DNA from: Naegleria gruberi
Lineage: Eukaryota
Assembly: GCA_000004985.1 (NCBI GenBank)
Contig: GG738870.1
DNA: 64,000 nt
Reading direction: 5' to 3' (one strand)
Shown here: piece after piece, positions 1 through 64,000 of the stretch
Layout of the letters: every line of letters begins with the position of its first letter
How positions within the stretch are numbered: the stretch's first letter is position 1
Made by a program: the position numbers and the translations under genes
Notes under the pieces: model-generated
Seen by the model: only the letters and a program-made list of their open reading frames with translations
The model's database searches: none
What the model was told of the DNA's origin: nothing

Positions 1-879
1 AGTGATGACGATAAATCTAAGGATGTAGAACTTGACGAAAAAGAAAATGAGATTGGTGACAACTTTGTTTTTTCACGTTCCTCCATGCTTTTACTTTCTG
101 ATGCAGCTGATATGACAACCAAATGTACCGACTATATCAATTATGAACTTGAGAAGAAGGGATTGTCTATTGAGTTAACATCTGAAGAGCAAGAAATTAT
201 TGATCTAGCAGTGTATAACATTGTTACTGAATCCAAAAAACCAAACTTTGTCAAAACTCCAGTTGCCTCAACCAGAAAACCGCACAAAAAATTCCTTAAA
301 TTTTCTGCAGACAATATTAACTCATCAATAACTGTCAATGATTCAGGAGAGTCAATCAAAAAAGGTTTATTGAAGAAAGGACCTGGACTTGATGTTTATG
401 AAATCGTTTGTGCTGCTAAACTTGACAAAATTAATGAGGATGATATCAAGAAAGAATGCGAAGGCAATCACATGCTTGGCGAAGTAGAATATAGTGACAG
501 TGAAGACGAACCAAAGGGTGTTAATTTGAGATCTGATAATACTGGCCTTAAATCTATTTTGGGTTTAATTGAAAATGGTGCAGCATCAACTCTAAAATCT
601 AATGAATCTCTATTCAGTGCTAACATTGAAAAGGTTTTGGAAATGTATTCCTTAAAGAGGAAATCTATTACAAAAGACGTCAAGCTTTTTGAAAAACTTA
701 AACCTGCAAACTTGTACACCACAACTGGTGAACCAAGAGTTGAGCCATCACCAAAAAAGAAATCTTCACCAAAACGATCAGCTCCAGAACCTAAGAAAAA
801 GGAAGATGATCAAAAATCTAAAAAGAGAAAATTTGATGTGTTAAAGAAATATAACACCAGAAATGGAAGTAAAGATTAA
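1..879 (+). CDS. hypothetical Lys/Ser-rich protein, 5'-partial (the frame is open from window base 1)
   Basis: ORF 85..879 continues upstream in the same frame to position 1 with no stop. The C-terminus is KK/SPKK-rich and looks like a nuclear localisation signal. No recognisable domain. Confidence 0.4.
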   Translation, partial: SDDDKSKDVELDEKENEIGDNFVFSRSSMLLLSDAADMTTKCTDYINYELEKKGLSIELTSEEQEIIDLAVYNIVTESKKPNFVKTPVASTRKPHKKFLKFSADNINSSITVNDSGESIKKGLLKKGPGLDVYEIVCAAKLDKINEDDIKKECEGNHMLGEVEYSDSEDEPKGVNLRSDNTGLKSILGLIENGAASTLKSNESLFSANIEKVLEMYSLKRKSITKDVKLFEKLKPANLYTTTGEPRVEPSPKKKSSPKRSAPEPKKKEDDQKSKKRKFDVLKKYNTRNGSKD

Positions 880-987
880 TTTATTGTAATATGGTGATAT
901 GATTTTCATAGGCTTGCTTCAAAATTCGAATTTCTCTCGATTCTCACCTACAAGAAAGACCAAATTTCATTCTTAAAAAAACTTATC

Positions 988-1404
988 ATGCCTCCTGCAA
1001 AGAGAACATCACGGAGGTTCGAAGTTTCTTCCTCTTCAAATAAGAAAACAAGCCTTGGAAAGAATCAGAAGAAACAAGCAATTACTGCACCATCTTCTCC
1101 ACCTCTCAATAGACCGAAAAGGTCCATCGAAAGAGTAAATTATGAGTTTCACAAGGGTGTTCCTTCTGATGATTCAACAGATTCAGATTATGAAGAAGAA
1201 TCTGATGAATCATCAGACCACTATCCATCATCATGCACTCGGATAACTAAGTCTTCTAATACTGGTTCCAATAGTAAAAGGAAGAAGAGAAATTCTGTTA
1301 CTTCCAGTGATGAAAGGGAAATTATCATTATTTCATCTAGTGATGAATCAGATCAAGAATCAAAAACTCTCACAAGTAAAAATCCAGAAGAAGAATCTGA
1401 ATAA
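988..1404 (+). CDS. hypothetical small acidic Ser-rich protein (CK2-site and SIM-like IIIISSSDESD tail)
   Basis: Single ORF of 138 aa with the local codon usage. Low complexity, no domain recognised. Confidence 0.3.
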   Translation: MPPAKRTSRRFEVSSSSNKKTSLGKNQKKQAITAPSSPPLNRPKRSIERVNYEFHKGVPSDDSTDSDYEEESDESSDHYPSSCTRITKSSNTGSNSKRKKRNSVTSSDEREIIIISSSDESDQESKTLTSKNPEEESE

Positions 1405-1449
1405 GAATTGAGGAGGAAGATTACAGTTTAGAATAAAGGGAAGTTTGAT

Positions 1450-2448
1450 TTATTGTGTAAATATTTGCTTGTAATTTCTCTTGAGCTTATCCAAAAACGA
1501 AGAACTTTCTTTACCACATGGATTGACCGAGATACAAAATTCATTCAGTTTTTGTTCTGATGTTTCAATATTTCGTTTTGTGTCCATAATAAGGACATCA
1601 CCATTTTGAAGTACATCTCCGATTCGCTTTGAAATATCCAAAGTAGAAATTCCATTATTAATTTTGTAAATGGAGAGTCTATCTTCTGGGGCAGTATTGA
1701 GATTATTATTTACATTCTTTATCTTTGCATAATCTGCCAAAATATCTAGTGTTTTACCAATTGACCACATTTTGCTTAATTTCATTGGTATTCCATTTGG
1801 TTGATTAAGTGTTAAATATACAGTTGTTTTGATGGAATCTGCATCATCTAGTGTCTTATTTTTCAATGGTACAATATATGTAGAAGGAAGAGAGGCATTA
1901 CTTGAGGACGTATTACCTGTCGATGAAGATTTGACAGCTGGGATATTACTGAGCTTTGAATTATTTACATTGGTTCTTTCTTGATGAAGTTTCTTTAAAA
2001 GAGCATTTGGTTCCTTTTTCTTTTCAATTTTGATTTCCTTATGTTGATGTTTGTGAGTACATTGATGATCATCAGCATGTCTATGATCTGAACAGAATGA
2101 TTTCAAACATAAGTTACAATTGACCATTTGATCCTCTTTACAATCATGAAATGCACAACAATTCTTTACACTCTCAACTTTACAACCATTTCTAATATGT
2201 CTCTCAATGACAATATTATTATCCTCATGTGGGAATCTCTTTGGCACAAGAGCCTGACACAAAGGACAGGTAGGAATGTGAGACTTTTTCAATTCCTCAT
2301 CAATATTATAAACACACTGATGGGAGGCACATTCACGATGTTCCGAACAAAAATGTTTCTTACAATGAGTACAAGTGAAGGGTAAAAAGTCTTTTTGTCT
2401 ACAAGTCTCCACACAACAATGTTTGCCAAGGTCAAAGAATTCAGTCAT
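1450..2448 (-). CDS. ZFAND1: AN1-type zinc finger protein, ZFAND1/Cuz1-like (two AN1 fingers plus a C-terminal ubiquitin-like domain)
   Basis: Two C-x2-C-x9-12-C-x2-C-x4-C-x2-H-x5-H-x-C AN1 motifs (CCVETCRQKDFLPFTCTHCKKHFCSEHRECASHQC and CCAFHDCKEDQMVNCNLCLKSFCSDHRHADDHQC). The C-terminal about 90 aa is ubiquitin-like. Confidence 0.65.
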   Translation of the reverse strand: MTEFFDLGKHCCVETCRQKDFLPFTCTHCKKHFCSEHRECASHQCVYNIDEELKKSHIPTCPLCQALVPKRFPHEDNNIVIERHIRNGCKVESVKNCCAFHDCKEDQMVNCNLCLKSFCSDHRHADDHQCTHKHQHKEIKIEKKKEPNALLKKLHQERTNVNNSKLSNIPAVKSSSTGNTSSSNASLPSTYIVPLKNKTLDDADSIKTTVYLTLNQPNGIPMKLSKMWSIGKTLDILADYAKIKNVNNNLNTAPEDRLSIYKINNGISTLDISKRIGDVLQNGDVLIMDTKRNIETSEQKLNEFCISVNPCGKESSSFLDKLKRNYKQIFTQ

Positions 2449-2880
2449 TTCTTTTTGTTTTTAAATTCCTGAAAAACAACGCTGTTTGATGTTCTATTAA
2501 TACATAATTAATTTTCTCAACGTTTCCTTGTTGCCTTACAAGTTGAACAGGTAACAAACATTTAAAAATAGAATTTGTGTTCCACTTCCGAAACAACAAA
2601 AAATGATTTGTGCTAGCGCTATTACACTTCCGAAGTCAATAATTTGTGCGTGCTTGAGTTTTGCATTTGGATTGAATGAGGAGGAATTGAGAATTGTGGA
2701 TGGCTTTCATATCGTCTATTGTTTACACTGAATTGTTCAATAAACATTTAAGATATTATTCCTTAAAAGGTTCAAAAAAACATTTATATTTGAAGAATTG
2801 ACTTTTTCAATTCTTTCCAATTTCTTATAAATTTACCTTCTCTGCTTCTTTCATAATCCAATAACAAATTTGAAACAAAA

Positions 2881-3274
2881 ATGAAAAGAACTTGTTTGGT
2901 AGCGCTCTTCTTCTTCCTTGGCTTATTATCTTTTGCATTGGGACAATACAATAATGCATATGGAGGTGCCTATGGATACAATGGAGGTGCTGGTAAGTGC
3001 TTTTAAGATTTTCGATTAATTGATTCAAAATCATGTAATTTTAATGAGATTAGGTTCAAACTATGGAGTGGCAGGTGGAAATTACAATCAATATGCACAA
3101 AATACTCAAGCTTATTCTAATCAAATAAGTGCAATTTCCTATAATCCATATAGTAGTTATGGTTCTTATTATAATGGACCATACAGTTATGGTAATAATT
3201 ATGGTTCTGCCTATTCAATGCCTTATTATGGAGTCCCATACTATGGAGGATACTATCCATATAGATATTGGTAA
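2881..3274 (+). CDS. small secreted Gly/Tyr/Asn-rich low-complexity protein; exons 2881..2992 and 3054..3274
   Basis: The ATG is followed by a hydrophobic signal peptide (MKRTCLVALFFFLGLLSFALG). GTAAGT donor at 2993, YAG acceptor at 3051-3053, phase 1. The frame continues as GSNYGVAGGNYNQY...YYPYRYW. Confidence 0.5.
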
Positions 3275-3372
3275 ATAATTCGTGATTTGAATAAATGTTG
3301 TGTGTGAATATTTTGTAAACGATTAAATTCTCAAAAAAAATGCTCAACAAGTAAAGAATAACCAATCGGATC

Positions 3373-4526
3373 ATGCAACAAGACAAAGATAACAAGAAAG
3401 ATAATCAACAACCAATTGATTTTCAAAAAATTAGAGAAAAAATTGATGAAATTCCGCAAGATGTTTTCTATCAAGTGAATGATGATATTGATGAAGATTT
3501 AATTAGGAAAAAAATTGAAAAGGACGCTGAACAAATTGCTAATCAGAAAATTAAATTAATGTTAAAGAAATTGGAGGAAATTCAATTTGATTCAATTAAA
3601 AAGTATTATAAGGAAAAACCAATTTTAGAAGAGGAAAGAAGAAGAGCAGAGTTGGAAAAACAACAAGAATTATTTTACAAACAAGAGAGAGAAAGGTTAC
3701 TAAAACAACAAGAGGAAGAGGAAAAGAAAAAAAATGAAGAGTTGAAGATAAAAAAGGAGAAGGATTTTATGCATTACAAGAATTATATTGATAATCTTCA
3801 TGATGAAATTGGCAGGTTAACAAGTAATATTATTGAAAATCCAACAGCTCCTTCGCTGATTGACCTGTATGATAAAAAGAATGATCACCCCTTTACTGCC
3901 CAAATACTGCATCAATTTGAAATGGAAGGAATTATTGAAAATCCTACACTCAAACAAGAGCAGGATGATGATAGTATAATCAACTCTAGATTTGCTGAAC
4001 AAAAAAGAAGAGAGGCAATGTTATTGAACCATTCTGAAGAAACTGCCCAAAAGAAGGAAGAAAGAGAAATTGATCTTAATCCTCTCAAGCAGACTTTGTA
4101 AGTTTTCAATTTTACAAATTTAATATTGAAAATTATTTCAGAAGCAAGTATGGCATTAAGGGTTTGAACGAATATTTAGATAAGACAATTGAAGAGAAAA
4201 CCAGAGCGTTCAAATTAGCAGAAGAAGAAATGCGAATGAATGAACTTCTTTTCATATTGAACATGTTGAAGGGTGGAAAAAAATTGAATAAGAATTGGAT
4301 TTCACAAGTTTCTTCAAATAGTGAAACATGGATAGAATTCTTTTCTAAAAATTATCAATCCAAAGAGGAGAAATTAATTTCTACAAATCTAGTGCCAGAA
4401 CAAGATCAAACGATATTGAGTCAGGAGCAACTAGCGTCCCAAAAAGAAAAAAGAATGTACCAATTCAATAACCCCCTATTCACAGAGGAGAGCGTGACTA
4501 ATTTTGTTAGGGCTTCAAAATTATAA
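3373..4526 (+). CDS. E/K-rich coiled-coil protein; exons 3373..4097 and 4142..4526
   Basis: GTAAGT donor at 4098 and CAG acceptor at 4139-4141, phase 2, join ORF 3373..4101 to ORF 4164..4526 in frame. Heptad-rich sequence, no domain recognised. Confidence 0.5.
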
Positions 4527-4580
4527 AGGAAAGTGTATTAAGAAAACCATACCATTGATGCATCAATTATCTCAATATGA

Positions 4581-4651
4581 AGGGAGATAGTTCAGTGGTA
4601 GAACATGGGATTGTGGTTCCTAAGATCAGGGTTCGATTCCCTGTCTTCCTA
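4581..4651 (+). tRNA. tRNA-His (anticodon GTG)
   Basis: Cloverleaf by hand: acceptor AGGGAGA/TCTTCCT, D-stem GTTC/GAAC, anticodon stem TGGGA/TCCTA, loop TTGTGGT (GTG at 4613-4615), T-arm CAGGG-TTCGATT-CCCTG. Followed by a T5 run. Confidence 0.85.
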
Positions 4652-4655
4652 CACC

Positions 4656-4660
4656 TTTTT
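4656..4660 (+). terminator. Pol III T-run terminator downstream of tRNA-His
   Basis: TTTTT sits 4 nt after the tRNA 3' end. Confidence 0.5.
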
Positions 4661-5482
4661 AACAGCGTAATTTTGAATATGGTTGGTAAATAAGATTTGC
4701 TTGAATACTTAGTTGCGTCTAGACTACATTAACCACAAATTGTTTTTATTGGTCCAAAATCAAGTTTGACTAATCTTTATAATAAATTCACAGATACTGT
4801 AACTCATTCCTATCTTGATTCTTCAGAATTAGTAAATATAGGTTCTCTCTTATTGTACTTTATATTAATTAGATTGTAAAATGAGATAAAACAATTTTGC
4901 CAATTTTCTTTCTTCATTGACTAGGATTACTCGTCTGTTACGTTATTAATAAAATTTAGACCAATAACGGTTCCAAACTAATTAACTATCTGAATACATG
5001 TTCCTTTTATCTGCATAGACCTATAGCCAATGAATATATCAAACAACTAACAAACGAAGACCTTAACATCTCCATTCTAATCCAACTCAAATTGTTGAAT
5101 GCTTCAAAAAAGAACAACTTGAAAAGATAACAGTAACAAAACAACTACTTGATGTTTAACCTTTTCATTGTAAAGTCTTTCATCAAACAACAAATAGATG
5201 TGAAAGTTGATAATCAACAATCAATACCTCACTTTTTTTTAAAATTCTTTAGTGGTGATTTTTTAAAATATCCAAAAATGAACCCGATTAACCGCTTGTG
5301 GCCTCTATCAAATTTTTTAGGCGCCATCTCGAACAAATAAGTCACTGACAAAGGAGGTTGTGCCATCAAATTCGCCTTATAAAGCTCTTATTAAGTTTGT
5401 TAGAATTTGTTGAGGTAAAATTTGATTCTTTAGTTTGATCCAAGAAGCTTGTTGAAGTACGTCCCCGTTGTTGTAATTCACT

Positions 5483-5489
5483 ATAAAAC
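5483..5489 (+). promoter_or_regulatory. putative TATA box (TATAAAA) about 57 bp upstream of the ATG at 5547
   Basis: TATAAAA in an A-rich leader. The downstream gene shows strong codon bias suggesting high expression. Confidence 0.3.
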
Positions 5490-5546
5490 GCTACTGGTTA
5501 GCTTCTAAAAAAAAGCACACAACAACAACAAATATAAACCTTAACA

Positions 5547-6524
5547 ATGCACAACAACTCTATTCACGAATATTTCCACGGTGTTCAATTGGCCGAATTG
5601 ATTCCTGCTGGTCAAAAGCTCGTCGTCTTGAAGGAAGATGAAACCCTCCAAGAAGTTGTTAATCAATTGTCTACCCACCATCTCTTGGCTGCTCCCGTTG
5701 TTGATAAGCAAGGAAAGTTGGTCGGTATGCTCTCAATGCTCGACATTGTTCAATTCATTGTTGCTTCCTCACCAGAAAATGTTGATTTCAAGAATTGGCA
5801 AGAACTCGAAATCTCAGGAAGATGTATTAACTTGCAAACTGTTAAGCACGTTATGGGATTCTCTGCTAGAGATCAATACATGCCATTGAAGAGCAATCTC
5901 CCAGCCACTATGGCTATTGAATTGTTCGCCAAGGGTGTCCACAGAGCTATTGTAGAAGAAGACGTCACCACTGATAAATATATTGGTACTTTGTCTCAAA
6001 CTGATATCCTCAAGAGATTGGCTGAACACCTCCACATGGGTAAGATGAAGCAATTGGGTGAACAATTGGTTAAGGATTTAGGTTTGGGTTTGGCTAAGCC
6101 AGTTACCATTGACGGAAGTGAAAATGTTTTGCACGCCATGAAGGAATTGGCTAAGGCTAATGTTTCTGCTCTCCCAGTTGTTGATCACCACGGTCACTTA
6201 GTTGGTAACTTCTCTGCTTCCGATTTGAGAGGTTTCTACTTGGACAGAATTCCACACTTTGAACTTACCACTCGTACCTTCTTGGAAAAGTACTCACCAA
6301 AGTCTTTGGTTCCATTCTTTGTTGAATTGGATGGTTTGAAGTTTGTTGATTTGGTCAAGAAGTTGACTCACCCAGAAATTCATGATGTTATCCACTCTCA
6401 AACTGTTAAGGTTGACCATTCCATGCACAGAGTTTGGGTTGTTTCTGATGAAAGAAAGGTTGTTGGTGTTATCACTCTCACTGATATCATGAAGGTTATT
6501 ATTGACCATGTTGAAATGGACTAA
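5547..6524 (+). CDS. CBS-domain protein, AMPK gamma-subunit (Snf4)-like
   Basis: Four CBS-like segments. LAELIPAGQKLVVL...LLAAPVVDKQGKLVGMLSMLDIVQFI parallels AMPK-gamma CYDLIPTSSKLVVF...VRAAPLWD...FVGMLTITDFINIL. ALPVVDHHGHLVG and HRVWVVSDERKVVGVITLTDIM parallel the C-terminal CBS pair. Single exon. Confidence 0.55.
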   Translation: MHNNSIHEYFHGVQLAELIPAGQKLVVLKEDETLQEVVNQLSTHHLLAAPVVDKQGKLVGMLSMLDIVQFIVASSPENVDFKNWQELEISGRCINLQTVKHVMGFSARDQYMPLKSNLPATMAIELFAKGVHRAIVEEDVTTDKYIGTLSQTDILKRLAEHLHMGKMKQLGEQLVKDLGLGLAKPVTIDGSENVLHAMKELAKANVSALPVVDHHGHLVGNFSASDLRGFYLDRIPHFELTTRTFLEKYSPKSLVPFFVELDGLKFVDLVKKLTHPEIHDVIHSQTVKVDHSMHRVWVVSDERKVVGVITLTDIMKVIIDHVEMD

Positions 6525-6667
6525 ATTAATTATTCTAACTTATTGGTGGAATTTATTTTACTAAATTATCGAGAAATTTTACCTTAATAAAAATAAAAAA
6601 AATTCATAAAATAGTAATTTGGAACAAATTTTGCAGAGCTGGTTGATACAAGTTTTTGATTTGACAT

Positions 6668-8227
6668 TTAATGTACTAACTGTATTTTAAATTTCACAAT
6701 TCCATCATAATCAATATTGACCAGTTTGATTCTCAATTTCTTTTCTCCAATTCTATGATAGAAAATTCTATCCTCAAACAATTCTACAGATGGACTAATT
6801 TCTCCAAATAATTGAAGAACTCTATTGGATGCATCCTTTCTTACTTGTATGTCAGCTTCAATGCTTTCAAACACCTGATCACATCCGGCAGCCAATACTT
6901 CTAAAGTAACATTTTTTAGATGAGGAATACCTTCGAATAGTTGTGTGAGAGTAAGCTCTTCTAATTCAGAGTCAAGAAGGTACAAAGTTTCAAGATTTGG
7001 AAACTTTTTGTTTGCCAATTCAACAAATCCTTGCTCAACATTTTCATCATTGTCCCGTTCTTCCTCTTCTTGATGTTCCTCGTCCTCAGCTTCATTCTTA
7101 ATGTAGCCAAATCTTGCCCATGTTAATCCTTTAAGTTTAGGGAATAATTCTTTTAAAACTCCATCATCATCACAGCCACTAAACTCATCAAAATTGAAAT
7201 CAAACTTTTTAAGTTTTGTCAACTTGTCAAGATCTAATAAGTGTTCACCATAAGGTAACCCGTCAAATAGGTTAAGAGACTCAAGGCTATGTAGTTGATT
7301 AGTAATAATTGGAAGATTATCTGATTCATTCAAATAACGCTCTCCAAAAGTGAGGTCACTAAGTTTTTTACAATGTTCTACAAGTCCTAAAAACACAGCA
7401 TTTTCATATGCCATGCAATATCCCATTTTCAACTTTCTCAAATTTGGTGCATGCTTGAATAAACTCACTAGTGTAGTAGAACTAAATGATTCATTTCCAC
7501 TAACAACATCAAAATATTCCAAATTTTCTAGAATAGGGAAAGAATCTCCAATTTCATATTCGCCTAAATCAATTCTAAGTTTCTTTAATTTGGGCATGCC
7601 AGTAAAAATACAATCTAAAATCTTGTTTGGAAATAGACTACCAAAGATTAATATTTCCAATTCTTTCAATCTAGAGATCCATTCAGTAAAAACATCCAAT
7701 TGTTCTTCATCCCTTAAAAAAACAATAAATGAATTTGCCAATCTCAATTCTTTCAACCCATCAAAAACACCAGAACTAATACATCTCTTGAAAAATTCAC
7801 TTGTTAATTCGAAACTCAATGACTCATTATATTCATCAATAGAGCCCAAATGCAAAACTTTACATCCATTCTTTGGTGAAACATTGATAATGTAATCGAG
7901 CAATCTATTCAAATAATCCCTATCGAACTTTCTAATTTTGAGAAAGGAACTTGTAGGATACCCATCTTTCACTGCAATGCTAACTCTTTCATAAACTAAA
8001 CTCTTTCCTTCACCACCTCCCAAAATATTGTAAAACATTTTACAAACTGGCATTACATTTGGCAGCAATTCCCTAGTTGCTTCAAGATATGTAAACACAT
8101 GAGCCCAAACATCAGAAACAATCCTTCCAACAGGTTCATGATTAGATTTCAACATGATCAACGATTCCGACTTGTAAGTTTTGCTGATCTTGTTATTTTC
8201 TTCAATAGTTTCAAGTTGTCGTTTCAT
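6668..8227 (-). CDS. F-box / leucine-rich-repeat protein
   Basis: N-terminal F-box-like motif (VWAHVFTYLEATRELLPNVMPVCKMFYNIL) followed by about 14 irregular LxxLxLxxC/N LRR units. Single exon. Confidence 0.55.
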   Translation of the reverse strand: MKRQLETIEENNKISKTYKSESLIMLKSNHEPVGRIVSDVWAHVFTYLEATRELLPNVMPVCKMFYNILGGGEGKSLVYERVSIAVKDGYPTSSFLKIRKFDRDYLNRLLDYIINVSPKNGCKVLHLGSIDEYNESLSFELTSEFFKRCISSGVFDGLKELRLANSFIVFLRDEEQLDVFTEWISRLKELEILIFGSLFPNKILDCIFTGMPKLKKLRIDLGEYEIGDSFPILENLEYFDVVSGNESFSSTTLVSLFKHAPNLRKLKMGYCMAYENAVFLGLVEHCKKLSDLTFGERYLNESDNLPIITNQLHSLESLNLFDGLPYGEHLLDLDKLTKLKKFDFNFDEFSGCDDDGVLKELFPKLKGLTWARFGYIKNEAEDEEHQEEEERDNDENVEQGFVELANKKFPNLETLYLLDSELEELTLTQLFEGIPHLKNVTLEVLAAGCDQVFESIEADIQVRKDASNRVLQLFGEISPSVELFEDRIFYHRIGEKKLRIKLVNIDYDGIVKFKIQLVH

Positions 8228-8469
8228 TTTTTTTGGGTTTGTGTTTTCAAAATAATTTTGGCGCCAAACAATAAAACTAACTCCGACGGTAAACTGATTT
8301 TAACGTGTTACCTCTTGGAGTAATCCAATTATTCAATGATTTTCAAAGAACATAACACTTGAAAGTGTTGAAATTGGAATCAAATGGCTCATCATACAAC
8401 TGTGTTATTGTAAAGTATTACCACACAAAGAAGCTCTTCAATTTTGATATTTAATTTTTAATCAAAAAA

Positions 8470-9261
8470 ATGTCTCGTAGCTGCCACACACGTCTCGCCC
8501 ACAAACAAATGCTCAACGATTTGATCGACGATATAAAAAACGTTTTCGAAAGTGATTTAATTGTACAAGTTAGCGAAGCTCTTGGAGGTGCTCTATTTTT
8601 CTATCTCGATAAAAAGAATTCTAAATTTCACCTCTCACTATCCTATTCCTTCTCTGGTATGCAAAAATTTCATGTCTTTTCCTTCCAAGTAATTCACAAA
8701 AATGTACAGGATAGACAATTAGTAATTTCTATTCATTTACAAAAAGGAAAAAATATTTCAGAGCAGTCAACTCTGTTTATTGGAAGAGGAGAAAAGAATT
8801 CTAAAAAGATTTATCTAGTTAAGATTGAACCTTCTTTTAGTAGTTTGTCGTTGGCTAAATTGAATAAGAAACTTTTCACACCATTCGGAAGAAAGAGGAA
8901 ATTGGATGCTTTTGATAATGTGAAAGCTAAATTCCTAATGATTAACATGAATCTTTTTCTTGTGGAGGAGGAAAATCATGCTATACAGGAGGAATGCACA
9001 TATATTATGAATAATCACTGGGGATACTGTGGTCTAAATGATTTATATTCATATTCAAGTCTACAATTCCAATATTGTGTTTTTAATAGAGAAAATTACT
9101 ATGTGAAAGGTAGTGTCACTAAATCTGTAGATGGTCATAAGAGATTTGGTTTTAACAAAATACCTTCCACAGCAAAATGTGATCGATGGAGAAGATTGGT
9201 AAAGCCAGAGAATGATTCGGAAACTAGATGGACTAAATCTGTTGGATTTTATTGCGAATGA
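8470..9261 (+). CDS. hypothetical protein (possible optional 105-nt in-frame intron 8657..8761)
   Basis: Continuous 263-aa ORF. A GTATGC...TTTCAG segment of 105 nt could be spliced without changing frame. No domain recognised. Confidence 0.35.
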   Translation: MSRSCHTRLAHKQMLNDLIDDIKNVFESDLIVQVSEALGGALFFYLDKKNSKFHLSLSYSFSGMQKFHVFSFQVIHKNVQDRQLVISIHLQKGKNISEQSTLFIGRGEKNSKKIYLVKIEPSFSSLSLAKLNKKLFTPFGRKRKLDAFDNVKAKFLMINMNLFLVEEENHAIQEECTYIMNNHWGYCGLNDLYSYSSLQFQYCVFNRENYYVKGSVTKSVDGHKRFGFNKIPSTAKCDRWRRLVKPENDSETRWTKSVGFYCE

Positions 9262-9398
9262 ATTTTCATTTCAATTTCTCTTGAGAAATATGTGGCAGAA
9301 GTTACATAAAGATTGTCCTTATAATAAAAATCGAGTGGACAGAGAGAAGTGCCACACTTTGTGGTTAATGTAGTCTTGATCTTATTTACCAAGCTGTC

Positions 9399-9404
9399 AA
9401 AAAA
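9399..9404 (-). terminator. Pol III T-run terminator for the minus-strand tRNA-His
   Basis: T6 on the minus strand immediately 3' of the tRNA. Confidence 0.45.
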
Positions 9405-9408
9405 GGTG

Positions 9409-9479
9409 TAGGAAGACAGGGAATCGAACCCTGATCTTAGGAACCACAATCCCATGTTCTACCACTGAACTATCTCCCT
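9409..9479 (-). tRNA. tRNA-His (GTG), second copy, inverted relative to 4581..4651
   Basis: Reverse complement is identical over 71 nt to the copy at 4581..4651. An A6 run at 9399-9404 is a T6 terminator on the minus strand. Confidence 0.85.
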
Positions 9480-9640
9480 TCATGTTATAGAGAATCCAAG
9501 CCAAGCATTGATGATAATAAAATAATGATTAAAAATAGATTCGAAAAAAATTATTCATACAAGACGAAGATCACATACAAAAAATTACCGTCATCAAGAT
9601 AATATTTAGGGCTGAATAATTATTAACTTAAATTTTAACA

Positions 9641-12600
9641 ATGCCCTATAACACTAGACATCATTCTACTCCACGTGGATCATATTCCAAATTTTTTGAT
9701 GATGCTGAAGAGGAAGAAGAAGAAGAAGAAGAAGCCCAAACTAGAAAGGTAGGTTTTATACAATTACTCTTTGACCATATATCAAACATATCAATAGCCT
9801 CCGACAAGGAGAACAAGTACAAGGTCAAGTCATAGAAATTCATCAAGTGATAGTGAGGAAATAGATGATCTGACATCTAAACGATCAACAAGACAAAATA
9901 AACCAAGACATAACAGAATAGAACAGGAAGAACCTGAGGATGAGTATTCCGAAAGTATTGCTTCTTCAAGACCAAAAAGAACACCAAAAAAAACAACATA
10001 TACTGATTTTTATACGGAAGACTATGATGAAAATTCGGATAAGGAAACTCCAAAATCATCAAGGAAAAAAGCACCAGCAAGAAGAACAACTGGCACTAAA
10101 GTACAAATTAAAAGGGAATTAATTGAAGCACATACTAGTGAAATCCCGAATCCAACAATTGTACAACAGCCATCCGAACAAGTTGAAACATCAGTAATAA
10201 CTTCTGGTGTTATTGATGACGTATTTAAAGATATTATTCCAAATAATCAACCTATCACTACTGAACAAAACAGTATACCAACTATGGAATTTCCAACTAG
10301 TACCGTACCACCAAGTAATATGGAATTTGATACATCACTCAACAGAAGCCAAAGTGCTATTTCAGAGCAAAGTGATGATCATAAAGGCAAAAAAAGAAAA
10401 AAGAATGAGGAGGATGAGGATTTCGTTATGGATGATGATGAACCAGAGGAGGAAGAAGCCATTGAAGTATCTGATGAAGCTTTATCAGATGCTATTTCTT
10501 CCAATGATGAATTAGAAATGAGACCAACAAGAAGTAGAAAAAAGCCAAAATTTATTGTGGATGATGATGAGGAATTGGAAGAAACAGAAACACCAAAAGA
10601 GAATGGAAAGGATATTAAAAAGAGATTAAGGCCAAGAACCCAAGCTCAACTTAATCCTTATAGCCACCCTATTCCAAATATTGACAATATTGAAATTCCA
10701 TCAAAGAGTACTATGATAAAGGAACAACAAGAACTCTTGGCACCTTTAGATTCCTTAACATTCCAATTTTCAGAGTCTGAATCAGAATCTGACAACGATG
10801 AAACAGGTTTGGTCAATCCAGCATTTGGTAAGAAAGGAGAATATGATCACATTAAGCCAATCAATATTGAACAACTTAAAAAGAAACCATCTGCTGATAT
10901 TGATCCAGTTTTTTCCAAACCTGTTGGATTTGACATGGTTGGTGGTCTTCATAAGCACATTAATGCATTGAAAGAAATGGTAGTATTACCCCTTTTATAT
11001 CCAGAAGTATTTAACAAATTTGATATTACTCCTCCAAGAGGTGTCATATTTTATGGTCCACCTGGTACGGTAAGTTTTGAAATCAGATATATTGTAATAT
11101 TAACAACTAATTTTAGGGTAAAACACTTGTTGCTAGAGCTCTTGCTAGCACCTGTGGTACTGGAACAGATGGAAACAAACCTATTGCCTTCTTTATGCGT
11201 AAAGGTGCTGATATCCTCAGTAAATGGGTTGGTGAAGCTGAAAAACAATTAAGACTTTTGTTTGATGAAGCAAAGAGACTTCAACCTTCCATTATTTTCT
11301 TTGATGAAATCGATGGTTTAGCACCAGTAAGATCATCAAAACAAGATTACATTCACAGCTCAATTGTATCAACTCTTCTTGCACTTATGGATGGTTTAGA
11401 TAGTAGAGGTCAAGTCGTGGTAATCGGAGCCACTAATAGAATAGACTCTATTGATCCAGCTCTTAGAAGACCAGGAAGATTTGACAGAGAGTTACTGTTT
11501 ACTCTTCCTTCTAAAAAAGCAAGAAAAGAAATTTTACAAATTCATACTAAGAATTGGGTACCTCAAATACCAGACGATCTGAAAAATTACATTTCTCTAA
11601 AATCTGTTGGATATTGTGGAGCTGACATTAAAGCACTCTGTGCTGAATCTGCTCTTAACGCTCTTAAAAGATCCTACCCACAAGTTTATACCAGTCAATC
11701 AAGATTAGTTCTTGAGCTTGATACAGTAGAAGTTACGAAGGTAGATTTCCTAAGAGCAATGAAATCAATAGTACCAGCATCACATAGAAATGCCGTAATT
11801 CATGCATCTCCTCTTCCAACTCAACTTGCTCCTTGCCTAAGCCAAAAATTAGAAATGGTTTTGAGAATATGTACAGATGCCTTCCCATTATGTATCAAAA
11901 CCCTAGAGGATAAAGTTGATAATGAAGACCTCGTAATAGAAACTGGTCCAATTTTGGATGATTTTGAAGGAGTAGATGAAAAAACATTTGAAAGCAATTC
12001 AAACGATTTCTTTATCAATCCTCCAACATTCAGACCTTGGGTCTTGATTCACGGACAAAAAGGAATGGGTCAAAATCTTATTGCAAGTGCAGTTTTGTAT
12101 AGTTTAGAAGAGTTCCCATTGTTCTCCCTAAGATATGAAAACCTTATTTCGAATACCTCATCTAGGAGCGAAATTGAAGCAATTATTAATATTATTGCCG
12201 ACTCTAGAAAGAATTCACCATCTATCCTTTGGCTTCCTAATCTTGATGAGTGGTTTGAAAAGAGTACAGATTTAATGAAATCTACTTTGATTTCACTCCT
12301 CAATGAGATACCCTCCTCTGTATATGTGTTCGTCCTTGCTACTTGTAACTACTCTTCTGAAGAATTACCACAAGAATTCACTGAATTATTTGCTGATTAT
12401 AGATTTGAAGTTAGCTCACCATCCAAAGACGAAAGAGTTGAAATGTTCAAACCTATTCTTGCTGATATTGTTAGATCTCCACTTAAGAAAACAAAGGTTA
12501 AGAAAGTTTATCCAACTTTACGTTTGGCTCCTCCAAAAGAACAAAAATCCTCAGAAATCGAGCCAAGCAAAGAAAAGAAATTGCAAAAGCAAGAGAAAGT

Positions 12601-13591
12601 CTATCTGAAAGACTTGAGAAGTGCACTTCGTGAAATTATAACTAGAATTATGGCAAATAAGGTATATACAGTATTTTTGAAACCTTCAAATGAGGAGCAA
12701 AGAAAGTTAATTCCTGATTCATCCAATGAGGAAGATGTTAAAATTTATCTAGTTGATATTTTATTTAAATTGGAAGCTAAGAAGTATAATACAGTTAAAG
12801 AATTCGCAAAAGACATTGAAAAGATTGTTAGAAACGCAGAATCCTACATAAAACAACCAGCTAAGTATATTGATAGACTTACAGTGAAGAGTAAGGGTAA
12901 TGCTCTTTATGACTCTGTAAGACAAGCAATCAAATTACAAATTTCAGAAGAATTAGCCAGAAAATGTAAACATATTGCCAAGAGAAGGATGTTACACGCA
13001 CCTCAACATCAAGATTCAGATGAGGGAACAGAAGAGGTAACAGAAGTTGGACCAGGAACAAAGGAAAAAGATCCAATAATTATTGATGAACAAATGACAG
13101 ATGCCCCAGCAGAAGGAGGAGAACCAAATGACAAACAAATGGATATTAGTGATCCAGTAGTATCTACTATTGAAACAACACCAGTTACCACCACTACTAC
13201 TGACTCTAATCCTTCAACTAGTAATAGCATTGAGAATACATGTGTGCTCACAACAACAGCACCACCTGTTGCCGAGTATCACACTCCTGAAGCAGAACAA
13301 CAGACTATTGCTCTACTTCCTCCTATTGCAACATCATCAGTAGCACTTGAAATCCCAATTATTGTTGAGGAAGAAGTAGAACAACCAGAAGTACCAGTTT
13401 GTGTCGACCACGATCGTATGAATAATTGGTTTGACAACCTTATCGCTCTCACTGAAAGTACCTCTCTAGAGGCACTCGACAAGGTCTTCAGTGTAGTATA
13501 CAAGAGCATCTATCGATACAGATTTACAGCTGATAGAAACCCATTAATGGAAGAACTTGAACGTTATGGCCGAACATTTGAAAAAAAATAA
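9641..13591 (+). CDS. ATAD2: ATAD2/Yta7-like AAA+ ATPase with a C-terminal bromodomain-like region; exons 9641..9748, 9798..11069 and 11117..13591
   Basis: Exon 1 is MPYNTRHH...poly-E. GTAGGT donor at 9749, AG acceptor at 9796-9797. Exon 2 is an open frame from 9798 with no stop up to the listed ORF 10284. GTAAGT at 11070 and AG at 11115-11116 split the Walker A motif GPPGT|GKT. Walker B DEID, SRH/arginine finger, a degenerate second AAA module, then LREIITRIMANKVYTVFLKP...YNTVKEFAKDIEKIVRNAESY resembling the ATAD2 bromodomain. Confidence 0.7.
9706..9733 (+). repeat. (GAA)n coding microsatellite (poly-Glu) in ATAD2-like exon 1
   Basis: gaggaagaagaagaagaagaagaagaag read directly from the sequence. 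Confidence 0.8.
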
Positions 13592-13730
13592 AACACCCTT
13601 AACGACCACTTTACCTCTCCCCTATTAATTTTACTGTAAATTTAAAATTTTGAGAGAGAAATAGAGAACATCAACAACAACTTGCTCGGAATAGATTATC
13701 ATCATCATAGATACTTAATCTGCTTGGGAA

Positions 13731-14780
13731 ATGGCTGTAACAGGAAAACCATCAAGCAGCTCTTCACGGAGGACTAATAGTGCACCTAAACCAACATCAA
13801 TATTAAGCAGGAAGGATGTTGAAATTAATAGTAAATACAAAAGAGAACCAACTTTTGTAGATTTGTATCATCAACAAGGTATGTTTCTCCAAGTCCGAAA
13901 ATAAGATCTTATACTTTCTCAAATAGCAAGAGATGCAAAGCTCTACTATCATCAACACGGAAATAGAAATGTTCAGCTGGACTATACGCCCAATAATAGT
14001 TTTGTTGAAAAAAGGGAACCTCACTTTGTGGATTACACAAAAAAGGGACAATATTTCAATAGATTATCGACATTAATTAATGATCAACCATCCTCTTTAG
14101 ATTATACTCCAAATTATTCATATCTTCATGAACGAGTAAAGGGAGGTATAAATATGAGAAAGTCAACAGATAGAGAAACTCATTTTCATAATATTAATGA
14201 AGGGAAGAAACAACAAACAAAAGCAGTAGCATATGTAACACCAAAATCATCCTTAATAGACGATCAACAAAATAAGTTTGTTAAAAGATCTACAAATATT
14301 TATCAAGGAAAAGAATCTCATCCACCTGATTTTTTCAGAACTACCTCAAGAAAAGAAGAAAAGAAGCCAGACACTTCGAACACTAATTATACGCCGTCAT
14401 ATTCTTTAACAACAAGCAGAACAACCCACTATTACGATTTTGAAAAGACAACAGACAGAGAAAAAGCAAAGACATCATGGATACCTTCAAGGTCTCAATT
14501 GGGTAAACATTACGATGTTGCTTATGATGTTGTTGAAATACCTTCCAAAAACTATGTAAATATGAAACGATCAGCTGGTAGAACTGCTCCTAAAAAAGGA
14601 GTAACAGTGGATTTATCTTATACTCCTATTCACAAATTAACAGAGAAGAATTTGGGATGGTCAACTGATTTATTCTTATCTACTGGAAGGGCTGATGATG
14701 TAAAAGCGATAACACAGAGTGCAGATAACTTGGTAAGAAGAGTAAGAGGAGAATTAAGAAAATTTAATAATTCGGAATAA
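13731..14780 (+). CDS. hypothetical basic protein with repeated (D/N)YTP motifs; exons 13731..13878 and 13927..14780
   Basis: ATG at 13731. GTATGT donor at 13879, AG acceptor at 13925-13926, phase 1. Continues into ORF 14028..14780. Motifs DYTPNNSF, DYTPNYSY, NYTPSYSL, SYTPIHKL. Confidence 0.45.
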
Positions 14781-14786
14781 ACTCAT

Positions 14787-17333
14787 TTAATTCTTTCGTT
14801 TATAGAAGTAGAGGTAGCCCATATCGAAAGGTGTGTTTTCACTTTGTAAAACTTTGCTATCATTAAACAAAACCCATCTCTTTTCACCATTTCCAACATC
14901 CTTCTTGAGATGGCAAACATAGTGACCACATGAAGTATTTGAACCCATATGACTAATGAAACCAACAAGTTCATACTTTCCACTTCCATCCAAATACTCT
15001 TCTTCTTTCTTTTCAGCTGGTTTTTCATTAGAAGCTTCATTAAGATAACTGTCCATATCATCCATATGACTGAAGAGCCATTCAGCAGCTCTTTCAATAT
15101 TGTTTTGAGTTTGCTTTAAAGCAACAACAGCATGAGTGGAAGGGAAACCAAGATTAGCTAGTGATTCAATGGCATCAGCAGAAGGAGCATTTCCTGATGA
15201 GCTCTTTTCTTGTTTAGCTTCAGGAAGTGGATTATCAATTTCAGGATCATCACAATGCTCAAATACCCATTCCATAGCCTCATTGACACCCTTATTGTTG
15301 GATTTCCAAGCACCTCTCTTAGCTCTATTTTCTGGAATTCCCATTTCTACCAAAGATTGAACGATTTGCATATCAACAAAAATGGATTCTGTCTTCTTTT
15401 CATCACTTGGAAGTTCTTGTTCATTTGGTTTAAGTCCAGTTCCTCTGAGATGAGTAATATCAATCTCTTCAGCATCAGTAATAAATACATCCAATTTCTT
15501 TGGAACCCATCCATCTAAAATAAACTTTCTTACTTGAACAGCCAAATATTGTGGGAAAGTTGCAAGACTAGTTTGTTTCAAGCCAATAGTATTTCTTCCA
15601 AGGGCAGAGCTATAGAAATGATCAACAGGTTCTGTCTCAGCAAAGGCTTCAATACACTTAGACATTGGAATCATTGGTCTAATTTGTTGTTTCTTTTCAG
15701 TACTTGTACTCAAAGGCTTGCTGTTTATATTCTCAGCCAATTTGAGTTCTTTTTCTATTCTTTCTCTTTCCTTCTCTTGTTTACAGAACTCTTCATATTC
15801 TGCCTTATTGGTTGCTTCAGAAAGTGGAACTGGGAGTGAAATCAAATTATCCTTTCTGTAAGTATATTTAACCTTAGATGTTTCTGAGCATTCAATTCTT
15901 TCTTCCACATTGTAATTGAAAATACTATTTACAGAGTCTGTACAGTTAATTCTCTTGTCTTCTCTTTCGATTAATTGGAGTAAGTGTTGGTAAAATTCTA
16001 CAGCATCTTGTTGTCTCATAGTGCTGAACTCTGGATGGCCCTTTCCAACAACATTCTTGAATGATCTTGGTGGAATACCTTCTTGGAATGAATCGACGTG
16101 CTCTTCTGACTTGGAATAATCTCCAGAAAGTAATCCATTAGCGAGTTTTGCCATTTGAAGAGAGAAAGTATCCAATGAACTAGATCCTGTATAACAAGAC
16201 AATTCCTTATCGTGATATCTTTCTTGAACTTCTGGGAATGAGAAAAGAGTTTGCATGACACTAGCCAAATAGCAAGAATTACCAATGTTCTTCAAACCAG
16301 TAAAACCTGGCCCATACATTGGTTGCAAATGCTTATCAGATTCTTGAATTCTAGTAAAATCAAAGTTCAAATTTTGGTCCAATTCCATTTCAGCCATAGT
16401 TTTAGTTGTTTTCTTCATTTCTCTGATATTAATTCCAAAATATTCCAAATGTTCAACAAGCTTGGAATCCTTAACCATCTTATCTTCAGCATATGAATAT
16501 ACGTCAGCCTTTGGTTCTCCGTTATCATCCAATTGAATAGTTCCCAATTTGACACAAACAGGGAATCCAGTCTTTTGATAATGTTCAACAGCATGATTAT
16601 TACCACCAGTACCATCCCAGAATTTTCTACCACATCCAATATGACCGTCAGAAAGATTCAACCAAAGATTATCTGTGATATCACACTCAGCACACTTCCA
16701 TCCATGAGCTGGGACTTTAATATTTCCAATTTGTTTAAGCTCCATAGTATGTTTAGATTCAGTTAACTCTTCACCTTCCCATTTGAGAACTTCTTGTTTA
16801 CGTTCTGCAGATTGGTTTTCCAAAATACCTTTAATTGAAAGTTTAACTTTCTCAGGTAAATCATTATTTGGTAATGGTATTACAACATTATTTGGTTCTA
16901 ATAATACAAGTGACAACAATTCATCATAAAGTTTTTCGTCATTTTCTTCCTCTTCTTTGATTTGGAATCCTCCTTCAACACCAATAGCCATTTTGGTTGG
17001 TTGATCTTCAGATTTTTCTTCAATAGGCTTTTCCTTCTTGATCTTTTTAATATTCAAGAATACAGTATTACCAGTTAATTGATGATGTCTTCTTGTGTAC
17101 TTTGGAGAGAAAGCCAAGAATGTATTCAAACAAACATTGATTCCTCCTTCCGATTTCTAATGATCAAACCAATAAAAGTTACTTTTATACACAAGTTTAA
17201 AAACAAATATACTTACTGGTGAATCAAAAGAAAGACAACATTCTTCCTTATGAATTGGAGTATGACTAGTTGGAATATTGATCCTGCTAAAATCAAACTT
17301 TAAAGAAGAAACATCAACGTGGGATTGAGACAT
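14787..17333 (-). CDS. USP5: ubiquitin carboxyl-terminal hydrolase 5 (isopeptidase T) homolog; exons 17333..17217 and 17156..14787
   Basis: Exon 1 ends ...HKEECCLSFDSP and exon 2 begins KSEGGINVCLNTFLAFSPKY, closely matching human USP5 ([28 protein letters not shown]). Donor GTAAGT is the revcomp of ACTTAC at 17211-17216. ZnF-UBP, Cys box GLKNIGNSCYLASVMQ, two UBA domains and His box YELVGFISHMG...GHY. Confidence 0.8.
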
Positions 17334-17524
17334 TTTTTTTGTTCTAAATTTAATTTTATGGTTCCTCTCACTTGTAATGATCAGTCTTTGTTATCCAGAT
17401 GTTCAATTGCTATTTGTAAGAAGTTCTTGTTTTTCGGGTTCAACATCACACAAGAAGGCTTTTTTTCATCATCACTTGCATCAAATATAAACATAAATAA
17501 ATTTTAATTAATTTTATTAAAAAA

Positions 17525-19618
17525 ATGAGTACACTTTATCAACAGGTACCAAAATATATTATTCAAGATGAATTGACGAATATTGTTCAGAAGAGAGAGG
17601 AAAAATATATTGGAGGGAAAATTGGGAACGATGTTATTCCAAGACACTTGACAATATGTAATCAATCTAGAGAATGTATTTATTTTTCTGAGCAATCGGA
17701 AACACTTTATTATATTGATGCTCGTCAATCAACTATGAAAAATATTAAACATGCTAAAATACAAAAGGTAATTAATTTGGAATGGGAATTTATTAATAAT
17801 AATTAAATAGATCCTAAAGACTGATTTGATTTTAAGAAATATTAAACAAATTAGTTATAATAGCAGTGGAAATAGATTATTAGTAATTAGTGACTTTGAT
17901 ATTAATGTTATTTCTATTCCAGAATATAAATCTGGTGATTCCGAATCGGTTAACACAACAATAGAATTTTCTCTTTCTTTATTAGAACACTCTAGTCAAA
18001 ATGTAAAAGTTTCTTGGCATCCACTCAGTAATGATCATATTGTTGCTCTTGATAGTGATTCAATTTTAAGAATTATTCAAGTTAGTTCTGGTAAAATTGA
18101 AGAAATACCTCTCTTAGAAAAGACAAAAGATTCTGTTGCATCATTTTCATTTGGATCTAAGAAATTATGGGAACGTTTTACCATTTACCTTACAACAACG
18201 ACACAAGCATTATTTGCTCTATGCCCAATTATTCCAAGTGGATGTGTTGTTTCGGAAAAATTCTTAGCTGATATTGTTAACAGTACCTATAGTTTTGAAA
18301 TGGAATCGGTCAAACATTTTTTTAGTGGAATTATTTCAAATGTATCTGATGATGAAGAGAATAGAGAAGTAACCTTAAAAACATCCACAAAGGAAAATCA
18401 TGCATTCAAAAACAGGATAATTCCAATCCACAATAAGAAAGTATCGAATTTAGATATAGCAGATATGATTACAATTAATCAAAATTCCAATTTACCATCA
18501 TGTCTAGTAACTGTAAACACAAGTGGAGTTATTCATCTTTTTGTAATTACTGACAATATTAGACCTGTATGGAAAAAAAAGTCATTCGATGTAAACGTAT
18601 CACCACAAGTTATTGAAGCTAGTTGTATACAAGAGGTTTTAACAGGAGATAAAATGAATAGCTCACTGCCTCCTTATTTAACTTTACATCCATTATCTAT
18701 TGAGACAGTTTATTGCGTTCATGAAAGAGGTGCTAATGAAATTACTTTCCCATTTATTTCTACTATGTTTACAGAAAAAATTGCTGCTATCCAATTTGAG
18801 AAAACCGTCTCTTGCCCTTTATTTATTTCTACTGAACTGTATGTACAATTTTATCATATTTCAACTTATTATTGTTTAGTGTTGAGCCTCCTAAAGCCTT
18901 TGATATTTTACACGACATTTTATATGGTACCACAATCTTCTATATTGAGAATAAGAACCAACGTGTGTTAATTTCCTCTGCAAATATTCCTGTTATATAT
19001 GACAATGAAGAAAGTTGTACTTCAGTCTATAATTCTGATTTCTCCAATGCACTTGATAATATTGTCAACAATCTTCACAAACCAGTCCAAATTAATAAGG
19101 GTTGGAATAAGCTTGAACTTCCATTTATTCAAATTTCTGAAAATACAGCTGTTGCTGACGAACTCATCAGCTTTACCCTCCAAAAGTTGAAAAAGATGGC
19201 AGAAACTCAGAATAGACATCAACAATCACTCGAAAAGTTGACTGTGATGGATACTCAAATGAGACAAACTCAGAATAATATCGATGACAAATGTAAGAAA
19301 TTATATGACAAACACAAAGAATTGCATGATAGAATCAAAAGAATCTATGAGCTTGTTTTCGTAAGAGAGCTCAATAAGGAAGAAAAACAATTTATCAAGG
19401 ATATTAGAGAAAAAGATAAGATTATCAGTGCTTACAAACAAAAGTTAGAAAACACTAGACAAGTTTTAGAAAATTATAAGGATAAACCAATCAATACCAA
19501 CCAAGAAAGCAATAACTACACTCCTGAAATAATGGAAAAGATTACCACTTATATGGATAAGACATCAAGGATAATTGAGGCTACAAGAGAAGAATTACTT
19601 TCAATAAAGCAAAAATAA
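17525..19618 (+). CDS. Nup88/Nup82-like nucleoporin candidate (beta-propeller plus C-terminal coiled coil); exons 17525..17767, 17811..18838 and 18880..19618
   Basis: Two short introns (GTAATT at 17768 to AG at 17810; GTATGT at 18839 to AG at 18879) join three listed ORFs in frame. The architecture and LFALCPIIPSGCVV (human Nup88 VLCLPCVPNILV) suggest Nup88. Identity is tentative. Confidence 0.4.
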
Positions 19619-19619
19619 G

Positions 19620-21491
19620 TTATTCATTTTTCTTTTGCAGAATTGTGTCACCTAAACGAACTTTTTGTCCTTTGTGAAGATTGAATTCTAAGCGATCTTC
19701 TTCATTGCTTTCAAAAATGAGGATAATGGTTGAACCAAGTTTGAAATAACCTAATTCTTCACCCTTCTCTATCGAAAGACCTCCTTGAACATAATTTCTT
19801 GACAAAACAACAACTTCTTCACCTTGTTCTGGATCCTTGATGTGCTCTTCCTTTGTCTTCTTATCTACAAGTTCAACCTTTTCAGTTTGAGTTGGTTGGG
19901 CTGGTTGAGATGGTTTGGTCTTCTTCTTTCTTGGTCTCTTTACATTGGTTCTCAAAGAATTATCAAAGTTTACAACACATGACCCCACATTCAAAGCACC
20001 AACAATAACATAATGCATGTTACCATAATCCCATTTACCATTAAGAACAACTCTTTCATTTTGTGTGTACAAATTAGGATACTTGTTCAAATAGAGAGGC
20101 ATGACAGGATAAAGTTTACCATAAATATGTTTTCTTGACTCTACAGTCATATCACAAGGGCTGTGGAATCTGTGATAATCACCAGGAGCCAAATATAATA
20201 CACAATAATGTAATTGTTTCTTTTGCTTTGTGTTTTGATTGTTGTTCGATACAGCAGCTTGATCATGTTCCGAATATTCTTCTCCAATAGTAATTTCTTC
20301 ATCTTGTTGTGGTTGATATCCATTACGCTTTGAAAATACAGAAAAGTGATTGTTAAATGTAATGTTTTGTGACTTTTCCTTTTGTAATAATTGTTGCATT
20401 GAATAAGTTACACCTTTAACTTGTGGAAGGTAAATATGTTCATAGGTTTCATCCAATTGGTCAAGTTCAACAGATAATGTACCAAATCTTGCAACTGTAC
20501 CATCGACAGGAGAAACCATTAGTGATCTTTGATATTCACGTTCAATATCATTCAAGTCAGCATTTTCATCGAGATGGATCTTTCTCAGAATCTTTCTCTT
20601 GTGTTGAACACTGAGTGAAGGTCTTGTTGTTGGTTTTAATTTTCTTGAGAAAAAGTCTTGAAGACTGGCATATTCTTCTAACGGCTTTTCAATCTCTTCC
20701 ATATTTACATTATAAAACCAACCATAGGCATTATATACCAATGGTCTAAGTATTTCTGGACGAAGTTCTGTGCTTCCGATATTACCCCAACATCTTGATA
20801 TAAAGTTTGTTGGAATAGCCTTTGATAATAATTGTAAAAAGGTTTGCTTTTCTGGTTGTTGGTGTAATTGTTTTTGTTCCTCCAAGTCTACTAAAAAGTC
20901 ATCATTGATATCGGTCATGTCAAGATAATTAAAGAAGGATCCTAGTATTAGTAGTATGGTGGATGTTGTTGCGGCACCCAACAAGAAATATTTGAAGAAT
21001 TTTTTTATGTAACCTTTTTTCTTCTTCTTTGGAGGTTCTTGGTTGTTCGATGAGTTATTATTACCACCCCTGTTATTGGTGCTGCTACTGGATGATGATT
21101 TTTCATCACCTGTTGTTGTTGTAGTGCTAGTAGTAGAAGTTGTAGAAGATGGATTGATTCCTGTGGAAGTATTGTTATTATTAGAGGTAGACATGACAGG
21201 AATTGAATGATGATATAATCTTTTAGAATTAATAGAAATCATCGGATTATTTAAATTCATAGATGACACTGAATGATTTAGACTTGTTGAAAAACATCTC
21301 CAACTTTGATTTAAATTACTAGTGTTATTATTAATAATAGAATTAGAAGCAGTAAAACCAGATGAAATGATATTACTACCAACAATATTGACAATAGGAT
21401 TACTCGAGGAATTTGATGAATTGATGAAGGAAGCCGAGTGCAAGCTCTTCTTGATAAGTTGAGCCTTCTTTAATGCAAAACACTGCTTCAT
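19620..21491 (-). CDS. PISD: phosphatidylserine decarboxylase proenzyme (type I, N-terminal extension with N/S/T-rich low complexity and a hydrophobic anchor)
   Basis: GDYHRFHSPCDMTV motif, and the self-cleavage site LGSTIILIF (GST) near the C-terminus. Confidence 0.8.
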   Translation of the reverse strand: MKQCFALKKAQLIKKSLHSASFINSSNSSSNPIVNIVGSNIISSGFTASNSIINNNTSNLNQSWRCFSTSLNHSVSSMNLNNPMISINSKRLYHHSIPVMSTSNNNNTSTGINPSSTTSTTSTTTTTGDEKSSSSSSTNNRGGNNNSSNNQEPPKKKKKGYIKKFFKYFLLGAATTSTILLILGSFFNYLDMTDINDDFLVDLEEQKQLHQQPEKQTFLQLLSKAIPTNFISRCWGNIGSTELRPEILRPLVYNAYGWFYNVNMEEIEKPLEEYASLQDFFSRKLKPTTRPSLSVQHKRKILRKIHLDENADLNDIEREYQRSLMVSPVDGTVARFGTLSVELDQLDETYEHIYLPQVKGVTYSMQQLLQKEKSQNITFNNHFSVFSKRNGYQPQQDEEITIGEEYSEHDQAAVSNNNQNTKQKKQLHYCVLYLAPGDYHRFHSPCDMTVESRKHIYGKLYPVMPLYLNKYPNLYTQNERVVLNGKWDYGNMHYVIVGALNVGSCVVNFDNSLRTNVKRPRKKKTKPSQPAQPTQTEKVELVDKKTKEEHIKDPEQGEEVVVLSRNYVQGGLSIEKGEELGYFKLGSTIILIFESNEEDRLEFNLHKGQKVRLGDTILQKKNE

Positions 21492-21591
21492 TTTTTATGT
21501 CAACACTTTTCACAATGCCCACCAACACATTCAATCGATTGGATAACACATTGAAATAAGATTAAAAAAAATAATAAGGATAATAAATTAT

Positions 21592-22254
21592 TTAAAAGAA
21601 ATCATCCAAATCTTTAGATTCTTCAACTTCGTCACCACCATCTCCGAAAAAGTCATCATTATAGTTGCTATGGGCTTTCTTCTTATTATTACTGGAGAAG
21701 AGTGAATCATACGATTTGGCTTCAGCTTCCTTCTTTCTTCTTTCTAATTCTTCCTTTTCCTTCTTTGCTCTTTCTTTTGATTCACGTTTTTGCATTTCTC
21801 TGAAATTCTTGTCTCTTTGCATCTTTTCCTTTTCAAAATCTACTTGTTTTTCAACTTGAGTCTTGTTTAATCTGTTACAGATTTCCTTATTCTTTTGAAT
21901 GACAACGTGACGAACAGCCTTTCTGTCAAAGAATCCAACTTCACCAGTGTCCATGTCACCTGTTTTTTTAAGATTTGAAGCCATTGTATAAACTACTTTG
22001 ACTTGTGGTTCCTTTTTACCTTGAATTGAATTGTATTTTGTAAGTTGAGACAAGTCTTCAATAACTTCCTTCGGAATATCGTTGATTGTCTGTCCTGTAT
22101 GTAAACGTAAATAAACGTGAGCAGAACTGAATCCGTCAACGTGGAACCAGACATCTTCTGGGAATGAATACTTGATGAGATCTTCATTTTCAAACTTGTC
22201 TCTACCCATGTAAACTACATAGGAAGGATCAATACAGGTAAAGTAAAAGACCAT
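21592..22254 (-). CDS. CCDC25: CCDC25 / Jlp2 homolog (NFACT-R_1 / DUF814 domain)
   Basis: [51 protein letters not shown] is near-collinear with human CCDC25 [50 protein letters not shown]/E-rich tail. Confidence 0.8.
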   Translation of the reverse strand: [220 protein letters not shown]

Positions 22255-22302
22255 TTTTTTTTAAATTTCAAAATTTAATTAATTGATGAATTTAAATTTA
22301 GA

Positions 22303-23970
22303 TTAATGTTTATTTTCTAATTTTTGTTCCAAAGCTTGAATTCTTTCTAAACAAAATTCAATCAATTGGTCTTGTCTTTGAATGGTTTCTTCCAAGTTTT
22401 CAACTTTCTTATTTAAAATTTTGATAATTTCAGAGTTGACAGCTGTGGAATTCTCAACATTAATTGTTTGATCCAAATGTTTTCTTTCAATTGAGTGAAT
22501 AATATCTTCATCTTTAGCTAAATCTATTGGTGTTTTACCTTGAGCATTTTTCAATTGAATATTTGCACCAGCGTCAAGTAAAGCAGTTGTAATTTTCTTC
22601 TTGAAATCGAGTTCTTCATCTGTCGTTGCTGGTAGAACTGCAATATGAAGAGCAGAGTTGCCTTCTTTATCAACTGAGTTTACAAATTCAGGAAACATTT
22701 TGACAATGAAATAAACAACTGATTCTCTCATATTTTCCACAGCAACATGTAGAGGTTGTCTATTCTTATTATCAACATTCTTTTCATCAATATTAAGGGT
22801 AAACGGAGGATTTAACAACACTTTCAATAATTCTATCTGACCTCCAGCTGCAGCCCAATAAACACAAAATGATTTCTGAATATTAATTCCCTTTGATTGG
22901 AAAAAAGAAACCATTTCCAAGTCTCCCAGATATGATGCAAGCGCTATAACATTCATGTTAACCTTTCCAAATTTCTTATGTTTGAATTTTCTGTTCATAT
23001 CAGCATTCTTGTTGATTAAGAAAAGAATCATTTCCTTTTGCTTATTCATGACAGCCTCACATAATGGGGTCCAGTTCTGATAATGAGTGGAGAAAAAACA
23101 AGCATCAATGTAAGCTCCTTTTTGCAACAGATAATTTACAAGTACAGATGAACCGTGGCGAACAGCAAGGTGAAGGGAAGTCTTTATATTTGTTACTGAA
23201 ATCAAAGAAACCAAAATACTTACTTCATGTTCACTCAATGGTTGTAAAATATCCACACCTAACATGTTCAATAATTTTAGATAATCCAAATTACTATTAA
23301 TGGCACATTTTATGACACAATTAAGGATCGTTTCTTTAAATTCTTTTGCAACAATCCAAGCATCAAAATTATCTGCCTTCTCAATGGCATTAGCAACAAA
23401 GTATTCACTAATATAACTATCGTACAAAATATTAATACAATCATAAAGATTAGTGTGACAGACCATGTAGTGAAAAGGAGCTGTAATCATGTTATCGTTA
23501 ATGAACAATGAATAAAACATACTCAGTCCATTTGAATCTTTAAGCTTCAAAAACTCATCCAAAAATTTCAATTCTTTCATCTTCTCAAACACAAAGCTCC
23601 CGTTAGAAAAATCAAGGTCATTTGAACCTTTATGTTTGAAACCATATTGAATGGCCAAGTGAAGACAATTTCTATTCTCCAAACAAAGATGAGGTCCTTT
23701 TAATTGACTTGCATTGGAAGTTGTAAATAACAGTTTTAGTCTGGAAACGGAACCTTCTTTCAATGAAAACACAAACTCTTTCAATACATCCGATTCAAAA
23801 GTTTTTGATTTTATATCTTCCATTATGCTTGCATTCCTCTTTCTTCCTAATTCCTTTTCACTCTCGTCTTTGACATGAAGACCTTCATTCATCTTCATGA
23901 TTGTATTTTTCCTTAATACACTTTGCCTCCTTGAAGGAGAAATAGGAAGCTGAGGTAATGGCTTGCTCAT
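22303..23970 (-). CDS. ankyrin-repeat protein with a C-terminal coiled coil
   Basis: Multiple ANK units (LHLAVRHGSSVLVNYLLQKGAYID, PLHVAVENMRESVVYFIVKM..., SALHIAVLPATTDEELDFKKKITTALLDAGANIQLKNAQGKTPIDLA). Confidence 0.6.
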   Translation of the reverse strand: MSKPLPQLPISPSRRQSVLRKNTIMKMNEGLHVKDESEKELGRKRNASIMEDIKSKTFESDVLKEFVFSLKEGSVSRLKLLFTTSNASQLKGPHLCLENRNCLHLAIQYGFKHKGSNDLDFSNGSFVFEKMKELKFLDEFLKLKDSNGLSMFYSLFINDNMITAPFHYMVCHTNLYDCINILYDSYISEYFVANAIEKADNFDAWIVAKEFKETILNCVIKCAINSNLDYLKLLNMLGVDILQPLSEHEVSILVSLISVTNIKTSLHLAVRHGSSVLVNYLLQKGAYIDACFFSTHYQNWTPLCEAVMNKQKEMILFLINKNADMNRKFKHKKFGKVNMNVIALASYLGDLEMVSFFQSKGINIQKSFCVYWAAAGGQIELLKVLLNPPFTLNIDEKNVDNKNRQPLHVAVENMRESVVYFIVKMFPEFVNSVDKEGNSALHIAVLPATTDEELDFKKKITTALLDAGANIQLKNAQGKTPIDLAKDEDIIHSIERKHLDQTINVENSTAVNSEIIKILNKKVENLEETIQRQDQLIEFCLERIQALEQKLENKH

Positions 23971-23987
23971 TTTTTTAATAAGACACT

Positions 23988-24164
23988 ATGCTACTGGGAT
24001 GTGTTATCATTACAGCAATATTAATAAAAATGAATAGAGGATGTATGGATGTTAACAGTTTAGTAGTTGGAGGAGTACAGGATGTAAAAGACAATGTGGT
24101 CGGAGGATTCCACACTTTGAATAAGGCTACATCAATTTTGAAGAGAACACTTATCACCTGTTGA
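23988..24164 (+). CDS. short paralog (58 aa) of the GGVQDVK-repeat small-protein gene at 28243..28644
   Basis: MLLGCVIITAILIKMNRG...VVGGVQDVKDNVVGGFHTLNKATSILKR, roughly 75% nt identity to 28350..28560 (hand alignment, not computed). Hydrophobic N-terminus. Possibly a truncated or pseudogenised copy. Confidence 0.3.
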   Translation: MLLGCVIITAILIKMNRGCMDVNSLVVGGVQDVKDNVVGGFHTLNKATSILKRTLITC

Positions 24165-24584
24165 TCATTCAATCCTTTGAATATGTTTACTTTTCCATTG
24201 ACAGAATTTCACATTATTTGTAGATTTGAATTCAGCTTCTTCCTCCTGTTTTTCAGTTAGTAGTTTTACATTAATTTATAATTCATTCTTTGTATTTGTT
24301 TACACAAGAGAATAGTTAATAATAAGAATAGACAAAAGATTCTTGAATGTCCAAGTTTTTACAATGATAAAATGGCCAAACACAACCCTAACTACCGATA
24401 GAAATAAAAAATCAATCTCATTCATGACGGTTGAAATATGAGAATGACAGTTTACAATGATTTTGAAACTAAAATGATTGGATGATCATAGACTTATTGT
24501 ATTGACGTAGAGAATTCACAACCCATACAAACTCTTAAAAGTGTTTGGTCTAAGAGAAAGAAAGGTATTAAAAAAAACATAACA

Positions 24585-25868
24585 ATGAAAGTTTCAAATT
24601 TATTATTCATTTGTCTATTCCTATTCACTTTTGCTTACAAGTTGACTGTTGCCTCTAGCACTTCCAACATGCTACAACCAGTCAATTTATTTCAGAAGAG
24701 AACATCTCAAGCAGTGTGCACATGTCCTAGATGTCCAGACAAAATTAACATCAACAATTTCTTGTTCTCAACTGAGGTGAATTGTCCCACCAAGTGTCCC
24801 ACAGGCTATTACGTCAATGGAATGGATCTCTTGATTTCACCATTTAATGACTACCATACCTACATTATTGAAACTACATCCACTGACACTTCAAACAAAA
24901 TTAATGACTTGTCAAAAGATCAAACCAGATACAATCTTGGAGATTGTTTCAGTGCCTCTACTTCCTTAAATCTTGATACCACTGATTACACTACCAAGAT
25001 TACATGTAAGAATGCCATTACTCAATGCTCAGTTCAAGTGAAAAATGTTTGTTTTTGCTCCAAATCCCCTTCAAAATTGGTTATTATTGCTCCTTCTCTT
25101 GTTGTGACTGGATCTAAATACACACCTGAAGTAAGAATTGTTGACAATGATGGAAATATAGTTCCAAGAAACTATCTCATTGAATTCATTTCACCTGGTC
25201 AATCCTATACTTCTATGGCATCAAATGGTATCATGAAAGTTAATGAACTTATTGCCCCAAGCTCTGGTACTGTTACATTAAGAGCTTCTATCAGTTCTCT
25301 TTCAGGTTCTGCTCCTTCATTGACTTCTGCTGAGTTTACTGTCACTGTCACTCAATCCTTATTCACATGTTATGGTGCTTCACCTTCCAACAGTTCTGTT
25401 TGTAGTGGTAAAGGAACATGTACTGCTCAAGATGTTTGCTCATGTTTCACAGGATACAGTGGTAGTAAATGTGAAACATTCTCCTCAACCACTCAAGTTT
25501 CCAGCATTAAACTCTCAGTTCCCTCCACTGTGAATAGTGGTTCTCAATTTACTGCAACTGTTTCAATGTTGGATTCAAGTGGAAGTACCATGAAATCAGG
25601 TTCAGGAACTATCACTTTGGATATTGTTGGTGCATCTTCTGATGTTACAATGGTTGGTGATAAGTCCAAAGTGGCAGGTGAAGGTGTTGCTTCATTCTCT
25701 GTTCAATTGTCAACATTGACATCAACTTCGATCTCTCTAAAGGCGAACTATCAAACACTTTCAGATACCAAATCAGTTAATGTGGATATATCCAGGACAT
25801 CTCAATGTGCTGCCATTTGGAGTTATCTTTTCACAATAACCTTTTTTGTAATTTTATTTATTATCTAA
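24585..25868 (+). CDS. secreted, probably GPI-anchored, Cys-rich glycoprotein with an EGF-like module and Ser/Thr-rich repeats
   Basis: Signal peptide MKVSNLLFICLFLFTFAYKL. EGF-like CSGKGTCTAQDVCSCFTGYSGSKCE. S/T-rich segments. C-terminal hydrophobic tail AAIWSYLFTITFFVILFII typical of a GPI signal. Confidence 0.6.
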   Translation: MKVSNLLFICLFLFTFAYKLTVASSTSNMLQPVNLFQKRTSQAVCTCPRCPDKININNFLFSTEVNCPTKCPTGYYVNGMDLLISPFNDYHTYIIETTSTDTSNKINDLSKDQTRYNLGDCFSASTSLNLDTTDYTTKITCKNAITQCSVQVKNVCFCSKSPSKLVIIAPSLVVTGSKYTPEVRIVDNDGNIVPRNYLIEFISPGQSYTSMASNGIMKVNELIAPSSGTVTLRASISSLSGSAPSLTSAEFTVTVTQSLFTCYGASPSNSSVCSGKGTCTAQDVCSCFTGYSGSKCETFSSTTQVSSIKLSVPSTVNSGSQFTATVSMLDSSGSTMKSGSGTITLDIVGASSDVTMVGDKSKVAGEGVASFSVQLSTLTSTSISLKANYQTLSDTKSVNVDISRTSQCAAIWSYLFTITFFVILFII

Positions 25869-25922
25869 TAATAATAATATTGCATTAAATAAATTTAATA
25901 TTACAAAATTTAATTATTATAA

Positions 25923-26266
25923 ATGGATCAAGACTTCATTGACTCAAGTTATTTCTCAAATGATCTGACAAAGTCTAATAACATCAAGTCATGTATTAGA
26001 ATAGTGTTCAAGTAGGTAATACCAGTAGTATTTTACGTGAATTTTATCATGAGCTTCCAAAGAAACATTCTAAGGGAGGTCAATCTCTTGAAAGATTTGC
26101 TAGAAATAGAGAAATTGCCAAGAATGAATATCTAAAGATTATTGCAGAGAAGGCAAATTCTTTATTCGTATCGCCAACTTTGAATGCTCCAACTGTAGAT
26201 GCTATTATTCTTGCTGGATGTGCTGAATTGAAGAATGAATTACTTTCTCTCAAATCTGATTGTTTG
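25923..26266 (+). pseudogene. ETF1: eRF1 (peptide chain release factor subunit 1) relic retaining NIKS-like and GGQ-motif segments
   Basis: 25923.. encodes ...LTKSNNIKSCIRI (eRF1 TASNIKSRVNRL). In the +1 frame from about 25998, VQVGNTSSILREFYHELPKKHSKGGQSLERFARNREIAKNEYLKIIAEKANSLFVS...AIILAGCAELKNELLS matches eRF1 domain 2 ([47 protein letters not shown]...LVLAGSADFKTELS). Domain 1 is mostly missing, the two segments are in different frames, and there is no room for domain 3 before the next gene. Confidence 0.5.
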
Positions 26267-26302
26267 GTAATAGTAAAATAGTAAAAAGTAACTAAGAGTG
26301 AT

Positions 26303-27398
26303 TTAGGTCAATTTGAACATGCCTTGAATTGCCTTGGCAGAGTAAGCTTCTTCCAAACTCTTCTTTTCTTCATCGGTTAATTGAATTTCCAATGCTTGCA
26401 CATTGAGTTCAATATTTACAGCTTTAGTGGCGCCAACAATTGGACAAGCAACACCTGGCTTGGAAAGCAACCAAGCAAGTGCAATTTGAGCAGGTGGTAC
26501 ATTTCTCTTCTTTGCAATTTCTGAAACTCTTCTCAATGTTTCTTTATCACCCTCTGTTAAATTTTCCTTAAATATATTTTGGAAATAATCAGAGGTAGCT
26601 CTCTTGGAATCAATTGCTTGTTCAGCATTGACAAATTCATGAGCACGAGCGAGCATTCCATTGGAAAGAGGTCCCCATGGAGTGAGAGAAACATGTTGGT
26701 CAACACATAATGGATTCATTTCTCTTTCTTCTTCTCTATAGATGAGATTGTGGAGATTTTGCATGGAAATGAATTTGGTCAATCCCTTCTTCTCAGCATA
26801 GTGTTGAGCTTTAGCAAATTGCCAAGCAAACATTGTGGAAGCACCAATGTATCTGACCTTTCCAGACTTGACTAAATCATGGAGTGTTTCCATAGTTTCT
26901 TCAATTGGAGTATTTTCATCCCAACGATGGATAATGTACAAATCAATGTCTATTCAATCAATCATTATTAATCAAATGAAATATTTCAGTAAACTTACAA
27001 TCGAGACCTAATCTTTGCAATGAATCTTCAACTGCATGCATAATGTGCTTTCTGGAGAGACCAAAAGTGTTTGGTTTCAACTTGCTAAAGTCCATTACCA
27101 TAGATTGTTCACCACTTCTGTCCACTGGAGCACAAACTTTGGTAGCCACAACAATTTCCTCTCTTGAAATGTTGAATTTCTTAATGAAATTTCCTAAAAT
27201 TCTTTCACTTTCTCCATTACTATAAACATTGGCAGTATCGAAAAAGTTAATTCCCAAATCCCATGCCTTCTTCAAAATGATCATTGATTCCTCTTCATTC
27301 AATACCCAAGGCATCCACTTGGAAGATCCAAAACTCATACAACCCAAACAAAGTTGAGAAACCTTCAAACCACTATTACCCAAATTGACGTATTTCAT
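26303..27398 (-). CDS. aldo-keto reductase family oxidoreductase; exons 27398..26999 and 26949..26303
   Basis: The N-terminal ORF (MKYVNLGNSGLKVSQLCLGCMSFG...SLQRLGLD) and C-terminal ORF (IDLYIIHRWDENT...) are joined by a 49-nt intron (donor GTAAGT is the revcomp of ACTTAC at 26993-26998). The junction restores the AKR consensus LGLDYIDLYIIH. Confidence 0.8.
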
Positions 27399-27513
27399 TG
27401 TTTCTTTAATATTTTTTCTCTATCAAACTATGAAGCTTATTCAATAAGAATTGAATTTGTTTTTTTTGTTTTTGAAATTGTTCTTCTTTATTGCCAGCGA
27501 ATTTAAGTAGGAA

Positions 27514-27613
27514 AATTTGTGCTCATATTTTCGCGAGCAGATTAATGTTTTGATGGTTTTGGATGGATATGATGATTTAAAATTGTGCTCACATTTTCAC
27601 GAGCAGATTAATG
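27514..27613. repeat. two 33-bp direct repeats (27514..27546 and 27581..27613, 30/33 identical) with a TTTTCGCGAG / TTTTCACGAG core
   Basis: ATTTGTGCTCATATTTTCGCGAGCAGATTAATG versus AATTGTGCTCACATTTTCACGAGCAGATTAATG, about 150 bp upstream of tRNA-Met. Confidence 0.7.
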
Positions 27614-27760
27614 ACTGTAGACATTTAAAAAAAGTGAATTCTTTTTGTAAATTGGTACAAGGTCAATCTGGTTTTGGATGTTATGTAATTCCTTTTGTAA
27701 GCACTCAAGCACTCACTTTGGACTTCAACAAGCATTCATACTTTTGGCTAATAATGTATC

Positions 27761-27833
27761 GGGGTCATGGCGCAGTCGGTAGCGCGTAGGTCTCATAATC
27801 CTAAGGTCGTGAGTTCGATCCTCACTGACCCCA
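27761..27833 (+). tRNA. tRNA-Met elongator (anticodon CAT)
   Basis: Acceptor GGGGTCA/TGACCCC, D-arm GCGC-AGTCGGTA-GCGC, anticodon loop CTCATAA (CAT at 27794-27796), T-arm GTGAG-TTCGATC-CTCAC. G1-C72 and a close match to the eukaryotic elongator Met sequence. T5 at 27836-27840. Confidence 0.85.
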
Positions 27834-27835
27834 AC

Positions 27836-27840
27836 TTTTT
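27836..27840 (+). terminator. Pol III T-run terminator after tRNA-Met
   Basis: TTTTT sits 3 nt after the discriminator base. Confidence 0.5.
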
Positions 27841-28242
27841 GCTTTCAATTAGTCATATTTAAGAACCCTTATTGAACTTTCCACGAAGAGGATTCTGGAA
27901 CAACAAGGTGGAAATAGTATTAGATTTTTAAATTTATGCCTTCAAGATTGGTTTCAACATCATCTGTTAAATCTGTTAAACCACAAAAGAAAGATAAAAA
28001 CAAAGCCAGTAAATCCTGTGAGAAAGAAGCTCAAAACCAATAATGCCAAACTTCATACCAGCCCACAACAAAGCTAAAATCCAAATCCCACAACCAGCGA
28101 AAATAGTGCCTGAGCACGTGGTGATATTAGCCAACTCCAGAATTCGGTATTTTATTATAGAATAGAAACAGAAATATGAAGGAATTTTCAAATTAATGTT
28201 GCTAAATGGCTTTTAGGCTGTATTAAGACAGATGTTAAGAAT

Positions 28243-28644
28243 TTGAGAATGAAAGTTGGTGCCCTGTTACAAGGTGCTCAGTCGTCTTTTAACAGACATT
28301 ATCAATGGCTTGTTCTGTTTTTTAACGATAAAACATCTATGCTTCTTGGACGTGTTATTATTACAGCAACATTAATAAAAATGAATAGAGGATTTATAAC
28401 GGAAGGTGTACAGGATGTTAAAGGTTTAGTGGTCGGTGGTGTTCAGGATGTTAAAGGCTTAGTAGTTGGAGGAGTACAGGATGTAAAGGACAAGGTGGTT
28501 GGAGGATTCCACACTTTGAATAAGGCTACATCAATATTGAGGAGAAAAATTATTAGTGATGTTGGAAATGCTAAGGAACTAAATAAGAAGGTGATCAGTT
28601 ATTTTACAGGAAAAGAGAGTAGGTTGATGAAGAATATTATTTAA
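28243..28644 (+). CDS. small protein with three tandem 11-aa repeats (GGVQDVKGLVV); paralog of 23988..24164
   Basis: 133-aa ORF. ...EGVQDVKGLVVGGVQDVKGLVVGGVQDVKDKVVGGFHTLNKATSILRRK. Hydrophobic segment LLGRVIITATLIKM. No known family recognised. Confidence 0.45.
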   Translation: MRMKVGALLQGAQSSFNRHYQWLVLFFNDKTSMLLGRVIITATLIKMNRGFITEGVQDVKGLVVGGVQDVKGLVVGGVQDVKDKVVGGFHTLNKATSILRRKIISDVGNAKELNKKVISYFTGKESRLMKNII

Positions 28645-28715
28645 TAATTAATAATTATAAATAATATTTTAAATAGAGGCTCTTGAACATCCTTCAACAA
28701 TTAATTTTGCATCAG

Positions 28716-30765
28716 ATGAATTTGATCCTGAGGATTGTAGGTTATCATCAATGTTTAATAATTCTGATTTTTAGATACTGATACCTTATTCACAAAATCC
28801 GATTACAAACAAATTGAAAGCAATTGGCTTGCAGGATTATCTATTGAACAAACAAAAGCAAAGGAAAAATTACAAGAATTAGTTTCAGATAATTATATAC
28901 AATTCATTGATGCTTCAAAAGAGGTTTCAAGTTTTATGGATGTTGATTTGATTGAAATTGGTAATCTTGTAACTTCTATGAAAAATGTTATTTCAGACAT
29001 TGACTCAGTTGATTTGACTTTGGATTATAGATGTTTGTACCCAACTTTTAAAAGTGTTGATGTTGAGGCTTTAAGAGAAGTTGAATATACAATGCTACCA
29101 GAATTGGAAATGATAATTTCTCAAAGACTATTTCACAAAGCAGCAGAATTGGTTGAATTAATAGATAAAAAACTAGTGTTGGAAGATGATATCAAAATGG
29201 AAAAAGACTACAGAGCGTCACTTCAACAATTGAAAAAGAAATTCTACCAAAAAAGAATTGAACTCAGTGAATCTGTTTCTGAGTCGGTCAAAAGTGGCCT
29301 TTCCAGTAATAAGGATGTTAAATTATTGGAAAAAATTTCAGGAACAGAGATTGCTATTACAACTTATCTAAAAGGAAAAAAGGTTAGAATTAAGAATATT
29401 CTTACAAAGATAGAATGCAGAGGAAATGTTGAGGACTACACAAAAACAGCCTCCAAACATGTTTTCAAGATGATTGAAGTAGTTTGTGCGGAGTTTAGAG
29501 AGTTATTTACTGATGATACAAATACCTCTTTTTTTATTCAGTGGTCATTTGAGGTGTTAGAAAAATTAGTCTCCACTGTCAAAGTTCAAATATTAGGTCA
29601 ACAATGTTTTGAAACCACATCTAACAGTATCAATGTTATCATTAAGAAGGCTCAACAGTTAGAAAAGATGGGTATCACAGTATCTTTCTACATACATAAA
29701 CTGTTGTTACCTGATGTTGAGAAAACAATGAGACAACGATGTATTGAATTAAGAGAGGAGATATTTAGAATAGCTTGTTCTGAATTATGGAATTACAAAA
29801 ATGTTCCCTGCGATTTATTTGCTGTTGCCCTTCCAGATGTTGTAAAGCAATTGAAGGTGGGGCAAAGTTGCCTTGTATTTGTGAATAGTATTCGTACTTT
29901 TATTATTAATTGTAGTTTAATAGTTTCCTCATATGTAAGTAATCACATACCAATATCTTACACCGTCAAGTCTTTCAATATTGTAAATATGTGTGTCACA
30001 GAACTCTTTGAGACTACCTTATCAAAATATTATGAGATTGGTTTGTCAAAAACCATTAGTGAGAAACAATTCTTTGTAATTTTATCAAGTTCAAGGTTTA
30101 TCTTACAAGGAATGTTGGAGGAGGTTTCAGAGATGTTAAAGGTTTGTTCTTGTAAACATATTTTCTCTTTAACATTTGATTAGTTATTATTTGATAAGAA
30201 TTTACCAGTAGAAATTACAATTCTTAAATCTAAAATATTTGGTTTTGATTCAAGATTGTTAGAGAAATATTGTGAGAACAAAGCTTTCAATTTAGTAGAT
30301 GAAAAAATAGGATGGAATCACAGCTACATTGCTCAAGAAATATCATCTGTAACGAGTGTCAGCAAATTCTTTGCTCAGGTCATCTCATACTTTGATAAAT
30401 TATCGAATCATATAGCTTCATCTTTTGACAAGGATTCTATCCCAATAATGAGGCTTTTCATTAAATATACGGTAGAATATCTTACTGACAAGAGTAATGC
30501 AATGACAAGCATGATTGAGGATACAAAAGAATCAGCAAAGAAACATAAGGTTAATCAGATTATTCTTGATCTGAGCTACTTTAAACAACAATTATCAAGC
30601 AGAGATTTTATTTCAGAGGAAGTAAGTATTGTTTTAATCATAATTATTTACCCATGATAGGATGAGGATACGATTATATCATATATTGATTTCATAAGAG
30701 ATTTAAACCATGGATCAGAGAGTGTGCTCTCTAATCGAGCAATTGAAGAGATACTTAATAAATAA
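28716..30765 (+). CDS. Exo84 (EXOC8)-like / CATCHR-family vesicle-tethering subunit candidate; exons 28716..28740 (tentative), 28775..30141, 30184..30621 and 30661..30765
   Basis: Introns GTTTGT(30142)..TAG(30183) and GTAAGT(30622)..TAG(30660) join ORFs 28936..30183, 30256..30657 and a terminal 35-codon exon. The N-terminal segment ...ELVSDNYIQFIDASKEVSSFMDVDLIEIGNLVTSMK parallels Exo84 ...KRNVYQNYRQFIETAREISYLESEMYQLSHLL. AQQLEKMGITVSFYIHKLLLPDVEKT parallels HCQQLGDIGLDLTFIIHALLVKDIQG. The first micro-exon and start codon are uncertain. Confidence 0.4.
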
Positions 30766-30836
30766 ACTTTGCCGCCAATTTCTCCCGCTTTTTGTTGGCG
30801 TTTTTCAGTACAACAATAAAAATCAATATCAAAAAA

Positions 30837-32900
30837 ATGCACTCAAGTTACTTCCTCAATCACAAGTCATCTAGGCCTAAGAATGATGATACGGAAGAAG
30901 ATGAAGACATTATTGTTGAATTATCAACAAAAAAAGACCAAAGAAAAGTTATCTTAACTGGGTCTAAGGAAGAAATAAATACATCTGAAGATGAAGTTGA
31001 AGAAGGATATTTATCGGATAGCTTAAAAGAGGTTGACTATCATAACTTGGAAGAACCATCTTTCATTGAAAATTCGGATGAAGAAGATATGGATCTCATA
31101 ACGATACAATCACTAAGGGAATCTCATCAGCAAAAATTAGACCAAGTGGAACGAGAATACCTCTCTCTTAGAGAAAAGAACAATATGTCAGTTGATGTGC
31201 ATAAAACAAGAAATGTTCGGATTAAAAACCCAATGAATTCATACAGAACAGTCACATTTAGTGACCAATTTGATGAGGAGCCAAGAAACTCTCCTAAATC
31301 TGACACTGAAGAAAGGGATTTCTCTCAAGTAAACAGAAGAGTATCTGAGATCATCAGTGAGGTCAGTTTGGACGACGATAATACCAGTGTCAGTTCTGAT
31401 GACACTGAGTTCAAACAAGATTACAAACACTATTTCAATGACCCAAGTTTACATAATCAATTGATTGATGAAGAGTCAGTAGAACGAGACTATAACTATA
31501 ATGATATTAGTGACACTTGTACAGTGATTTCGGATGTGTCAGAATTTGTAAAGGAAAGAGATGCCGAGGGACCAACAGAAAACATCGAACGTAAAAACAT
31601 CACTGTGCCTCTTCCATTCAAATTTGAGGACAGAGAGGCCAGAAAGCCTTTGGGCATTCATAGAAGGAAGATGGATGACTATATCAATAAGATTAAAATG
31701 GAAGAAGAACATCATCTCAACAAAAGATTCAAAGCAAATCCAGTTCCAAAATCAACAAAGACTCCTTTATATGAATCTGTAAGAATAAGGACTGAATTAC
31801 AGACAAAGCTGGAGAGAAAGGCTCTTGAGGAAATGACTAAAAAAATAATTAAGCCATTTTATTTTGCTGAGAGAGACGAAAGGAGGTCCAAACAATTAGA
31901 AGAAGAGAAAATACTAAAACAAGAGGAGCATTATATGAGATTTGAAAAAGGATTTGTGGCTAATCCAGGTTTGTTTCAAATTTTCCTATATTCTTACATC
32001 CAAAGTTCCCTCACATACTTTCAGACATATTTATACTATAAAACAAGAAAGAGAATCACAAAGGAGAAGTGAAAGAGTTCAAGAAAGATCCCAACGACTT
32101 CTTCGCCAATCCTCTCTCCCTCCTAGAATGGAAATGTGGAATAAGGTCGGAAAATCACAAGCTATATGTAAGTAATACTCCCTTTGAGATCCAATTTCTA
32201 AAATATGTAGCAAACCCATTAGAAAACGATTTAACATTACATCCAAAAATCAATCATAACGTTCCTGTAAGTATTAGGATAAATTTTATTCTAACAAGAT
32301 CAGGACTTTGACCATCTTCACCGAAAATTCCAAGAAACTCTGTATCTTGCAAAGAGAACTCAAAAGCTAACAGTTCCACAACCATTCAAGTTCAATAGTA
32401 CGTTAACTGAAAAAGATATGAAGAGAATTGCAGATGAGGTAGGATTAGATGATGTGGTTCTTCACGATTCAAGGTCAGACTGGGAAAAACAAGATTTCAA
32501 GGCAAAAATTTCAAAACGACCATCATCTGCAACCCAAAGCAGGCCTCAAAAGGATACCTTTGCAACTAGAATGAGAAATGAACAAATTAAAAAACAAATA
32601 GCTGAAAGAGAGGAAAGGAAAAAGGAATTGGAAACATTGAGAGGAAAGCAATTCAATCAACAACGAAAGATTTTCAACAGAGTGGCGCCAAATATTGACA
32701 AACAAGAAAACAAAGAGAATTTTTATGCCACTCTTTCGAATACTCAAAAAAGGAGAGAGAAAGATGCTCTCATTGATGCAAAACCCTATCTTTTCGAAAC
32801 CTCTTTGAAGAAGGAAGCTAAGGAGAAAGTCTATGAGGATCTGAAGAAAACTCTTTCAGAAAATGGAACAGCCTATTTATTATCCTCTCTTAAATTGTAA
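30837..32900 (+). CDS. TPX2/FAM161-family (FxAxPxP-motif) microtubule-associated protein-like; exons 30837..31968, 32006..32167 and 32299..32900
   Basis: The listed ORF starts at an upstream TTG; the first ATG is at 30837. A 37-nt intron (GTTTGT at 31969, AG at 32004-32005) restores FVANP|VPSHTF. A 131-nt intron (GTAAGT at 32168, AG at 32297-32298) joins the C-terminal ORF. Motifs FKANPVPKSTKTPLYES, KPFYFAERDERR, VPQPFKFNSTLTEKD. Confidence 0.5.
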
Positions 32901-32927
32901 CAAATTAAATTATTGTAAAATAAAAAA

Positions 32928-33308
32928 ATGAGCAAACAACAACCTGGTGACAATGAGGACAAGAACAAGACGGAGAGGAGAATGAAAAATTTATATAGAT
33001 GGTTAAATCCAAAAGAAACAAATGAATTTTTAAATTCCGATTTTGAAACTCCAAAAACTATTGCAAATGCAGAAAAGGATGCAAAACTTTTTCCTACTGA
33101 ATTAGAAATTTTAGATAGAGCAAAATTAATTGAAAAAAATCAAGTTGATGATGAAGAATTATACTCCTTCAGTTCTCAATTTGGACCAATTAGTAGATTA
33201 ACAAAAGATCAAAAGAAGGATATTTTAAAATTAATTGAAAAGAATAGAATTGATATTCCAATAGAATACAAGACATATTTAACAGATTTAATCGATGAAG
33301 ATATTTAG
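32928..33308 (+). CDS. hypothetical small protein (126 aa)
   Basis: Single ORF with the local codon usage. No domain recognised. Confidence 0.35.
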   Translation: MSKQQPGDNEDKNKTERRMKNLYRWLNPKETNEFLNSDFETPKTIANAEKDAKLFPTELEILDRAKLIEKNQVDDEELYSFSSQFGPISRLTKDQKKDILKLIEKNRIDIPIEYKTYLTDLIDEDI

Positions 33309-33316
33309 TTTACAAA

Positions 33317-33778
33317 TTAATATGAAAAATCTTCATCTGATTCACCACAACGCAGCTTCTTTCCGAAAACTCTTCCAACGAAAAAGATAAAGGTTGCAAT
33401 ACAAGCAAACAAGGAATGTAAGAATGGAGCAACTGCACACCAAGCCATTTTCTTATTGACGTCAACAAGATCAACAATCATAATAACTGATCCACTAATA
33501 ACACCTCCAAAAACAATAAATAATCCAAAGAATAACCATGCCCTAGCAAAGTAAACTACTTTGACATCATGTTCATGATCGGAATCCAAAAATAAATTAT
33601 CTTTTGGAACAACATTCACCAGTATAAACCCAATAGCGCAAATTATTGTTGGGATCCAATTTACAAATGTTGATTCACTTCCTTGAATTAATTGAGCATC
33701 CAAAACCACAAGATAAGCAACAGCAATTAAAAAACCTGTCAGGTAGGCCCAGGTTGTCTGTGGTACTTTAATTTGCAT
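33317..33778 (-). CDS. hypothetical small membrane protein with 4 predicted TM helices
   Basis: Four hydrophobic segments of 20 aa or more (AYLTGFLIAVAYLVVL, IICAIGFILVNVV, WLFFGLFIVFGGVISGSVIMIV, FLHSLFACIATFIFFVG). Confidence 0.4.
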   Translation of the reverse strand: MQIKVPQTTWAYLTGFLIAVAYLVVLDAQLIQGSESTFVNWIPTIICAIGFILVNVVPKDNLFLDSDHEHDVKVVYFARAWLFFGLFIVFGGVISGSVIMIVDLVDVNKKMAWCAVAPFLHSLFACIATFIFFVGRVFGKKLRCGESDEDFSY

Positions 33779-33909
33779 TTTTTTAATTAAATTTGTTTTC
33801 GAAAAAGAGTTTTATTAGAAGGACTTGTTTGGGAAGTAACATTTGTACAACCTTCCAATTACTATCTAATATCTTAATACATATTGTTGTACAAGGTTTA
33901 TTTATTTAT

Positions 33910-34571
33910 TTAAATTTCTCTTTTAACTTCGAACCACATTCTCAAAACATAGATTTGAACACCTGAAAGACAAACTAACAAAAAGATGGAGAATAAATTG
34001 TAATAGGTAACTCTTTCGTTTGTAGCTTCACAAATATTTCTATGAGTAGCTTCTCTAGCACGGAATTCTTGTTGTTCATTTTGAATATGGCTTAATCCTT
34101 CAGATAATTTTTGAATTGTTTGTTCAACTGGTGAAAGATGTTCCAATTTGGCAATATTAGTGTCCACAAAATCACCAATAGAAATATGGAATGAAACAGT
34201 CTTTGGTGTAAGAGTAGAAATCTTATTAGAGAAACAAAACTTGTAAGTTCCTTTCTTATCAGCATTAATAGAAAACTTTCCTTCCGATTCTCTTTCTTGT
34301 TGATGCAAAATTTCTCCATCAGGATCAAAAACTCTAAATAAATTAATATTTCCATTAATCCAATTACTAAAACCTACACTAAATCGATATCTAAAAATCC
34401 TCCTTTAATTACTTGATATTTTAATGACAATTTTGATGGCTTATCCAATGTTTCAAAAAGGCATCGTTCCTCAGCCGGATCCAATGTATAAGTTAAAGCA
34501 TTTGTATGTTGAATAAGAATAGAAACAATGATCAACAGAGTTGCCATCAAGCAACAGGAACTGACTTTCAT
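33910..34571 (-). CDS. p24/emp24 (TMED) cargo receptor with a GOLD domain; exons 34571..34378 and 34333..33910
   Basis: Signal peptide plus LTYTLDPAEERCLFE...YQVIKGGFLDIDL. 44-nt intron (GTAGGT, revcomp of ACCTAC at 34372-34377). Then VVFDPDGEILHQQERESEGKFS...KFCFSN, coiled coil, a TM segment and a C-terminal basic tail. Collinear with TMED10 (GGHLDIDFHLTSPEG...YMFCFDN). Confidence 0.75.
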
Positions 34572-34829
34572 TGTATGATCGTGATGATGAAAGGCTAATT
34601 TTTTTAAAAAATTAAAAATTAAAAAAATTAAAGGTGATGTAATGCTGTACAGATCACTACCAGGCTATTTTCATCCGATATCGAGATGAAACAGCTTGAT
34701 TTTATTATGGTGTTCTATGGTACATGGAATATAATTACACTATAGTTTACTACAGCTCTTAGAATTTTCATCACCACAAATATAGACAATTTTGATAGAG
34801 AACCTTTTCAAAAAAAATACACATTCATT

Positions 34830-35816
34830 GTGCACTGCATTCTCCCAATTTCAAAATTTATCATTAAAATGTCATGCTGTTGTAAGAAGGATTCATCACT
34901 TGCTGAATTGATTGTTTTTGGTGGTTTTGGTATCGGAACTATTCTTGCTACTTTGTTATTGAAGAAGGAAAAGAAACCACAACCAATTGTTGAAACTCCT
35001 ACTACTATTGAATCATTCTATCCATTCATTTGTGAAAGAATTCAAGTTGTTGCTTCCAAGTTAGGAGTTTCTGCAGATGATATCTATCAAGTTCTTCCTC
35101 ATTTACAAGCTGGTTCTTCAATTTCAATTAATGAACCAGAAAATGGATTGAATCTTGCTAAATATATTGACCATACCATTTTGAAGGCTAATGCAAAGCA
35201 AAGTGAAGTTGAACAGTTGTGTAAAGAAGCTTTGGATAATCAATTTGCTGCTGTTTGTGTTAATGCATCAAATGTTGCTCTTTGTAAAACATTATTAGAA
35301 AATTCTAATATTAAGATTGCTTCAGTTGTTGGTTTCCCACTTGGCGCTACTACTACAGAAACTAAGGTATTCGAAACTAGACAAGCTATCGATCTTGGAG
35401 CTCATGAAATTGACGTTGTTATTAATGTTGGAAAATTATTGGATGGTGATTATCAATACATGTTTAATGAAATGAAACAAGTTGCAGATGCTTGTATTGA
35501 AAAGAATGCAGTTTTGAAGGTCATTTTAGAATGTTGTTTGTTGGATAAGAATTTGATTGCTGATGCCTCAATCATTTGCATGTTGGCTAAATGTCACTTT
35601 GTTAAAACTAGTACTGGTTTCAGCACTTCTGGAGCTAAATTGGAAGATTGTAAATTGATGAAAGCAATCTGTGGTAATGTTGGTCAAGTTAAGGCTGCAG
35701 GTGGTATTAGAGATAAGGAAGCTGCTGTTAAATTCATCAATGAAAGTAAGATTGCTAGAATTGGTACTAGCAGTGGTATTAGTATTATCAATTCTGGACA
35801 AGCAACTGGATATTAA
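34830..35816 (+). CDS. DERA: deoxyribose-phosphate aldolase (DERA/DeoC) with an N-terminal extension containing a hydrophobic segment
   Basis: AAVCVNASNV, VVGFPLGATTTETKVFETRQAIDLGAHEIDVVINVG, FVKTSTGFSTSGAKLEDCKLM (catalytic Lys region), AAGGIRDKEAAVKFI. N-terminal MSCCCKK...LAELIVFGGFGIGTILATLLL. Confidence 0.75.
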   Translation: MHCILPISKFIIKMSCCCKKDSSLAELIVFGGFGIGTILATLLLKKEKKPQPIVETPTTIESFYPFICERIQVVASKLGVSADDIYQVLPHLQAGSSISINEPENGLNLAKYIDHTILKANAKQSEVEQLCKEALDNQFAAVCVNASNVALCKTLLENSNIKIASVVGFPLGATTTETKVFETRQAIDLGAHEIDVVINVGKLLDGDYQYMFNEMKQVADACIEKNAVLKVILECCLLDKNLIADASIICMLAKCHFVKTSTGFSTSGAKLEDCKLMKAICGNVGQVKAAGGIRDKEAAVKFINESKIARIGTSSGISIINSGQATGY

Positions 35817-35827
35817 AATAATATTTA

Positions 35828-37534
35828 TTACTTATCATATGACTTTTGAATGGTCAATCTTAATTTATAACAAACATCCCATTTATCCAGTGATAGTAAC
35901 ATATTTGAAATACCAGCATGTTGTTGTAATACTTTGAAATTTGAAGGTTTACAAATACCAACAAGAATACTCTTCAATGGAGAGTATAATGGGAATGAAT
36001 TTTGAATTTGGGAAAATATTTGGAATGCCTTTCCTAACTCATTTCTTTGTAATAGTGTATTACCCAACTCGAATAATAAATTAATATCTCTTGAACCACA
36101 GTTTGATTCATGGTTAATTGAATCATAAAGTAATACCTCCTTTTTCATTACTTCAATTTCTCCTGTAAAACCAAAATTACAAATAATTAAATATTCCACA
36201 AATGGTTCCAAGTAGGTACCCTTAGCTTTTGTTTTAAAGTTATCTAAAGAAATTTTAAAATTATGCTTATCCAAAATCAAGTTATCATGTTGAAGTTTAA
36301 CCAGCTCCGTCCTCAAATTGTTGATTACTAAAGCTTGTTCTCTGTTACTACTTGGTAATCTTGAATTGAAAATAGATTCCTTAGAAATATCATCCAAATC
36401 TACAAGTAAATATCCAGATGGTATATATGATAAATGATTATTTCCTTTAAATTCCTTTCTCAAAAAATTCATTACTGTTTCATTACTTTTCAAATCATCT
36501 TTTGAAATAATTTGTCTCTTATAAAGATCCATAATAAAACTTGATAAAAAGAATGATTCCGAGTTGGCATTTGGATTTTCATACTTATTTTCTAATTTTC
36601 TCATATATTCCTTTTCTTCTTGTGTTATTTCAATTCCTCTTTGAATCTTTTCTAAACTTTCTCCAATTCTATTTTCATAATCATTTTGTAATTTTGATAA
36701 TATTAAATTTCTATTATTTAAATTTTGAATAGTATTTTGAATATCTTTAATAGTCAAATTAACATCAAGTTCTTCTGCTATTTTAATTGTATTAATAAAT
36801 CCAGATAATTGAATTGATACATCTTCAAATTTTTCATTCTTTAAAATTTCTTCAACACTTTCATTTCCATTGATAGAAGTAAATTTAAATCCATTTTCAA
36901 GTAATTCTTTAATTGAATTTTTTACAGTTTCAATATCACTTGATTGAATTACATTTTTATCACATTTTAAAACACAATAAATTAAACTTGTTAATTCTGA
37001 TAATAATTTTGAATTTCCTGCTTTTTTACATTCTTTAGAAAATTGTTCAATAATTGATGGTAAATAATTTCTCAATAATTCAACACCATCCCTATTATTT
37101 AATTTCAACCATTTCATTATATTTGAAATCTTTTCATGATCCATTTCATTTAAATTATCTAAAATATTCTTTAAAGAATCTGTTTCTTTAATATTTTGTA
37201 AATAATAAATTAATAAAGCAATAGCAATTAGTGAAAACCCAATCAATGTTCCATTTGAAATATATTTCAACTCCTTTACATGATGTTTTTCAATTAATTT
37301 ATAAAATTGAACTTCATTAAATTTTAAATTTTCTTGAACATTTTGAGGAATTTTAATATTTGGTAAAATAGGCTTTGTGATTTGATTTTCATTTTCTTTA
37401 AAATTATTCACGGATTGATGAAATCTTCTTAAAATATTATTAGGAGTTTTAAACACGTGTTCACCTCCAAAAAGATAATATTTTCTTCTCAGTACTTTCA
37501 TCGGAGATGTTGTTGTTGGCAAGCCTTTCAGCAT
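35828..37534 (-). CDS. hypothetical protein (568 aa) with one TM-like segment and coiled-coil regions
   Basis: Long single ORF. Hydrophobic FSLIAIALLIYYL. No domain recognised. Confidence 0.4.
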   Translation of the reverse strand: MLKGLPTTTSPMKVLRRKYYLFGGEHVFKTPNNILRRFHQSVNNFKENENQITKPILPNIKIPQNVQENLKFNEVQFYKLIEKHHVKELKYISNGTLIGFSLIAIALLIYYLQNIKETDSLKNILDNLNEMDHEKISNIMKWLKLNNRDGVELLRNYLPSIIEQFSKECKKAGNSKLLSELTSLIYCVLKCDKNVIQSSDIETVKNSIKELLENGFKFTSINGNESVEEILKNEKFEDVSIQLSGFINTIKIAEELDVNLTIKDIQNTIQNLNNRNLILSKLQNDYENRIGESLEKIQRGIEITQEEKEYMRKLENKYENPNANSESFFLSSFIMDLYKRQIISKDDLKSNETVMNFLRKEFKGNNHLSYIPSGYLLVDLDDISKESIFNSRLPSSNREQALVINNLRTELVKLQHDNLILDKHNFKISLDNFKTKAKGTYLEPFVEYLIICNFGFTGEIEVMKKEVLLYDSINHESNCGSRDINLLFELGNTLLQRNELGKAFQIFSQIQNSFPLYSPLKSILVGICKPSNFKVLQQHAGISNMLLSLDKWDVCYKLRLTIQKSYDK

Positions 37535-37753
37535 TTTTTATTATCATTAATTAAAAAAATCTATTTTTACACAACAATTTAGCACTTAGTCCTCCACGTT
37601 AAATGTTGTGTCCTCCACCAAGCGTTTTTTGGCTAGGACAGTTGACAAACTCAATAGATTTCTTGGCAATAACCTTGAAAAACATTTAACGTTGGCTCAG
37701 CACAGCCACGGTAAAGTTTGATAGGCTGCTAATTTGTGGTGAAAAGAAAAAAA

Positions 37754-38263
37754 ATGAAAATTTCATCATCAATTGTTTTTATTGTTTTGGTTGCATTGAT
37801 TGCCTTGTCATCCTATTGTTTTGCTGAAGAAGTAGCTATGGGTGCTGCTGATAGTCCAAATATGCAAATGAATGATCAAAAAGATATTGCTAGAATTGAA
37901 GTAAGTTTTCCGATCATTGATTTCAAACAAATCGTCCTTTCATTATTATAAATTCATTTAATGTTAATAATTAACGTGTGAAATCATTTTAATGATGTGC
38001 ATCACTCTCCATTAATTTGATAAATGATGTAGACTTGTGTTGGAGCATGTTTAAAGAAATATCAAGGTGCTTTTGAATTTATTTCTCAAAAATCAATGAG
38101 AATGTCTGGATTACAAGTTCTTTTTATTGGACAATATCCAAAACTTATTCTCTACACTGCTGAGCATGAAACTAAGGAAGAAATTGATATCAGAGACAAG
38201 TCAGCTCAAGAAATTGAAGAAATTCTTATTAAAGCAGGTTGTAGATTTAGAAAAATGAATTAA
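37754..38263 (+). CDS. SelM/Sep15-family thioredoxin-like ER protein, Cys-containing form; exons 37754..37900 and 38033..38263
   Basis: Signal peptide (MKISSSIVFIVLVALIALSSYCFA). GTAAGT at 37901, AG at 38031-38032. The junction ARIE|TCVGACL lies within ...DIARIETCVGACLKKYQGAFEFISQKSMRMSGLQVLFIGQYPKLILYTAEHETKEEIDIRDKSAQEIEEILIKAGCRFRK, collinear with mammalian SelM [26 protein letters not shown]...[38 protein letters not shown]. Confidence 0.6.
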
Positions 38264-41200
38264 ACATCTCTCAATTCTGTTACTGCAGAATTATTTGTTT
38301 CCATTGGTGGTTTCTTTGTTGTGTTATTCTTCTTTTTCTTTGAGGTGTCATACATTTTCAATTTTTGATAATAGTCAGGCCATACCAAGTATTTGATACC
38401 ATAGAAAAATAAATCAAAAGCAAGAGGAGTTACAACACATAAAATGTGAACTAACCAAAATCTAGCAGATTGTACAACTGTATACCAAACATAATAAGTT
38501 TGATTGGCAGTACCACCAACTGATTGAATACCTGCATAAGCAAATGCAAATGCATAATATGTTAAGAAAGAGAATGCCATACATAAATGGTGAAGAATTG
38601 TGAAATTTTCCATCTCCAAGTAACATTTGAGATTAACAACACAAAATACGCATGAACAGACAAGTGTTGAAACAGACCAAAGACCATCATCTTGACCTGT
38701 TGTTAAAATGCCTGCTTCATTGGCATAAATAACAAAGAAGAAGATTATGGTTGCGTGAATAATAGCTCCAAGAATCCACTTGATAAAAGTATACCAATTG
38801 AAAATATAATCCTTTCTCAAATTGGTATAAAGTACTGGACCAATTGTAGAATCTTCCAAATATTCTTCCTTGATATCCTTTTCTAAAAGTCCAAATACAA
38901 ATGGATTTAACAATGTAAATACCAAGTTATAGAAGGTAAGAACGTAACTGTCAACAAGTGTTTGACCAGAGTACATGGTATAGAAAGTGAAATAAACTTG
39001 AATAAATGTAATGACAATATTCTTATAGAAAGAATATTGAATGAATTGAGCTGATCTCTTGAATGAATATCTACCGTGAGTAACTAATAAACGTTTAAGC
39101 ATAAAGAATTTTGGAATGGCATAATCGGAAGATAATTTAGCTTGAGAACCTTCTTTACCCATAACACCAACACCAACTTTAGCTTTTTGAATCATTGGAA
39201 CATCGTTAGCACCATCACCAATAGCCAAACCATTCTTACCAAGTTTCTTCTTTGCTAAATCTACAAGCATTGACTTTTGTTTTGGAGTAGCACGACAACA
39301 AATTACTGTTTTACATTTCTTAATCAAATTAATAAAGAACTTTTGAGATTTGGTTTCCATACAGTGTGTGAATGCATGTCCATCAAGAACGAGAGCTACA
39401 TTCTTCTTTTGGAATTCATTTAACTTTTCAATATTAGCTAAATGTGCTAAAATGGCAGATGCACTAGTATCATCATCATGAATAGATCCATCATCTCCAT
39501 CTAAAGTAAATGTTTGGGAATCAGAATCTAAAAAGTTAGACATTTGAGCAATATTAACAGCTGTTTCTCTCTTATCACCAGTAAGTAACCAAAGTTGAAG
39601 ACCAGAATCTAAGAAAAATTTGATAGTTTCAGGAACAAAAGGTTGCAATCTATCTTCAATAGCAGTAGCACCAGTAATTAAAAGATCCTTTTCAATTTCT
39701 AATTCTGCTGATTCAATAGCTTGCTTTCTCTTCTTTGAAAGGAGAGATTTGGCAGCATTATATCTAGTGATCCAATCATTAAATTGAGAAGCAGGAATAA
39801 ACTTATAAGCCAAGAGTAAAGTTCTCAAACCATCTCTAGCAAAATTAAGAATATGTTCATCCAATCTTGGTTTCAATTGTTTGCTATTGTTTGGTTCAAT
39901 AAAAGGGAACAAGAAACTGTCAGCACCCTTTGAATAACAAACATAAATACCTTGTGGACCATTAACTTCTTGAGATGGAATACCTTGTAATAAAGCCATT
40001 CTCTTAAAGGCAGGGAAATCATTCAAAAAATCAGCTGGAATAAGGAAGAATGTAGACATTCTCTTTCTATCTGGTGTGAATGGAATTTCTGTTTCTCTTT
40101 CAAAAGTGTATTCCTTGTCAAAGATTTTAACAACTGTCTTTTTTTCAGAGTAAAATTTGAGGGTAAAATTATTATTGACAGCACCCAAAACGAGGGCAAC
40201 TTCATCAACACTTTCACCTTCATAGAATGATTTACTCTCACCACTTCCATTATGTATTGGTTTTTCTCTTAGGGAAACATTATGGCAAAGTGCAAGGAGA
40301 AGGAAAACATTCATACCTAGGAAGAATTCATTCTCATTAGAGAATGCCAATTTTCTATCTGAAATAACAGAATCAATTTCAGCTTGAGAAATTTCTTTAG
40401 ACATTCTATGCTTTTTCATTTGATTATAATCTTTCAATTGTTCCAAGACTCTACCAACATGTCCTTTGGTTTGATAATCATCATGAACATAATCATGTCC
40501 AATACAACACTTATTGAAAACCATAGAGTTTTCTGTAAGTGTTCCTGTCTTATCTGAGAAAATAATATCAACTTGGGATAAATCAGCGTTAAGGTCACTG
40601 GAAATTGAAATAGAGTTGATAAAGACCTTACGATCTGGATCATGAGGATCAGTATCATAAATAGCCATTTGATTGTCCATTGTAATAAACCAAGCTTGAA
40701 TCATTTTGACAAATTCCAAAGAAACAAACAATGAAACTGGAATTAACATGTTAAGCAAAATGAAATAAGTAAGGAATGAAAGGACAACATATGCAGCATC
40801 TGTAATATTTGACTTTGGTTTACCAGTGTAAGGAGAAATTCTAGCCAAAGTAAATTCCTTATATGAACCCAAACCAACAAAGATTAAGCAGAAAATAATT
40901 TGAATAGTAAATAAAGCTCCAATGAAATAGTTCAACATGGAATTAACAAAACTGAATTTGACCTTTCCTTTTTGCATATTCTTCATAATCTTAGTATCAG
41001 GACCAGAATAAATGACAATACCATAAATATGTTGTGTTGATCTAAGAATTGATCCTTTCAATAAAAGATTTTGATGAGATAATGGAATTTCTGGACCTAA
41101 TCCATCTATTTTGATAGAACCTTTAAATTTGTATAATTGTTCACTAGGTGGTTGACAATCAACAATTCCTTTCATATCTGCTAACTTTTCTGGAGTGCTA

Positions 41201-42107
41201 AATACTGATAAACCCTTTGGACAATATCTTGCTTTCAAATTAGTTTCACCATCAAGGTTTGCTGTTTCAATTTTACAACTACCATCTTCAAAATTTGATG
41301 AAATAAGTAAAATATCAGCAGGGAAAGCATAATCTTCCTCAACTTTAACAATATCACCAACTCTAACATCACAAGTATCAATTCTCTTAATTTCCTTTCC
41401 TCTTATCACATATGCCGCTGTTTTGTTCACTTTTCTGTCATTTAAATAACGCAGAAAATCTTCACCTCCTTCTCTAACCATATTAACACCGAGAATGAAA
41501 ATGACAGGAAGAACAGAAGTTACTGGAGTTGTAGGACTGACATCTGGAATAAAAGCGAAAATCATAATAACAATAAAATAAATATTACCAATTTTCTTAA
41601 ATTGGTAAAGTAAATTCAAAAATAAAAAGTTCCACCAAGTATACTAAAAAGATCTCAATAGTAAACTCTTTGAATCAATTAAATATTACCTACCTTCGTT
41701 GTACTAATATAATTAGTTGGAAATCTTTGTCTCTTAATACCAAGAAACCATTTCTTCTTTTCTAAACGATTCACCTCCCAATCATTAATTTGAATTTTAT
41801 GTTTATCCTCCTCTTCCTCAACAGGTGTTGGCGTTGTTTGATTTGGTTGATCTTGTGTATTGGTCGGTTCTTGTTGGGTTGGTTCTTCTTGATTAGATTG
41901 ATCGTTTGTTTCTTCTGTTTTTCCAATAACAATAACTTGATCTGTAGGTTCCATGAAAATGCTGGAATCAACTGAAGTATAAGCTCTGCACTTACTCATT
42001 TCTGTACTTCCCTGTCTCTCAAGTTCGTGATTGACAGATCTAAAACTTGTGCTAATTCCCGATGGGGATGCAATATTCTGGCCTTGTTGGGCCGAATAGA
42101 AACTCAT
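38260..42107 (-). CDS. P4-type ATPase (phospholipid flippase, Drs2/ATP8-like); exons 42107..41694 and 41643..38260
   Basis: Exon 1 ends ...RQRFPTNYISTTK. 50-nt intron (GTAGGT). Exon 2 begins YTWWNFLFLNLLYQFKKIGNIYF. DKTGTLTEN phosphorylation site, TGDK, GDGANDV, 10 TM segments. Confidence 0.85.
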
Positions 42108-42734
42108 TTTGAAATAAATAGAAAGTTTTTTAATGTTTAATTGGAGATTGTATAAAATTGTTGAAAATTAAAAGCGTTCTTAATTAAACGTTTTTAATTT
42201 TTCGCAATATAATAACAAATCTCGCCTCTTCAAAAAACTATTTATCCTCTCCAGATGAGTGATGATGACAATATCGGCTGCTGATGTAAAAATCTACGCA
42301 CGCGGTGCAGGCAAAATGTTTTTGCGTATTTTTTTTGAAAATGGGTAATGTCGTTGGGAGTGTTTGGTTGTGAGGCTTGGAGCAGACTTGTTTTCTAAAT
42401 AATCAAGTTTTGAACGTTGGGCAACATTCATGTTCACTATCCACAAACTTTTACTCTATGGGTAGTTGTTCAATCAACGACTTGTTGCTGACTTTGTATG
42501 AAAATTGGTGTAAGCAGAGTTCGTAAACATCGAGTCGTTGCTGATCTGAAGTGTTAACGATTGCGATTGAAGTTAAAAGGGAGTCGGAATTCTATTGGTT
42601 AAATGATCCTCTCCATTTCAAATTGGAAAGGAAATCAGCAAATTCATCTTGGCGCTTTTTATTAATACTTTTGGAAGTTTATTTACAGTGCAACTTTAAA
42701 CATTCCTTTTAATGGATATTAAATAATTGTGAGT

Positions 42735-45700
42735 TTAATGTTTTTGTGCTTGATTTAATTTTTCTTCTAATTTTTCAATAATGTCAATCATATCTTCATT
42801 ATCTTGTTCAAGTTCTTGTATTCTCTTTTCTTGATCTGATGTTGTTTTTTGTTGTTTAGCAAGTGCTTCTTGTGCAGTAATTTGTTGTTGTTGAGCTTGT
42901 TGTAAATTGAGTGTTAATTGTGCAATATATTGTTTCAAATTTTCATTCTCAGTAAATAGTGTTGAAATTTGATTATCTTTAACCATTGTTTGATTTCTCA
43001 TATTATTAATATCATTATCCATATTCTTAATAATTACTTCCTTATGATCAATATCTTTTAGAATATTTTCAATATCTTCATCTTTTTGTTTTAGTTGCAT
43101 TTGAATATTTGTCAATTGTTCTTGTTGAATATTATTCTTGAATTGTTTTTCTTTTGTTTCATGTTCGAGATTTTCGTGAAGAGTTCTTAATTGTGATTCA
43201 AGTCCTTCTATATTTGATTTATATTCCTTAATCTTTTGTTGAGAATGTGTTAAATCTCTTTCTAATTGTTGACTTGTTTCTAATAATTTTGATTTTTCTT
43301 CTTCAATTGTTTCAAGTCTTGAAGAGAGATCAGTGATTCTTGTTTTTAATCTTTGATTTTCAGTTGAGAGATTTTGAACTTGATTTTGGAAAGATTCATT
43401 GGTTTCATTAATTTCACTTTGAGCATTTTCCTTTTCAACTCTAAGTTTTTGAATTTCTTCATCCGCAATTCTTAATTTTTCTTTACAGTCTTTCAATAAA
43501 ATTTCTCTCTTTTCAATTTCTTGATTCTTCTCGATTATGATTTTTTGTTTTTCTTCTTCTTGAAGTTTCTTATTATTCTTTTCAAGTTCTTTCAAAAGAG
43601 TATTTTCTTGATTGTTTTCAATGTTTGAAAATTCTGGACTTGATAAAAATGTTAAAATATTACTCATAGATGATGTAATTAATGAGACAAATTCAAGATC
43701 AACTGGTAATACTTCAATCGGTCTTGTTTCTTGAATATCAAGTGATTCATAATTTAATTTAGGTTGATTGGCTGCCTTACTAATCATTTCACTTTGTCTC
43801 AAAATATCGAACCTTTCTCTAATTCTTTGTAATCCTACACGACGAATGAATAAATCAATAAGAGATAATCTATTGAAAGTAATTATTAATGATAGCGGAA
43901 AGAATACTTACTTTGAGAATTTTCCAACAGGTGAAAGTGTAAGGTTATCTTCTTCTGAACTATAGTTTGATATTAACTTGGATGGATCCTCATATTCAAC
44001 GCAAACAAGTCCCAAAAGCATACAACAGAGAGATTGAACAATTGGGCTTGAATTGAGTCCTTGAGAAGAATTAATCACTTCAATGAACTATATTGAATAA
44101 TAAGTGTTGTTTCATGAATATATTTGATTGATTAAACACATATTGGAGAACTAAACTTACAAATAAAAGAGTAGAATAACTGTGTTCCATAAACTTTTTA
44201 GCAGATGAAGAACTACCATTAATCCATTCACATAATAATCTCAGCAGGGCAATCGTATAGTAATCTTGAATACGTGCCTTAATTGCATAAACAATAGCAT
44301 TAACTAAACAGGTAAAGAATGGTTTTGGCTGAGCTCCAGTTTGTGCATCATATGGAATTTCCAAAAGAATTTCTTTACATTTGGTACTTTGTCTAATAAT
44401 TGAACTTAAAATTGAAACAGCATGAACACATTCTAAAATGTGATATTTTGGTTTTTCAAGAGAGAATAAAGCATCAGATAGAATAATACCACACAACATA
44501 TTCTCCTCCAGTGAAGATGAAATGAATGTTGGTGCTTTAACTGTTGAAGCAATCAATAATTGACCTTCCTTATTATTATGTAAAAATCTTCTAAGAGTAG
44601 AATAGGATAATTGTCTTCTGTATTCATTTTCAGAATAGAGAATAATTTTACAAAGTCTAATAATTGCAGATTCTTCAGATAATAGAGCATGAACAACACC
44701 ATTACCACTTGAACCTGAAGATACTGCCTTTGATACACCATTAAACATTAATGTTTTACCTTGTTGAGGTACATTAATAACATTATTTGGATATTGGAAT
44801 GTGTAGGATTCCATAATTTCTTGAGCAGGTCTATTGTTAAATAGCAAATGACCCAATAAGAAAATAGATTTCATATTAATATCATACATTATAGTTCTAA
44901 TAAGTTCTGGAATTGAAAAATCTGATTCTGATGTTAAAATTGAAGAAAATGTATAATCAAATGAAAGTCTTAATATTGGAATAAGAATATTAGAGTTTGA
45001 ATTATTTACAAACTTTGTACCTCCCTTTCCAGAAGAGACGTTACAAATAATTTCCTTAACAGGTTCTTTTGTTGATTTCATTAATTCTAATAAAATATCC
45101 AATACTTGTGACATGATTTCTAATTGCTTCTCGCTGTTAGCAATTTTTTTAAAATCCTTTTCTTCTTCCTGTTCATTGTGGGATGATAATTTTGTTGGTT
45201 GATGATTCATTGAATTTTCATCTTCATTGAGATGTGAAGATAATGTCTCTGATCCACCACCCGAGACCAAAGTCATGGCAACACCAGCAAAAGCTTGAAG
45301 AAAACCAACTTTACCATTTTCTGAATCGGAATGTTTCTTAACTGCTAAATGTTTTTTAATAGCCTCTGGAATTAATAAAAGAGGATGTAAATAGGTCATT
45401 CCTCCATTTTGTAGCATTAAAAATTGTTTTCTATTCAATTCATTATTTTGTAATAGATAGTGAATAATAACTAGACAATCTAATACAATAATTCCTCCTT
45501 GATTGCCACCTTCTTGAAGAATAATTCCAAATAAAATATCAAAAATTCCTTCAAATACTAAAATTTTCTTCAACTCTGAAGTATTTAATGACTCTTCAAC
45601 ACTAATACTTTCAACTAGTTTTTTCAGGAAAATAATTCCTTCATTCCTCAAAGCACCATAACTATTAAAAACTGAAATGATTAAAGGAATTGCAGCTTCT

Positions 45701-46320
45701 CTCAAGATACAATCCTGAACTACTTGAGGATTAAACTTTAAAAGACTTGTTAAAATTTGTATTGAATGAAATCTAATATGAGAATTATTCTCATTTAAAA
45801 GTGATAATATAATAGTTACATAGGTTGGTTTTTGGGTCAGCGCGTCAAGATAAATTTGCCCATAATGTCCTAATTGAGTTAAATTAGAAACAATAGTTAA
45901 ATATTCCATTGTTGATGATTCATTTTCATTTTGATTAATAATATTAAATAATTTAGGTAAAATTGTTTTAAATTCTCTATGATTTCCATTACTTTCGTAA
46001 TCTCTAGATGATAATTCAATTAAACTTTCTAGAGCATCTATTTTATCATCGAGAAGAGATGAAGTTTCAATTCTATGAAAAAGATCCGATACGTTCAATT
46101 CAATTTGTTTTGGTGTTCTGCGAGAAGTTTGTTCAAAATTTTGTTGTTGTTGTTGACCAACGATTGTGGTTGAATTATTATCAACCCTACTACTATTAAT
46201 GATTGATTGTGATTGTATAGTTGGAGATGATTCGTCCGATGATCCTTGTTGTTGTTGTAATATTGGTGCTTCTTCACTACCACTCCCTCCCAGATAGTTT
46301 TGGAATATCCAAGACGCCAT
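42735..46320 (-). CDS. USO1: general vesicular transport factor p115/Uso1 homolog; exons 46320..44161, 44087..43912 and 43824..42735
   Basis: Armadillo-like head collinear with p115 (HRIETSSLLDDKIDALESL; HIRFHSIQILTSLLKFNPQVVQDCIL vs HVRWPGVKLLTSLLKQLGPQVQQIIL; GNQGGIIVLDCLVIIHYLLQNNELNRKQF vs NSDGGIVVEDCLILLQNLLKNNNSNQNFF). GTAAGT directly after ...STLLF. Middle exon encodes SLCCMLLGLVCVEYEDPS (p115 GLCALLLGISIYFNDNS). Third exon encodes KIRERFDILRQSEMISK (p115 RIGKENFIEKLGFISK) followed by a 350-aa coiled coil. Confidence 0.7.
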
Positions 46321-46872
46321 TTTTTTATTTTTTTAATTAAAATTCTATTTTTTGATTCAGCAACAACACATCTATGTCACGATCTGAGGTATGAGTCTCA
46401 TTCAATTCATTCGATAAAGTAGTAACATTTTCAATTAATCCACCACTAAATGTTAATTTGCTCCACTACAACCCTTTCAACACCATTGTTTAACAACCCA
46501 GAATAAAGACTTCAATTAGACAATAGACCAAACACAAACAGCCAACTACCCAATGCGATAAGAAAACAATAACCACTACAATACGATTTTGTAAACTAAA
46601 TCCAAGCATTAATTGGATGCCGAACGAAATTAAACCAAGCAAGCAAGGAAGTGTTATACATCAAAGCAGGTAATTACCATTAGCCATTCATTGCAATGAA
46701 TCGAATAGAAAACCACTAGCCATCAACCTTTATTTCCACCACCAACAGTGCTCATACTAAAACAACCAAAGCCTTGATAAACATTATGATATTCCAAATA
46801 AATATATATATAAAGTATATAAATATTGTAAAATTAAAAAAGATTAATAATACTCATACTAATAGTAATAAA

Positions 46873-47713
46873 TTATCTTCTAGGTGAATAATTTGGTGAT
46901 CTATCAGAATTTCCATAAGGTTCATATCTTCTTCCAACATGTTTTGGTGGTCTTCTTTCTCTTCCACTATCTCCTCCTCTTCTATCGTCTCTACGATAAT
47001 CATCTCTGTCATCTCTTCTATCATCATATCTATCATATGAATCTCTTCTATCATCTCTACGATAATCATCCCTTCTATCATCTCTTCTATCGTATCTATC
47101 ATAATCATCTCTTCTATCATAATCGTCATCATCATATCTACTATATCTTCGAGGTGGTGATCTGTATCTACGTGGAGGTGGTGATCTTCTTCTATTGTCT
47201 CCTCCTCTAGAAGATCCTCCTCTTCTTTGTTTTCTTCCATAGTCATAATCTAACTTGATTGTTCTTTCTCCAATTTTATAATCTTTTAACTTTTCAAAAG
47301 CATCTTCGGAATCTCTTAAAATTTCGTATTCAACAAAACAATAAGCATATCCACTTTCTTTCTTCTTTTTATCCATAGAACACATTGCTACTCTGATAAT
47401 TGGACCAAATTTATCAAAGATTTCACGAATTTGTTCCTCTGATGTTTCATAAGGAATATTTCCAACAAATAATGTTCTACTTGTACCTCTACGATCTCTA
47501 ATAAATTTTTTTCATATCATGATGATTAATTATTATTATTATTAACAAAATTTACCTTACATCACGCTCATCCCTACGATCATTTGATTGTTTGGAATCA
47601 TTGTTAGAATTATTGTTATCGTTTGATGGTTCATTTGATGGTGAACCGTTATTATTGTTGTTGTTATTTGAAGCGGATTCTTCTTCAAAGTGAATTTCTG
47701 TGGTTGTACTCAT
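46873..47713 (-). CDS. NCBP2: nuclear cap-binding protein subunit 2 (CBP20) homolog with a long RD/RY/RDD dipeptide-repeat tail; exons 47713..47556 and 47497..46873
   Basis: RRM TLFVGNIPYETSEEQIREIFDKFGPIIRVAMCSMDKKKKESGYAYCFVEYEILRDSEDAFEKLKDYKIGERTIKLDYDYG is collinear with human CBP20 ([79 protein letters not shown]). 58-nt intron (GTAAAT donor). About 100-aa RRDDYDRYDRRDD... tail. Confidence 0.7.
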
Positions 47714-47926
47714 TTTTTTTTGAAGTTTACATTAATTGTCTTTCTATTATTGATTGTAATAGAATGTTGTATTATTAGATCAAGAAATAATTTTCTTTCA
47801 TTTAATAAGAATTGGTTCTAAACATTCTACAATTTAATGTGTTTGAAAATTTCAGAGTTAAGAATATATTGATTTTTAAAACCATTCAATTTTTTACCGC
47901 CAATTGTAGTTTTTCCCTCCAAAAAA

Positions 47927-50207
47927 ATGTCTTCGGATCTACAAACAAAACTTGATATTCTCAAAACGAGTAGTGTCTCTTCGAATTGTTTGAAACTTTT
48001 CCCTGTAGGAAAGAAGAGAACTCAAAGGGTCTGTGTTGGTGATAATGAAGGTGTAACCCAAGCATTTGCAATTAAGAAAGGATCTGTAAATGTATGTGTT
48101 GTATATTGAAATTAATTTCTTAAACTTGCAATAGACATCATTCAAAACGCTTGCTCAAGGAAAACCAATCAAAGGAGTCGAATTACATAAGAGTCGTGTT
48201 TTTTATGCTTGTGGACAAACAGTCAGAGGAGTTTCAAAGAAAGGAAAGGAATTTTATAGATTGGACAGTAATATTTCAGAAGATGCAACAGGAATGGCTG
48301 TAAGAGTTCCGAGCCTATGGTTAAGTGGTAATTATATTTTGTATCACTATGTAGATTCTGTTGAAAAGGGATTTTTCATGTCCCCTGATAGAATTAATAC
48401 AAGTGCACCTCATTTTGACTCTAATGATCCAGGTAATGATAAGGTTTTCGTTGGGTGTCAAGATAGAAAAATAAGAATTGTTAGAAACACTGATTGTGAT
48501 GGACATATTAGCACCGAAGGTGGTGTAACATCACTTCTAGTTAATGAAGAACAAAAAACTGTTTATTATGGAACGGAATCAGGTCATGTTGTTGCAATGC
48601 AAATGCAAGGAAATGATTCTAGCGCAAAATGGAAAATTGATTCAGAAAAATCTGGTGTAAATGAAATGATGTTGTATGATATTAATGGAGATGGAAAGGA
48701 TGAGATAATTATTGCAAGAAATGATGGTTCTTTGGAGATTTATTCATTCCTTAGTGGAAATGAACCAACAAGAATATTGAAAAGATCTCTTGATGAAAGT
48801 ATTACCTGTGTTCAAGCTGGTAAGCTTATTTCACCAGAGTTTGATGATATTTTGGTTTCAACTTTCAGTGGAAGATTAATTGCCTTTACAAACCATCAAT
48901 ACAATTCTACAAGCACTCCAACTTCAACATTTGGATTTTTGGACGATAAGAAGAAGGTTGTTGGGTTGTCAAAAACAGAAAGAATTTCAAATCTCCAGAA
49001 AGAATTGGAAGGATTAGAGGATAAGTTAGCAAAAGTCAAGGTTAACTATTCTAAATTATCTTCAGAAATTGTTGCTGTGCATTGTCAATACGAAACAAAA
49101 GCTTCATTCATTCTTGATACAAAAGAAGCTTTTTATAGGTTGAATGTAGAGTCAGATGTACATTTAGAAATGGTTATTATAAGATCAGAAATAGCACTAG
49201 ATTTATTAGATTCTTCCGGAGACAACAATGTAGTAGTTAGTAATATTACTGTCGATGAAAAGAAGGATGGTAGCAGCAAATTCATTGCGTCATTCAGATT
49301 TACTGATAATTGTAAGAGGATTGAAATTCTGTTGAGAACTTATGAAGGAAAATACGGAGCTATTGAGGCTTACACTATTCCTAAATTGAATCCAAAGATT
49401 TCAAAGATTCACCAATTCCATGTCAAACCACTCTCATTGCATGAAAGAATGGATGATGAGAAGGCAAAAACATTTATTCAAAATAGACCTTTGAACAAAT
49501 TGACTGTTTCAGGTTCTTTCACTCTTTCAGAGGTGCATTCTTGGATTGGGTTGTGTGTTGAAGGAATTCCTGACAAGTAAGTTTTAATACTCTTTAATTT
49601 ATTAACTTTATGTCAAGAGTATCTGACGATGAAGTTGTGTATTATTTCCATTCAACATTCCAAGAAACATGTCTAGTCATTAGATTGAAACGTGGTGAAG
49701 CTGTTGTTGAATCTGATAACATTACTGCAATTTCAGTTGTTGAAGAAGTTGTTACAAAGGCAGCCACTGATAGAAAGACTAAAGTTAATATCAGTTTTGG
49801 TATGTATTTAAATCATTGAGTTCTAATTCAATTTTAAAGATATTAACGATTCCTCTTTCGAATATGTACTGAATTTATTGTATCCTAAGGTTGAATATCA
49901 ACTTTCATTGAGTGAAAAAGTTAAACTTATTGATGCTTTGAAAGAAATTCAATTACAAGAAGAAGATGTATCTTTCCTCTCAAAAGAATTTAAAGCAATT
50001 TTAGAAGAGGCTGATCAATTACTTGAAGATTCTAAATATCAAACAAAGAGATTAGACTTTTTAAATGAAATTCTCATTAGATTATTCTTGGATTGTATTA
50101 AATTTAAGAGAAAGAATGCTCAAGTCTATCTTCCATCATTTAAACAATTACTGGAGAGTAGAAAGTACACTCTAGAATCAATTGTTAAATCCTTCAAACA
50201 ATTTTAA
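47927..50207 (+). CDS. BBS7: Bardet-Biedl syndrome protein 7 (BBSome subunit) homolog; exons 47927..48091, 48135..49576, 49618..49799 and 49840..50207
   Basis: Near-collinear with human BBS7. N-terminus KLFPVGKKRTQRVCVGDNEGVTQAF vs [37 protein letters not shown], EIYSF...EPTRIL. C-terminus YPKVEYQLSLSEKVKLIDALKEIQ vs [24 protein letters not shown]. Three introns of 41-43 nt (GTATGT/GTAAGT donors) place every junction at the conserved position. Confidence 0.8.
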
Positions 50208-50266
50208 ATAAAATAAGACTGTTAAGTTTTTGTTTGGCGCCAAAATTTAAAATCTAATCAAAAAAA

Positions 50267-52432
50267 ATGAAAGAAAAGATTAAAGACTTGTTCGGAAAAA
50301 AGGATGGTGTTGAAAATATTAAAGAACACATCCAGGATGGTATGTTTTGAAAGTAATAGTAGTAGTAGTTACTATTGTTTTATTGAAATGATATAAATTA
50401 TGCGGAATATGATGAATGATTTATATCATTGAAAAAACCTCTCTCTAATCATTTAATAATAACATGAATAACATTATTTGGAATATATTATTTGGATGTA
50501 TTTAATCAATTTTATTTAGAAATTGAAGATAGTGATGATGAAGGTGTTGAAATTGAAGAAATTTATAAAAAGAAGAGAACCTATTATGAAGTATTGGGTA
50601 TTAAAAAGACAGCAACACAAAAAGAGATTACAGATGCGTTTAGAAAAAAGTCTAGAAAATGCCATCCAGATGTTCAAAGATTAACTCCCGAACAAAAGAA
50701 GATTTTCAAACCAAAAGAATTGGAAGAATATTTTGAAGAAAAACAAAAACAACTTAATGAAGCCTATGAAGTACTTTCAAATGAAAGAAAAAGGGCACAA
50801 TATGATGTACTAGGAAAATGTATTACTTCGCTTGTATTAGTTGATGATTCTGAAAATGTAAATTTTCAAGAATTAAAAGAAAGATATAAGAATTACAAAA
50901 GAGAACAACGTAAAATTCATCGTGATACAAAAACTCAAGGAAGTAGTTCTGCAACACTAGGTGTAGATTTAGCTGGAATGTTTTTAAGTGAAGAGGAATC
51001 TGAACAAATTGTTGAAGAGGATGGTAAAACATATCGTGTCATTATTCCAAAAGTTTCATTTACAAATTCTTCATTTTCACAATCATTCCAAACACCAATT
51101 ACAAAATTAGATACTGTTCTATTTCATGGAAATGCAAATTGTGATCAATTAGAATCAGAAAATGTTGCTCATACAATTGCTGTTCAATGGAGACATGTTA
51201 TGGATCCAACAAAGGAATCAACTCAAATGGATCTTGCAACTATTTATTCAAGTCAAAATCCAACTGATTTATCAATTGTTGCTTCTGGAAGTACAAAATT
51301 ATCAGAATTTAGTCAAGGTTCAATGCAATGGGTAGGTCAATTTAATGGTGTTAGTCCTACTGTTTTAAATTGGTTAACTGTTGCTGGGTTCCAAGTTGTT
51401 TATAAGAGACAATTATTTTCTGATAATACTTTAAGTGGATCAATACTTTTCAGTTTCCCTAGGGATAATAATGTTACATTTACGCTAGATAAGAGTTTTG
51501 TACATGATGGATCTTCAATTTCTTCAGAATTAAGAATTGGTGCTGCTAGTTCTCATATTTCATGTGAATTTAGAAGAAATTTACCTGAATGGTTACGAAA
51601 TGCAATTGTTAGATCAAAATCTGAAGAAGAAGAGGATGATATTGAATTAGTATCGGATTTAACACTGTCGACAACAGATTTTGTTAGTGAATATGATCTT
51701 GGATTTAATATACTTTTAGTTAAACCAGTTGCAGAGGATACAGAAATAGGTTTTGGAGTTGGAGCTAGTATTCAAGATGGTGTTAATATGAAATTTAATC
51801 TTAGACGATTCAGACATAATTTCAATGTACCAATTGCATTGACACATATTTTTGATTGGAAAATGTTATTATTTGCTACCATAACACCAATTGCTTGTTT
51901 CTCTCTTTTCAAATCATTTATTTTTGATCCAATTTCAAGTTATTGGAAGAAGAAGGATATTAAGAATCAACGTAAGACTGCCTTCCTTGCAACACAAGAA
52001 AAGAGACAAAAGGCACTTGCTGAATTGGAAAAGATTAGAGAACAAGCACTTCAATCAAGAAATGCAGAAGAAGAAGTTAATGGTTTAGTAATTATTAATG
52101 CTAAATATGGAGACTTGGAAGGTGATATCGATGAAGGTGAATATCCATCATGGATTGATCTTACTGATCAACTTCAATTCTTGGTTTCAAATTCTAAACT
52201 TTACTTGCCAGAATATAGCAAGTCAAGAATGGAAGGTTCTTTTGATCCTGCACCAGGTGTATCAAAAACTTTACTTGTTTGGTATAGATTTAATGGTAAA
52301 ACTCATAGAGTTGAAGTAGATGATGAGGAAGAATTGAGAATTCCAATTCTGGAAGATGTAATTGATAAGACTGAAGGTAAAGCTACTGCTAGTGCATCCT
52401 CATCAGATGATGAATATGAAAGTGATGAATGA
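50267..52432 (+). CDS. DNAJC11: DnaJ homolog subfamily C member 11-like (J domain plus C-terminal DUF3395); exons 50267..50339 and 50520..52432
   Basis: Exon 1 MKEKIKDLFGKKDGVENIKEHIQD. GTATGT at 50340, 180-nt intron, AG at 50518-50519. J domain YYEVLGI...CHPD...AYEVLSNERKRAQYD. C-terminal INAKYGDLEG...LQFLVSNSKLYLPEYSKSRMEGSFDPAPGVSKTLLVWYRFNGKTHRVEVDDEEELRIP matches the DNAJC11 DUF3395. Confidence 0.65.
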
Positions 52433-52500
52433 GAAGATTCATTTTAGTTGATTTGGTTAATAATTTATTTGAAGCAGCTATTTAAGAATGTGCTGATTCA

Positions 52501-54998
52501 TTATTCTCCACAATAAAATACTTTTTCACCATCAATAATACAGAAAGTTTGATCTTCCAAGTCTTTCAAAACCTTTTGTAATTGAGATTTTGGAAGTGAA
52601 GCATTCTCTCCTGCACATAATAAGGTTTCCATTTCTTCAATTGCAAATCCATTTTGTGCATTTTCGAAGATAGCCTTCTTGATGATTTCAATAGCTTCCT
52701 CTTCATCAATTGGTTCATTCTCAAATTCTTCTCTACCTCTCTTATTAGTGGTAGCAGTAGTACTCTCATCAGATTGTTCAGTATTGGTGAGGGTGAGTGG
52801 TTTCTTCTTTTTCTTTTTACTCTCACCTTCCACAGATGAAAGTTGAGCAAGAATAGCATCACTATTGGTATTATTTAAAAACCAAATAGAGTAATACATT
52901 AATTTGAAAGCAGATTCAACATCACTCTTAGTAATTTCTGTACCTAATCTCATTTTTGCATGTGCAGTTGATAATCTAATTAATGATTCTAATGTTCTAG
53001 CTGTGATTGGAAGTGTTTTTTGACCATTATTTGTTCTCAATTCTAAATATTTGATATGCATAAATTCTCTAGCTTCTTCAGTTAACCTTGGTGTTGTTTG
53101 TTTGGCATATTTAACATATTTCTTCAAGAATGAGAGAGGTATAATTAAGTGTTGATGTTTCTTGCTATAATCATCATTTTCATGAGATATCTTTTCAATT
53201 TCATTAAAGAATGAATTCATTTCATCAAGTTCAGTTAAATGTGTTTCAGTTGAAATACCAACTTTAGAGGTGTGATAATCTTGTGATTGTTGTCTGTGAA
53301 CATTTAAAACGTGACTACCAACTAATCTATCTTTCTCTCCATTTCTTTCATCTAAAAGAATGTAAATTAAATCAAAACGTGATAGTAATGAATCAGGTAA
53401 ACCAATATTTCTTTGAATTGATACTTGTCTATTATATTGACCATAAATAGGATTAGCAGCAGCTAAAACTGAACATCTTGCATTCAATGAACAGTGAACA
53501 CCTGCTTTTTGAATTGTAACAGTTTGTTGTTCCATAACTTCGTGCATTGCAGTTCTATCTTGATCTGACATTTTGTCAAATTCATCAACACAAACAATAC
53601 CACGATCTGCTAAAACCATTGCACCTGCTTGAAGGGATCTTTCACCTGTATCTCTATCAGCAACAACAGCAGCAGTTAAACCAACACCTGTTGATGCTCT
53701 ACCTGTTGTTGAAATTGCCAATGGAACTGATTTTAAAACAAATCTTAACATTTGTGATTTGGCAGTTGATGGATCACCAACAAGTAAAATATTAATATCA
53801 CCTCTAAGGTGAGTATTGGAAGTTGAAAAATTCTTTTCTACACCCCCTAGCATTTGTAAAAGTAAACTCTTCTTAATAAAATCATGTCCAAATATAGTTG
53901 GTGCCATTCCCCTAGATAAAATATCAAAAAGATCACTTCTCTTTGATAATTTTGTAATGTTAACAATTTCATTTTCTGAAAATTCTTCTTGTTGTGTTTG
54001 AAGTTCTCTGGTTACAATATGATTTACAATGAAAACCATTCTCATTTTGCTTGATAACTTAGTTTGACTTTGACCTGATGGTGGTAATGCTTTATAAACA
54101 CCATACATTGTAACACGATCACCTGGTTTAACTTTATCAACCAAATCATCTTCTACTATACATTCAACTGATCTTGGAAGTTGACCTGCAGGTGCATTCT
54201 CAGGTGCTTCTTGAATAAATAATGTTTGTGTATCACAAAATTGTGATAATCCAAATTCAGTCTCCAATACATTACCATTAGCATCTTGAAAATTTAAATT
54301 TGAAGCACCAGCTCCTAAATTTGCATCACTTGTAAAGTCTGTTTCATGAAATTTGTTAGTATCTGGACAATAATAAATAACTCTCATCACCTTTTCAATA
54401 ACAGATGAGCCTTTTTTTGAAAGATTAGAACAAATTAATGTTAATGTGATGTTGATGTTTTGTTGATGAGCAAGTGATAGTTGATAACATATTAAAGTGA
54501 AAGTTAATAGTGTTCGTGTGTGTTTGATAATTGTCATCATTATTAATTATTGTGATAAATAGAAGAAAACAAACATTTTGTTATAATTCCAGATAAACAA
54601 AGTAATTGATTTGCATAATTTGCTAATAAATGTCTCGGAGAAACATGATTATTATCACCCAATTCACCATCAAAGCCTAAATGAATTTCAGCATTAGGTG
54701 ATTCTTCAAAAAACTTTGGAAAATTAATATTAATATATTCATGGAGTGCAATTTCAAAATCATATAAATAATTGAGAGGTTGTTGTTGTATTTGTTGTGA
54801 ACTTCGATGATCAAAATTTCTAAAGTCATTCATGTTAATTATTAATCGATTAATACCGGAATCACTTGAAGTACCACCATAATTACTACTACTACTACTA
54901 GCTATATTGTTTGACACAATTTCTGATAGTTTATCATGATACTTTCTATTGGAGAGCAGAAAGTTTTTAAATAAACTCTGATTGTGTTGTGATTGCAT
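52501..54998 (-). CDS. MCM7: DNA replication licensing factor MCM7 homolog; exons 54998..54575 and 54410..52501
   Basis: The N-terminal ORF 54543..54998 ends ...SPRHLLANYANQLLCLSGIITK. GTTTGT donor (revcomp of ACAAAC at 54569-54574), 164-nt intron, acceptor at 54411-54412, giving ...GIITK|CSSVIEKVMRVIYYCPD. AAA+ core [85 protein letters not shown]. Closest to MCM7 ([18 protein letters not shown]...[21 protein letters not shown]). The first 45 aa of the listed 679-aa ORF are intronic read-through. Confidence 0.65.
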
Positions 54999-55083
54999 TT
55001 TTTTTTAAAGTTTTATGTGTTTGGTTTAACGGTTAGTTTAATATTTTCGCGCCAAATTTTAATTAATATTCAACTACAAAAAA

Positions 55084-58063
55084 ATGGCTCCATCAAGTCT
55101 TGATCTTGGTATTGAATGGCATGCTATGGATAGAGCCCAACGTTTGGCTCAAATATACGAGTTGTATGAAAAGGCTCAAAAAGAAAAATTAAATACATTG
55201 GAATCAAAATTGGCAAATTCATCGGAACCATTAGAATATAGAGTTAGTGAGGATAAACCAATTGAATTGGATAGAGTCATTTCTTTCGTTCCCGATTCTT
55301 ACAGATCAAATGAAAATAGAGAGGATGTTATTTTGGAATTTGTTGAAAATTTTAATTTACAATATTCTCAATTATTTAAGGATAGAAAGCCTTTAATTTT
55401 ATATCCTGAAAATGAAGTTGGCATTCATGTAGGTATTTTATTCTAAAGATAGTGAATATAATATTATTTATTGGAACAATTGTTTTTATTTCTAATATTA
55501 AGAAATTTATTTGTACATACATTAAACCAACTCTATTGCCATATCCTGATTTATATGATGCTAAAGGAATAGCTCAGTTTATTCACCATCATACAACTTT
55601 TGAATCATTGGATAGACCATTTGAAATTGTAAGTTTGGATTGGTTTGTGTGAAATAATTCTAATAACTTTAGCCTGAAGTTGTTTGTAGTCCAACTACAA
55701 CTCTATATTGGCAAAAAGGAAATAGTTTTGATTTATCAACTTTATTAGTTTCTTTATTAATTGGAGCAGGATTTAATGCTTATTGTGTATCTGGATATGC
55801 TAAAAAGAGTATAGTTCTAAACGATCAAACTCAAAGTAATTCACCAATTGAAATTGAACCTGAAGAAGAGGAAATTACAGAAGAACAAAGAGTTTTCAAG
55901 CCAAGTAAATACAAATTAAAGACAAGACCAAATTTAACAAGTCATTTTAGAAGGGAAGATTATCCACTCAAGGAAGATATTGATATAATTGAAAGTAAAG
56001 TTAGTGAAGTATTAGGTGAAGATATTGAATCAGAGCAAGAAAAGATTCAACAAAATATTGGGAAAATTCTCAATTATGTTCATTGTTGGGTTGCAGTTCT
56101 ACCTGGTAGAAGAGATGTTAAAGCACCATTCTTTATTGAACCAAGTTCAGGACAAGTATTTGAATTGAATGAAATTGATGAAGCTGGTTATTATGGAATT
56201 GAAAGTTTGTGGAATCATGAAAACTATTGGTGTAATATTTCATTTGAAAAGAAGATTTCTGAAATTGTTTTTGATTTGAAGAATTTACGTCATTGGGAAT
56301 ATGTTTTCATTCAACATTCAAAAGAGAGTGAAATTGAAGATGAAGATGAAAATGCTCAAGAAGAGAAGAGAATTGAATTTTTAACTGTAGATGAAGGTGA
56401 ATATGATGATGATGTATTGGATGTTCCTTCTTCATGGGTTGGAAGAATTTCAATTGCTAAAAGAAAATATGAAGATAGATATCCGCTCAATTACAAACTT
56501 GTTGAATATGCGAATACTACTATTGAATATTTCTCTCCTTATTTTAGAAGTGATTTAGTTACAAAGATTATTACTTGTTTTCATGATGAAATGAAGGAAA
56601 AGACAAAAGAAATTCATTATTATTATAGTAATAGAAAGTAAGTTTCAATTATTATCATTATTAATGATTCACAATTTCATATTATTATATATGACAATTA
56701 ATACCAATTCAACTATAGAGATTTATTAAGAAGAAGATCAGTCTATTACATTTATTCATCAGCAGATTCTGATGTACCAATTAGAGAGAGAATTCATGAA
56801 TGGTTTGATCCTGGAAGAAAGACAACTTCTAATTTTGAAGCCTTGAAAGAATTTGTATTTGAGAAGGGAGTTAGAAGAGAATATAAATTTTATAGTGAAG
56901 CAAGATTGGATGGATTAGAAAAGAGAACTGAATTATTTGAATCTAAAAATTTAATTCAACCTAAAAAAGTAATTGAATATTTCCATAATAGAATTGATTT
57001 CGGAGATTATTTATGTTATAGATCTGTTACTTATGATATTGATAAATCAAGTGCAGGATTATTAAGTCAAGATCATCCAGAAGATGATAAATATGGACCA
57101 ATTATTGGAGATTTAGGATCAACACAAAATAATAATTCAAATGGATTGAGTGGATCAATGATTGATTTTTCAAATACAACTGATAAAAGTTTTACAGATG
57201 GAGCCTTAACAAGAAGAAAACAATTGAATGATAATATCATTATTAAAATGACAGAAAAATTCCTTAGAGATGAAAGTAGAAATGCTAATGAAGATGTTGC
57301 CAAGAGAACATTCTATATTGTTGATAAAAAGATTAGATTAGAATATCATTATGGTGAAGGTAAAATAACAAGATCAGTGAGAGAATATACAAAAGATGGT
57401 CAATTTTATACAGAAATTATTGATCCATTCATGCCAAGACCTAAACTTGTTGATACAGTTGAAGAATATCATGCACTCTTACAAACTGAAGTTAAATGTA
57501 AAGAAGATATTATTAAGAGTACTGCTGAAATGGCAAATATACTTCAAACAAGATATTCAGAAGAGAAGAATATTCAATTTACCACAACTATTTATGATGT
57601 TGAAAGAAATAGACCAACTGAAGAAGAATTGAGATTATTAAGAGAAAAGGAAAGAGAATTAGAAGAACAACGTAAGAATAAGGACCTAGTTGATCATTTA
57701 ATACCTAAAGATGGTGTTAAAAGTGTTCAACAAGCTGAAGAAATTTATTATACAGTTATGAAAGATCTTAAAGATCAACTCATGATGAGAATTAATATTA
57801 TTGAAGAAAGATTACAAAAAGAAAAACAAAAATTGGCAAGAAGAAGAACCATGTATCAAAAAAGTCAAGAAGGAGTTGATAGAAATAGTGAAGAATATGT
57901 TCAATTCTGTCAAGATACTTTATTCAAAATTAAAATTCTCAAACAAAGAGCAGAAGATCACAATGCAAGAGCTGCAAAGAAATTTGCAGAATTGAAAGAA
58001 AAATTATTGAATCACAAACAATTAGGAGGATTCTTAAAACATTTGAAAAATAAGAAGAATTAA
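55084..58063 (+). CDS. DRC7: dynein regulatory complex subunit 7 (DRC7/CCDC135)-like, with a transglutaminase-like core; exons 55084..55428, 55503..55628, 55673..56637 and 56719..58063
   Basis: Introns GTAGGT(55429)..AAG(55502), GTAAGT(55629)..TAG(55672) and GTAAGT(56638)..TAG(56718) join four listed ORFs in frame. Transglutaminase-like triad context FDLSTLLVSLLIGAGFNAYCVSGYA and NYVHCWVAVLPG. Long C-terminal coiled coil. Size (about 926 aa) and architecture match DRC7. Confidence 0.6.
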
Positions 58064-58412
58064 TTGTTTGGTGAAATAGTACATATTTAATTATTAATAA
58101 ATATAATATTATACTATAAATAGACTAACCGTAATTGTATTTAACAATGTATTGTACAGTAAAGTTTCAAATTTATTAAGGGGTGGTTGATAAATTAATT
58201 GATGGTTCAATATTTGTTCATGATGATACATGTAGTTGTGGTTGTTAACATGTTCTTAATAGTGAGTGCACTGAACCAATGTTAAGAGATTGATTGTTAT
58301 TTAATTGTTATATACTCTCGTTGTTGTGTGAGAGGAGTATTTGAACTTGGTGGTAGTTACTATTAAGATTAAGAATAATCATCATCTTGTTCATCTTCAT
58401 CTCTTTAAAAAA

Positions 58413-60649
58413 ATGAATGATCATCACAATGATGAAAACTCTAAGGAAAATATAGATTATATAAAACAATCTAATGATGATCAATCCTTATATCTATTAA
58501 ATACTACCATTACTATCACTACTACAACTTCTAATAATAATAATAATAATAATACTATTAATAATACTTTTGAAAATAATAATGAAAGAATACAAGATGA
58601 AGATGAATTATCACTTCATTTAGGACAAGAACATTTAAATAATAACACAATTACATATGATGAAGCTATTAATGAGTTAGGATTTGGTTTATTTCAAATT
58701 TTATTAATGCAAGTTTGTGGTGCTGGTTGTTTGGTAAGTTTTTATATATTAAATAAATTATTTAAGTAATATTAAATTATTTAACATTACAATATTTAAT
58801 ATATTATTGTAATAGTTTGATGGTATTGAATTATCTTTAATTTCATTTGTAATTCCAGGTATTAAACAACAATGGAATTTAAATGCTATTGAAACAGGTG
58901 CATTAGGAAGTATTGTATTTTTTGGAATGATGTTTGGTGCTTGGTTTGGAGGTTTTTTAAGTGACAAATTTGGAAGAAAATTAGTTTTTTGTAGTTCCAT
59001 TTTTATTTCTTCTGTATTTTTATTAGCAAGTTGTTTTTCTGTTCATTTAGGAATGTTAATTACTTTAAGATTTTTTGTAGGTGTTGGTTTAGGTGCAATG
59101 GGTATGTTTTTATTTATACTTTCTATATTTAGTATTAATAATTTTATATTAAAAAATATAATTTAATAACAATTAATTTAAAAATAATAATTTAATATTT
59201 AAAATAGTACCATGTGATTTTTCATTAATGTTAGAATTTTTACCATCTAAAAATAGAGGTGCCTTATTAGGATTATTACAAATATATTGGAGTGTAGGAG
59301 CAGCACTTGAATGTTTAATTTCCTATTTATGTATTGAAGTAATTTCTAAACAATTTGAAAAAGGAAATCTATTAAATGATGGATGGAGATGGTGCATGTT
59401 TTTTTCTTCCATATTTGGATTTTTAATTTTCTTTTTAAGATTATTTGTTCCAGAATCTCCAAGATTTTATTTAATTAAAAGAAATTTTGAAAAAGTTGAT
59501 CAAGTAATTGAAAAAATTTCAAAATTAAATAGAAAATCTTTAAATGATAAAAAAGTAAGATTAGCAACAACTACTAGAACACAATCTTCAATGAAATTAT
59601 TTTCCAAATCAAGAGATTTCCAAATTGAGATGACACATCAAGAAGAATTTAAATCTTTAACTATTTTTAATCAATTTAAAATGTTATTTTCAAAGGAATT
59701 TTTATTTTCAACAATATTATTATTTATTATTTGGTTCATGTTAAGTTATGGTGGTTGGGGTTTTAATTGTATGTTTTAATATTAATTTATTAATTTTATT
59801 TAATTTAATTTTATTTTAATTTTATTTAAATTTTATTTAATTTAATTTTTTAATATTTTTAAAATAGTTTTAATTCCAATTGTATTTGAAAAAATTCAAC
59901 ATAATAATGTATATTTAAATTCCTTTTATGTAACAAGTGTTGGATTTATATCGAATATATTAACATTATTTATTATAGATAAAATGTCAAGAAGAACACT
60001 TATGGGAATAACATTTATATTTACAGGAATATTTACAGCCTTAGTAGGAGTATCAAATAATCCATATTCAGTTTTAACATTTTCAATGTTAGCAAATTTC
60101 ATGTCTTCATTTCCATGGGCATTATTATATACTTATACTCCTGAATTTTATCCAACTTCAATTAGAACAACTGGAATGGGTGCATGTTCTGTTTTTACTA
60201 GATTAGCAGGTGCAATTACTCCAATGTTTGGTACTTTGGTTTTAGAATCTGGTTATTTCATTCCTTTTTTAACTTATGGAATTGCTTTAATCATTGCTGG
60301 TATTTGTTCTTTTTTATTAAGAAAGGAAACTTTAAATTCTACTTTACAAGATGTTTCAATTCATCAAAAATCAAAAGAAGAATATTTTTATTCTGAATTA
60401 TCTTTAAATGAACCTATTTTAAATGATTTAATTCAACAAGATGATAATAATACTAATAATACTAATAATAATAATAATATGGAGGAGGATGACAACATGG
60501 ATGAACAGAGTCAACAAACAAGTCATAACATTAATAATAATAACAACAGCATGTTATTTGAAAGAAATGTTTCTATTGCTACTGAGCCATCAATGAAACA
60601 AGATGAAATTGATTCAAATGATTATGTTATTGCTTCAAATAAATTCTAG
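58413..60649 (+). CDS. major facilitator superfamily transporter (SV2/organic-cation/sugar-transporter-like) with N-rich low-complexity N- and C-termini; exons 58413..58733, 58816..59101, 59208..59768 and 59868..60649
   Basis: Three AT-rich introns (GTAAGT at 58734; GTATGT at 59102; GTATGT at 59769) join four ORFs. MFS signatures GxLSDKFGRK, FFVGVGLGAMG|VPCDFSLMLEFLPSKNRG, and about 12 TM helices. Confidence 0.7.
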
Positions 60650-60815
60650 TTTCATTCAGCTTTTCAAACATTGTATTTCAATTAAATTTCAATTAAATTT
60701 CAATTTTATTTTTTTAATAAGGAAGTAAACAAGTAATTTAATATTGTCATACAAGAGCCTTTCTTTTAAATTTACAATATGCTTAGAGTTTTTTGACCAA
60801 TGTAGTCAAAAATAA

Positions 60816-61820
60816 TTAAAAAGTACCAGACATGTTAACAGAACCACCGAATAGAACTGAACGTGTAGGGAATGATTTAGTACCACAACTCATTGGTTTG
60901 AAAATTGGTTTCTTTTGTTCCTTTTCATCCTTTTTAGATAAAGTTCTCTTATCATATGGATCTTCAATATAAGCAGGGAAATCACTTCTTTGTTTAACAG
61001 GAGATGGATAGAATGGTTTTCTCTTATCTTCATTTTCCTTCTTTGGTGAAGAAGATTCCTTTTCTAATGCCTTTTTAATTGTTGCTTCAACTTTATCATC
61101 TGTACCTAAAATTCTAGGAGCAGCAACAGATTTATGAGTATCAAAATAATCTAAATGATGTGATGATGAAATAAAAGCCTTCTTTGCAACTTGTTTAGCC
61201 TTTTCATTTTCCTTTTCCTTTTTCTTTTCCATTGAATGATCAAATGGATCAGTTTCGTATTTGTATTCTGTACCTCTTGAAATTGTTAAACCTAAATATC
61301 CAAATGTACCTCTTTTAGGTGGAGATGTATAAATTGGTCTCTTTTGTTCCTTAATTGGTTGTGGTTTTTCACCCTTAGCTAAAACTTCATATTCTTGTTC
61401 ATGTTGAAAAACAGAACCAATTGTACCATAATATGTTCCCAAGCCTACTGATTTCTTTGGAGGTGATGATGGTTTAAATGGTGTCTTGTGTGTTTGTTGT
61501 ACTTTAACCTCATTTTCCTTTCTATACTTTCTTTCATTGGTTCCTGGATCCATATAAGGATCACCTTCATAAAGTGATTTAAAGTCTCCAAATGTAATTC
61601 CTTTACCAACTTTACCTCTCTTTGTTGGTCCAGTTAAAAATTGTTTACCAAGTGTTCTACCATCTTTCATTCGTTGGTCTCTTAATATTTTACTCTTATC
61701 ATATTCATCACCAATTGTTGTATATCCTAAATCAACTGGTTCGTTAACGTTTGGTTTGTTACTCATCTTATTGTTATTTTTATGATTGTCGTCGTAATAT
61801 TGTAGTAAATTTACAGTCAC
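60816..61820 (-). CDS. CFAP96: cilia- and flagella-associated protein 96 (C4orf47/UPF0602) homolog
   Basis: LGYTTIGDEYDKS (human EYITVGDKYVSQ). KTPFKPSSPPKKSVGLGTYYGTIGSVF (human KAFLPSNGEKKPCGLGSYYGTIGGPV). YTSPPKRGTFGYLGLTI (human YTNPGKKGTGYGYANITI). KPFYPSPVKQ / FKPMSCGTKSFPTRS repeats. Confidence 0.6.
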   Translation of the reverse strand: MTVNLLQYYDDNHKNNNKMSNKPNVNEPVDLGYTTIGDEYDKSKILRDQRMKDGRTLGKQFLTGPTKRGKVGKGITFGDFKSLYEGDPYMDPGTNERKYRKENEVKVQQTHKTPFKPSSPPKKSVGLGTYYGTIGSVFQHEQEYEVLAKGEKPQPIKEQKRPIYTSPPKRGTFGYLGLTISRGTEYKYETDPFDHSMEKKKEKENEKAKQVAKKAFISSSHHLDYFDTHKSVAAPRILGTDDKVEATIKKALEKESSSPKKENEDKRKPFYPSPVKQRSDFPAYIEDPYDKRTLSKKDEKEQKKPIFKPMSCGTKSFPTRSVLFGGSVNMSGTF

Positions 61821-62466
61821 CGTTAGAGCGGTAAGGTTTTATATAAATACACTCTCTGAGGGTGTTGTGTTGTTGAGGTATTTTTTTTAAGATTGGTTTT
61901 TAAAACGTAACTGTAGATTTTTTATTCTCTCCCTCAGAGTTCGTTAATAACTGAAAAACTTTACAAGACGTAACGGCAAGTGTCGATAAATTTCATCATT
62001 TCTCTCTCTCGTACATTTTCAATCAGCAGCAATTAATAATATTTGATGATTGCTGCTACAATCAGTTGATGATTTTAAATATAATATAATATTAAGGAGG
62101 ATTGATGCTTAATAATAATAATCATGATTCTTAAAGGAACAATATTAATTGAATATATATTAATCAAATAGTGTAACGGTAACACGTAAATTTCAAATGT
62201 TGATTTGGCGCTAAATTTCAAATCCATCAATGGTCATCAAATTTACTTCTAATTTGAATTTCTAAATATTAAATCAATTATTCAAAATATAAATATGAAG
62301 GAAATCCTTCAAAATATTTAAAGGGAGTTAAATATTTTACACTCTCTTGAACAAAATAACATTCAATTAAAATAATAATATTTAAAATTAAATTCATTTT
62401 AATATTTTACAATTTACTATATTACACAATCAATAATCATTTAAAATAATCATTTAAAATAATAAT

Positions 62467-62677
62467 NNNNNNNNNNNNNNNNNNNNNNNNNNNNNNNNNN
62501 NNNNNNNNNNNNNNNNNNNNNNNNNNNNNNNNNNNNNNNNNNNNNNNNNNNNNNNNNNNNNNNNNNNNNNNNNNNNNNNNNNNNNNNNNNNNNNNNNNNN
62601 NNNNNNNNNNNNNNNNNNNNNNNNNNNNNNNNNNNNNNNNNNNNNNNNNNNNNNNNNNNNNNNNNNNNNNNNNNNNN
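62467..62677. other. assembly gap (211 N)
   Basis: A run of N inside the 3' part of the Ras-like GTPase gene. ORF 62450..62689 with poly-X is an artefact of the gap. Confidence 0.95.
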
Positions 62678-63294
62678 CACTTGTTTCAAAATAGGGAGTA
62701 TCAGATGGTAATTGTAATTCTTCTACAATATATTGTAATGCTTCTTTCTTTGTTATTATTCTTTGATCTGCTAAATCACATTTATTAGCAACAATAACAA
62801 ATGGAACTGAAGTATATAACATGTTATCTTCTTTCACTCTTTTAATTCCCTCTACAAAATTAATTAATTCTTCAAGTGATTGTTTCATTGTAACATCAAA
62901 AACAAGTACAAATCCATCATTTCTTCTCATATATGTATCTCTTAATGCTATTATTATTATGTTATGTTATTATTATATTATTATATTATATTATATTGTT
63001 ATTATTATTTAAATAATTAAATTGTAATAAATTATTATTATAATATTATTAATATTAATAAATGTTATTAAACATACCAATAAATTCATCTTGACCAGCA
63101 GTATCAGTAATTTCTAATTGTACAACTTTATCATCAACTTTAATTTGTTTCTGATATGAATCTTCTATTGTTGGATCATATTGAGCTTGATAATAATGTT
63201 GTACGAATTGAATTGTTAAGGAACTCTTGCCAACACCACCCCCACCTACTACTGCTATTTTATATTCTGCTTGTTTTCTATTTGATGATGACAT
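62678..63294 (-). CDS. Ras-family small GTPase (Ras/Rap-like), 3'-partial because of the gap; exons 63294..63078 and 62947..62678 (continuing into the gap)
   Basis: Real ATG at 63294 (the listed ORF starts at an upstream TTG). [19 protein letters not shown], effector [23 protein letters not shown] donor at 63077 and a 130-nt AT-microsatellite intron. The acceptor gives ...FI|[17 protein letters not shown] (Ras YSAMRDQYMRTGEGFLCVF). NKCDL and ...TPYFETS follow, then the gap. Confidence 0.7.
62950..63060. repeat. AT-rich microsatellite (ATT/TTA/TATAT units) inside the Ras-like intron
   Basis: Read directly: ttattattattatgttatgttattattatattattatattatattatattgttattattatt... Confidence 0.7.
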
Positions 63295-63706
63295 TTTTTT
63301 AATTGTTGTTTTAATTGATGATGGAACATGTCGCAAAGATCTTGTTAAATGTCATCGAGACAGGATATGAACTTGTGAAGTTTGTTCAAATACTTAGAAT
63401 GAACACAAGCACCTCAACTATTTGAACATATTATTACATGTAGAGAAATTGGTTCCATGTTCATTAGTTTTTTGCAAGTCAATAAACTGTTGAATATTTG
63501 GAAGAGTATTAATAAGGTATGTAATGAAGAGATGTATTGTAGCAGGAATTTTCACATTATTGTAAATGAATTGGTCTCTTAATTCCTTTATTGAGTACGG
63601 AATAATAAGAACTGAAGAAGGCTCCACACTCACTATAACAACATGACCGTATAACTAATGCACACACCCAGTGAGTATATTAATGAAATTCTCTATGAAA
63701 AAAAAA

Positions 63707-64000
63707 TGTCTCAACGTTATGAAATTACAGAATCATCTAAAAGCCTTGATGAAACTATTAAGGAAATTATAAGTGATGCTAAAAATCCACTTTCATGTAC
63801 AATAACATTATCAGATGAATGTTATAATCAAAATTTAACTATTATTGAATGTTCTAATATTAAACAATTACAAATATTAAAAGAACGTAATTCAACTAAT
63901 AATACTAATAACAATAATAATAATACAGCAAATAGTAATAATAACAATACAACATCTACATCAACTGCCCATAATAATACTTCAACATCTACTACTACTG
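63707..64000 (+). CDS. hypothetical protein, 3'-partial, with an N/T-rich low-complexity region
   Basis: ATG at 63707 and an open frame to the window end (MSQRYEITESSKSLDETIKEIISDAK...NNNNNNTANSNNNNTTSTST...). Not in the ORF table because no stop is reached. Confidence 0.3.

What the first reader, a model, noticed from the sequence alone, without database searches (positions are those of the whole stretch)
13731..61820. Unlinked cilium/flagellum genes co-located in one dense stretch (BBS7, DRC7, CFAP96, a TPX2/FAM161-like gene and a YTP-repeat protein)
BBS7 (47927..50207), DRC7 (55084..58063) and CFAP96 (60816..61820) lie within 14 kb. A FxAxPxP-motif TPX2/FAM161-like gene (30837..32900) and a (D/N)YTP-repeat basic protein (13731..14780) that looks like an axonemal inner protein sit nearby. 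These genes first establish that the organism is flagellated, which rules out a dictyostelid despite the AT-richness and N-runs. The neighbourhood is also unusually enriched for ciliary functions. In an amoeboflagellate such a neighbourhood could be co-regulated during flagellar differentiation. The genes alternate with housekeeping genes (CBP20, DNAJC11, MCM7), so this is not an operon.
Basis: partly seen in the sequence, partly recalled or inferred. Interest (0 to 1): 0.6.

Follow-up and report, generated by a model that had tools for sequence, protein, structure and literature searches.

The report
Naegleria cilium genes sitting close together
Four real cilium or centriole genes and one probable axoneme gene lie within 48 kb of the published Naegleria gruberi genome, but this is ordinary inherited gene order within what chance allows, not a dedicated flagellar gene cluster.

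Summary
The window is Naegleria gruberi scaffold_26:352001-416000, from a published amoeboflagellate genome. The gene calls hold. BBS7, DRC7, CFAP96 and FAM161 all match family-specific Pfam models (E 1e-18 to 1e-47). The YTP-repeat protein has no Pfam family, but its repeat matches one solved chain, 'DMAP6' (E 3e-5), probably an external axonemal doublet protein.

Two side calls are off. The 'MCM7' gene is MCM3, and 'CBP20' is an unconfirmed RRM protein.

Four or five ciliary genes among about 33 is 3-6 times expectation. A simulation with 300-700 ciliary genes in 15,727 predicts 2-27 such windows and 1-13 such triplets genome-wide by chance.

Naegleria fowleri keeps BBS7-DNAJC11-DRC7-CFAP96 contiguous, without MCM3 or the transporter. 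Willaertia, Acrasis and two other eukaryote contigs do not. Housekeeping blocks (ATAD2-YTP-USP5) are conserved at least as deeply.

The genes have mixed orientations and separate promoters, so this is no operon. No X-box is present.

Leads:
- The MFS transporter between DRC7 and CFAP96 is induced about 15-fold in differentiation.
- An E2F-like site (TTTSGCGCCAAA) lies upstream of all four ciliary genes.
- GACTGTAAATTT is shared by the YTP and CFAP96 promoters.

Verdict: observation confirmed, functional cluster not supported, low interest.

The parts
13731..14780 (+). YTP-repeat basic protein, 333 aa, two exons (13731-13878, 13927-14780). Lineage-restricted; probably a doublet-microtubule-associated protein.
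   Evidence: Splice and translation. No Pfam match. Close homologues only in N. lovaniensis and Willaertia. Distant HMM hits in the flagellates Rhizomastix and Paratrimastix. The repeat profile A4 hits PDB 9y6s_4H 'DMAP6' at E 3e-5.
30837..32900 (+). FAM161-family gene (centriole inner scaffold / TPX2-like microtubule binder), with introns.
   Evidence: Pfam FAM161A_B at E 2.5e-18 on ORF 30792-32072.
47927..50207 (+). BBS7 (BBSome subunit), with introns.
   Evidence: Four BBS7-specific Pfam domains. 70% identical to the N. fowleri BBS7 locus.
50244..52432 (+). DNAJC11 (mitochondrial; not ciliary). Lies between BBS7 and DRC7 in both Naegleria species.
   Evidence: Pfam DnaJ, DnaJ-like_C11_C and the DNAJC11 beta-barrel. 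Synteny. The 5' end is approximate.
52501..54998 (-). Absent from this position in N. fowleri. Shares an 85-bp divergent promoter with DRC7.
   Evidence: PDB sequence search: MCM3 E 1.8e-150, MCM7 2e-89. Locus L006 lacks it.
55084..58063 (+). DRC7 (nexin-dynein regulatory complex subunit 7), with introns.
   Evidence: Pfam MORN_DRC7, DRC7_C and CEPT76_peptidase. 77% identical to N. fowleri.
58341..60649 (+). MFS/SV2-like transporter (jgi_1151), between DRC7 and CFAP96. Induced in differentiation.
   Evidence: Pfam MFS_1 and Sugar_tr. RNA-seq Data S2: up_in_differentiation TRUE, log2FC 3.9/4.1/3.6/2.4 at 20-80 min. Adjacent to CFAP96 in Willaertia too.
60816..61766 (-). CFAP96 (NAEGRDRAFT_58174), single exon, 316 aa.
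   Evidence: Pfam CFAP96-like at E 2.9e-44. Exact database match. Homologues named CFAP96 in animals.
55046..55057 (.). Palindromic E2F-like site TTTCGCGCCAAA in the MCM3/DRC7 divergent promoter (-35 from the DRC7 ATG).
   Evidence: A GGCGCCAAAA site is kept upstream of DRC7 in N. fowleri, where MCM3 is absent.
47897..47903 (+). E2F-like half site CCGCCAA, 30 nt upstream of BBS7, in a promoter shared with the RRM gene.
   Evidence: Not conserved in N. fowleri, which reads CTGCCAA.
30772..30778 (+). E2F-like half site CCGCCAA, 65 nt upstream of FAM161.
62205..62211 (-). E2F-like site GCGCCAA, 439 nt upstream of CFAP96.
61807..61817 (-). ACTGTAAATTT element in the CFAP96 promoter (about -45).
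   Evidence: The exact 11-mer occurs only twice in the window against 0.23 expected. It is conserved, inverted, in the N. fowleri CFAP96 promoter.
13633..13643 (+). ACTGTAAATTT element in the YTP-gene promoter (-98).

Best explanation
This is an ordinary, gene-dense piece of the Naegleria gruberi nuclear genome (scaffold_26:352-416 kb, about 33 genes). Four independently transcribed cilium or centriole genes (FAM161, BBS7, DRC7, CFAP96) and one probable axonemal microtubule-associated protein lie among housekeeping genes.

Each gene has its own short promoter. Orientations are mixed, so there is no common transcript.

The local excess of ciliary genes is best explained as chance juxtaposition that arose in the Naegleria lineage. 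It has been passively retained as part of the usual 3-5-gene microsynteny blocks. Induction of these genes at flagellate differentiation is inferred to be driven gene by gene through promoter elements, not by their linkage.

Shown here: gene identities, organism, gene order in four heterolobosean species, and the chance expectation.

Inferred: that there is no selective or regulatory role for the linkage.
For: - Identities.
- Organism and scaffold coordinates.
- Mixed strands and interspersed DNAJC11, MCM3 and MFS genes.
- Chance expectation: 2-27 windows with >=4 ciliary genes, and 1-13 triplets within six consecutive genes, for 300-700 ciliary genes in 15,727.
- The linkage CBP20-like/BBS7/DNAJC11/DRC7/CFAP96 is kept in N. 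fowleri.
- The linkage is lost elsewhere. In Willaertia, CFAP96 lies next to MFS and LCM with no DRC7 or BBS7 within 10 kb. In Acrasis, DRC7 stands alone. Two other eukaryote contigs show no linkage.
- The conserved blocks always include non-ciliary genes. The ATAD2-YTP-USP5(-Nup88) block is conserved as far as Willaertia. Conservation is therefore not specific to ciliary genes.
- Two window genes with expression data (CCDC25-like, p24) are not induced in differentiation.
Against: - In N. fowleri the three ciliary genes sit within four consecutive genes. By my own arithmetic this is expected only about 0.3-4 times per genome, so it is at the edge of chance.
- The MFS transporter between DRC7 and CFAP96 is induced about 15-fold in differentiation.
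- Three of the five window genes with accessible RNA-seq rows are 'up in differentiation', against about 18% (6 of 33) in a sample of rows from other scaffolds.
- All four verified ciliary genes have an E2F-like SCGCCAA site upstream, against 5 of 28 other genes. My hypergeometric calculation gives p about 0.013, but it is post hoc, and three of the sites lie in shared promoters.
- The true number and positions of ciliary genes in this genome could not be obtained here, so the null model uses a bracket rather than data.
Confidence: 0.7

Rival explanations
1. This is a selected co-expression neighbourhood. BBS7-DRC7-CFAP96, with FAM161 and the YTP gene further out, lie in a chromatin domain that opens at the amoeba-to-flagellate transition. 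Linkage then tightens or speeds co-induction and is maintained by selection, as proposed for adjacent co-regulated gene pairs in yeasts and other eukaryotes.
For: - The block is conserved and even tighter in N. fowleri.
- The interspersed MFS transporter is strongly induced in differentiation.
- Three of five window genes with data are induced.
- There is a precedent for adjacent co-regulated pairs across eukaryotes (PMC3500266).
Against: - The linkage is not kept in Willaertia or Acrasis.
- Conservation in N. fowleri equals that of housekeeping blocks.
- DNAJC11 is retained inside the block.
- The CCDC25-like and p24 genes in the window are flat in differentiation.
- The enrichment is within the genome-wide chance range.
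- MFS induction could be read-through from DRC7, which ends 584 nt upstream on the same strand.
Confidence: 0.18
2. There is a shared cis-regulatory programme rather than a positional one. The ciliary genes here are co-induced because each carries an E2F-like site (TTTSGCGCCAAA or CCGCCAAWT) close to its start codon. This would reflect a cell-cycle-type (E2F/DP) input into de novo centriole and flagellum assembly, analogous to E2F4/5-MCIDAS in animal multiciliated cells. Linkage would be incidental.
For: - SCGCCAA occurs 12 times against 1.3 expected, and 8 of the 12 are intergenic.
- It is present upstream of FAM161, BBS7, DRC7 and CFAP96.
- It is retained upstream of DRC7 in N. fowleri although MCM3 is gone.
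- Willaertia CFAP96 has CCCGCCAAAAA at -62.
- MCM4 and APC/C subunits are transiently up in differentiation.
- RFX, FOXJ1 and XAP5 are absent from Naegleria, so the regulators are unknown.
Against: - The motif was found post hoc in only four promoters.
- It also sits upstream of DNAJC11, an LRR gene and a flippase.
- Three of the sites are in divergent promoters shared with non-ciliary genes.
- The BBS7 site is lost in N. fowleri, and no site was found upstream of N. fowleri CFAP96.
- The YTP and MFS genes lack it.
- No genome-wide test was possible.
Confidence: 0.1
3. This is an operon or polycistronic unit of flagellar genes.
For: Only the short intergenic distances (85-600 bp).
Against: - The genes lie on both strands in the order +,+,-,+,+,-.
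- MCM3 and DRC7 are divergent.
- DRC7 and CFAP96 are convergent in N. fowleri.
- Housekeeping genes are interspersed.
Confidence: 0.01

Closest known systems
Adjacent or neighbouring co-regulated gene pairs and co-expression neighbourhoods in eukaryotes (e.g. ribosome-biogenesis gene pairs; Arnone et al. 2012, PMC3500266)
   Same: Functionally related genes, presumably co-induced, lie next to or near each other in all orientations, each with its own promoter. In N. fowleri, DRC7 and CFAP96 are an immediately adjacent convergent pair.
   Different: No statistical excess could be shown for Naegleria ciliary genes. The pairing is conserved only within one genus. Co-expression of the five genes was not verifiable here.
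Annotated N. gruberi and N. fowleri gene models for BBS7, DRC7, CFAP96 and FAM161 (published genomes; the flagellar gene sets of Fritz-Laylin et al. 2010, cited from memory and via PMC4819266)
   Same: These are the same genes. The window CFAP96 is identical to NAEGRDRAFT_58174. N. fowleri has annotated orthologues carrying the same Pfam domains.
   Different: Nothing differs at the gene level. Only their proximity is a new remark.
[quoted passage not shown] 2025, PMC7617938) and PDB 9y6s chain 4H 'DMAP6'
   Same: The YTP protein shares a roughly 30-residue repeat (L-D-Y-x-P-x5-9-P/G-x-hydrophobic-D/N-hydrophobic-x-K-x3-R) with DMAP6 (E 3e-5, five repeat matches). Both are basic and predicted to be extended. 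Both come from Discoba, if 9y6s is a trypanosomatid entry, which is unverified.
   Different: The full-length profile match is not significant (E 0.2). The organism and position of DMAP6 were not verifiable. No localisation or expression data exist for the Naegleria protein.
RFX/X-box and FOXJ1 ciliary regulons of animals; E2F4/5-MCIDAS programme of multiciliated cells
   Same: Many ciliary genes are switched on together during ciliogenesis. An E2F-like site is present in these Naegleria promoters.
   Different: No X-box is present in the window. RFX, FOXJ1 and XAP5 are absent from Naegleria. The E2F link is only a motif resemblance.

Membership tests
BBS7 (BBSome subunit 7) | BBS7-specific beta-propeller, GAE, platform and hairpin domains in order | tested here: met
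   Beta-prop_BBS7 E 1.1e-47, BBS7_GAE 1e-21, BBS7_pf 7e-9, BBS7_hp 5e-29. The paralogue model BBS2_Mid scores only 41 bits.
DRC7 (CCDC135/FAP50) | Peptidase/transglutaminase-like domain, then the DRC7 MORN domain, then the DRC7 C-terminal domain | tested here: met
   CEPT76_peptidase E 1e-4 (below the gathering score), MORN_DRC7 4e-30, DRC7_C 2e-23. The N. fowleri orthologue is annotated with the same three domains.
CFAP96 (C4orf47/UPF0602) | Full-length match to the CFAP96-like model, and homologues named CFAP96 | tested here: met
   PF15239 E 2.9e-44 over profile positions 11-291 of 296. All 37 homologues carry PF15239, including animal CFAP96.
FAM161A/B | UPF0564/FAM161 domain with the TPX2-like F-x-A-x-P-x-P motif | tested here: met
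   PF10595 E 2.5e-18 (66.6 bits, cut-off 29.9), covering profile positions 2-114 of 364 on the first large ORF. RFKANPVPK is present. The C-terminal exons were not scored separately.
Axonemal doublet-associated repeat proteins (DMAP6-like; possibly related to STPG/SHIPPO repeats) | Significant sequence match of the repeat to a protein seen in an axoneme structure | tested here: inconclusive
   The repeat profile A4 hits only 9y6s_4H 'DMAP6' (E 3e-5). The full-length profile gives E 0.2. There is no Pfam SHIPPO-rpt match in the Naegleria protein, and one distant homologue has a sub-threshold hit at E 0.0099. The nature of 9y6s is inferred from its naming only.
Axonemal doublet-associated repeat proteins (DMAP6-like) | Localisation to the flagellum, or induction during flagellate differentiation | not testable with these tools
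   The expression row is not in the stored part of Data S2.
Operon / polycistronic unit | All genes on one strand with one promoter | tested here: not met
   Strands are +,+,-,+,+,- from BBS7 to CFAP96.
Co-expression gene neighbourhood | Statistical excess of same-function genes over the genome-wide chance expectation | tested here: not met
   Simulation: 2-27 equivalent windows and 1-13 equivalent triplets are expected by chance. The real genome-wide gene positions were not available.
Co-expression gene neighbourhood | Co-induction of the member genes and of the interspersed neighbours | tested here: inconclusive
   MFS, aldo-keto reductase and ZFAND1 are up. The CCDC25-like and p24 genes are flat. 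Rows for the five ciliary genes, DNAJC11 and MCM3 are not held.
Co-expression gene neighbourhood | Linkage conserved beyond background synteny | tested here: not met
   Kept in N. fowleri only. Absent in Willaertia, Acrasis and two other contigs. The housekeeping block ATAD2-YTP-USP5 is conserved more deeply.
RFX/X-box ciliary regulon | X-box (GTNRCC-N0-3-RGYAAC) upstream of ciliary genes, and an RFX factor in the genome | tested here: not met
   Zero X-box matches on either strand of the window. RFX is reported absent from Naegleria (PMC12183034).

The most novel reading that the evidence does not exclude
The BBS7-(DNAJC11)-DRC7-(MFS)-CFAP96 block is a genus-conserved, co-induced flagellar neighbourhood. 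Its genes, like FAM161, would be switched on through E2F-type promoter sites (TTTSGCGCCAAA / CCGCCAAWT). If so, a cell-cycle E2F/DP module drives de novo centriole and flagellum assembly in a discoban. That would parallel E2F4/5-MCIDAS in animal multiciliated cells and fill the gap left by the absence of RFX, FOXJ1 and XAP5 in Naegleria.
Probability: 0.08. Interest if true: 0.65.

Novelty: already known. Interest (0 to 1): 0.2.

Why it matters
If the clustering were functional, it would be a rare example of positional co-regulation of ciliary genes in a free-living protist. It would also offer a handle on the unknown transcriptional control of Naegleria's one-hour flagellum assembly.

As it stands, the stretch mainly confirms that the first-stage reader can identify ciliary genes from raw sequence. 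The only items with possible follow-up value are two promoter motifs and a lineage-restricted repeat protein that may be an axonemal microtubule-associated protein.

Tried and rejected
- **Gene context of the window in N. gruberi.** A look-up of NAEGRDRAFT_58174 by exact protein found nothing on record. The CCDC25-like gene returned only a 2-kb metagenome contig.
- **Fritz-Laylin & Cande 2010 microarray paper (PMC2987438).** Not held.
- **RNA-seq Data S2 of bioRxiv 10.1101/2024.01.08.573270.** The stored file is truncated at about jgi_448xx. Searches by ID and by coordinate for BBS7, DRC7, CFAP96, FAM161, YTP, DNAJC11, MCM3, Exo84, p115 and others found nothing. A tab-spanning search failed. 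Only five window genes were recovered.
- **YTP protein.**
  - Pfam up to E 1 gave nothing.
  - The single sequence and the 5-sequence profile against PDB gave nothing meaningful.
  - The 13-sequence profile put DMAP6 on top, but at E 0.2.
  - Only the repeat-unit profile was significant.
  - A literature search for 'DMAP6' found only the Drosophila DMAP60 papers.
- **DRC7 homologue search.** It returned no annotated N. lovaniensis or Willaertia protein, so DRC7 and BBS7 positions in those genomes remain unknown.
- **X-box scan.** Zero hits.
- **Other uncharacterised window ORFs as hidden ciliary genes.** 17525-19618 is Nup88. ORFs 3373-4526, 35828-37534, 8470-9261 and 85-879 match nothing.
- **ACTGTAAA in Willaertia.** The hits there are mostly in or next to the BTB/TLD paralogue genes, some with what look like 3' splice-site contexts, so they were not counted as promoter evidence.

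Full report
**Origin of the window.** Exact-sequence look-ups place four window proteins in Naegleria gruberi NEG-M on a 418,085-bp contig. These include CFAP96, which is NAEGRDRAFT_58174, and the CCDC25-like protein, which is NAEGRDRAFT_33927. In the RNA-seq table of bioRxiv 10.1101/2024.01.08.573270, jgi_33927 lies at scaffold_26:373592-374254 (-). The same gene is at 21592-22254 (-) in the window. The window is therefore scaffold_26:352001-416000 in the same orientation. It is 29-35% G+C and holds about 33 genes with few short introns. A 211-base N run at 62467-62677 is an assembly gap.

**Checking the observation.** Family-specific Pfam models confirm four of the five genes.
- BBS7: Beta-prop_BBS7 1.1e-47, BBS7_GAE 1e-21, BBS7_pf 7e-9 and BBS7_hp 5e-29.
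- DRC7: MORN_DRC7 4e-30, DRC7_C 2e-23 and a weaker CEP76-type peptidase-like match.
- CFAP96: 2.9e-44 over nearly the whole profile.
- FAM161A_B: 2.5e-18, with the RFKANPVPK motif.

The CFAP96 start is the ATG at 61766, not the GTG at 61820. Its database homologues all carry PF15239 and include animal proteins named CFAP96.

The fifth gene splices as 13731-13878 + 13927-14780 and gives a 333-aa basic protein with four (D/N/S)YTP units. BBS7 to CFAP96 spans 13.9 kb.

- The MCM gene is MCM3 (E 1.8e-150 against 2e-89 for MCM7).
- 'CBP20' is an RRM protein with an RD-rich tail. Its matches to NCBP2 (1.8e-15) are weaker than those to nucleolin, PABP and PUF60 RRMs.
- DNAJC11 is confirmed.

The other window genes are ZFAND1, a CBS protein, an LRR protein, an ATAD2-like AAA+bromodomain protein, USP5, Nup88 and phosphatidylserine decarboxylase. 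Then come a CCDC25-like protein, an ankyrin protein, an EGF-repeat protein, an aldo-keto reductase, Exo84, TMEM50/UPF0220, p24 and DeoC. The list ends with a P4-type ATPase (flippase; assigned by eye from its translation, not scanned), p115/Uso1, an MFS transporter, a Ras-like GTPase and several unassigned ORFs. None of the unassigned ORFs could be tied to cilia.

**The YTP-repeat protein.**
- It has no Pfam family, even at E 1.
- Its close homologues are only in N. lovaniensis (63% identity), Willaertia magna (45%) and two unnamed environmental sequences.
- An exhaustive HMM search of 1.84 billion representatives found 19 relatives at E <= 1e-3. The only two that carry an organism name are from Rhizomastix libera and Paratrimastix pyriformis, which to my knowledge are flagellates. 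One relative has a sub-threshold SHIPPO/STPG repeat match (E 0.0099).
- A 30-column profile of 26 repeat units (consensus L-x-Y-x-P ... D-M ... R) gave a single significant match among 177,635 PDB sequences. That match is chain 4H of 9y6s, named 'DMAP6', at E 3e-5 with five repeat matches. The full-length family profile ranks the same chain first, but at E 0.2.
- 'DMAP' is the name given to external doublet-microtubule-associated proteins in the trypanosomatid doublet structures (PMC7617938). The organism of 9y6s and the position of DMAP6 could not be checked.

I therefore regard an axonemal microtubule-associated role as likely but unproven. If the name is a guide, the protein is external rather than 'inner'.

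**Is the co-location more than chance?** Four or five ciliary genes among about 33 is 3-6 times the expected 0.6-1.5 if the genome holds 300-700 ciliary or centriolar genes among 15,727. The gene count is from memory of the genome paper; PMC4819266 says 'about 16,000'.
- For one pre-chosen window, P(>=4) is 0.003-0.06.
- Random placement gives 1.7-27 such windows, and 1.1-12.8 triplets within six consecutive genes, per genome.

The real positions of Naegleria ciliary genes were not available, so this is a bracket and not a measurement.

**Gene order in relatives.** The order differs by species.
- **N. fowleri** (L006, VFQX01000017.1): the order is LCM, CFAP96 (+), DRC7 (-), DNAJC11 (-), BBS7 (-), then the RRM gene (+), all within about 10 kb. 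There is no MCM3 and no MFS transporter between them. Two short contigs, L004 and L007, show the same order.
- **Willaertia magna** (L008): the order is Exo84, an ankyrin gene, two BTB/TLD genes, LCM, CFAP96, the MFS transporter, a 273-aa gene, a homologue of the small gene 32928-33308, and others. No DRC7 or BBS7 lies within 10 kb. The CFAP96-MFS adjacency seen in N. gruberi is therefore older than the DRC7-CFAP96 adjacency.
- **Acrasis kona**: DRC7 has unrelated neighbours.
- **Two other eukaryote contigs**: DRC7 and CFAP96 each have unrelated neighbours.
- **The YTP gene** lies in an ATAD2-YTP-USP5 triad that is conserved in N. lovaniensis and in Willaertia, where Nup88 follows one gene further on. 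Outside that triad the neighbours differ.

Two points follow. Synteny blocks of 3-5 genes are the norm among these genomes. The ciliary block always carries non-ciliary passengers (DNAJC11, the RRM gene). Its conservation in N. fowleri therefore does not single it out. The N. fowleri arrangement, three ciliary genes in four consecutive genes, is expected only about 0.3-4 times per genome by my arithmetic. It sits at the edge of the chance range, and I count this as the strongest point for the rival view.

**Expression.** The stored copy of Data S2 is cut at about jgi_448xx and lacks the rows for all five ciliary genes. Five window genes are present.

| Gene | JGI model | Window position | up_in_differentiation | log2FC at 20-80 min |
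|---|---|---|---|---|
| MFS transporter, between DRC7 and CFAP96 | jgi_1151 | 58647-60352 | TRUE | 3.9 / 4.1 / 3.6 / 2.4 |
| Aldo-keto reductase | jgi_33950 | 26303-27398 | TRUE | rises to 3.7 |
| ZFAND1 fragment | jgi_33894 | 2059-2448 | TRUE | 2.0-3.7 |
| p24 | jgi_33925 | 33910-34547 | FALSE | 0.3 / -0.2 / -0.5 / -1.2 |
| CCDC25-like | jgi_33927 | 21592-22254 | FALSE | 0.3 / 0.4 / 0.9 / 0.8 |

In the same table part, 6 of 33 genes are TRUE. The paper reports 6,389 genes changing more than 2-fold in differentiation. Three of five is suggestive but tiny. The MFS signal could be read-through from DRC7, which ends 584 nt upstream on the same strand.

**Promoters.**
- There is no X-box on either strand. 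RFX, FOXJ1 and XAP5 are reported absent from Naegleria (PMC12183034).
- Reading the short upstream regions showed a G+C-rich element. SCGCCAA occurs 12 times against 1.3 expected, and no shuffle of 100 reached 12. Eight of the 12 are intergenic.
- Its sites are:
  - FAM161 at -65 (TTTGCCGCCAATTT).
  - BBS7 at -30 (ACCGCCAATTG), in a promoter shared with the RRM gene.
  - The 85-bp MCM3/DRC7 divergent promoter (TTTTCGCGCCAAATTT, a perfect E2F-type palindrome).
  - Upstream of DNAJC11 and of an LRR gene (TTTGGCGCCAAA).
  - 439 nt upstream of CFAP96.
  - Upstream of the flippase.
- In N. fowleri the site is kept upstream of DRC7, although MCM3 is absent there. It is also kept upstream of DNAJC11. 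It is lost at BBS7, and no site was found upstream of CFAP96. Willaertia CFAP96 has CCCGCCAAAAA at -62.
- Four of five ciliary genes against five of 28 others gives a hypergeometric p of about 0.013 by my calculation. The motif was found post hoc, and several sites are shared with non-ciliary genes.
- A second element, ACTGTAAATTT, occurs exactly twice in the window (0.23 expected). Both copies are in promoters, those of the YTP gene and CFAP96. The N. fowleri CFAP96 promoter holds the only ACTGTAAA in its 21-kb locus, as an inverted GACTGTAAATTT.

Both elements are leads and not findings.

**Conclusion.** The stretch is a normal part of a published genome. It holds independently transcribed genes in mixed orientation, with a local excess of ciliary genes that a genome of this size produces by chance. 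It is inherited within the genus like any other microsynteny block.

The best-supported mechanism is therefore 'no cluster mechanism': the genes are induced one by one at differentiation (confidence 0.7). A selected co-expression neighbourhood (0.18) and a shared E2F-like cis-programme (0.1) remain possible. Both can be decided with the full expression table and genome-wide gene coordinates. An operon is excluded by the orientations.

Noticed in passing
window 8258-8267, 50234-50243, 55046-55057 (also 30772, 47897, 42649, 62205): A palindromic E2F-type element (TTTGGCGCCAAA / TTTCGCGCCAAA) and half sites. SCGCCAA occurs 12 times against 1.3 expected, mostly 30-65 nt upstream of start codons. 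It is conserved upstream of DRC7 and DNAJC11 in N. fowleri. It is probably a general Naegleria promoter element.
   Followed up: partly
window 13633-13643 (+) and 61807-61817 (-); L006 9883: The exact 11-mer ACTGTAAATTT occurs only in the promoters of the YTP gene and CFAP96 (0.23 expected). GACTGTAAATTT is conserved, inverted, in the N. fowleri CFAP96 promoter.
   Followed up: partly
window 58341-60649 (+): The MFS/SV2-like transporter between DRC7 and CFAP96 (jgi_1151) is induced about 15-fold within 20 min of differentiation. It is adjacent to CFAP96 in Willaertia too. It is either a flagellate-specific transporter or read-through from DRC7.
   Followed up: partly
window 52501-54998 (-): The MCM gene is MCM3, not MCM7. 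It shares an 85-bp divergent promoter with DRC7 and is absent from this position in N. fowleri.
   Followed up: yes
window 47906-47926; L006 about 19960-19980: TTTTCCCTCCAAAAAA lies immediately before the BBS7 ATG and is conserved between N. gruberi and N. fowleri, while the rest of the intergenic region has diverged.
   Followed up: no
window 26303-27398 (-) and 1450-2448 (-): The aldo-keto reductase (jgi_33950) and ZFAND1 (jgi_33894) are both flagged up in differentiation (log2FC up to 3.7). They may reflect stress or metabolic responses of the differentiation protocol.
   Followed up: no
window 10284-19618; L002, L003: The ATAD2-like / YTP / USP5 (/ Nup88) gene order is conserved from N. 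gruberi to N. lovaniensis and Willaertia magna. In Willaertia this block and the CFAP96 block lie about 300 kb apart on the same contig.
   Followed up: yes
window 62467-62677: A 211-base run of N (assembly gap) interrupts a Ras-family GTPase gene (62454-63336, -).
   Followed up: no
window 32928-33308 (+); L008 14611-15111: A small unassigned gene directly after FAM161 has a homologue 4 kb from CFAP96 in Willaertia. Its function is unknown.
   Followed up: no

What the first reader, a model, noticed from the sequence alone, without database searches (positions are those of the whole stretch)
23988..28644. Accessory-looking island bracketed by paralogous GGVQDVK-repeat mini-genes
Two same-strand paralogs bracket about 4.2 kb: a truncated copy at 23988..24164 and a full copy at 28243..28644. 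The full copy carries three tandem 11-aa repeats (GGVQDVKGLVV). The bracketed region holds a lineage-typical secreted GPI/EGF glycoprotein, an eRF1 pseudogene relic, an aldo-keto reductase, a pair of 33-bp direct repeats and tRNA-Met. The paralogs are roughly 75% identical by eye over about 200 nt, which suggests a segmental duplication, perhaps tRNA-associated insertion or recombination. The repeat protein belongs to no family I recognise. It is a candidate novel secreted or membrane peptide family.
Basis: seen in the sequence. Interest (0 to 1): 0.65.

Follow-up and report, generated by a model that had tools for sequence, protein, structure and literature searches.

The report
Exo84 first exon, duplicated by insertion
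The two "mini-genes" are not a new peptide family: the full one is the first exon of the Naegleria gruberi exocyst gene Exo84, and the short one is a leftover duplicate of its 5' end, made when a 4.15-kb block of unrelated genes was inserted there.

Summary
Segments 23957-24154 and 28304-28553 are same-strand duplicates, 88.6% identical apart from a 48-nt in-frame indel, and they bracket 4.15 kb. That block holds an EGF-like surface-protein gene, an eRF1 fragment, an intact aldo-keto reductase gene, two 35-nt repeats and tRNA-Met.

The window is Naegleria gruberi. The "full copy" is exon 1 of Exo84. In N. gruberi, N. fowleri and a third Naegleria-like species, a GT donor sits at the same codon position (…GKE|GT). 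A 38-58-nt intron follows and joins in frame to the exon that begins the Vps51/Exo84_N domain. Two independent N. fowleri annotations start Exo84 with this exon.

N. fowleri and the third species have a single copy directly upstream of Exo84 and no island. In the third species the ankyrin gene lies head-to-head with Exo84, their ATGs 19 nt apart.

The island is therefore most likely an insertion in the N. gruberi lineage into Exo84 exon 1. The event duplicated about 200-250 bp carrying both genes' starts, so both genes stayed intact. Copy A is the decaying relic.

The secreted or membrane peptide reading and the tRNA-targeting reading are not supported. Interest is low: a tidy structural variant.

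The parts
22303..23970 (-). Ankyrin-repeat protein gene (N. gruberi EFC44124.1), transcribed divergently from Exo84. Its first 14 nt (23957-23970) lie inside duplicated segment A.
   Evidence: Exact match to EFC44124.1. Pfam Ank_2 E=7e-24. An ortholog sits head-to-head with Exo84 in L007/L008.
23957..24154 (+). Copy A: a relic duplicate of the ankyrin/Exo84 shared 5' region plus the first part of Exo84 exon 1. It lacks the last 65 nt of the exon and the splice donor. It has two degenerate 33-nt units and an ORF at 23988-24164.
   Evidence: 88.6% identical to 28304-28553 with a 48-nt in-frame indel. Changes at residues conserved in the orthologs (K to N, K to T) fall on the A lineage.
24155..28303 (.). 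The 4.15-kb island, an insertion specific to the N. gruberi lineage and absent from the orthologous site in N. fowleri and in the L007/L008 species.
   Evidence: Synteny by tblastx/blastn and gene maps. No terminal inverted repeats. No transposase, integrase or RT domain on the ORFs submitted to Pfam: EGF gene, both AKR exons, eRF1 relic, 71-aa ORF. No close viral relatives of the two island proteins.
24585..25868 (+). EGF-domain protein gene with a signal-like N-terminus and a hydrophobic C-terminal tail (EFC44031.1).
   Evidence: Exact match. Pfam EGF_2 at 23.1 bits against a 22.1 cut-off. A 98.5% identical copy is in ENA metagenome contig L001.
26000..26278 (+). eRF1 fragment (domain 2 including the GGQ motif), a pseudogene relic lying between two convergent genes.
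   Evidence: Pfam eRF1_2 E=2.5e-17, profile positions 19-93 of 133. Stops surround it in all frames.
26303..27398 (-). Aldo-keto reductase gene, intact. Exon 1 is 27398-26999, the intron is 26998-26950 (49 nt, phase 1), and exon 2 is 26949-26303. It overlaps the annotated EFC44125.1.
   Evidence: Pfam Aldo_ket_red on both exons. The spliced 348-aa product matches PDB AKRs end to end, DepB E=4e-57. The exon 2 ORF clusters with EFC44125.1.
27513..27613 (+). Two 35-nt direct repeats (27513-27547 and 27579-27613) upstream of tRNA-Met. Function unknown.
   Evidence: 91% identical. Only these two copies in the window, none expected by chance. No Rfam hit and no stable fold.
27761..27833 (+). tRNA-Met (CAT), carried as cargo of the island.
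   Evidence: ARAGORN. Rfam tRNA at 70.1 bits.
28304..28380 (+). Copy B, upstream part: the duplicated 5' flank of Exo84. It includes a dead relic of the first 14 nt of the ankyrin CDS (28304-28317, ATG lost) and an in-frame upstream ATG at 28339.
   Evidence: Alignments (D10, 42). Sequence read directly.
28381..28618 (+). Exo84 exon 1. The probable start ATG is at 28381 in an AAAAATG context. It encodes 79 codons plus 1 nt, including three 11-aa repeats (28405-28503) and a conserved tail, NKATSILRRKI.S.VG.AKE.NKKVIS.FTGKE.
   Evidence: 65% amino-acid identity to the N. fowleri Exo84 N-terminus. pN 0.23 against pS 0.79 versus N. fowleri. Predicted as a single long helix, pLDDT 73.
28619..28676 (+). 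Exo84 intron 1 (58 nt, GTAGGT...ATAG, phase 1).
   Evidence: A donor at the same codon position and an in-frame acceptor are found in N. fowleri (50 nt) and L008 (38 nt). Intron identity is 55% against 71-78% in the flanking exons.
28677..28736 (+). Exo84 exon 2 (60 nt). It contributes the first residues of the Vps51/Exo84_N match (aa 91-176; exon 2 = aa 80-99). It has no in-frame ATG, and a TAA at 28670-28672 closes the frame upstream.
   Evidence: The spliced product hits PF08700 at aa 91-176, 29.9 bits against a 24.2 cut-off.
28737..28774 (+). Exo84 intron 2 (38 nt, GTAGGT...TTTAG).
   Evidence: The N. fowleri model CAG4715816.1 is spliced at the same point.
28775..30183 (+). Exo84 exon 3, holding the rest of Vps51_N and the Exo84_C domain. 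The gene continues in further exons beyond 30183.
   Evidence: Pfam Exo84_C E=2e-18. Colinear with N. fowleri Exo84.

Best explanation
The window is Naegleria gruberi. The "full mini-gene" is exon 1 of the exocyst subunit gene Exo84. Translation probably starts at ATG 28381; an in-frame ATG at 28339 is the alternative. The exon encodes a roughly 79-residue, predicted alpha-helical N-terminal extension with three 11-residue repeats. It ends at a GT donor at 28619. A 58-nt phase-1 intron then joins it to exon 2 (28677), where the Vps51/Exo84_N domain begins.

Ancestrally this exon lay head-to-head with an ankyrin-repeat gene, their start codons a few tens of nt apart. In the N. gruberi lineage a 4.15-kb block was inserted into exon 1. 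The block carries an EGF-like surface-protein gene, an eRF1 fragment, an aldo-keto reductase gene and tRNA-Met.

The event duplicated the roughly 200-250 bp that carries both start codons and the shared 5' region. The ankyrin gene therefore keeps its upstream sequence, which is copy A, now a decaying exon relic with no splice donor. Exo84 keeps a complete exon 1 with its own upstream sequence, which is copy B and includes a dead relic of the ankyrin start.

Shown: the duplication, the exon identity, the conserved splicing geometry, and the absence of the island in two other lineages.

Inferred: the polarity (insertion rather than loss), the start codon, and the molecular route. The route could be a templated insertion or template switch, or single-crossover integration of a circular intermediate. 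Either would leave a long flanking duplication.
For: Organism: exact matches to N. gruberi EFC44124.1 and EFC44031.1.

Duplication: E=2e-41, 186/210 identical, 48-nt in-frame indel.

Homologs of the ORF: an exhaustive phmmer search found only two genuine short homologs. P0005 (70 aa) is 65% identical and P0010 (68 aa) is 59% identical. Both include the C-terminal tail that only copy B has.

Genomic context: both homologs sit immediately upstream of Exo84. L005/L006 are N. fowleri.

Annotation in N. fowleri: Exo84 proteins CAG4715816.1 (735 aa) and KAF0980773.1 (715 aa) both begin MSKELIAEGVQDVK...FTGRE, which is P0005. In CAG4715816.1 this is spliced to KTLEHPSTINF....

Splicing geometry: the donor falls after GA[AG] A, and the acceptor gives an in-frame join in all three species. 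Intron 1 is 58, 50 and 38 nt. Homology between the ORFs ends exactly at the donor. Exons are 71-78% identical and introns 55-58%.

Domain content: the spliced N. gruberi product gains PF08700 above its cut-off, plus PF16528. Exon 2 has no ATG, and the next in-frame ATG at 28936 would truncate the domain.

Coding constraint: pN 0.23 against pS 0.79 versus N. fowleri.

Synteny: window 18003-22275 and 28438-36000 are colinear with N. fowleri. The 6 kb holding the ankyrin gene and the island is replaced there by a 725-nt spacer. L007/L008 have ankyrin(-), exon 1(+), Exo84 with ATGs 19 nt apart and no island.

Relative age: A and B differ at dS about 0.21, while synonymous sites between species are saturated. 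Exo84 amino-acid identity is 64% for Ng-Nf, 59% for Ng-L008 and 54% for Nf-L008.

Second strain: a strain 1.5% divergent shares the island interior.
Against: There is no transcript evidence for N. gruberi, so the splice and the start codon rest on comparative inference.

The two junctions (about 24155 and 28303/28304) are seen only in this assembly. The metagenome contigs of the second strain cover only the interior.

The whole N. gruberi genome could not be searched. Further copies of the segment and the donor locus of the island remain unknown.

Gene conversion between A and B could make an old duplication look young.

Only two outgroup lineages were available, and one is an unidentified metagenomic organism.

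The molecular mechanism of insertion is not established. A 200-250-bp flanking duplication is far longer than classical target-site duplications.
Confidence: 0.82

Rival explanations
1. One reading: the two ORFs are members of a novel family of small secreted or membrane peptides encoded by stand-alone mini-genes.
For: Both reading frames are open. There are no Pfam hits. Prokaryote-style gene callers called the orthologous ORFs as separate 68-70-aa genes in metagenome contigs. Copy A's upstream ORF part has a borderline hydrophobic stretch, KD 1.62.
Against: An in-frame GT...AG intron joining to Exo84 is conserved in three species. Annotated N. fowleri Exo84 proteins start with this sequence. 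Conservation stops at the donor, and the ORF tails after it are unrelated. Exo84 exon 2 needs an upstream ATG. The maximum KD in the 131-aa ATG-start reading of the full-copy ORF is 1.16, with no signal peptide, and the exon is predicted as one long helix. Only one copy per genome locus is seen in the relatives.
Confidence: 0.04
2. The island and both copies are ancestral. N. fowleri and the L007/L008 lineage each lost the island by recombination between the flanking direct repeats, and gene conversion kept A and B similar in N. gruberi.
For: Direct repeats flanking a segment are a classical substrate for deletion. The result would be exactly one complete exon 1, as seen in the relatives.
Against: It needs two independent precise losses plus ongoing conversion. 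A and B are 88.6% identical, against about 68% between orthologous exons. The eRF1 relic and the unrelated cargo have no counterpart anywhere in the fetched colinear N. fowleri contigs around this locus.
Confidence: 0.08
3. The island is a mobile element or a tRNA-targeted integration, and A/B is its target-site duplication.
For: It is flanked by a direct duplication of target sequence. A tRNA gene lies in the island.
Against: There are no terminal inverted or long terminal repeats. The ORFs tested carry no transposase, integrase or RT domain, and the unassigned spacers are at most 470 nt. The cargo consists of ordinary cellular genes, one with a spliceosomal intron. The duplication is 200-250 bp. 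The tRNA is 470 nt from the junction, and the empty sites have no tRNA. There are no close viral relatives.
Confidence: 0.04
4. The resemblance is a chance low-complexity match, or an assembly artefact.
For: The sequence is AT-rich and internally repetitive.
Against: E=2e-41, and the match extends well outside the 33-nt repeats into unique sequence on both sides. The copies differ by 11%, so they are not a collapsed or duplicated read set. Each copy keeps the neighbour expected from the orthologous loci.
Confidence: 0.01

Closest known systems
Exo84 / EXOC8 exocyst subunit, specifically the annotated N. fowleri Exo84 (CAG4715816.1, KAF0980773.1)
   Same: It is orthologous by synteny and sequence. 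It shares the same first exon with GVQDVK 11-residue repeats, the same two intron positions, and the Vps51/Exo84_N and Exo84_C domains.
   Different: N. gruberi has three repeat units where N. fowleri has two and the L008 species has about one. Its 5' flank has been rebuilt by the insertion. No PH domain was detected by Pfam, unlike opisthokont Exo84.
Templated insertions or template-switch rearrangements (FoSTeS/MMBIR-type) and Campbell-type single-crossover integration, both of which leave the target duplicated on each side of the insert
   Same: Foreign DNA is flanked by a direct duplication of a few hundred bp of the target. A possible short stutter lies at the left junction (24167-24190 resembles 24107-24130).
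   Different: The donor locus and any junction microhomology could not be examined. No circular intermediate is known. This is a resemblance in outcome only.
Transposon target-site duplications
   Same: A direct repeat of target sequence brackets the inserted DNA.
   Different: The repeat is 200-250 bp rather than 2-20 bp. There are no terminal repeats and no transposition enzyme, and the cargo is ordinary cellular genes.
11-residue-repeat amphipathic helices (apolipoproteins, alpha-synuclein, group 3 LEA, perilipins)
   Same: It has 11-residue periodicity. It is predicted helical, with a hydrophobic moment peak at 98 degrees per residue (0.36; 15 of 2000 shuffles reach it).
   Different: There is no sequence similarity and no family hit. 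Only three units are present, and they sit at the N-terminus of a tethering-complex subunit. The periodicity test is biased by the repeat itself.

Membership tests
Exo84 (exocyst subunit) | Vps51/Exo84 N-terminal helical domain (PF08700) | tested here: met
   The spliced product hits it at aa 91-176 with 29.9 bits against a 24.2 cut-off. The domain starts in exon 2, which needs exon 1 for a start codon.
Exo84 (exocyst subunit) | Exo84 C-terminal domain (PF16528) | tested here: met
   E=2e-18.
Exo84 (exocyst subunit) | The repeat-bearing ORF is the 5' exon of the orthologous annotated gene in a related species | tested here: met
   N. fowleri CAG4715816.1 and KAF0980773.1 start with P0005. The locus is colinear.
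Exo84 (exocyst subunit) | Canonical, in-frame, positionally conserved splice sites linking exon 1 to exon 2 | tested here: met
   A GTAGGT or GTAAGT donor follows GA[AG] A, and the AG acceptor restores the frame in three species.
Exo84 (exocyst subunit) | Spliced mRNA observed in N. gruberi | not testable with these tools
   No transcript data were available.
Exo84 (exocyst subunit) | PH domain between the N-terminal helix and the C-terminal domain (opisthokont Exo84) | tested here: not met
   Pfam found no PH hit in either the N. gruberi or the N. fowleri protein. This is likely lineage divergence rather than an argument against orthology.
Stand-alone secreted or membrane small-protein family | Signal peptide or transmembrane segment | tested here: not met
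   The maximum KD(19) is 1.16 in the 131-aa ATG-start reading of the full-copy ORF. The exon is predicted as one continuous helix rich in K, D and G.
Stand-alone secreted or membrane small-protein family | Conserved stop codon or C-terminus, and multiple family members | tested here: not met
   The ORF tails after the donor are unrelated. Only P0005 and P0010 were found among 1.84 billion representatives, each being the Exo84 5' exon.
Transposable element or integrative island | Terminal repeats and a transposase, integrase or RT gene | tested here: not met
   There are no terminal inverted or direct repeats other than A/B. The ORFs tested carry only EGF, eRF1 and AKR domains.
tRNA-targeted insertion | A tRNA gene at the insertion boundary or at the empty site | tested here: not met
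   The tRNA-Met lies 470 nt inside the right junction. There is no tRNA at the orthologous sites.

The most novel reading that the evidence does not exclude
The event records a gene-block transposition route in Naegleria: a multi-gene segment copied from elsewhere was inserted by template switching or by integration of a circular intermediate. The long target duplication was what allowed insertion into a head-to-head gene pair with overlapping 5' ends to be tolerated. A more speculative add-on is that copy A, still an open 44-58-codon frame next to the ankyrin promoter, is expressed as a new micro-protein born from an exon relic.
Probability: 0.15. Interest if true: 0.4.

Novelty: new member of a known kind. 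Interest (0 to 1): 0.2.

Why it matters
It removes a false lead. An apparently orphan repeat-peptide family is the first exon of a conserved exocyst gene plus a duplication relic.

It suggests checking the N. gruberi Exo84 gene model. Exon 2 has no ATG of its own, so a correct model needs the exon at 28381-28618. I could not see how the reference model starts.

It documents a well-polarised, lineage-specific 4-kb multi-gene insertion with an unusually long flanking duplication, inside a block that is otherwise colinear between N. gruberi and the pathogen N. fowleri.

It is also a caution for small-ORF discovery in intron-containing protist genomes, and in metagenome gene calls made with prokaryotic callers.

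Tried and rejected
Word-indexed protein searches returned nothing or only P0005 and P0010, and missed the N. fowleri Exo84 proteins. I therefore do not use them as evidence of absence. In particular, I could not establish how the N. gruberi reference model of Exo84 starts.

The other hits of the exhaustive search (P0004, P0006-P0009, P0011) are long low-complexity repeat proteins, not relatives.

The metagenome scan gave three hits on 54-70% GC bacterial contigs. They were seeded by the VVGGVQDV word and I judged them chance.

Viral-contig scans with the ORF, the EGF protein and the AKR found nothing.

N. gruberi gene positions are not in the contig index, so the reference annotation around the locus could not be read.

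Exact look-ups of several candidate products were negative.

tblastx and blastn of the island against the rest of the window found no paralogs and no donor.

The Rfam scan found only the tRNA. The 35-nt repeats have no significant fold and no copies in the fetched loci.

Literature searches for Naegleria Exo84 found one comparative paper, with no held supplement.


Full report
**Observation**

The DNA similarity is real and stronger than estimated. blastn gives E=2e-41. A global alignment has 186 of 210 aligned positions identical, which is 88.6%, with one 48-nt in-frame indel inside the repeat array and two small indels upstream.

The duplicated segment is 23957-24154 against 28304-28553. It begins upstream of both ORF ATGs and 14 nt inside the CDS of the opposite-strand ankyrin gene, whose ATG is at 23970. 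It ends 65 nt before the end of the conserved part of the long ORF. No third copy exists in the 64-kb window.

The 33-nt / 11-aa units lie at 28405-28503 (three units) and 24039-24104 (two degenerate units).

Every item listed between the copies checks out:
- EGF_2-domain protein gene at 24585-25868.
- eRF1 domain-2 fragment with the GGQ motif at 26000-26278 (PF03464, E=2.5e-17).
- Aldo-keto reductase in two exons on the minus strand. I place its 49-nt phase-1 intron at 26950-26998. The spliced 348-aa product aligns end to end with solved AKRs (DepB, E=4e-57).
- Two 35-nt direct repeats at 27513 and 27579.
- tRNA-Met(CAT) at 27761-27833.

**Organism**

The ankyrin ORF and the EGF ORF are exact matches to Naegleria gruberi EFC44124.1 and EFC44031.1, on a 418-kb scaffold. 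AKR exon 2 clusters with EFC44125.1. Neither mini-ORF, in any start variant, is present as a protein in the collection.

**What the full copy is**

Pfam finds nothing in either mini-ORF, and the word-indexed protein search found nothing. An exhaustive phmmer search over 1.84 billion representatives found two genuine short homologs:
- P0005: 70 aa, 65% identical over residues 58-125.
- P0010: 68 aa, 59% identical.

The remaining hits were unrelated long low-complexity repeat proteins. Both true homologs carry the conserved tail (...NKAT..L..K..SEV..AKEVNKKVI..F.G.E) that only copy B has.

Their contigs show each lying immediately upstream of an Exo84 gene. L005 and L006 are N. fowleri, shown by an exact DeoC match to KAF0980768.1.

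Reading the DNA shows the same geometry in N. gruberi, N. fowleri and the unidentified L007/L008 organism:
- The homology ends at a canonical donor, GTAGGT or GTAAGT, placed after GA[AG] A, which is phase 1.
- A short, unconserved intron follows, of 58, 50 and 38 nt respectively.
- Its AG acceptor restores the frame of the next exon, which encodes K-[AT]LEHPSTINF..D.F.PE[DE] (KQLDHPSSINFGEDFDPEE in L007/L008), the start of the Vps51/Exo84_N domain.

That second exon has no in-frame ATG. In the window a TAA at 28670-28672 closes the frame just upstream. The next in-frame ATG, at 28936, would cut off the domain.

The spliced N. gruberi product scores PF08700 above its cut-off at aa 91-176, as well as PF16528.

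Two independent N. fowleri annotations begin Exo84 with MSKELIAEGVQDVK...FTGRE, which is P0005. These are CAG4715816.1 (735 aa) and KAF0980773.1 (715 aa). The former continues exactly as I had predicted from the splice sites.

Exons are 71-78% identical between N. gruberi and N. fowleri, and the introns 55-58%. For exon 1, pN is 0.23 against pS 0.79, the pattern of a translated and constrained sequence.

So 28381-28618 is Exo84 exon 1.
- island DNA (28243-28303);
- the duplicated 5' flank;
- the exon itself;
- the first 26 nt of intron 1.

The ATG at 28381 sits in the same AAAAATG context and the same register as the N. fowleri start (MNRGFITEGVQDVK against MSKELIAEGVQDVK). An in-frame ATG at 28339 cannot be excluded as the start.

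**What the exon encodes**

AlphaFold on the three-sequence alignment gives one continuous helix over residues 3-76, with mean pLDDT 73.

The repeat part has a hydrophobic-moment maximum at 98 degrees per residue, the 11/3 periodicity. Fifteen of 2000 shuffles reach it, and the repeat itself biases that control.

There is no signal peptide or membrane-spanning stretch in the 131-aa ATG-start reading of the full-copy ORF: the maximum KD(19) is 1.16.

The exon therefore reads as an N-terminal helical extension ahead of the CorEx/Vps51 helix. Exocyst subunits in general are described as having an extended N-terminal helix important for assembly (PMC6784791).

The repeat number varies: three in N. 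gruberi B, about one and a half in A, two in N. fowleri, and about one in L008.

**What the truncated copy and the island are**

Comparing 18 kb of the window with the N. fowleri contigs shows colinearity on both sides:
- window 18003-22275 corresponds to L005 5283-9297;
- window 28438-31655 corresponds to L005 10025-13359;
- the match continues to about window 36000 on L006.

The interval 22303-28303, holding the ankyrin gene and the island, is replaced in N. fowleri by a 725-nt spacer. That spacer has no ankyrin relic and no tRNA.

In L007/L008 the ankyrin ortholog is present, head-to-head with Exo84 exon 1. The two ATGs are only 19 nt apart and there is no island.

In N. gruberi, copy A keeps the ancestral neighbour on the left, the ankyrin gene, whose functional ATG lies inside the duplicated segment. 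Copy B keeps the ancestral neighbour on the right, the rest of Exo84. Copy B's upstream part contains a dead relic of the ankyrin start: CAGAACAAGCCATT where A has ATGAGCAAGCCATT on the minus strand.

A and B differ by 11% (dS about 0.21, five synonymous and seven non-synonymous differences). Orthologous exons are about 68% identical, with synonymous sites saturated.

Over 150 residues of Exo84 the amino-acid identities are 64% for Ng-Nf, 59% for Ng-L008 and 54% for Nf-L008. The L008 organism is therefore at least as distant as N. fowleri, and probably an outgroup to both.

At positions conserved in both orthologs, the differences fall on copy A (KDK to KDN, RRK to KRT). Copy A also lacks the exon's last 65 nt and the donor.

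The most economical reading is a single event in the N. gruberi lineage. It placed 4.15 kb into Exo84 exon 1 and duplicated roughly 200-250 bp of target. Because the two genes' 5' ends are interleaved, only an insertion that duplicated this region would leave both genes with a start codon and proximal upstream sequence.

A second N. gruberi-like strain in ENA metagenome ERZ929261, 98.5% identical, shares the island interior (window 24235-25976 and 26018-27588). The event therefore predates that split. Its contigs do not reach either junction.

**Mechanism of the insertion**

This part is inferred, not shown.
- The island has no terminal inverted or long terminal repeats.
- The ORFs tested carry no transposition enzyme, and the unassigned spacers are at most 470 nt.
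- It has no close viral relatives.
- Its GC content is typical of the neighbourhood, 0.345 against 0.311 for the window.
- It carries a gene with a spliceosomal intron.

It is therefore cellular DNA moved as a block, not a transposon. A flanking duplication of this length is what a template-switch or templated insertion would leave, and also what single-crossover integration of a circular intermediate carrying the homologous segment would leave. I cannot choose between these.

The short resemblance of 24167-24190 to 24107-24130, immediately after the left junction, could be a junction stutter or chance.

No paralog of any island gene and no donor sequence lies in the window.

The tRNA-Met lies 470 nt inside the right junction and the empty sites carry no tRNA, so a tRNA-targeted event is not supported.

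**Rivals**

- Stand-alone peptide family. This is contradicted by the splicing geometry, the N. fowleri models, the loss of conservation after the donor, and the absence of any further members.
- Ancestral island lost twice by repeat-mediated deletion, with gene conversion keeping A and B similar. This is possible but needs more events. I give it about 8%.
- Chance or assembly artefact. This is excluded by the statistics, by the 11% divergence, and by each copy keeping its expected neighbour.

**Comparison with known things, and verdict**

The sequence is a member of the Exo84 family by domain content, orthologous synteny and shared exon structure. The PH domain of opisthokont Exo84 is not detected, in N. 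fowleri either.

The rearrangement is an instance of insertion with target duplication. It is unusual mainly for the length of the duplication and for its position in a head-to-head gene pair.

The practical yields are a gene-model check for N. gruberi Exo84 and a clean example of lineage-specific gene-block insertion in Naegleria. Interest is low, about 0.2.

Noticed in passing
window 24167-24190 vs 24107-24130: Immediately after the copy A/island junction, a 24-nt stretch matches 18/24 of the GFHTLNKAT-coding part of copy A. It could be a small templated stutter at the breakpoint or a chance match.
   Followed up: no
window 27513-27547 and 27579-27613: Two 35-nt direct repeats (AAAxTTGTGCTCAyATTTTCrCGAGCAGATTAATG) lie 150-250 nt upstream of tRNA-Met. 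They are the only copies in the window. There is no Rfam hit and no stable fold, and they are not found in the fetched loci. Contig L009 of the second strain ends inside the second repeat.
   Followed up: partly
window 24306-24335 vs 22756-22784: A 30-nt inverted match (90%, E=0.002) links the island's left part to the interior of the ankyrin CDS. It is AT-rich and possibly chance.
   Followed up: no
L005 9277-10000 (N. fowleri) vs window 22303-23970: N. fowleri has no ankyrin gene at this locus, only a 725-nt spacer between NFACT-R and Exo84. The L007/L008 organism and N. gruberi do have it. This is a second presence/absence difference in the same intergenic position.
   Followed up: partly
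L007 1429-1453; window 23968-24032: The ankyrin and Exo84 start codons are head-to-head and only 19 nt apart in L007/L008. In N. gruberi copy A they are 17 or 59 nt apart, depending on which ATG is used. This implies overlapping 5' regions or promoters lying inside each other's coding sequence.
   Followed up: no
window 26303-27398 (-): The annotated AKR EFC44125.1 is 333 aa. The canonical GTAAGT...AG splice (intron 26950-26998) gives a 348-aa product that aligns end to end with solved AKRs. The reference model may differ at the intron or at the start.
   Followed up: partly
window 27834-28303: The 470 nt between tRNA-Met and copy B are unassigned. A 71-aa hydrophobic ORF on the minus strand (27976-28191) has no Pfam hit.
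   Followed up: partly
window 4581-4652 (+) and 9408-9479 (-): Two tRNA-His(GTG) genes lie in opposite orientation about 4.8 kb apart.
   Followed up: no
L001, L009 (ENA ERZ929261, PRJEB11402): A public metagenome contains a Naegleria gruberi-like strain 98.5% identical to the window across the island interior. It could serve to test the junctions if longer contigs or reads were retrieved.
   Followed up: partly
tool behaviour: The word-indexed protein search missed the N. fowleri Exo84 proteins, whose N-terminus is 65% identical to the query. This was probably because repeat-derived words saturated the candidate list. Only the exhaustive search recovered the family.
   Followed up: yes

What the first reader, a model, noticed from the sequence alone, without database searches (positions are those of the whole stretch)
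25923..26266. Relic of translation termination factor eRF1 retaining both functional motifs (NIKS-like and GGQ)
A 340-bp stretch encodes, in two adjacent but mutually frameshifted segments, an NIKS-loop-like peptide (TKSNNIKSCIR) and a well-conserved eRF1 domain-2 segment including LPKKHSKGGQSLERFAR. Domains 1 and 3 are missing, and the aldo-keto reductase gene starts 37 bp downstream on the other strand, so a full gene cannot fit. This is either a decaying duplicate of an essential single-copy gene or an exon-shuffled fragment. Either way it marks the island as a recent insertion or duplication site. A retained GGQ fragment could in principle be expressed as a dominant-negative mini-protein.
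Basis: partly seen in the sequence, partly recalled or inferred. Interest (0 to 1): 0.55.

Follow-up and report, generated by a model that had tools for sequence, protein, structure and literature searches.

The report
Dead fragment of Naegleria's frameshifted eRF1
This is a real but dead, internally deleted copy of the amoeba Naegleria's translation-termination factor gene (eRF1), and its two out-of-frame halves trace back to a conserved in-frame stop codon in the intact gene that apparently has to be bypassed by a +1 ribosomal frameshift.

Summary
Window 25929-26267 (+) holds two pieces of an eRF1 gene. One is a NIKS-loop piece (TKSNNIKSC, 25962-25997). The other is an 84-codon domain-2 piece with GGQ (26015-26266; Pfam eRF1_2 E=2.5e-17).

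The window is Naegleria gruberi-like DNA. The fragment copies that species' own eRF1 gene (P0273), which lies on another scaffold and is 94% identical in protein over the 84 codons. It is a pseudogene fragment:
- it is truncated at both ends;
- it lacks 351 nt (117 codons, including YxCxxxF) between the two pieces;
- it carries further small deletions;
- it has no ATG in the GGQ frame;
- it evolves without visible constraint.

A sister copy in another assembly (L001, 95% identical in DNA, same 5' flank) is damaged differently.

The unexpected part lies outside the window. In five intact relatives (Naegleria lovaniensis, Willaertia magna and three unnamed contigs), ORF1 ends three codons after NIKS at an invariant NUU UAA C. 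Homology to eRF1 then continues in the +1 frame. This resembles bacterial prfB (CUU UGA C) and Megavirus mg280 (CUU UAA C). L001 keeps ATT TAA C; the window copy has lost it through a 5-nt deletion.

The relic itself is ordinary. The frameshift site in its source gene is not ordinary, and I found no description of it.

The parts
24585..25868 (+). Upstream neighbour: a 427-aa ORF with a hydrophobic N-terminus, a Cys-rich EGF-like stretch and a hydrophobic C-terminus. Its stop is at 25866-25868, which leaves no room for a 5' eRF1 exon.
   Evidence: ORF and translation; no Pfam family
25869..25928 (+). AT-rich spacer that is not derived from eRF1. From 25879 it is shared, nearly identical, with the sister copy L001. 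It contains AATAAA at 25888-25893.
   Evidence: L001 nt 2-397 = window 25879-26267, 95.2%
25929..25961 (+). Piece A1. These are source-gene codons K-T-S-L-T-Q-V-I-S-Q-(M), read in the window frame that gives WIKTSLTQVISQM. One G is missing after 25961 (source and L001: CAAATGGATC; window: CAAAT-GATC). The first 13 codons of the 30-aa ATG ORF are therefore out of the source frame.
25962..25997 (+). Piece A2, the NIKS loop in the source frame: D-L-T-K-S-N-N-I-K-S-C-I, with NIKS codons at 25980-25991. A 6-nt deletion relative to the intact gene (QRY to L) is shared with L001. ATT at 25995-25997 is the former P-site codon of the shift site.
   Evidence: L003 reads RYTKSNNIKSCL*, L001 reads DLTKSNNINSCI*
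25998..26014 (+). Remnant of the first +1-frame codons, (N-R)-N-S-V-Q-V. Immediately before it, 5 nt (TAACA) are missing relative to L001 and all intact genes. That deletion removes the UAA of the shift site and changes the frame offset from +1 to +2.
   Evidence: L001 ATTTAACAGGAATAGTG versus window ATT-----AGAATAGTG
26015..26266 (+). Piece B: 84 codons of eRF1 domain 2, GNTSS...LPKKHSKGGQS...SDCL, with GGQ codons at 26075-26083. It is joined to piece A by an in-frame 351-nt deletion (L003 nt 197-547, 117 codons including YxCxxxF) that L001 shares. It is 94% identical in protein to N. gruberi P0273 residues 94-177 and 85% identical in DNA to L003 nt 548-800.
26267..26302 (.). End of the relic and a 35-nt spacer. 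Homology to eRF1 stops at 26267, whereas L001 continues for about 52 more nt (DYRLRT*IVTVVDVACGG).
26303..27398 (-). Downstream neighbour: an aldo-keto reductase gene of 349 aa that converges on the relic. Its stop codon is at 26303-26305 and it has a 49-nt GTAAGT..TAG intron at 26950-26998. Any 3' UTR longer than 35 nt would be antisense to the relic.

Best explanation
The 339-bp stretch at 25929-26267 is a non-functional, rearranged partial copy (a pseudogene fragment) of Naegleria's own eRF1 gene. It sits in the 434-bp gap between two convergent genes.

What was copied and what was lost:
- The copy began inside domain 1, about 16 codons before NIKS.
- It lost 117 codons between the NIKS region and the domain-2 core.
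- It ends inside domain 2.

Why the two pieces are in different frames: the intact gene has ORF1 ending three codons after NIKS at NUU UAA C, and the protein continues in the +1 frame. The most likely mechanism is a programmed +1 ribosomal frameshift. Peptidyl-tRNA on CUU or AUU waits at a weak UAA-C stop, re-pairs on UUU, and AAC is read next. This could let the level of release factor control its own synthesis, as in bacterial RF2.

What happened afterwards: the relic inherited this site, and the sister copy L001 still has ATT TAA C. In the window lineage a 5-nt deletion destroyed it, a 1-nt deletion broke the NIKS frame, and the 3' end was cut back further.

Shown here: homology, source gene, lesions, relaxed constraint, and the frame switch conserved in five taxa.
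Inferred: that the ribosome frameshifts there, that this is autoregulatory, and that the relic is not expressed as a protein.
For: Organism: the MCM3 ORF in the window is 99% identical to N. gruberi P0002.

Source gene: P0273, named eRF1 of N. gruberi, is 94% identical over 84 aa with E=2e-45. It is the only eRF1-like hit in the window.

Both pieces map to one gene: window 25929-26021 matches L003 nt 99-203, and window 26015-26267 matches L003 nt 548-800.

Sister copy: L001 is 95.2% identical over 396 nt, including the 5' flank. It shares the 351-nt and 6-nt deletions but not the 1-nt and 5-nt deletions or the 3' end. It has its own extra G in the GGQ codons and its own TGA.

Relaxed constraint: window versus L001 differ at 3 synonymous and 4 non-synonymous codons. 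The window copy has 5 amino-acid changes from P0273 and L001 has 8, of which 4 are shared. By contrast the intact L003 gene differs from P0273 at only 3 of 84 residues. Of the 31 codons that differ between the window copy and L003, 23 are synonymous. No Met occurs in the GGQ frame.

Frame switch in intact genes...NIKS-x-[L/I]-TAA-C, then N-R-x-S-V in the +1 frame, in L002, L003, L004, L005 and L012. The joined proteins (476-493 aa) align colinearly with canonical eRF1 across the site. Upstream of the site, frame 0 gives 66 synonymous and 75 non-synonymous codon differences, against 17 and 125 in the +1 frame. Downstream, the +1 frame gives 74 and 114, against 6 and 180 (with stops) in frame 0.

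Precedent: the same heptamer works as a +1 shift site in giant-virus eRF1-type genes (PMC3521657).
Against: I could not obtain the DNA of the N. gruberi source gene; the look-up failed. A true dN/dS and an age are therefore missing, and the source site in N. gruberi (CTT or ATT) is inferred from relatives and from L001.

The organism behind L001 (assembly GCA_006365155.1) is unknown, and some of its 'lesions', such as the G run, could be sequencing errors.

There are no expression data. Transcription of the relic, in sense as read-through or in antisense within the reductase 3' UTR, is not excluded.

For the source gene, frameshifting is inferred from comparative sequence only. No conserved 3' RNA structure was found. 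I could not confirm that L003 is a transcript.
Confidence: 0.9

Rival explanations
1. The fragment is expressed as a small GGQ-containing or NIKS-containing protein that interferes with termination.
For: A 93-codon stretch free of stops (26000-26278) in 31% G+C DNA, with GGQ intact, and a 30-codon ATG ORF carrying NIKS just upstream.
Against: There is no ATG anywhere in the GGQ frame, and the upstream ORF is two frames away after the 5-nt deletion. At 94% identity to the source protein, the copy is young enough that an open frame is expected by descent. Window versus L001 shows 3 synonymous and 4 non-synonymous codon changes. L001 breaks the GGQ codons with an extra G and has NINS instead of NIKS. 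The piece lacks the rest of domain 2 and all of domain 3, so it has no known way to be delivered to the ribosome.
Confidence: 0.03
2. The relic acts as RNA. Because the convergent reductase gene ends 35 nt away, its 3' UTR may run antisense through the relic. That could form duplexes with eRF1 mRNA (about 250 nt of near-identity) or feed small-RNA pathways, as reported for some pseudogenes.
For: The geometry fits: the reductase stop is at 26303 on the minus strand and the relic ends at 26267. An AATAAA lies on the minus strand inside the relic, at about 26161-26166 (read from the sequence).
Against: This is purely positional, with no expression or small-RNA data. L001 has a different 3' neighbourhood, so the arrangement is not conserved. 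Sequence decay is neutral-like.
Confidence: 0.05
3. It is part of a live, split or multi-exon eRF1 gene whose other exons lie elsewhere.
For: Both functional motifs are present, and the stretch is flanked by AT-rich sequence that could be mistaken for introns.
Against: The neighbours close the space on both sides: the stop of a same-strand gene at 25868 and the stop of a convergent gene at 26303. tblastn of P0273 finds no other piece in the 64 kb. The intact gene is read without introns across this region in N. lovaniensis. The 1-nt and 5-nt deletions cannot be spliced away. An intact gene is recorded on a different contig.
Confidence: 0.01
4. For the source gene, the in-frame UAA is not bypassed by ribosomal frameshifting. 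Either it lies in an intron, or one T is removed in the RNA, or the gene makes two separate polypeptides.
For: The public W. magna model removes the stop with a 58-nt GT..AG 'intron'. The public N. lovaniensis annotation lists two separate genes.
Against: That 'intron' would delete the NIKS loop, yet those codons are under protein-level constraint in frame 0 right up to the stop (66 synonymous to 75 non-synonymous, against 17 to 125 in the +1 frame). Its donor, GTCAAG, is unlike the GTAAGT of the one clear intron seen here. Homology to eRF1 is colinear across the junction with no residue missing, which a split protein does not explain. A run of three T is short for transcriptional slippage (established knowledge).
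Confidence: 0.12

Closest known systems
Partial (truncated, internally deleted) pseudogene copies of housekeeping genes
   Same: There is a functional source gene elsewhere in the genome. The copy is truncated at both ends, has frame-breaking indels, shows neutral-like substitutions, has no start codon, and lies between other genes.
   Different: I cannot tell whether it arose by DNA duplication or through an RNA copy. The source region has no introns, and neither a poly(A) tract nor target-site duplications were found. It also carries the trace of a recoding site.
Eukaryotic release factor eRF1 (Pfam eRF1_1, eRF1_2, eRF1_3; for example human ETF1, PDB 1DT9)
   Same: The relic's NIKS loop and GGQ core are homologous to eRF1. 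Its source protein has NIKS, YxCxxxF, GGQ, a GIGxILKF motif and an acidic C-terminus.
   Different: The relic has only about 111 of roughly 480 codons. The source protein is a divergent eRF1: 38-41% identical to canonical eRF1s, with an insertion of about 40 aa in domain 1 and HSKGGQSRERFARNRE instead of [14 protein letters not shown]. Its gene needs a frame change.
Bacterial prfB (RF2) programmed +1 frameshift at CUU UGA C
   Same: In the source gene, a release-factor gene is interrupted early by an in-frame stop that the factor itself would read. The stop is preceded by CUU and followed by C, and the product continues in the +1 frame. The autoregulatory logic would be the same.
   Different: The protein family is unrelated (eRF1/aRF1 versus RF1/RF2). 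The stop is UAA rather than UGA. No Shine-Dalgarno-like stimulator can apply in a eukaryote. One relative, and the relic copy L001, use AUU in place of CUU. Autoregulation is untested here.
Mimivirus R726 and Megavirus mg280 eRF1-type release factor genes (Jeudy et al. 2012, PMC3521657)
   Same: These are eRF1-type genes with a +1 shift at CUU UAG C (Mimivirus) and CUU UAA C (Megavirus). The latter is the very heptamer seen in Naegleria and Willaertia. In R726, frameshifting was shown experimentally in E. coli.
   Different: The viral genes also need a UGA readthrough upstream. Their proteins are very divergent and form their own branch. The Naegleria gene is cellular, lies among cellular genes, and has a single recoding event. 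Giant-virus eRF1s that I retrieved from IMG/VR are canonical, unshifted, and no closer to the Naegleria gene (33-38% identity). That paper states that such autoregulation is absent from eukaryotic homologues.
Plant eRF1 autoregulation by stop-codon readthrough and nonsense-mediated decay (PMC5397192, seen as title and abstract only)
   Same: A eukaryotic eRF1 gene whose expression senses termination efficiency.
   Different: The plant system uses readthrough and mRNA decay. It has neither an internal stop nor a frame change.

Membership tests
eRF1 (functional class-I release factor) | NIKS loop of domain 1 | tested here: met
   TKSNNIKSC at 25968-25994 is identical to the intact L003 gene. Only about 27 codons of domain 1 remain.
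eRF1 (functional class-I release factor) | YxCxxxF motif and the rest of domain 1 | tested here: not met
   These lie inside the 351-nt deletion (L003 nt 197-547), and the 5' part is absent.
eRF1 (functional class-I release factor) | GGQ loop in domain 2 | tested here: met
   GGA GGT CAA at 26075-26083; Pfam eRF1_2 E=2.5e-17 on profile positions 19-93 of 133.
eRF1 (functional class-I release factor) | Domain 3 (binds eRF3) | tested here: not met
   Homology stops at 26267, and no eRF1_3 hit occurs anywhere in the window.
eRF1 (functional class-I release factor) | One translatable reading frame with a start codon | tested here: not met
   Three frames are used. There is no ATG in the GGQ frame, and there are 1-nt and 5-nt deletions.
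Pseudogene fragment | Intact source gene elsewhere in the same species | tested here: met
   P0273 of N. gruberi, 371-aa model, is recorded on an 850-kb contig, whereas the MCM3 protein matching the window is recorded on a 418-kb contig. The window comes from a slightly different strain or haplotype (MCM3 98.9% identical), so presence in the very same genome is inferred.
Pseudogene fragment | Disabling lesions | tested here: met
   Truncation at the 5' and 3' ends; deletions of 351, 6, 5 and 1 nt.
Pseudogene fragment | Relaxed selective constraint | tested here: met
   Window versus L001 shows 3 synonymous and 4 non-synonymous codon differences. The two copies have 5 and 8 amino-acid changes from the source, against 3 between two functional orthologues. 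The numbers are small, and no formal dN/dS was possible without the source DNA.
Pseudogene fragment | No protein product | not testable with these tools
   Needs RNA-seq, ribosome profiling or proteomics.
RF2-type programmed +1 frameshift site (NUU stop C) | Shift heptamer present in the relic in the window | tested here: not met
   The window reads TGT ATT AGA; TAACA is deleted. The sister copy L001 keeps ATT TAA C.
RF2-type programmed +1 frameshift site (NUU stop C) | In the source gene: a conserved in-frame stop, with coding constraint switching from frame 0 to +1 exactly there | tested here: met
   Five taxa share an invariant TT TAA C. The ratios of synonymous to non-synonymous codon differences flip at the site.
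RF2-type programmed +1 frameshift site (NUU stop C) | Ribosomes actually shift, and the efficiency responds to release-factor level | not testable with these tools
   Needs reporter assays, a junction peptide, and eRF1 depletion or over-expression.

The most novel reading that the evidence does not exclude
The relic is a fossil of an undescribed recoding event. The eRF1 gene of Naegleria and Willaertia (vahlkampfiid amoebae) carries a conserved in-frame UAA three codons after the NIKS stop-codon-reading motif. It would be expressed only through a programmed +1 frameshift at [C/A]UU UAA C. That would be a cellular eukaryotic counterpart of the bacterial RF2 autoregulatory frameshift, which among eRF1-type genes is so far known only from Mimivirus and Megavirus. 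All public gene models of this gene are broken or patched at that point.
Probability: 0.6. Interest if true: 0.8.

Novelty: new member of a known kind. Interest (0 to 1): 0.5.

Why it matters
On its own, the relic is one more gene fragment. It shows that this convergent intergenic gap once took up a piece of a housekeeping gene and has been eroding since, differently in two lineages.

Its value is as a pointer. Explaining why its two halves are out of frame led to the intact gene, which appears to need a +1 ribosomal frameshift at a stop codon read by the very factor it encodes.

If confirmed, two things would follow. The RF2-style feedback loop would have arisen independently, or been exchanged with giant viruses, in a cellular eukaryote. 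And it would provide a simple natural eukaryotic +1 shift site (a heptamer only, with no conserved RNA structure) for studying the competition between termination and frameshifting.

It also flags wrong eRF1 gene models in the N. gruberi, N. lovaniensis and W. magna annotations.

Tried and rejected
1. I first suspected the NNIKS peptide was a chance look-alike that really aligned to the DDSKFGF start of domain 2. DNA alignment to the intact genes refuted this: it is the true NIKS loop.

2. I considered tiny introns (Stentor-like 15-nt GTA..TAG) to join the frames. I rejected this. The organism is Naegleria, the one clear intron nearby is 49 nt with GTAAGT, and the offsets are explained by deletions relative to L001.

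3. A word-indexed protein search with the fragment gave only one hit, P0001. The full HMMER scan was needed to find the source family.

I therefore could not fetch N. gruberi reference DNA, the source locus, or any gene model over the relic.

5. I tested for a giant-virus origin of the Naegleria gene. IMG/VR eRF1 loci L006-L011 are canonical (NIKSRVNR), unshifted and only 33-38% identical, so this gives no support. Mimivirus-type genes were not retrieved by the patterns used.

6. I looked for a conserved RNA structure 3' of the shift site and found none.

7. I looked for target-site duplications or a poly(A) tract around the relic and found nothing convincing.

8. The tail of L001 beyond its eRF1 part matches neither the window nor the source genes.

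9. Literature searches for a Naegleria or heterolobosean eRF1 frameshift found nothing. Searches for the L001 assembly accession also found nothing.

10. I could not settle whether Naegleria also has a second, canonical eRF1. None appeared among the listed hits, but that candidate list is incomplete.

Full report
**1. What is in the sequence**

Window 25500-26700 was read directly and translated in three frames.
- The frame that starts with ATG at 25923 reads MDQDFIDSSYFSNDLTKSNNIKSCIRIVFK*.
- A second frame, open from 26000 to 26278, reads NSVQVGNTSSILREFYHELPKKHSKGGQSLERFARNREIAKNEYLKIIAEKANSLFVSPTLNAPTVDAIILAGCAELKNELLSLKSDCLVIVK**.

The second peptide matches Pfam eRF1_2 (E=2.5e-17, profile positions 19-93 of 133). 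It also matches solved eRF1 structures (E=3e-15 for 8ip8, residues about 162-238). The 30-residue NIKS peptide alone matches nothing in Pfam.

The stretch lies in a 434-bp gap. On one side is the stop of a same-strand 427-aa ORF (25868). On the other is the stop of a convergent aldo-keto reductase gene (26303-26305, minus strand). That gene has a 49-nt GTAAGT..TAG intron at 26950-26998.

**2. Organism**

The window has 31% G+C, densely packed eukaryotic genes, and three tRNA genes. Its MCM3 ORF is 99% identical to a Naegleria gruberi protein and 72% identical to that of N. lovaniensis. Exon-by-exon identity is 98.9-100%. The window is therefore N. gruberi, from a slightly different strain or haplotype than the public protein set.

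**3. Source of the fragment**

A word-indexed search with the fragment found only a 79-aa model, P0001, on a 541-bp contig of assembly GCA_006365155.1 (L001).

A full HMMER scan found a best hit at 75% identity, P0122. This is an N. lovaniensis protein named eRF1 in UniRef; another hit is from Willaertia magna.

Searching with P0122 returned the N. gruberi member P0273 ('eukaryotic peptide chain release factor subunit 1', 371-aa model, recorded on an 850-kb contig) and further relatives. P0273 residues 94-177 are 94% identical to window 26015-26266 (tblastn E=2e-45), and the window holds no other eRF1-like piece. The MCM3 protein matching the window is recorded on a 418-kb contig, so the intact gene lies on a different scaffold.

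**4. The NIKS piece is genuine**

I first suspected a chance resemblance. blastn of the region against genomic or contig DNA of relatives says otherwise.
- Window 25929-26021 aligns to L003 nt 99-203 and to N. lovaniensis L002 nt about 9831-9899. These are the stretches that encode ...TKSNNIKSC... and ...TKASNIKSS...
- Window 26015-26267 aligns to L003 nt 548-800 at 85% identity.

Both pieces therefore come from one gene, and the 351 nt between them (L003 nt 197-547, 117 codons including YxCxxxF) are missing. The deletion is in frame with respect to the downstream reading frame.

**5. The sister copy and the list of lesions**

L001 is 95.2% identical to window 25879-26267, including 50 nt of AT-rich flank that is not derived from eRF1. 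It is therefore the same insertion seen in another lineage.

Lesions shared by both copies:
- the 5' truncation at about 25928;
- a 6-nt deletion (QRY to L);
- the 351-nt deletion;
- four amino-acid changes.

Lesions in the window only:
- loss of one G after 25961, which puts KTSLTQVISQM in a third frame and makes the ATG at 25923 fortuitous;
- loss of TAACA after 25997;
- an eRF1 end at 26267.

Features of L001 only:
- NINS instead of NIKS;
- an extra G in the GGQ codons;
- four further amino-acid changes;
- about 52 nt more of the gene (DYRLRT*IVTVVDVACGG, with a TGA), followed by unrelated sequence.

In the 84 codons, window and L001 differ at 3 synonymous and 4 non-synonymous codons. By contrast, the intact L003 gene differs from P0273 at 3 residues. 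Of the 31 codons that differ between the window copy and L003, 23 are synonymous. The GGQ frame contains no methionine. No target-site duplication or poly(A) tract marks the ends.

Verdict on the relic: a dead, eroding gene fragment that is older than the split of the two lineages.

**6. Why the halves are out of frame**

In N. lovaniensis the public annotation has an 80-aa eRF1_1 'gene' just upstream of the 376-aa model. The same split appears in L005 and L012.

Reading the DNA gives the following. ORF1 runs ...GTSVITLLIS.KTS..QV..QM..R.TKA(S/N)NIKS(S/C)(L/I) and stops at TAA. eRF1 homology continues immediately in the +1 frame as NR.SV...RLK...KTP.NGLA.FCG.

The site is CTT TAA C in four loci, where CTTTAACAGG is invariant:
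- N. lovaniensis (L002);
- Logan contig L005, 86% identical to N. lovaniensis in protein;
- Logan contig L003, the closest to N. gruberi;
- Willaertia magna (L004).

It is ATT TAA C in an environmental relative (L012), and also in the relic copy L001.

Skipping one T gives ...NIKSSL-NRKSV..., colinear with canonical ...NIKSRV-NRLSV..., with no residue lost or gained. The joined proteins (476-493 aa) align end to end with canonical eRF1 and keep NIKS, YxCxxxF, GGQ and GIGxILKF.

A codon test across the five taxa shows the reading frame switching exactly there.

| Region | Frame read | Synonymous | Non-synonymous |
|---|---|---|---|
| Upstream of site | frame 0 | 66 | 75 |
| Upstream of site | +1 | 17 | 125 |
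| Downstream of site | +1 | 74 | 114 |
| Downstream of site | frame 0 (with stops) | 6 | 180 |

The W. magna public model bypasses the stop with a 58-nt GTCAAG..TCTAG 'intron' that would remove the NIKS loop. The constraint on those codons argues against that model. No conserved RNA structure follows the site.

**7. Comparison with what is known**

Bacterial prfB uses CUU UGA C for an autoregulatory +1 frameshift (established knowledge; also cited in PMC3521657).

Jeudy et al. 2012 (PMC3521657) showed that the eRF1-type genes of two giant viruses need a UGA readthrough plus a +1 shift. [quoted passage not shown] They note that UAA-C and UAG-C are among the best frameshift inducers in yeast, and they state that such autoregulation is absent from eukaryotic and archaeal homologues.

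The Naegleria and Willaertia site is the same heptamer as in Megavirus, but it sits in a cellular gene among cellular neighbours. Giant-virus eRF1 loci that I could retrieve from IMG/VR are canonical and unshifted, and they are no closer to the Naegleria gene (33-38% identity) than cellular eRF1s are (38-41%).

Five literature searches found no report of a Naegleria or heterolobosean eRF1 frameshift. The library covers open-access papers only.

**8. Mechanism proposed**

Shown:
- the relic derives from this gene;
- its piece A is in the source frame 0 and its piece B is in the source +1 frame (intact in L001);
- the window lineage then lost 5 nt at the site, giving the +2 offset seen today.

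Inferred:
- In the intact gene, a ribosome with peptidyl-tRNA(Leu or Ile) on NUU meets a poorly recognised UAA-C. If eRF1 is scarce, it slips to UUU and reads AAC, making full-length eRF1. If eRF1 is abundant, it terminates after 80 residues.

Not tested:
- whether this feedback exists;
- whether Naegleria has a second, canonical eRF1.

**9. Rivals for the relic**

- A dominant-negative mini-protein is unlikely. There is no start codon, decay looks neutral, and L001 breaks GGQ and NIKS.
- A hidden multi-exon gene is excluded by the neighbours, the indels and the intronless source.
- An RNA-level role, as antisense within the reductase 3' UTR, is possible in geometry only and is not conserved in L001.

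**10. Verdict**

The relic itself is an ordinary pseudogene fragment, a new member of a known kind. What deserves follow-up is the recoding site in its source gene, which the relic's odd frame structure exposed.

Noticed in passing
L002 nt 9667-11131 (site at 9904); L005 site 2904; L003 site 172; L004 site 3214; L012 site about 1974: The intact eRF1 genes of N. lovaniensis, W. magna and three unnamed relatives all have an in-frame TAA three codons after NIKS, within [C/A]TT TAA C. The protein continues in the +1 frame. This is an RF2-like and Megavirus-like +1 frameshift site in a cellular eukaryote, and I found no description of it.
   Followed up: partly
public protein models P0273 (N. gruberi), P0122 plus an 80-aa neighbour (N. 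lovaniensis, L002 9667-9909), P0276 (W. magna, L004 3001-4432): All public gene models of this eRF1 are wrong at the shift site. They either start at an internal Met, are split into two genes, or are patched with a 58-nt pseudo-intron that deletes the NIKS loop.
   Followed up: yes
L014 (W. magna JBEGDK010000067.1, gene 2001-3347) and protein P0277: W. magna carries at least one further copy that keeps CTTTAACAGG but lacks the GGQ stretch, plus a short third model. Partial or decayed duplicates of this gene therefore recur in the group.
   Followed up: partly
window 23957-24154 and 28304-28553: A direct repeat pair of about 200-250 nt, with segments 90-91% identical. The second copy has 33-nt tandem units expanded. 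The pair brackets the 4.2-kb block that holds the 427-aa ORF, the eRF1 relic, the reductase gene and tRNA-Met. There are only these two copies in the window. It might mark a segmental insertion or duplication.
   Followed up: partly
window 4581-4652 (+) and 9408-9479 (-); 27761-27833 (+): Two tRNA-His(GUG) genes with identical Rfam scores lie in opposite orientation about 4.8 kb apart. A tRNA-Met(CAU) gene lies 360 bp beyond the start of the reductase gene.
   Followed up: no
window 27513-27547 and 27579-27613: A 35-nt direct repeat (91% identical, 66 nt apart) lies just upstream of the tRNA-Met gene. Its meaning is unknown.
   Followed up: no
window 26161-26166 (minus strand) and 25888-25893 (plus strand): There are AATAAA hexamers 20 nt after the stop of the upstream gene and, on the minus strand, inside the relic about 140 nt after the reductase stop. 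If the latter is used, reductase mRNA would carry antisense eRF1 sequence.
   Followed up: no
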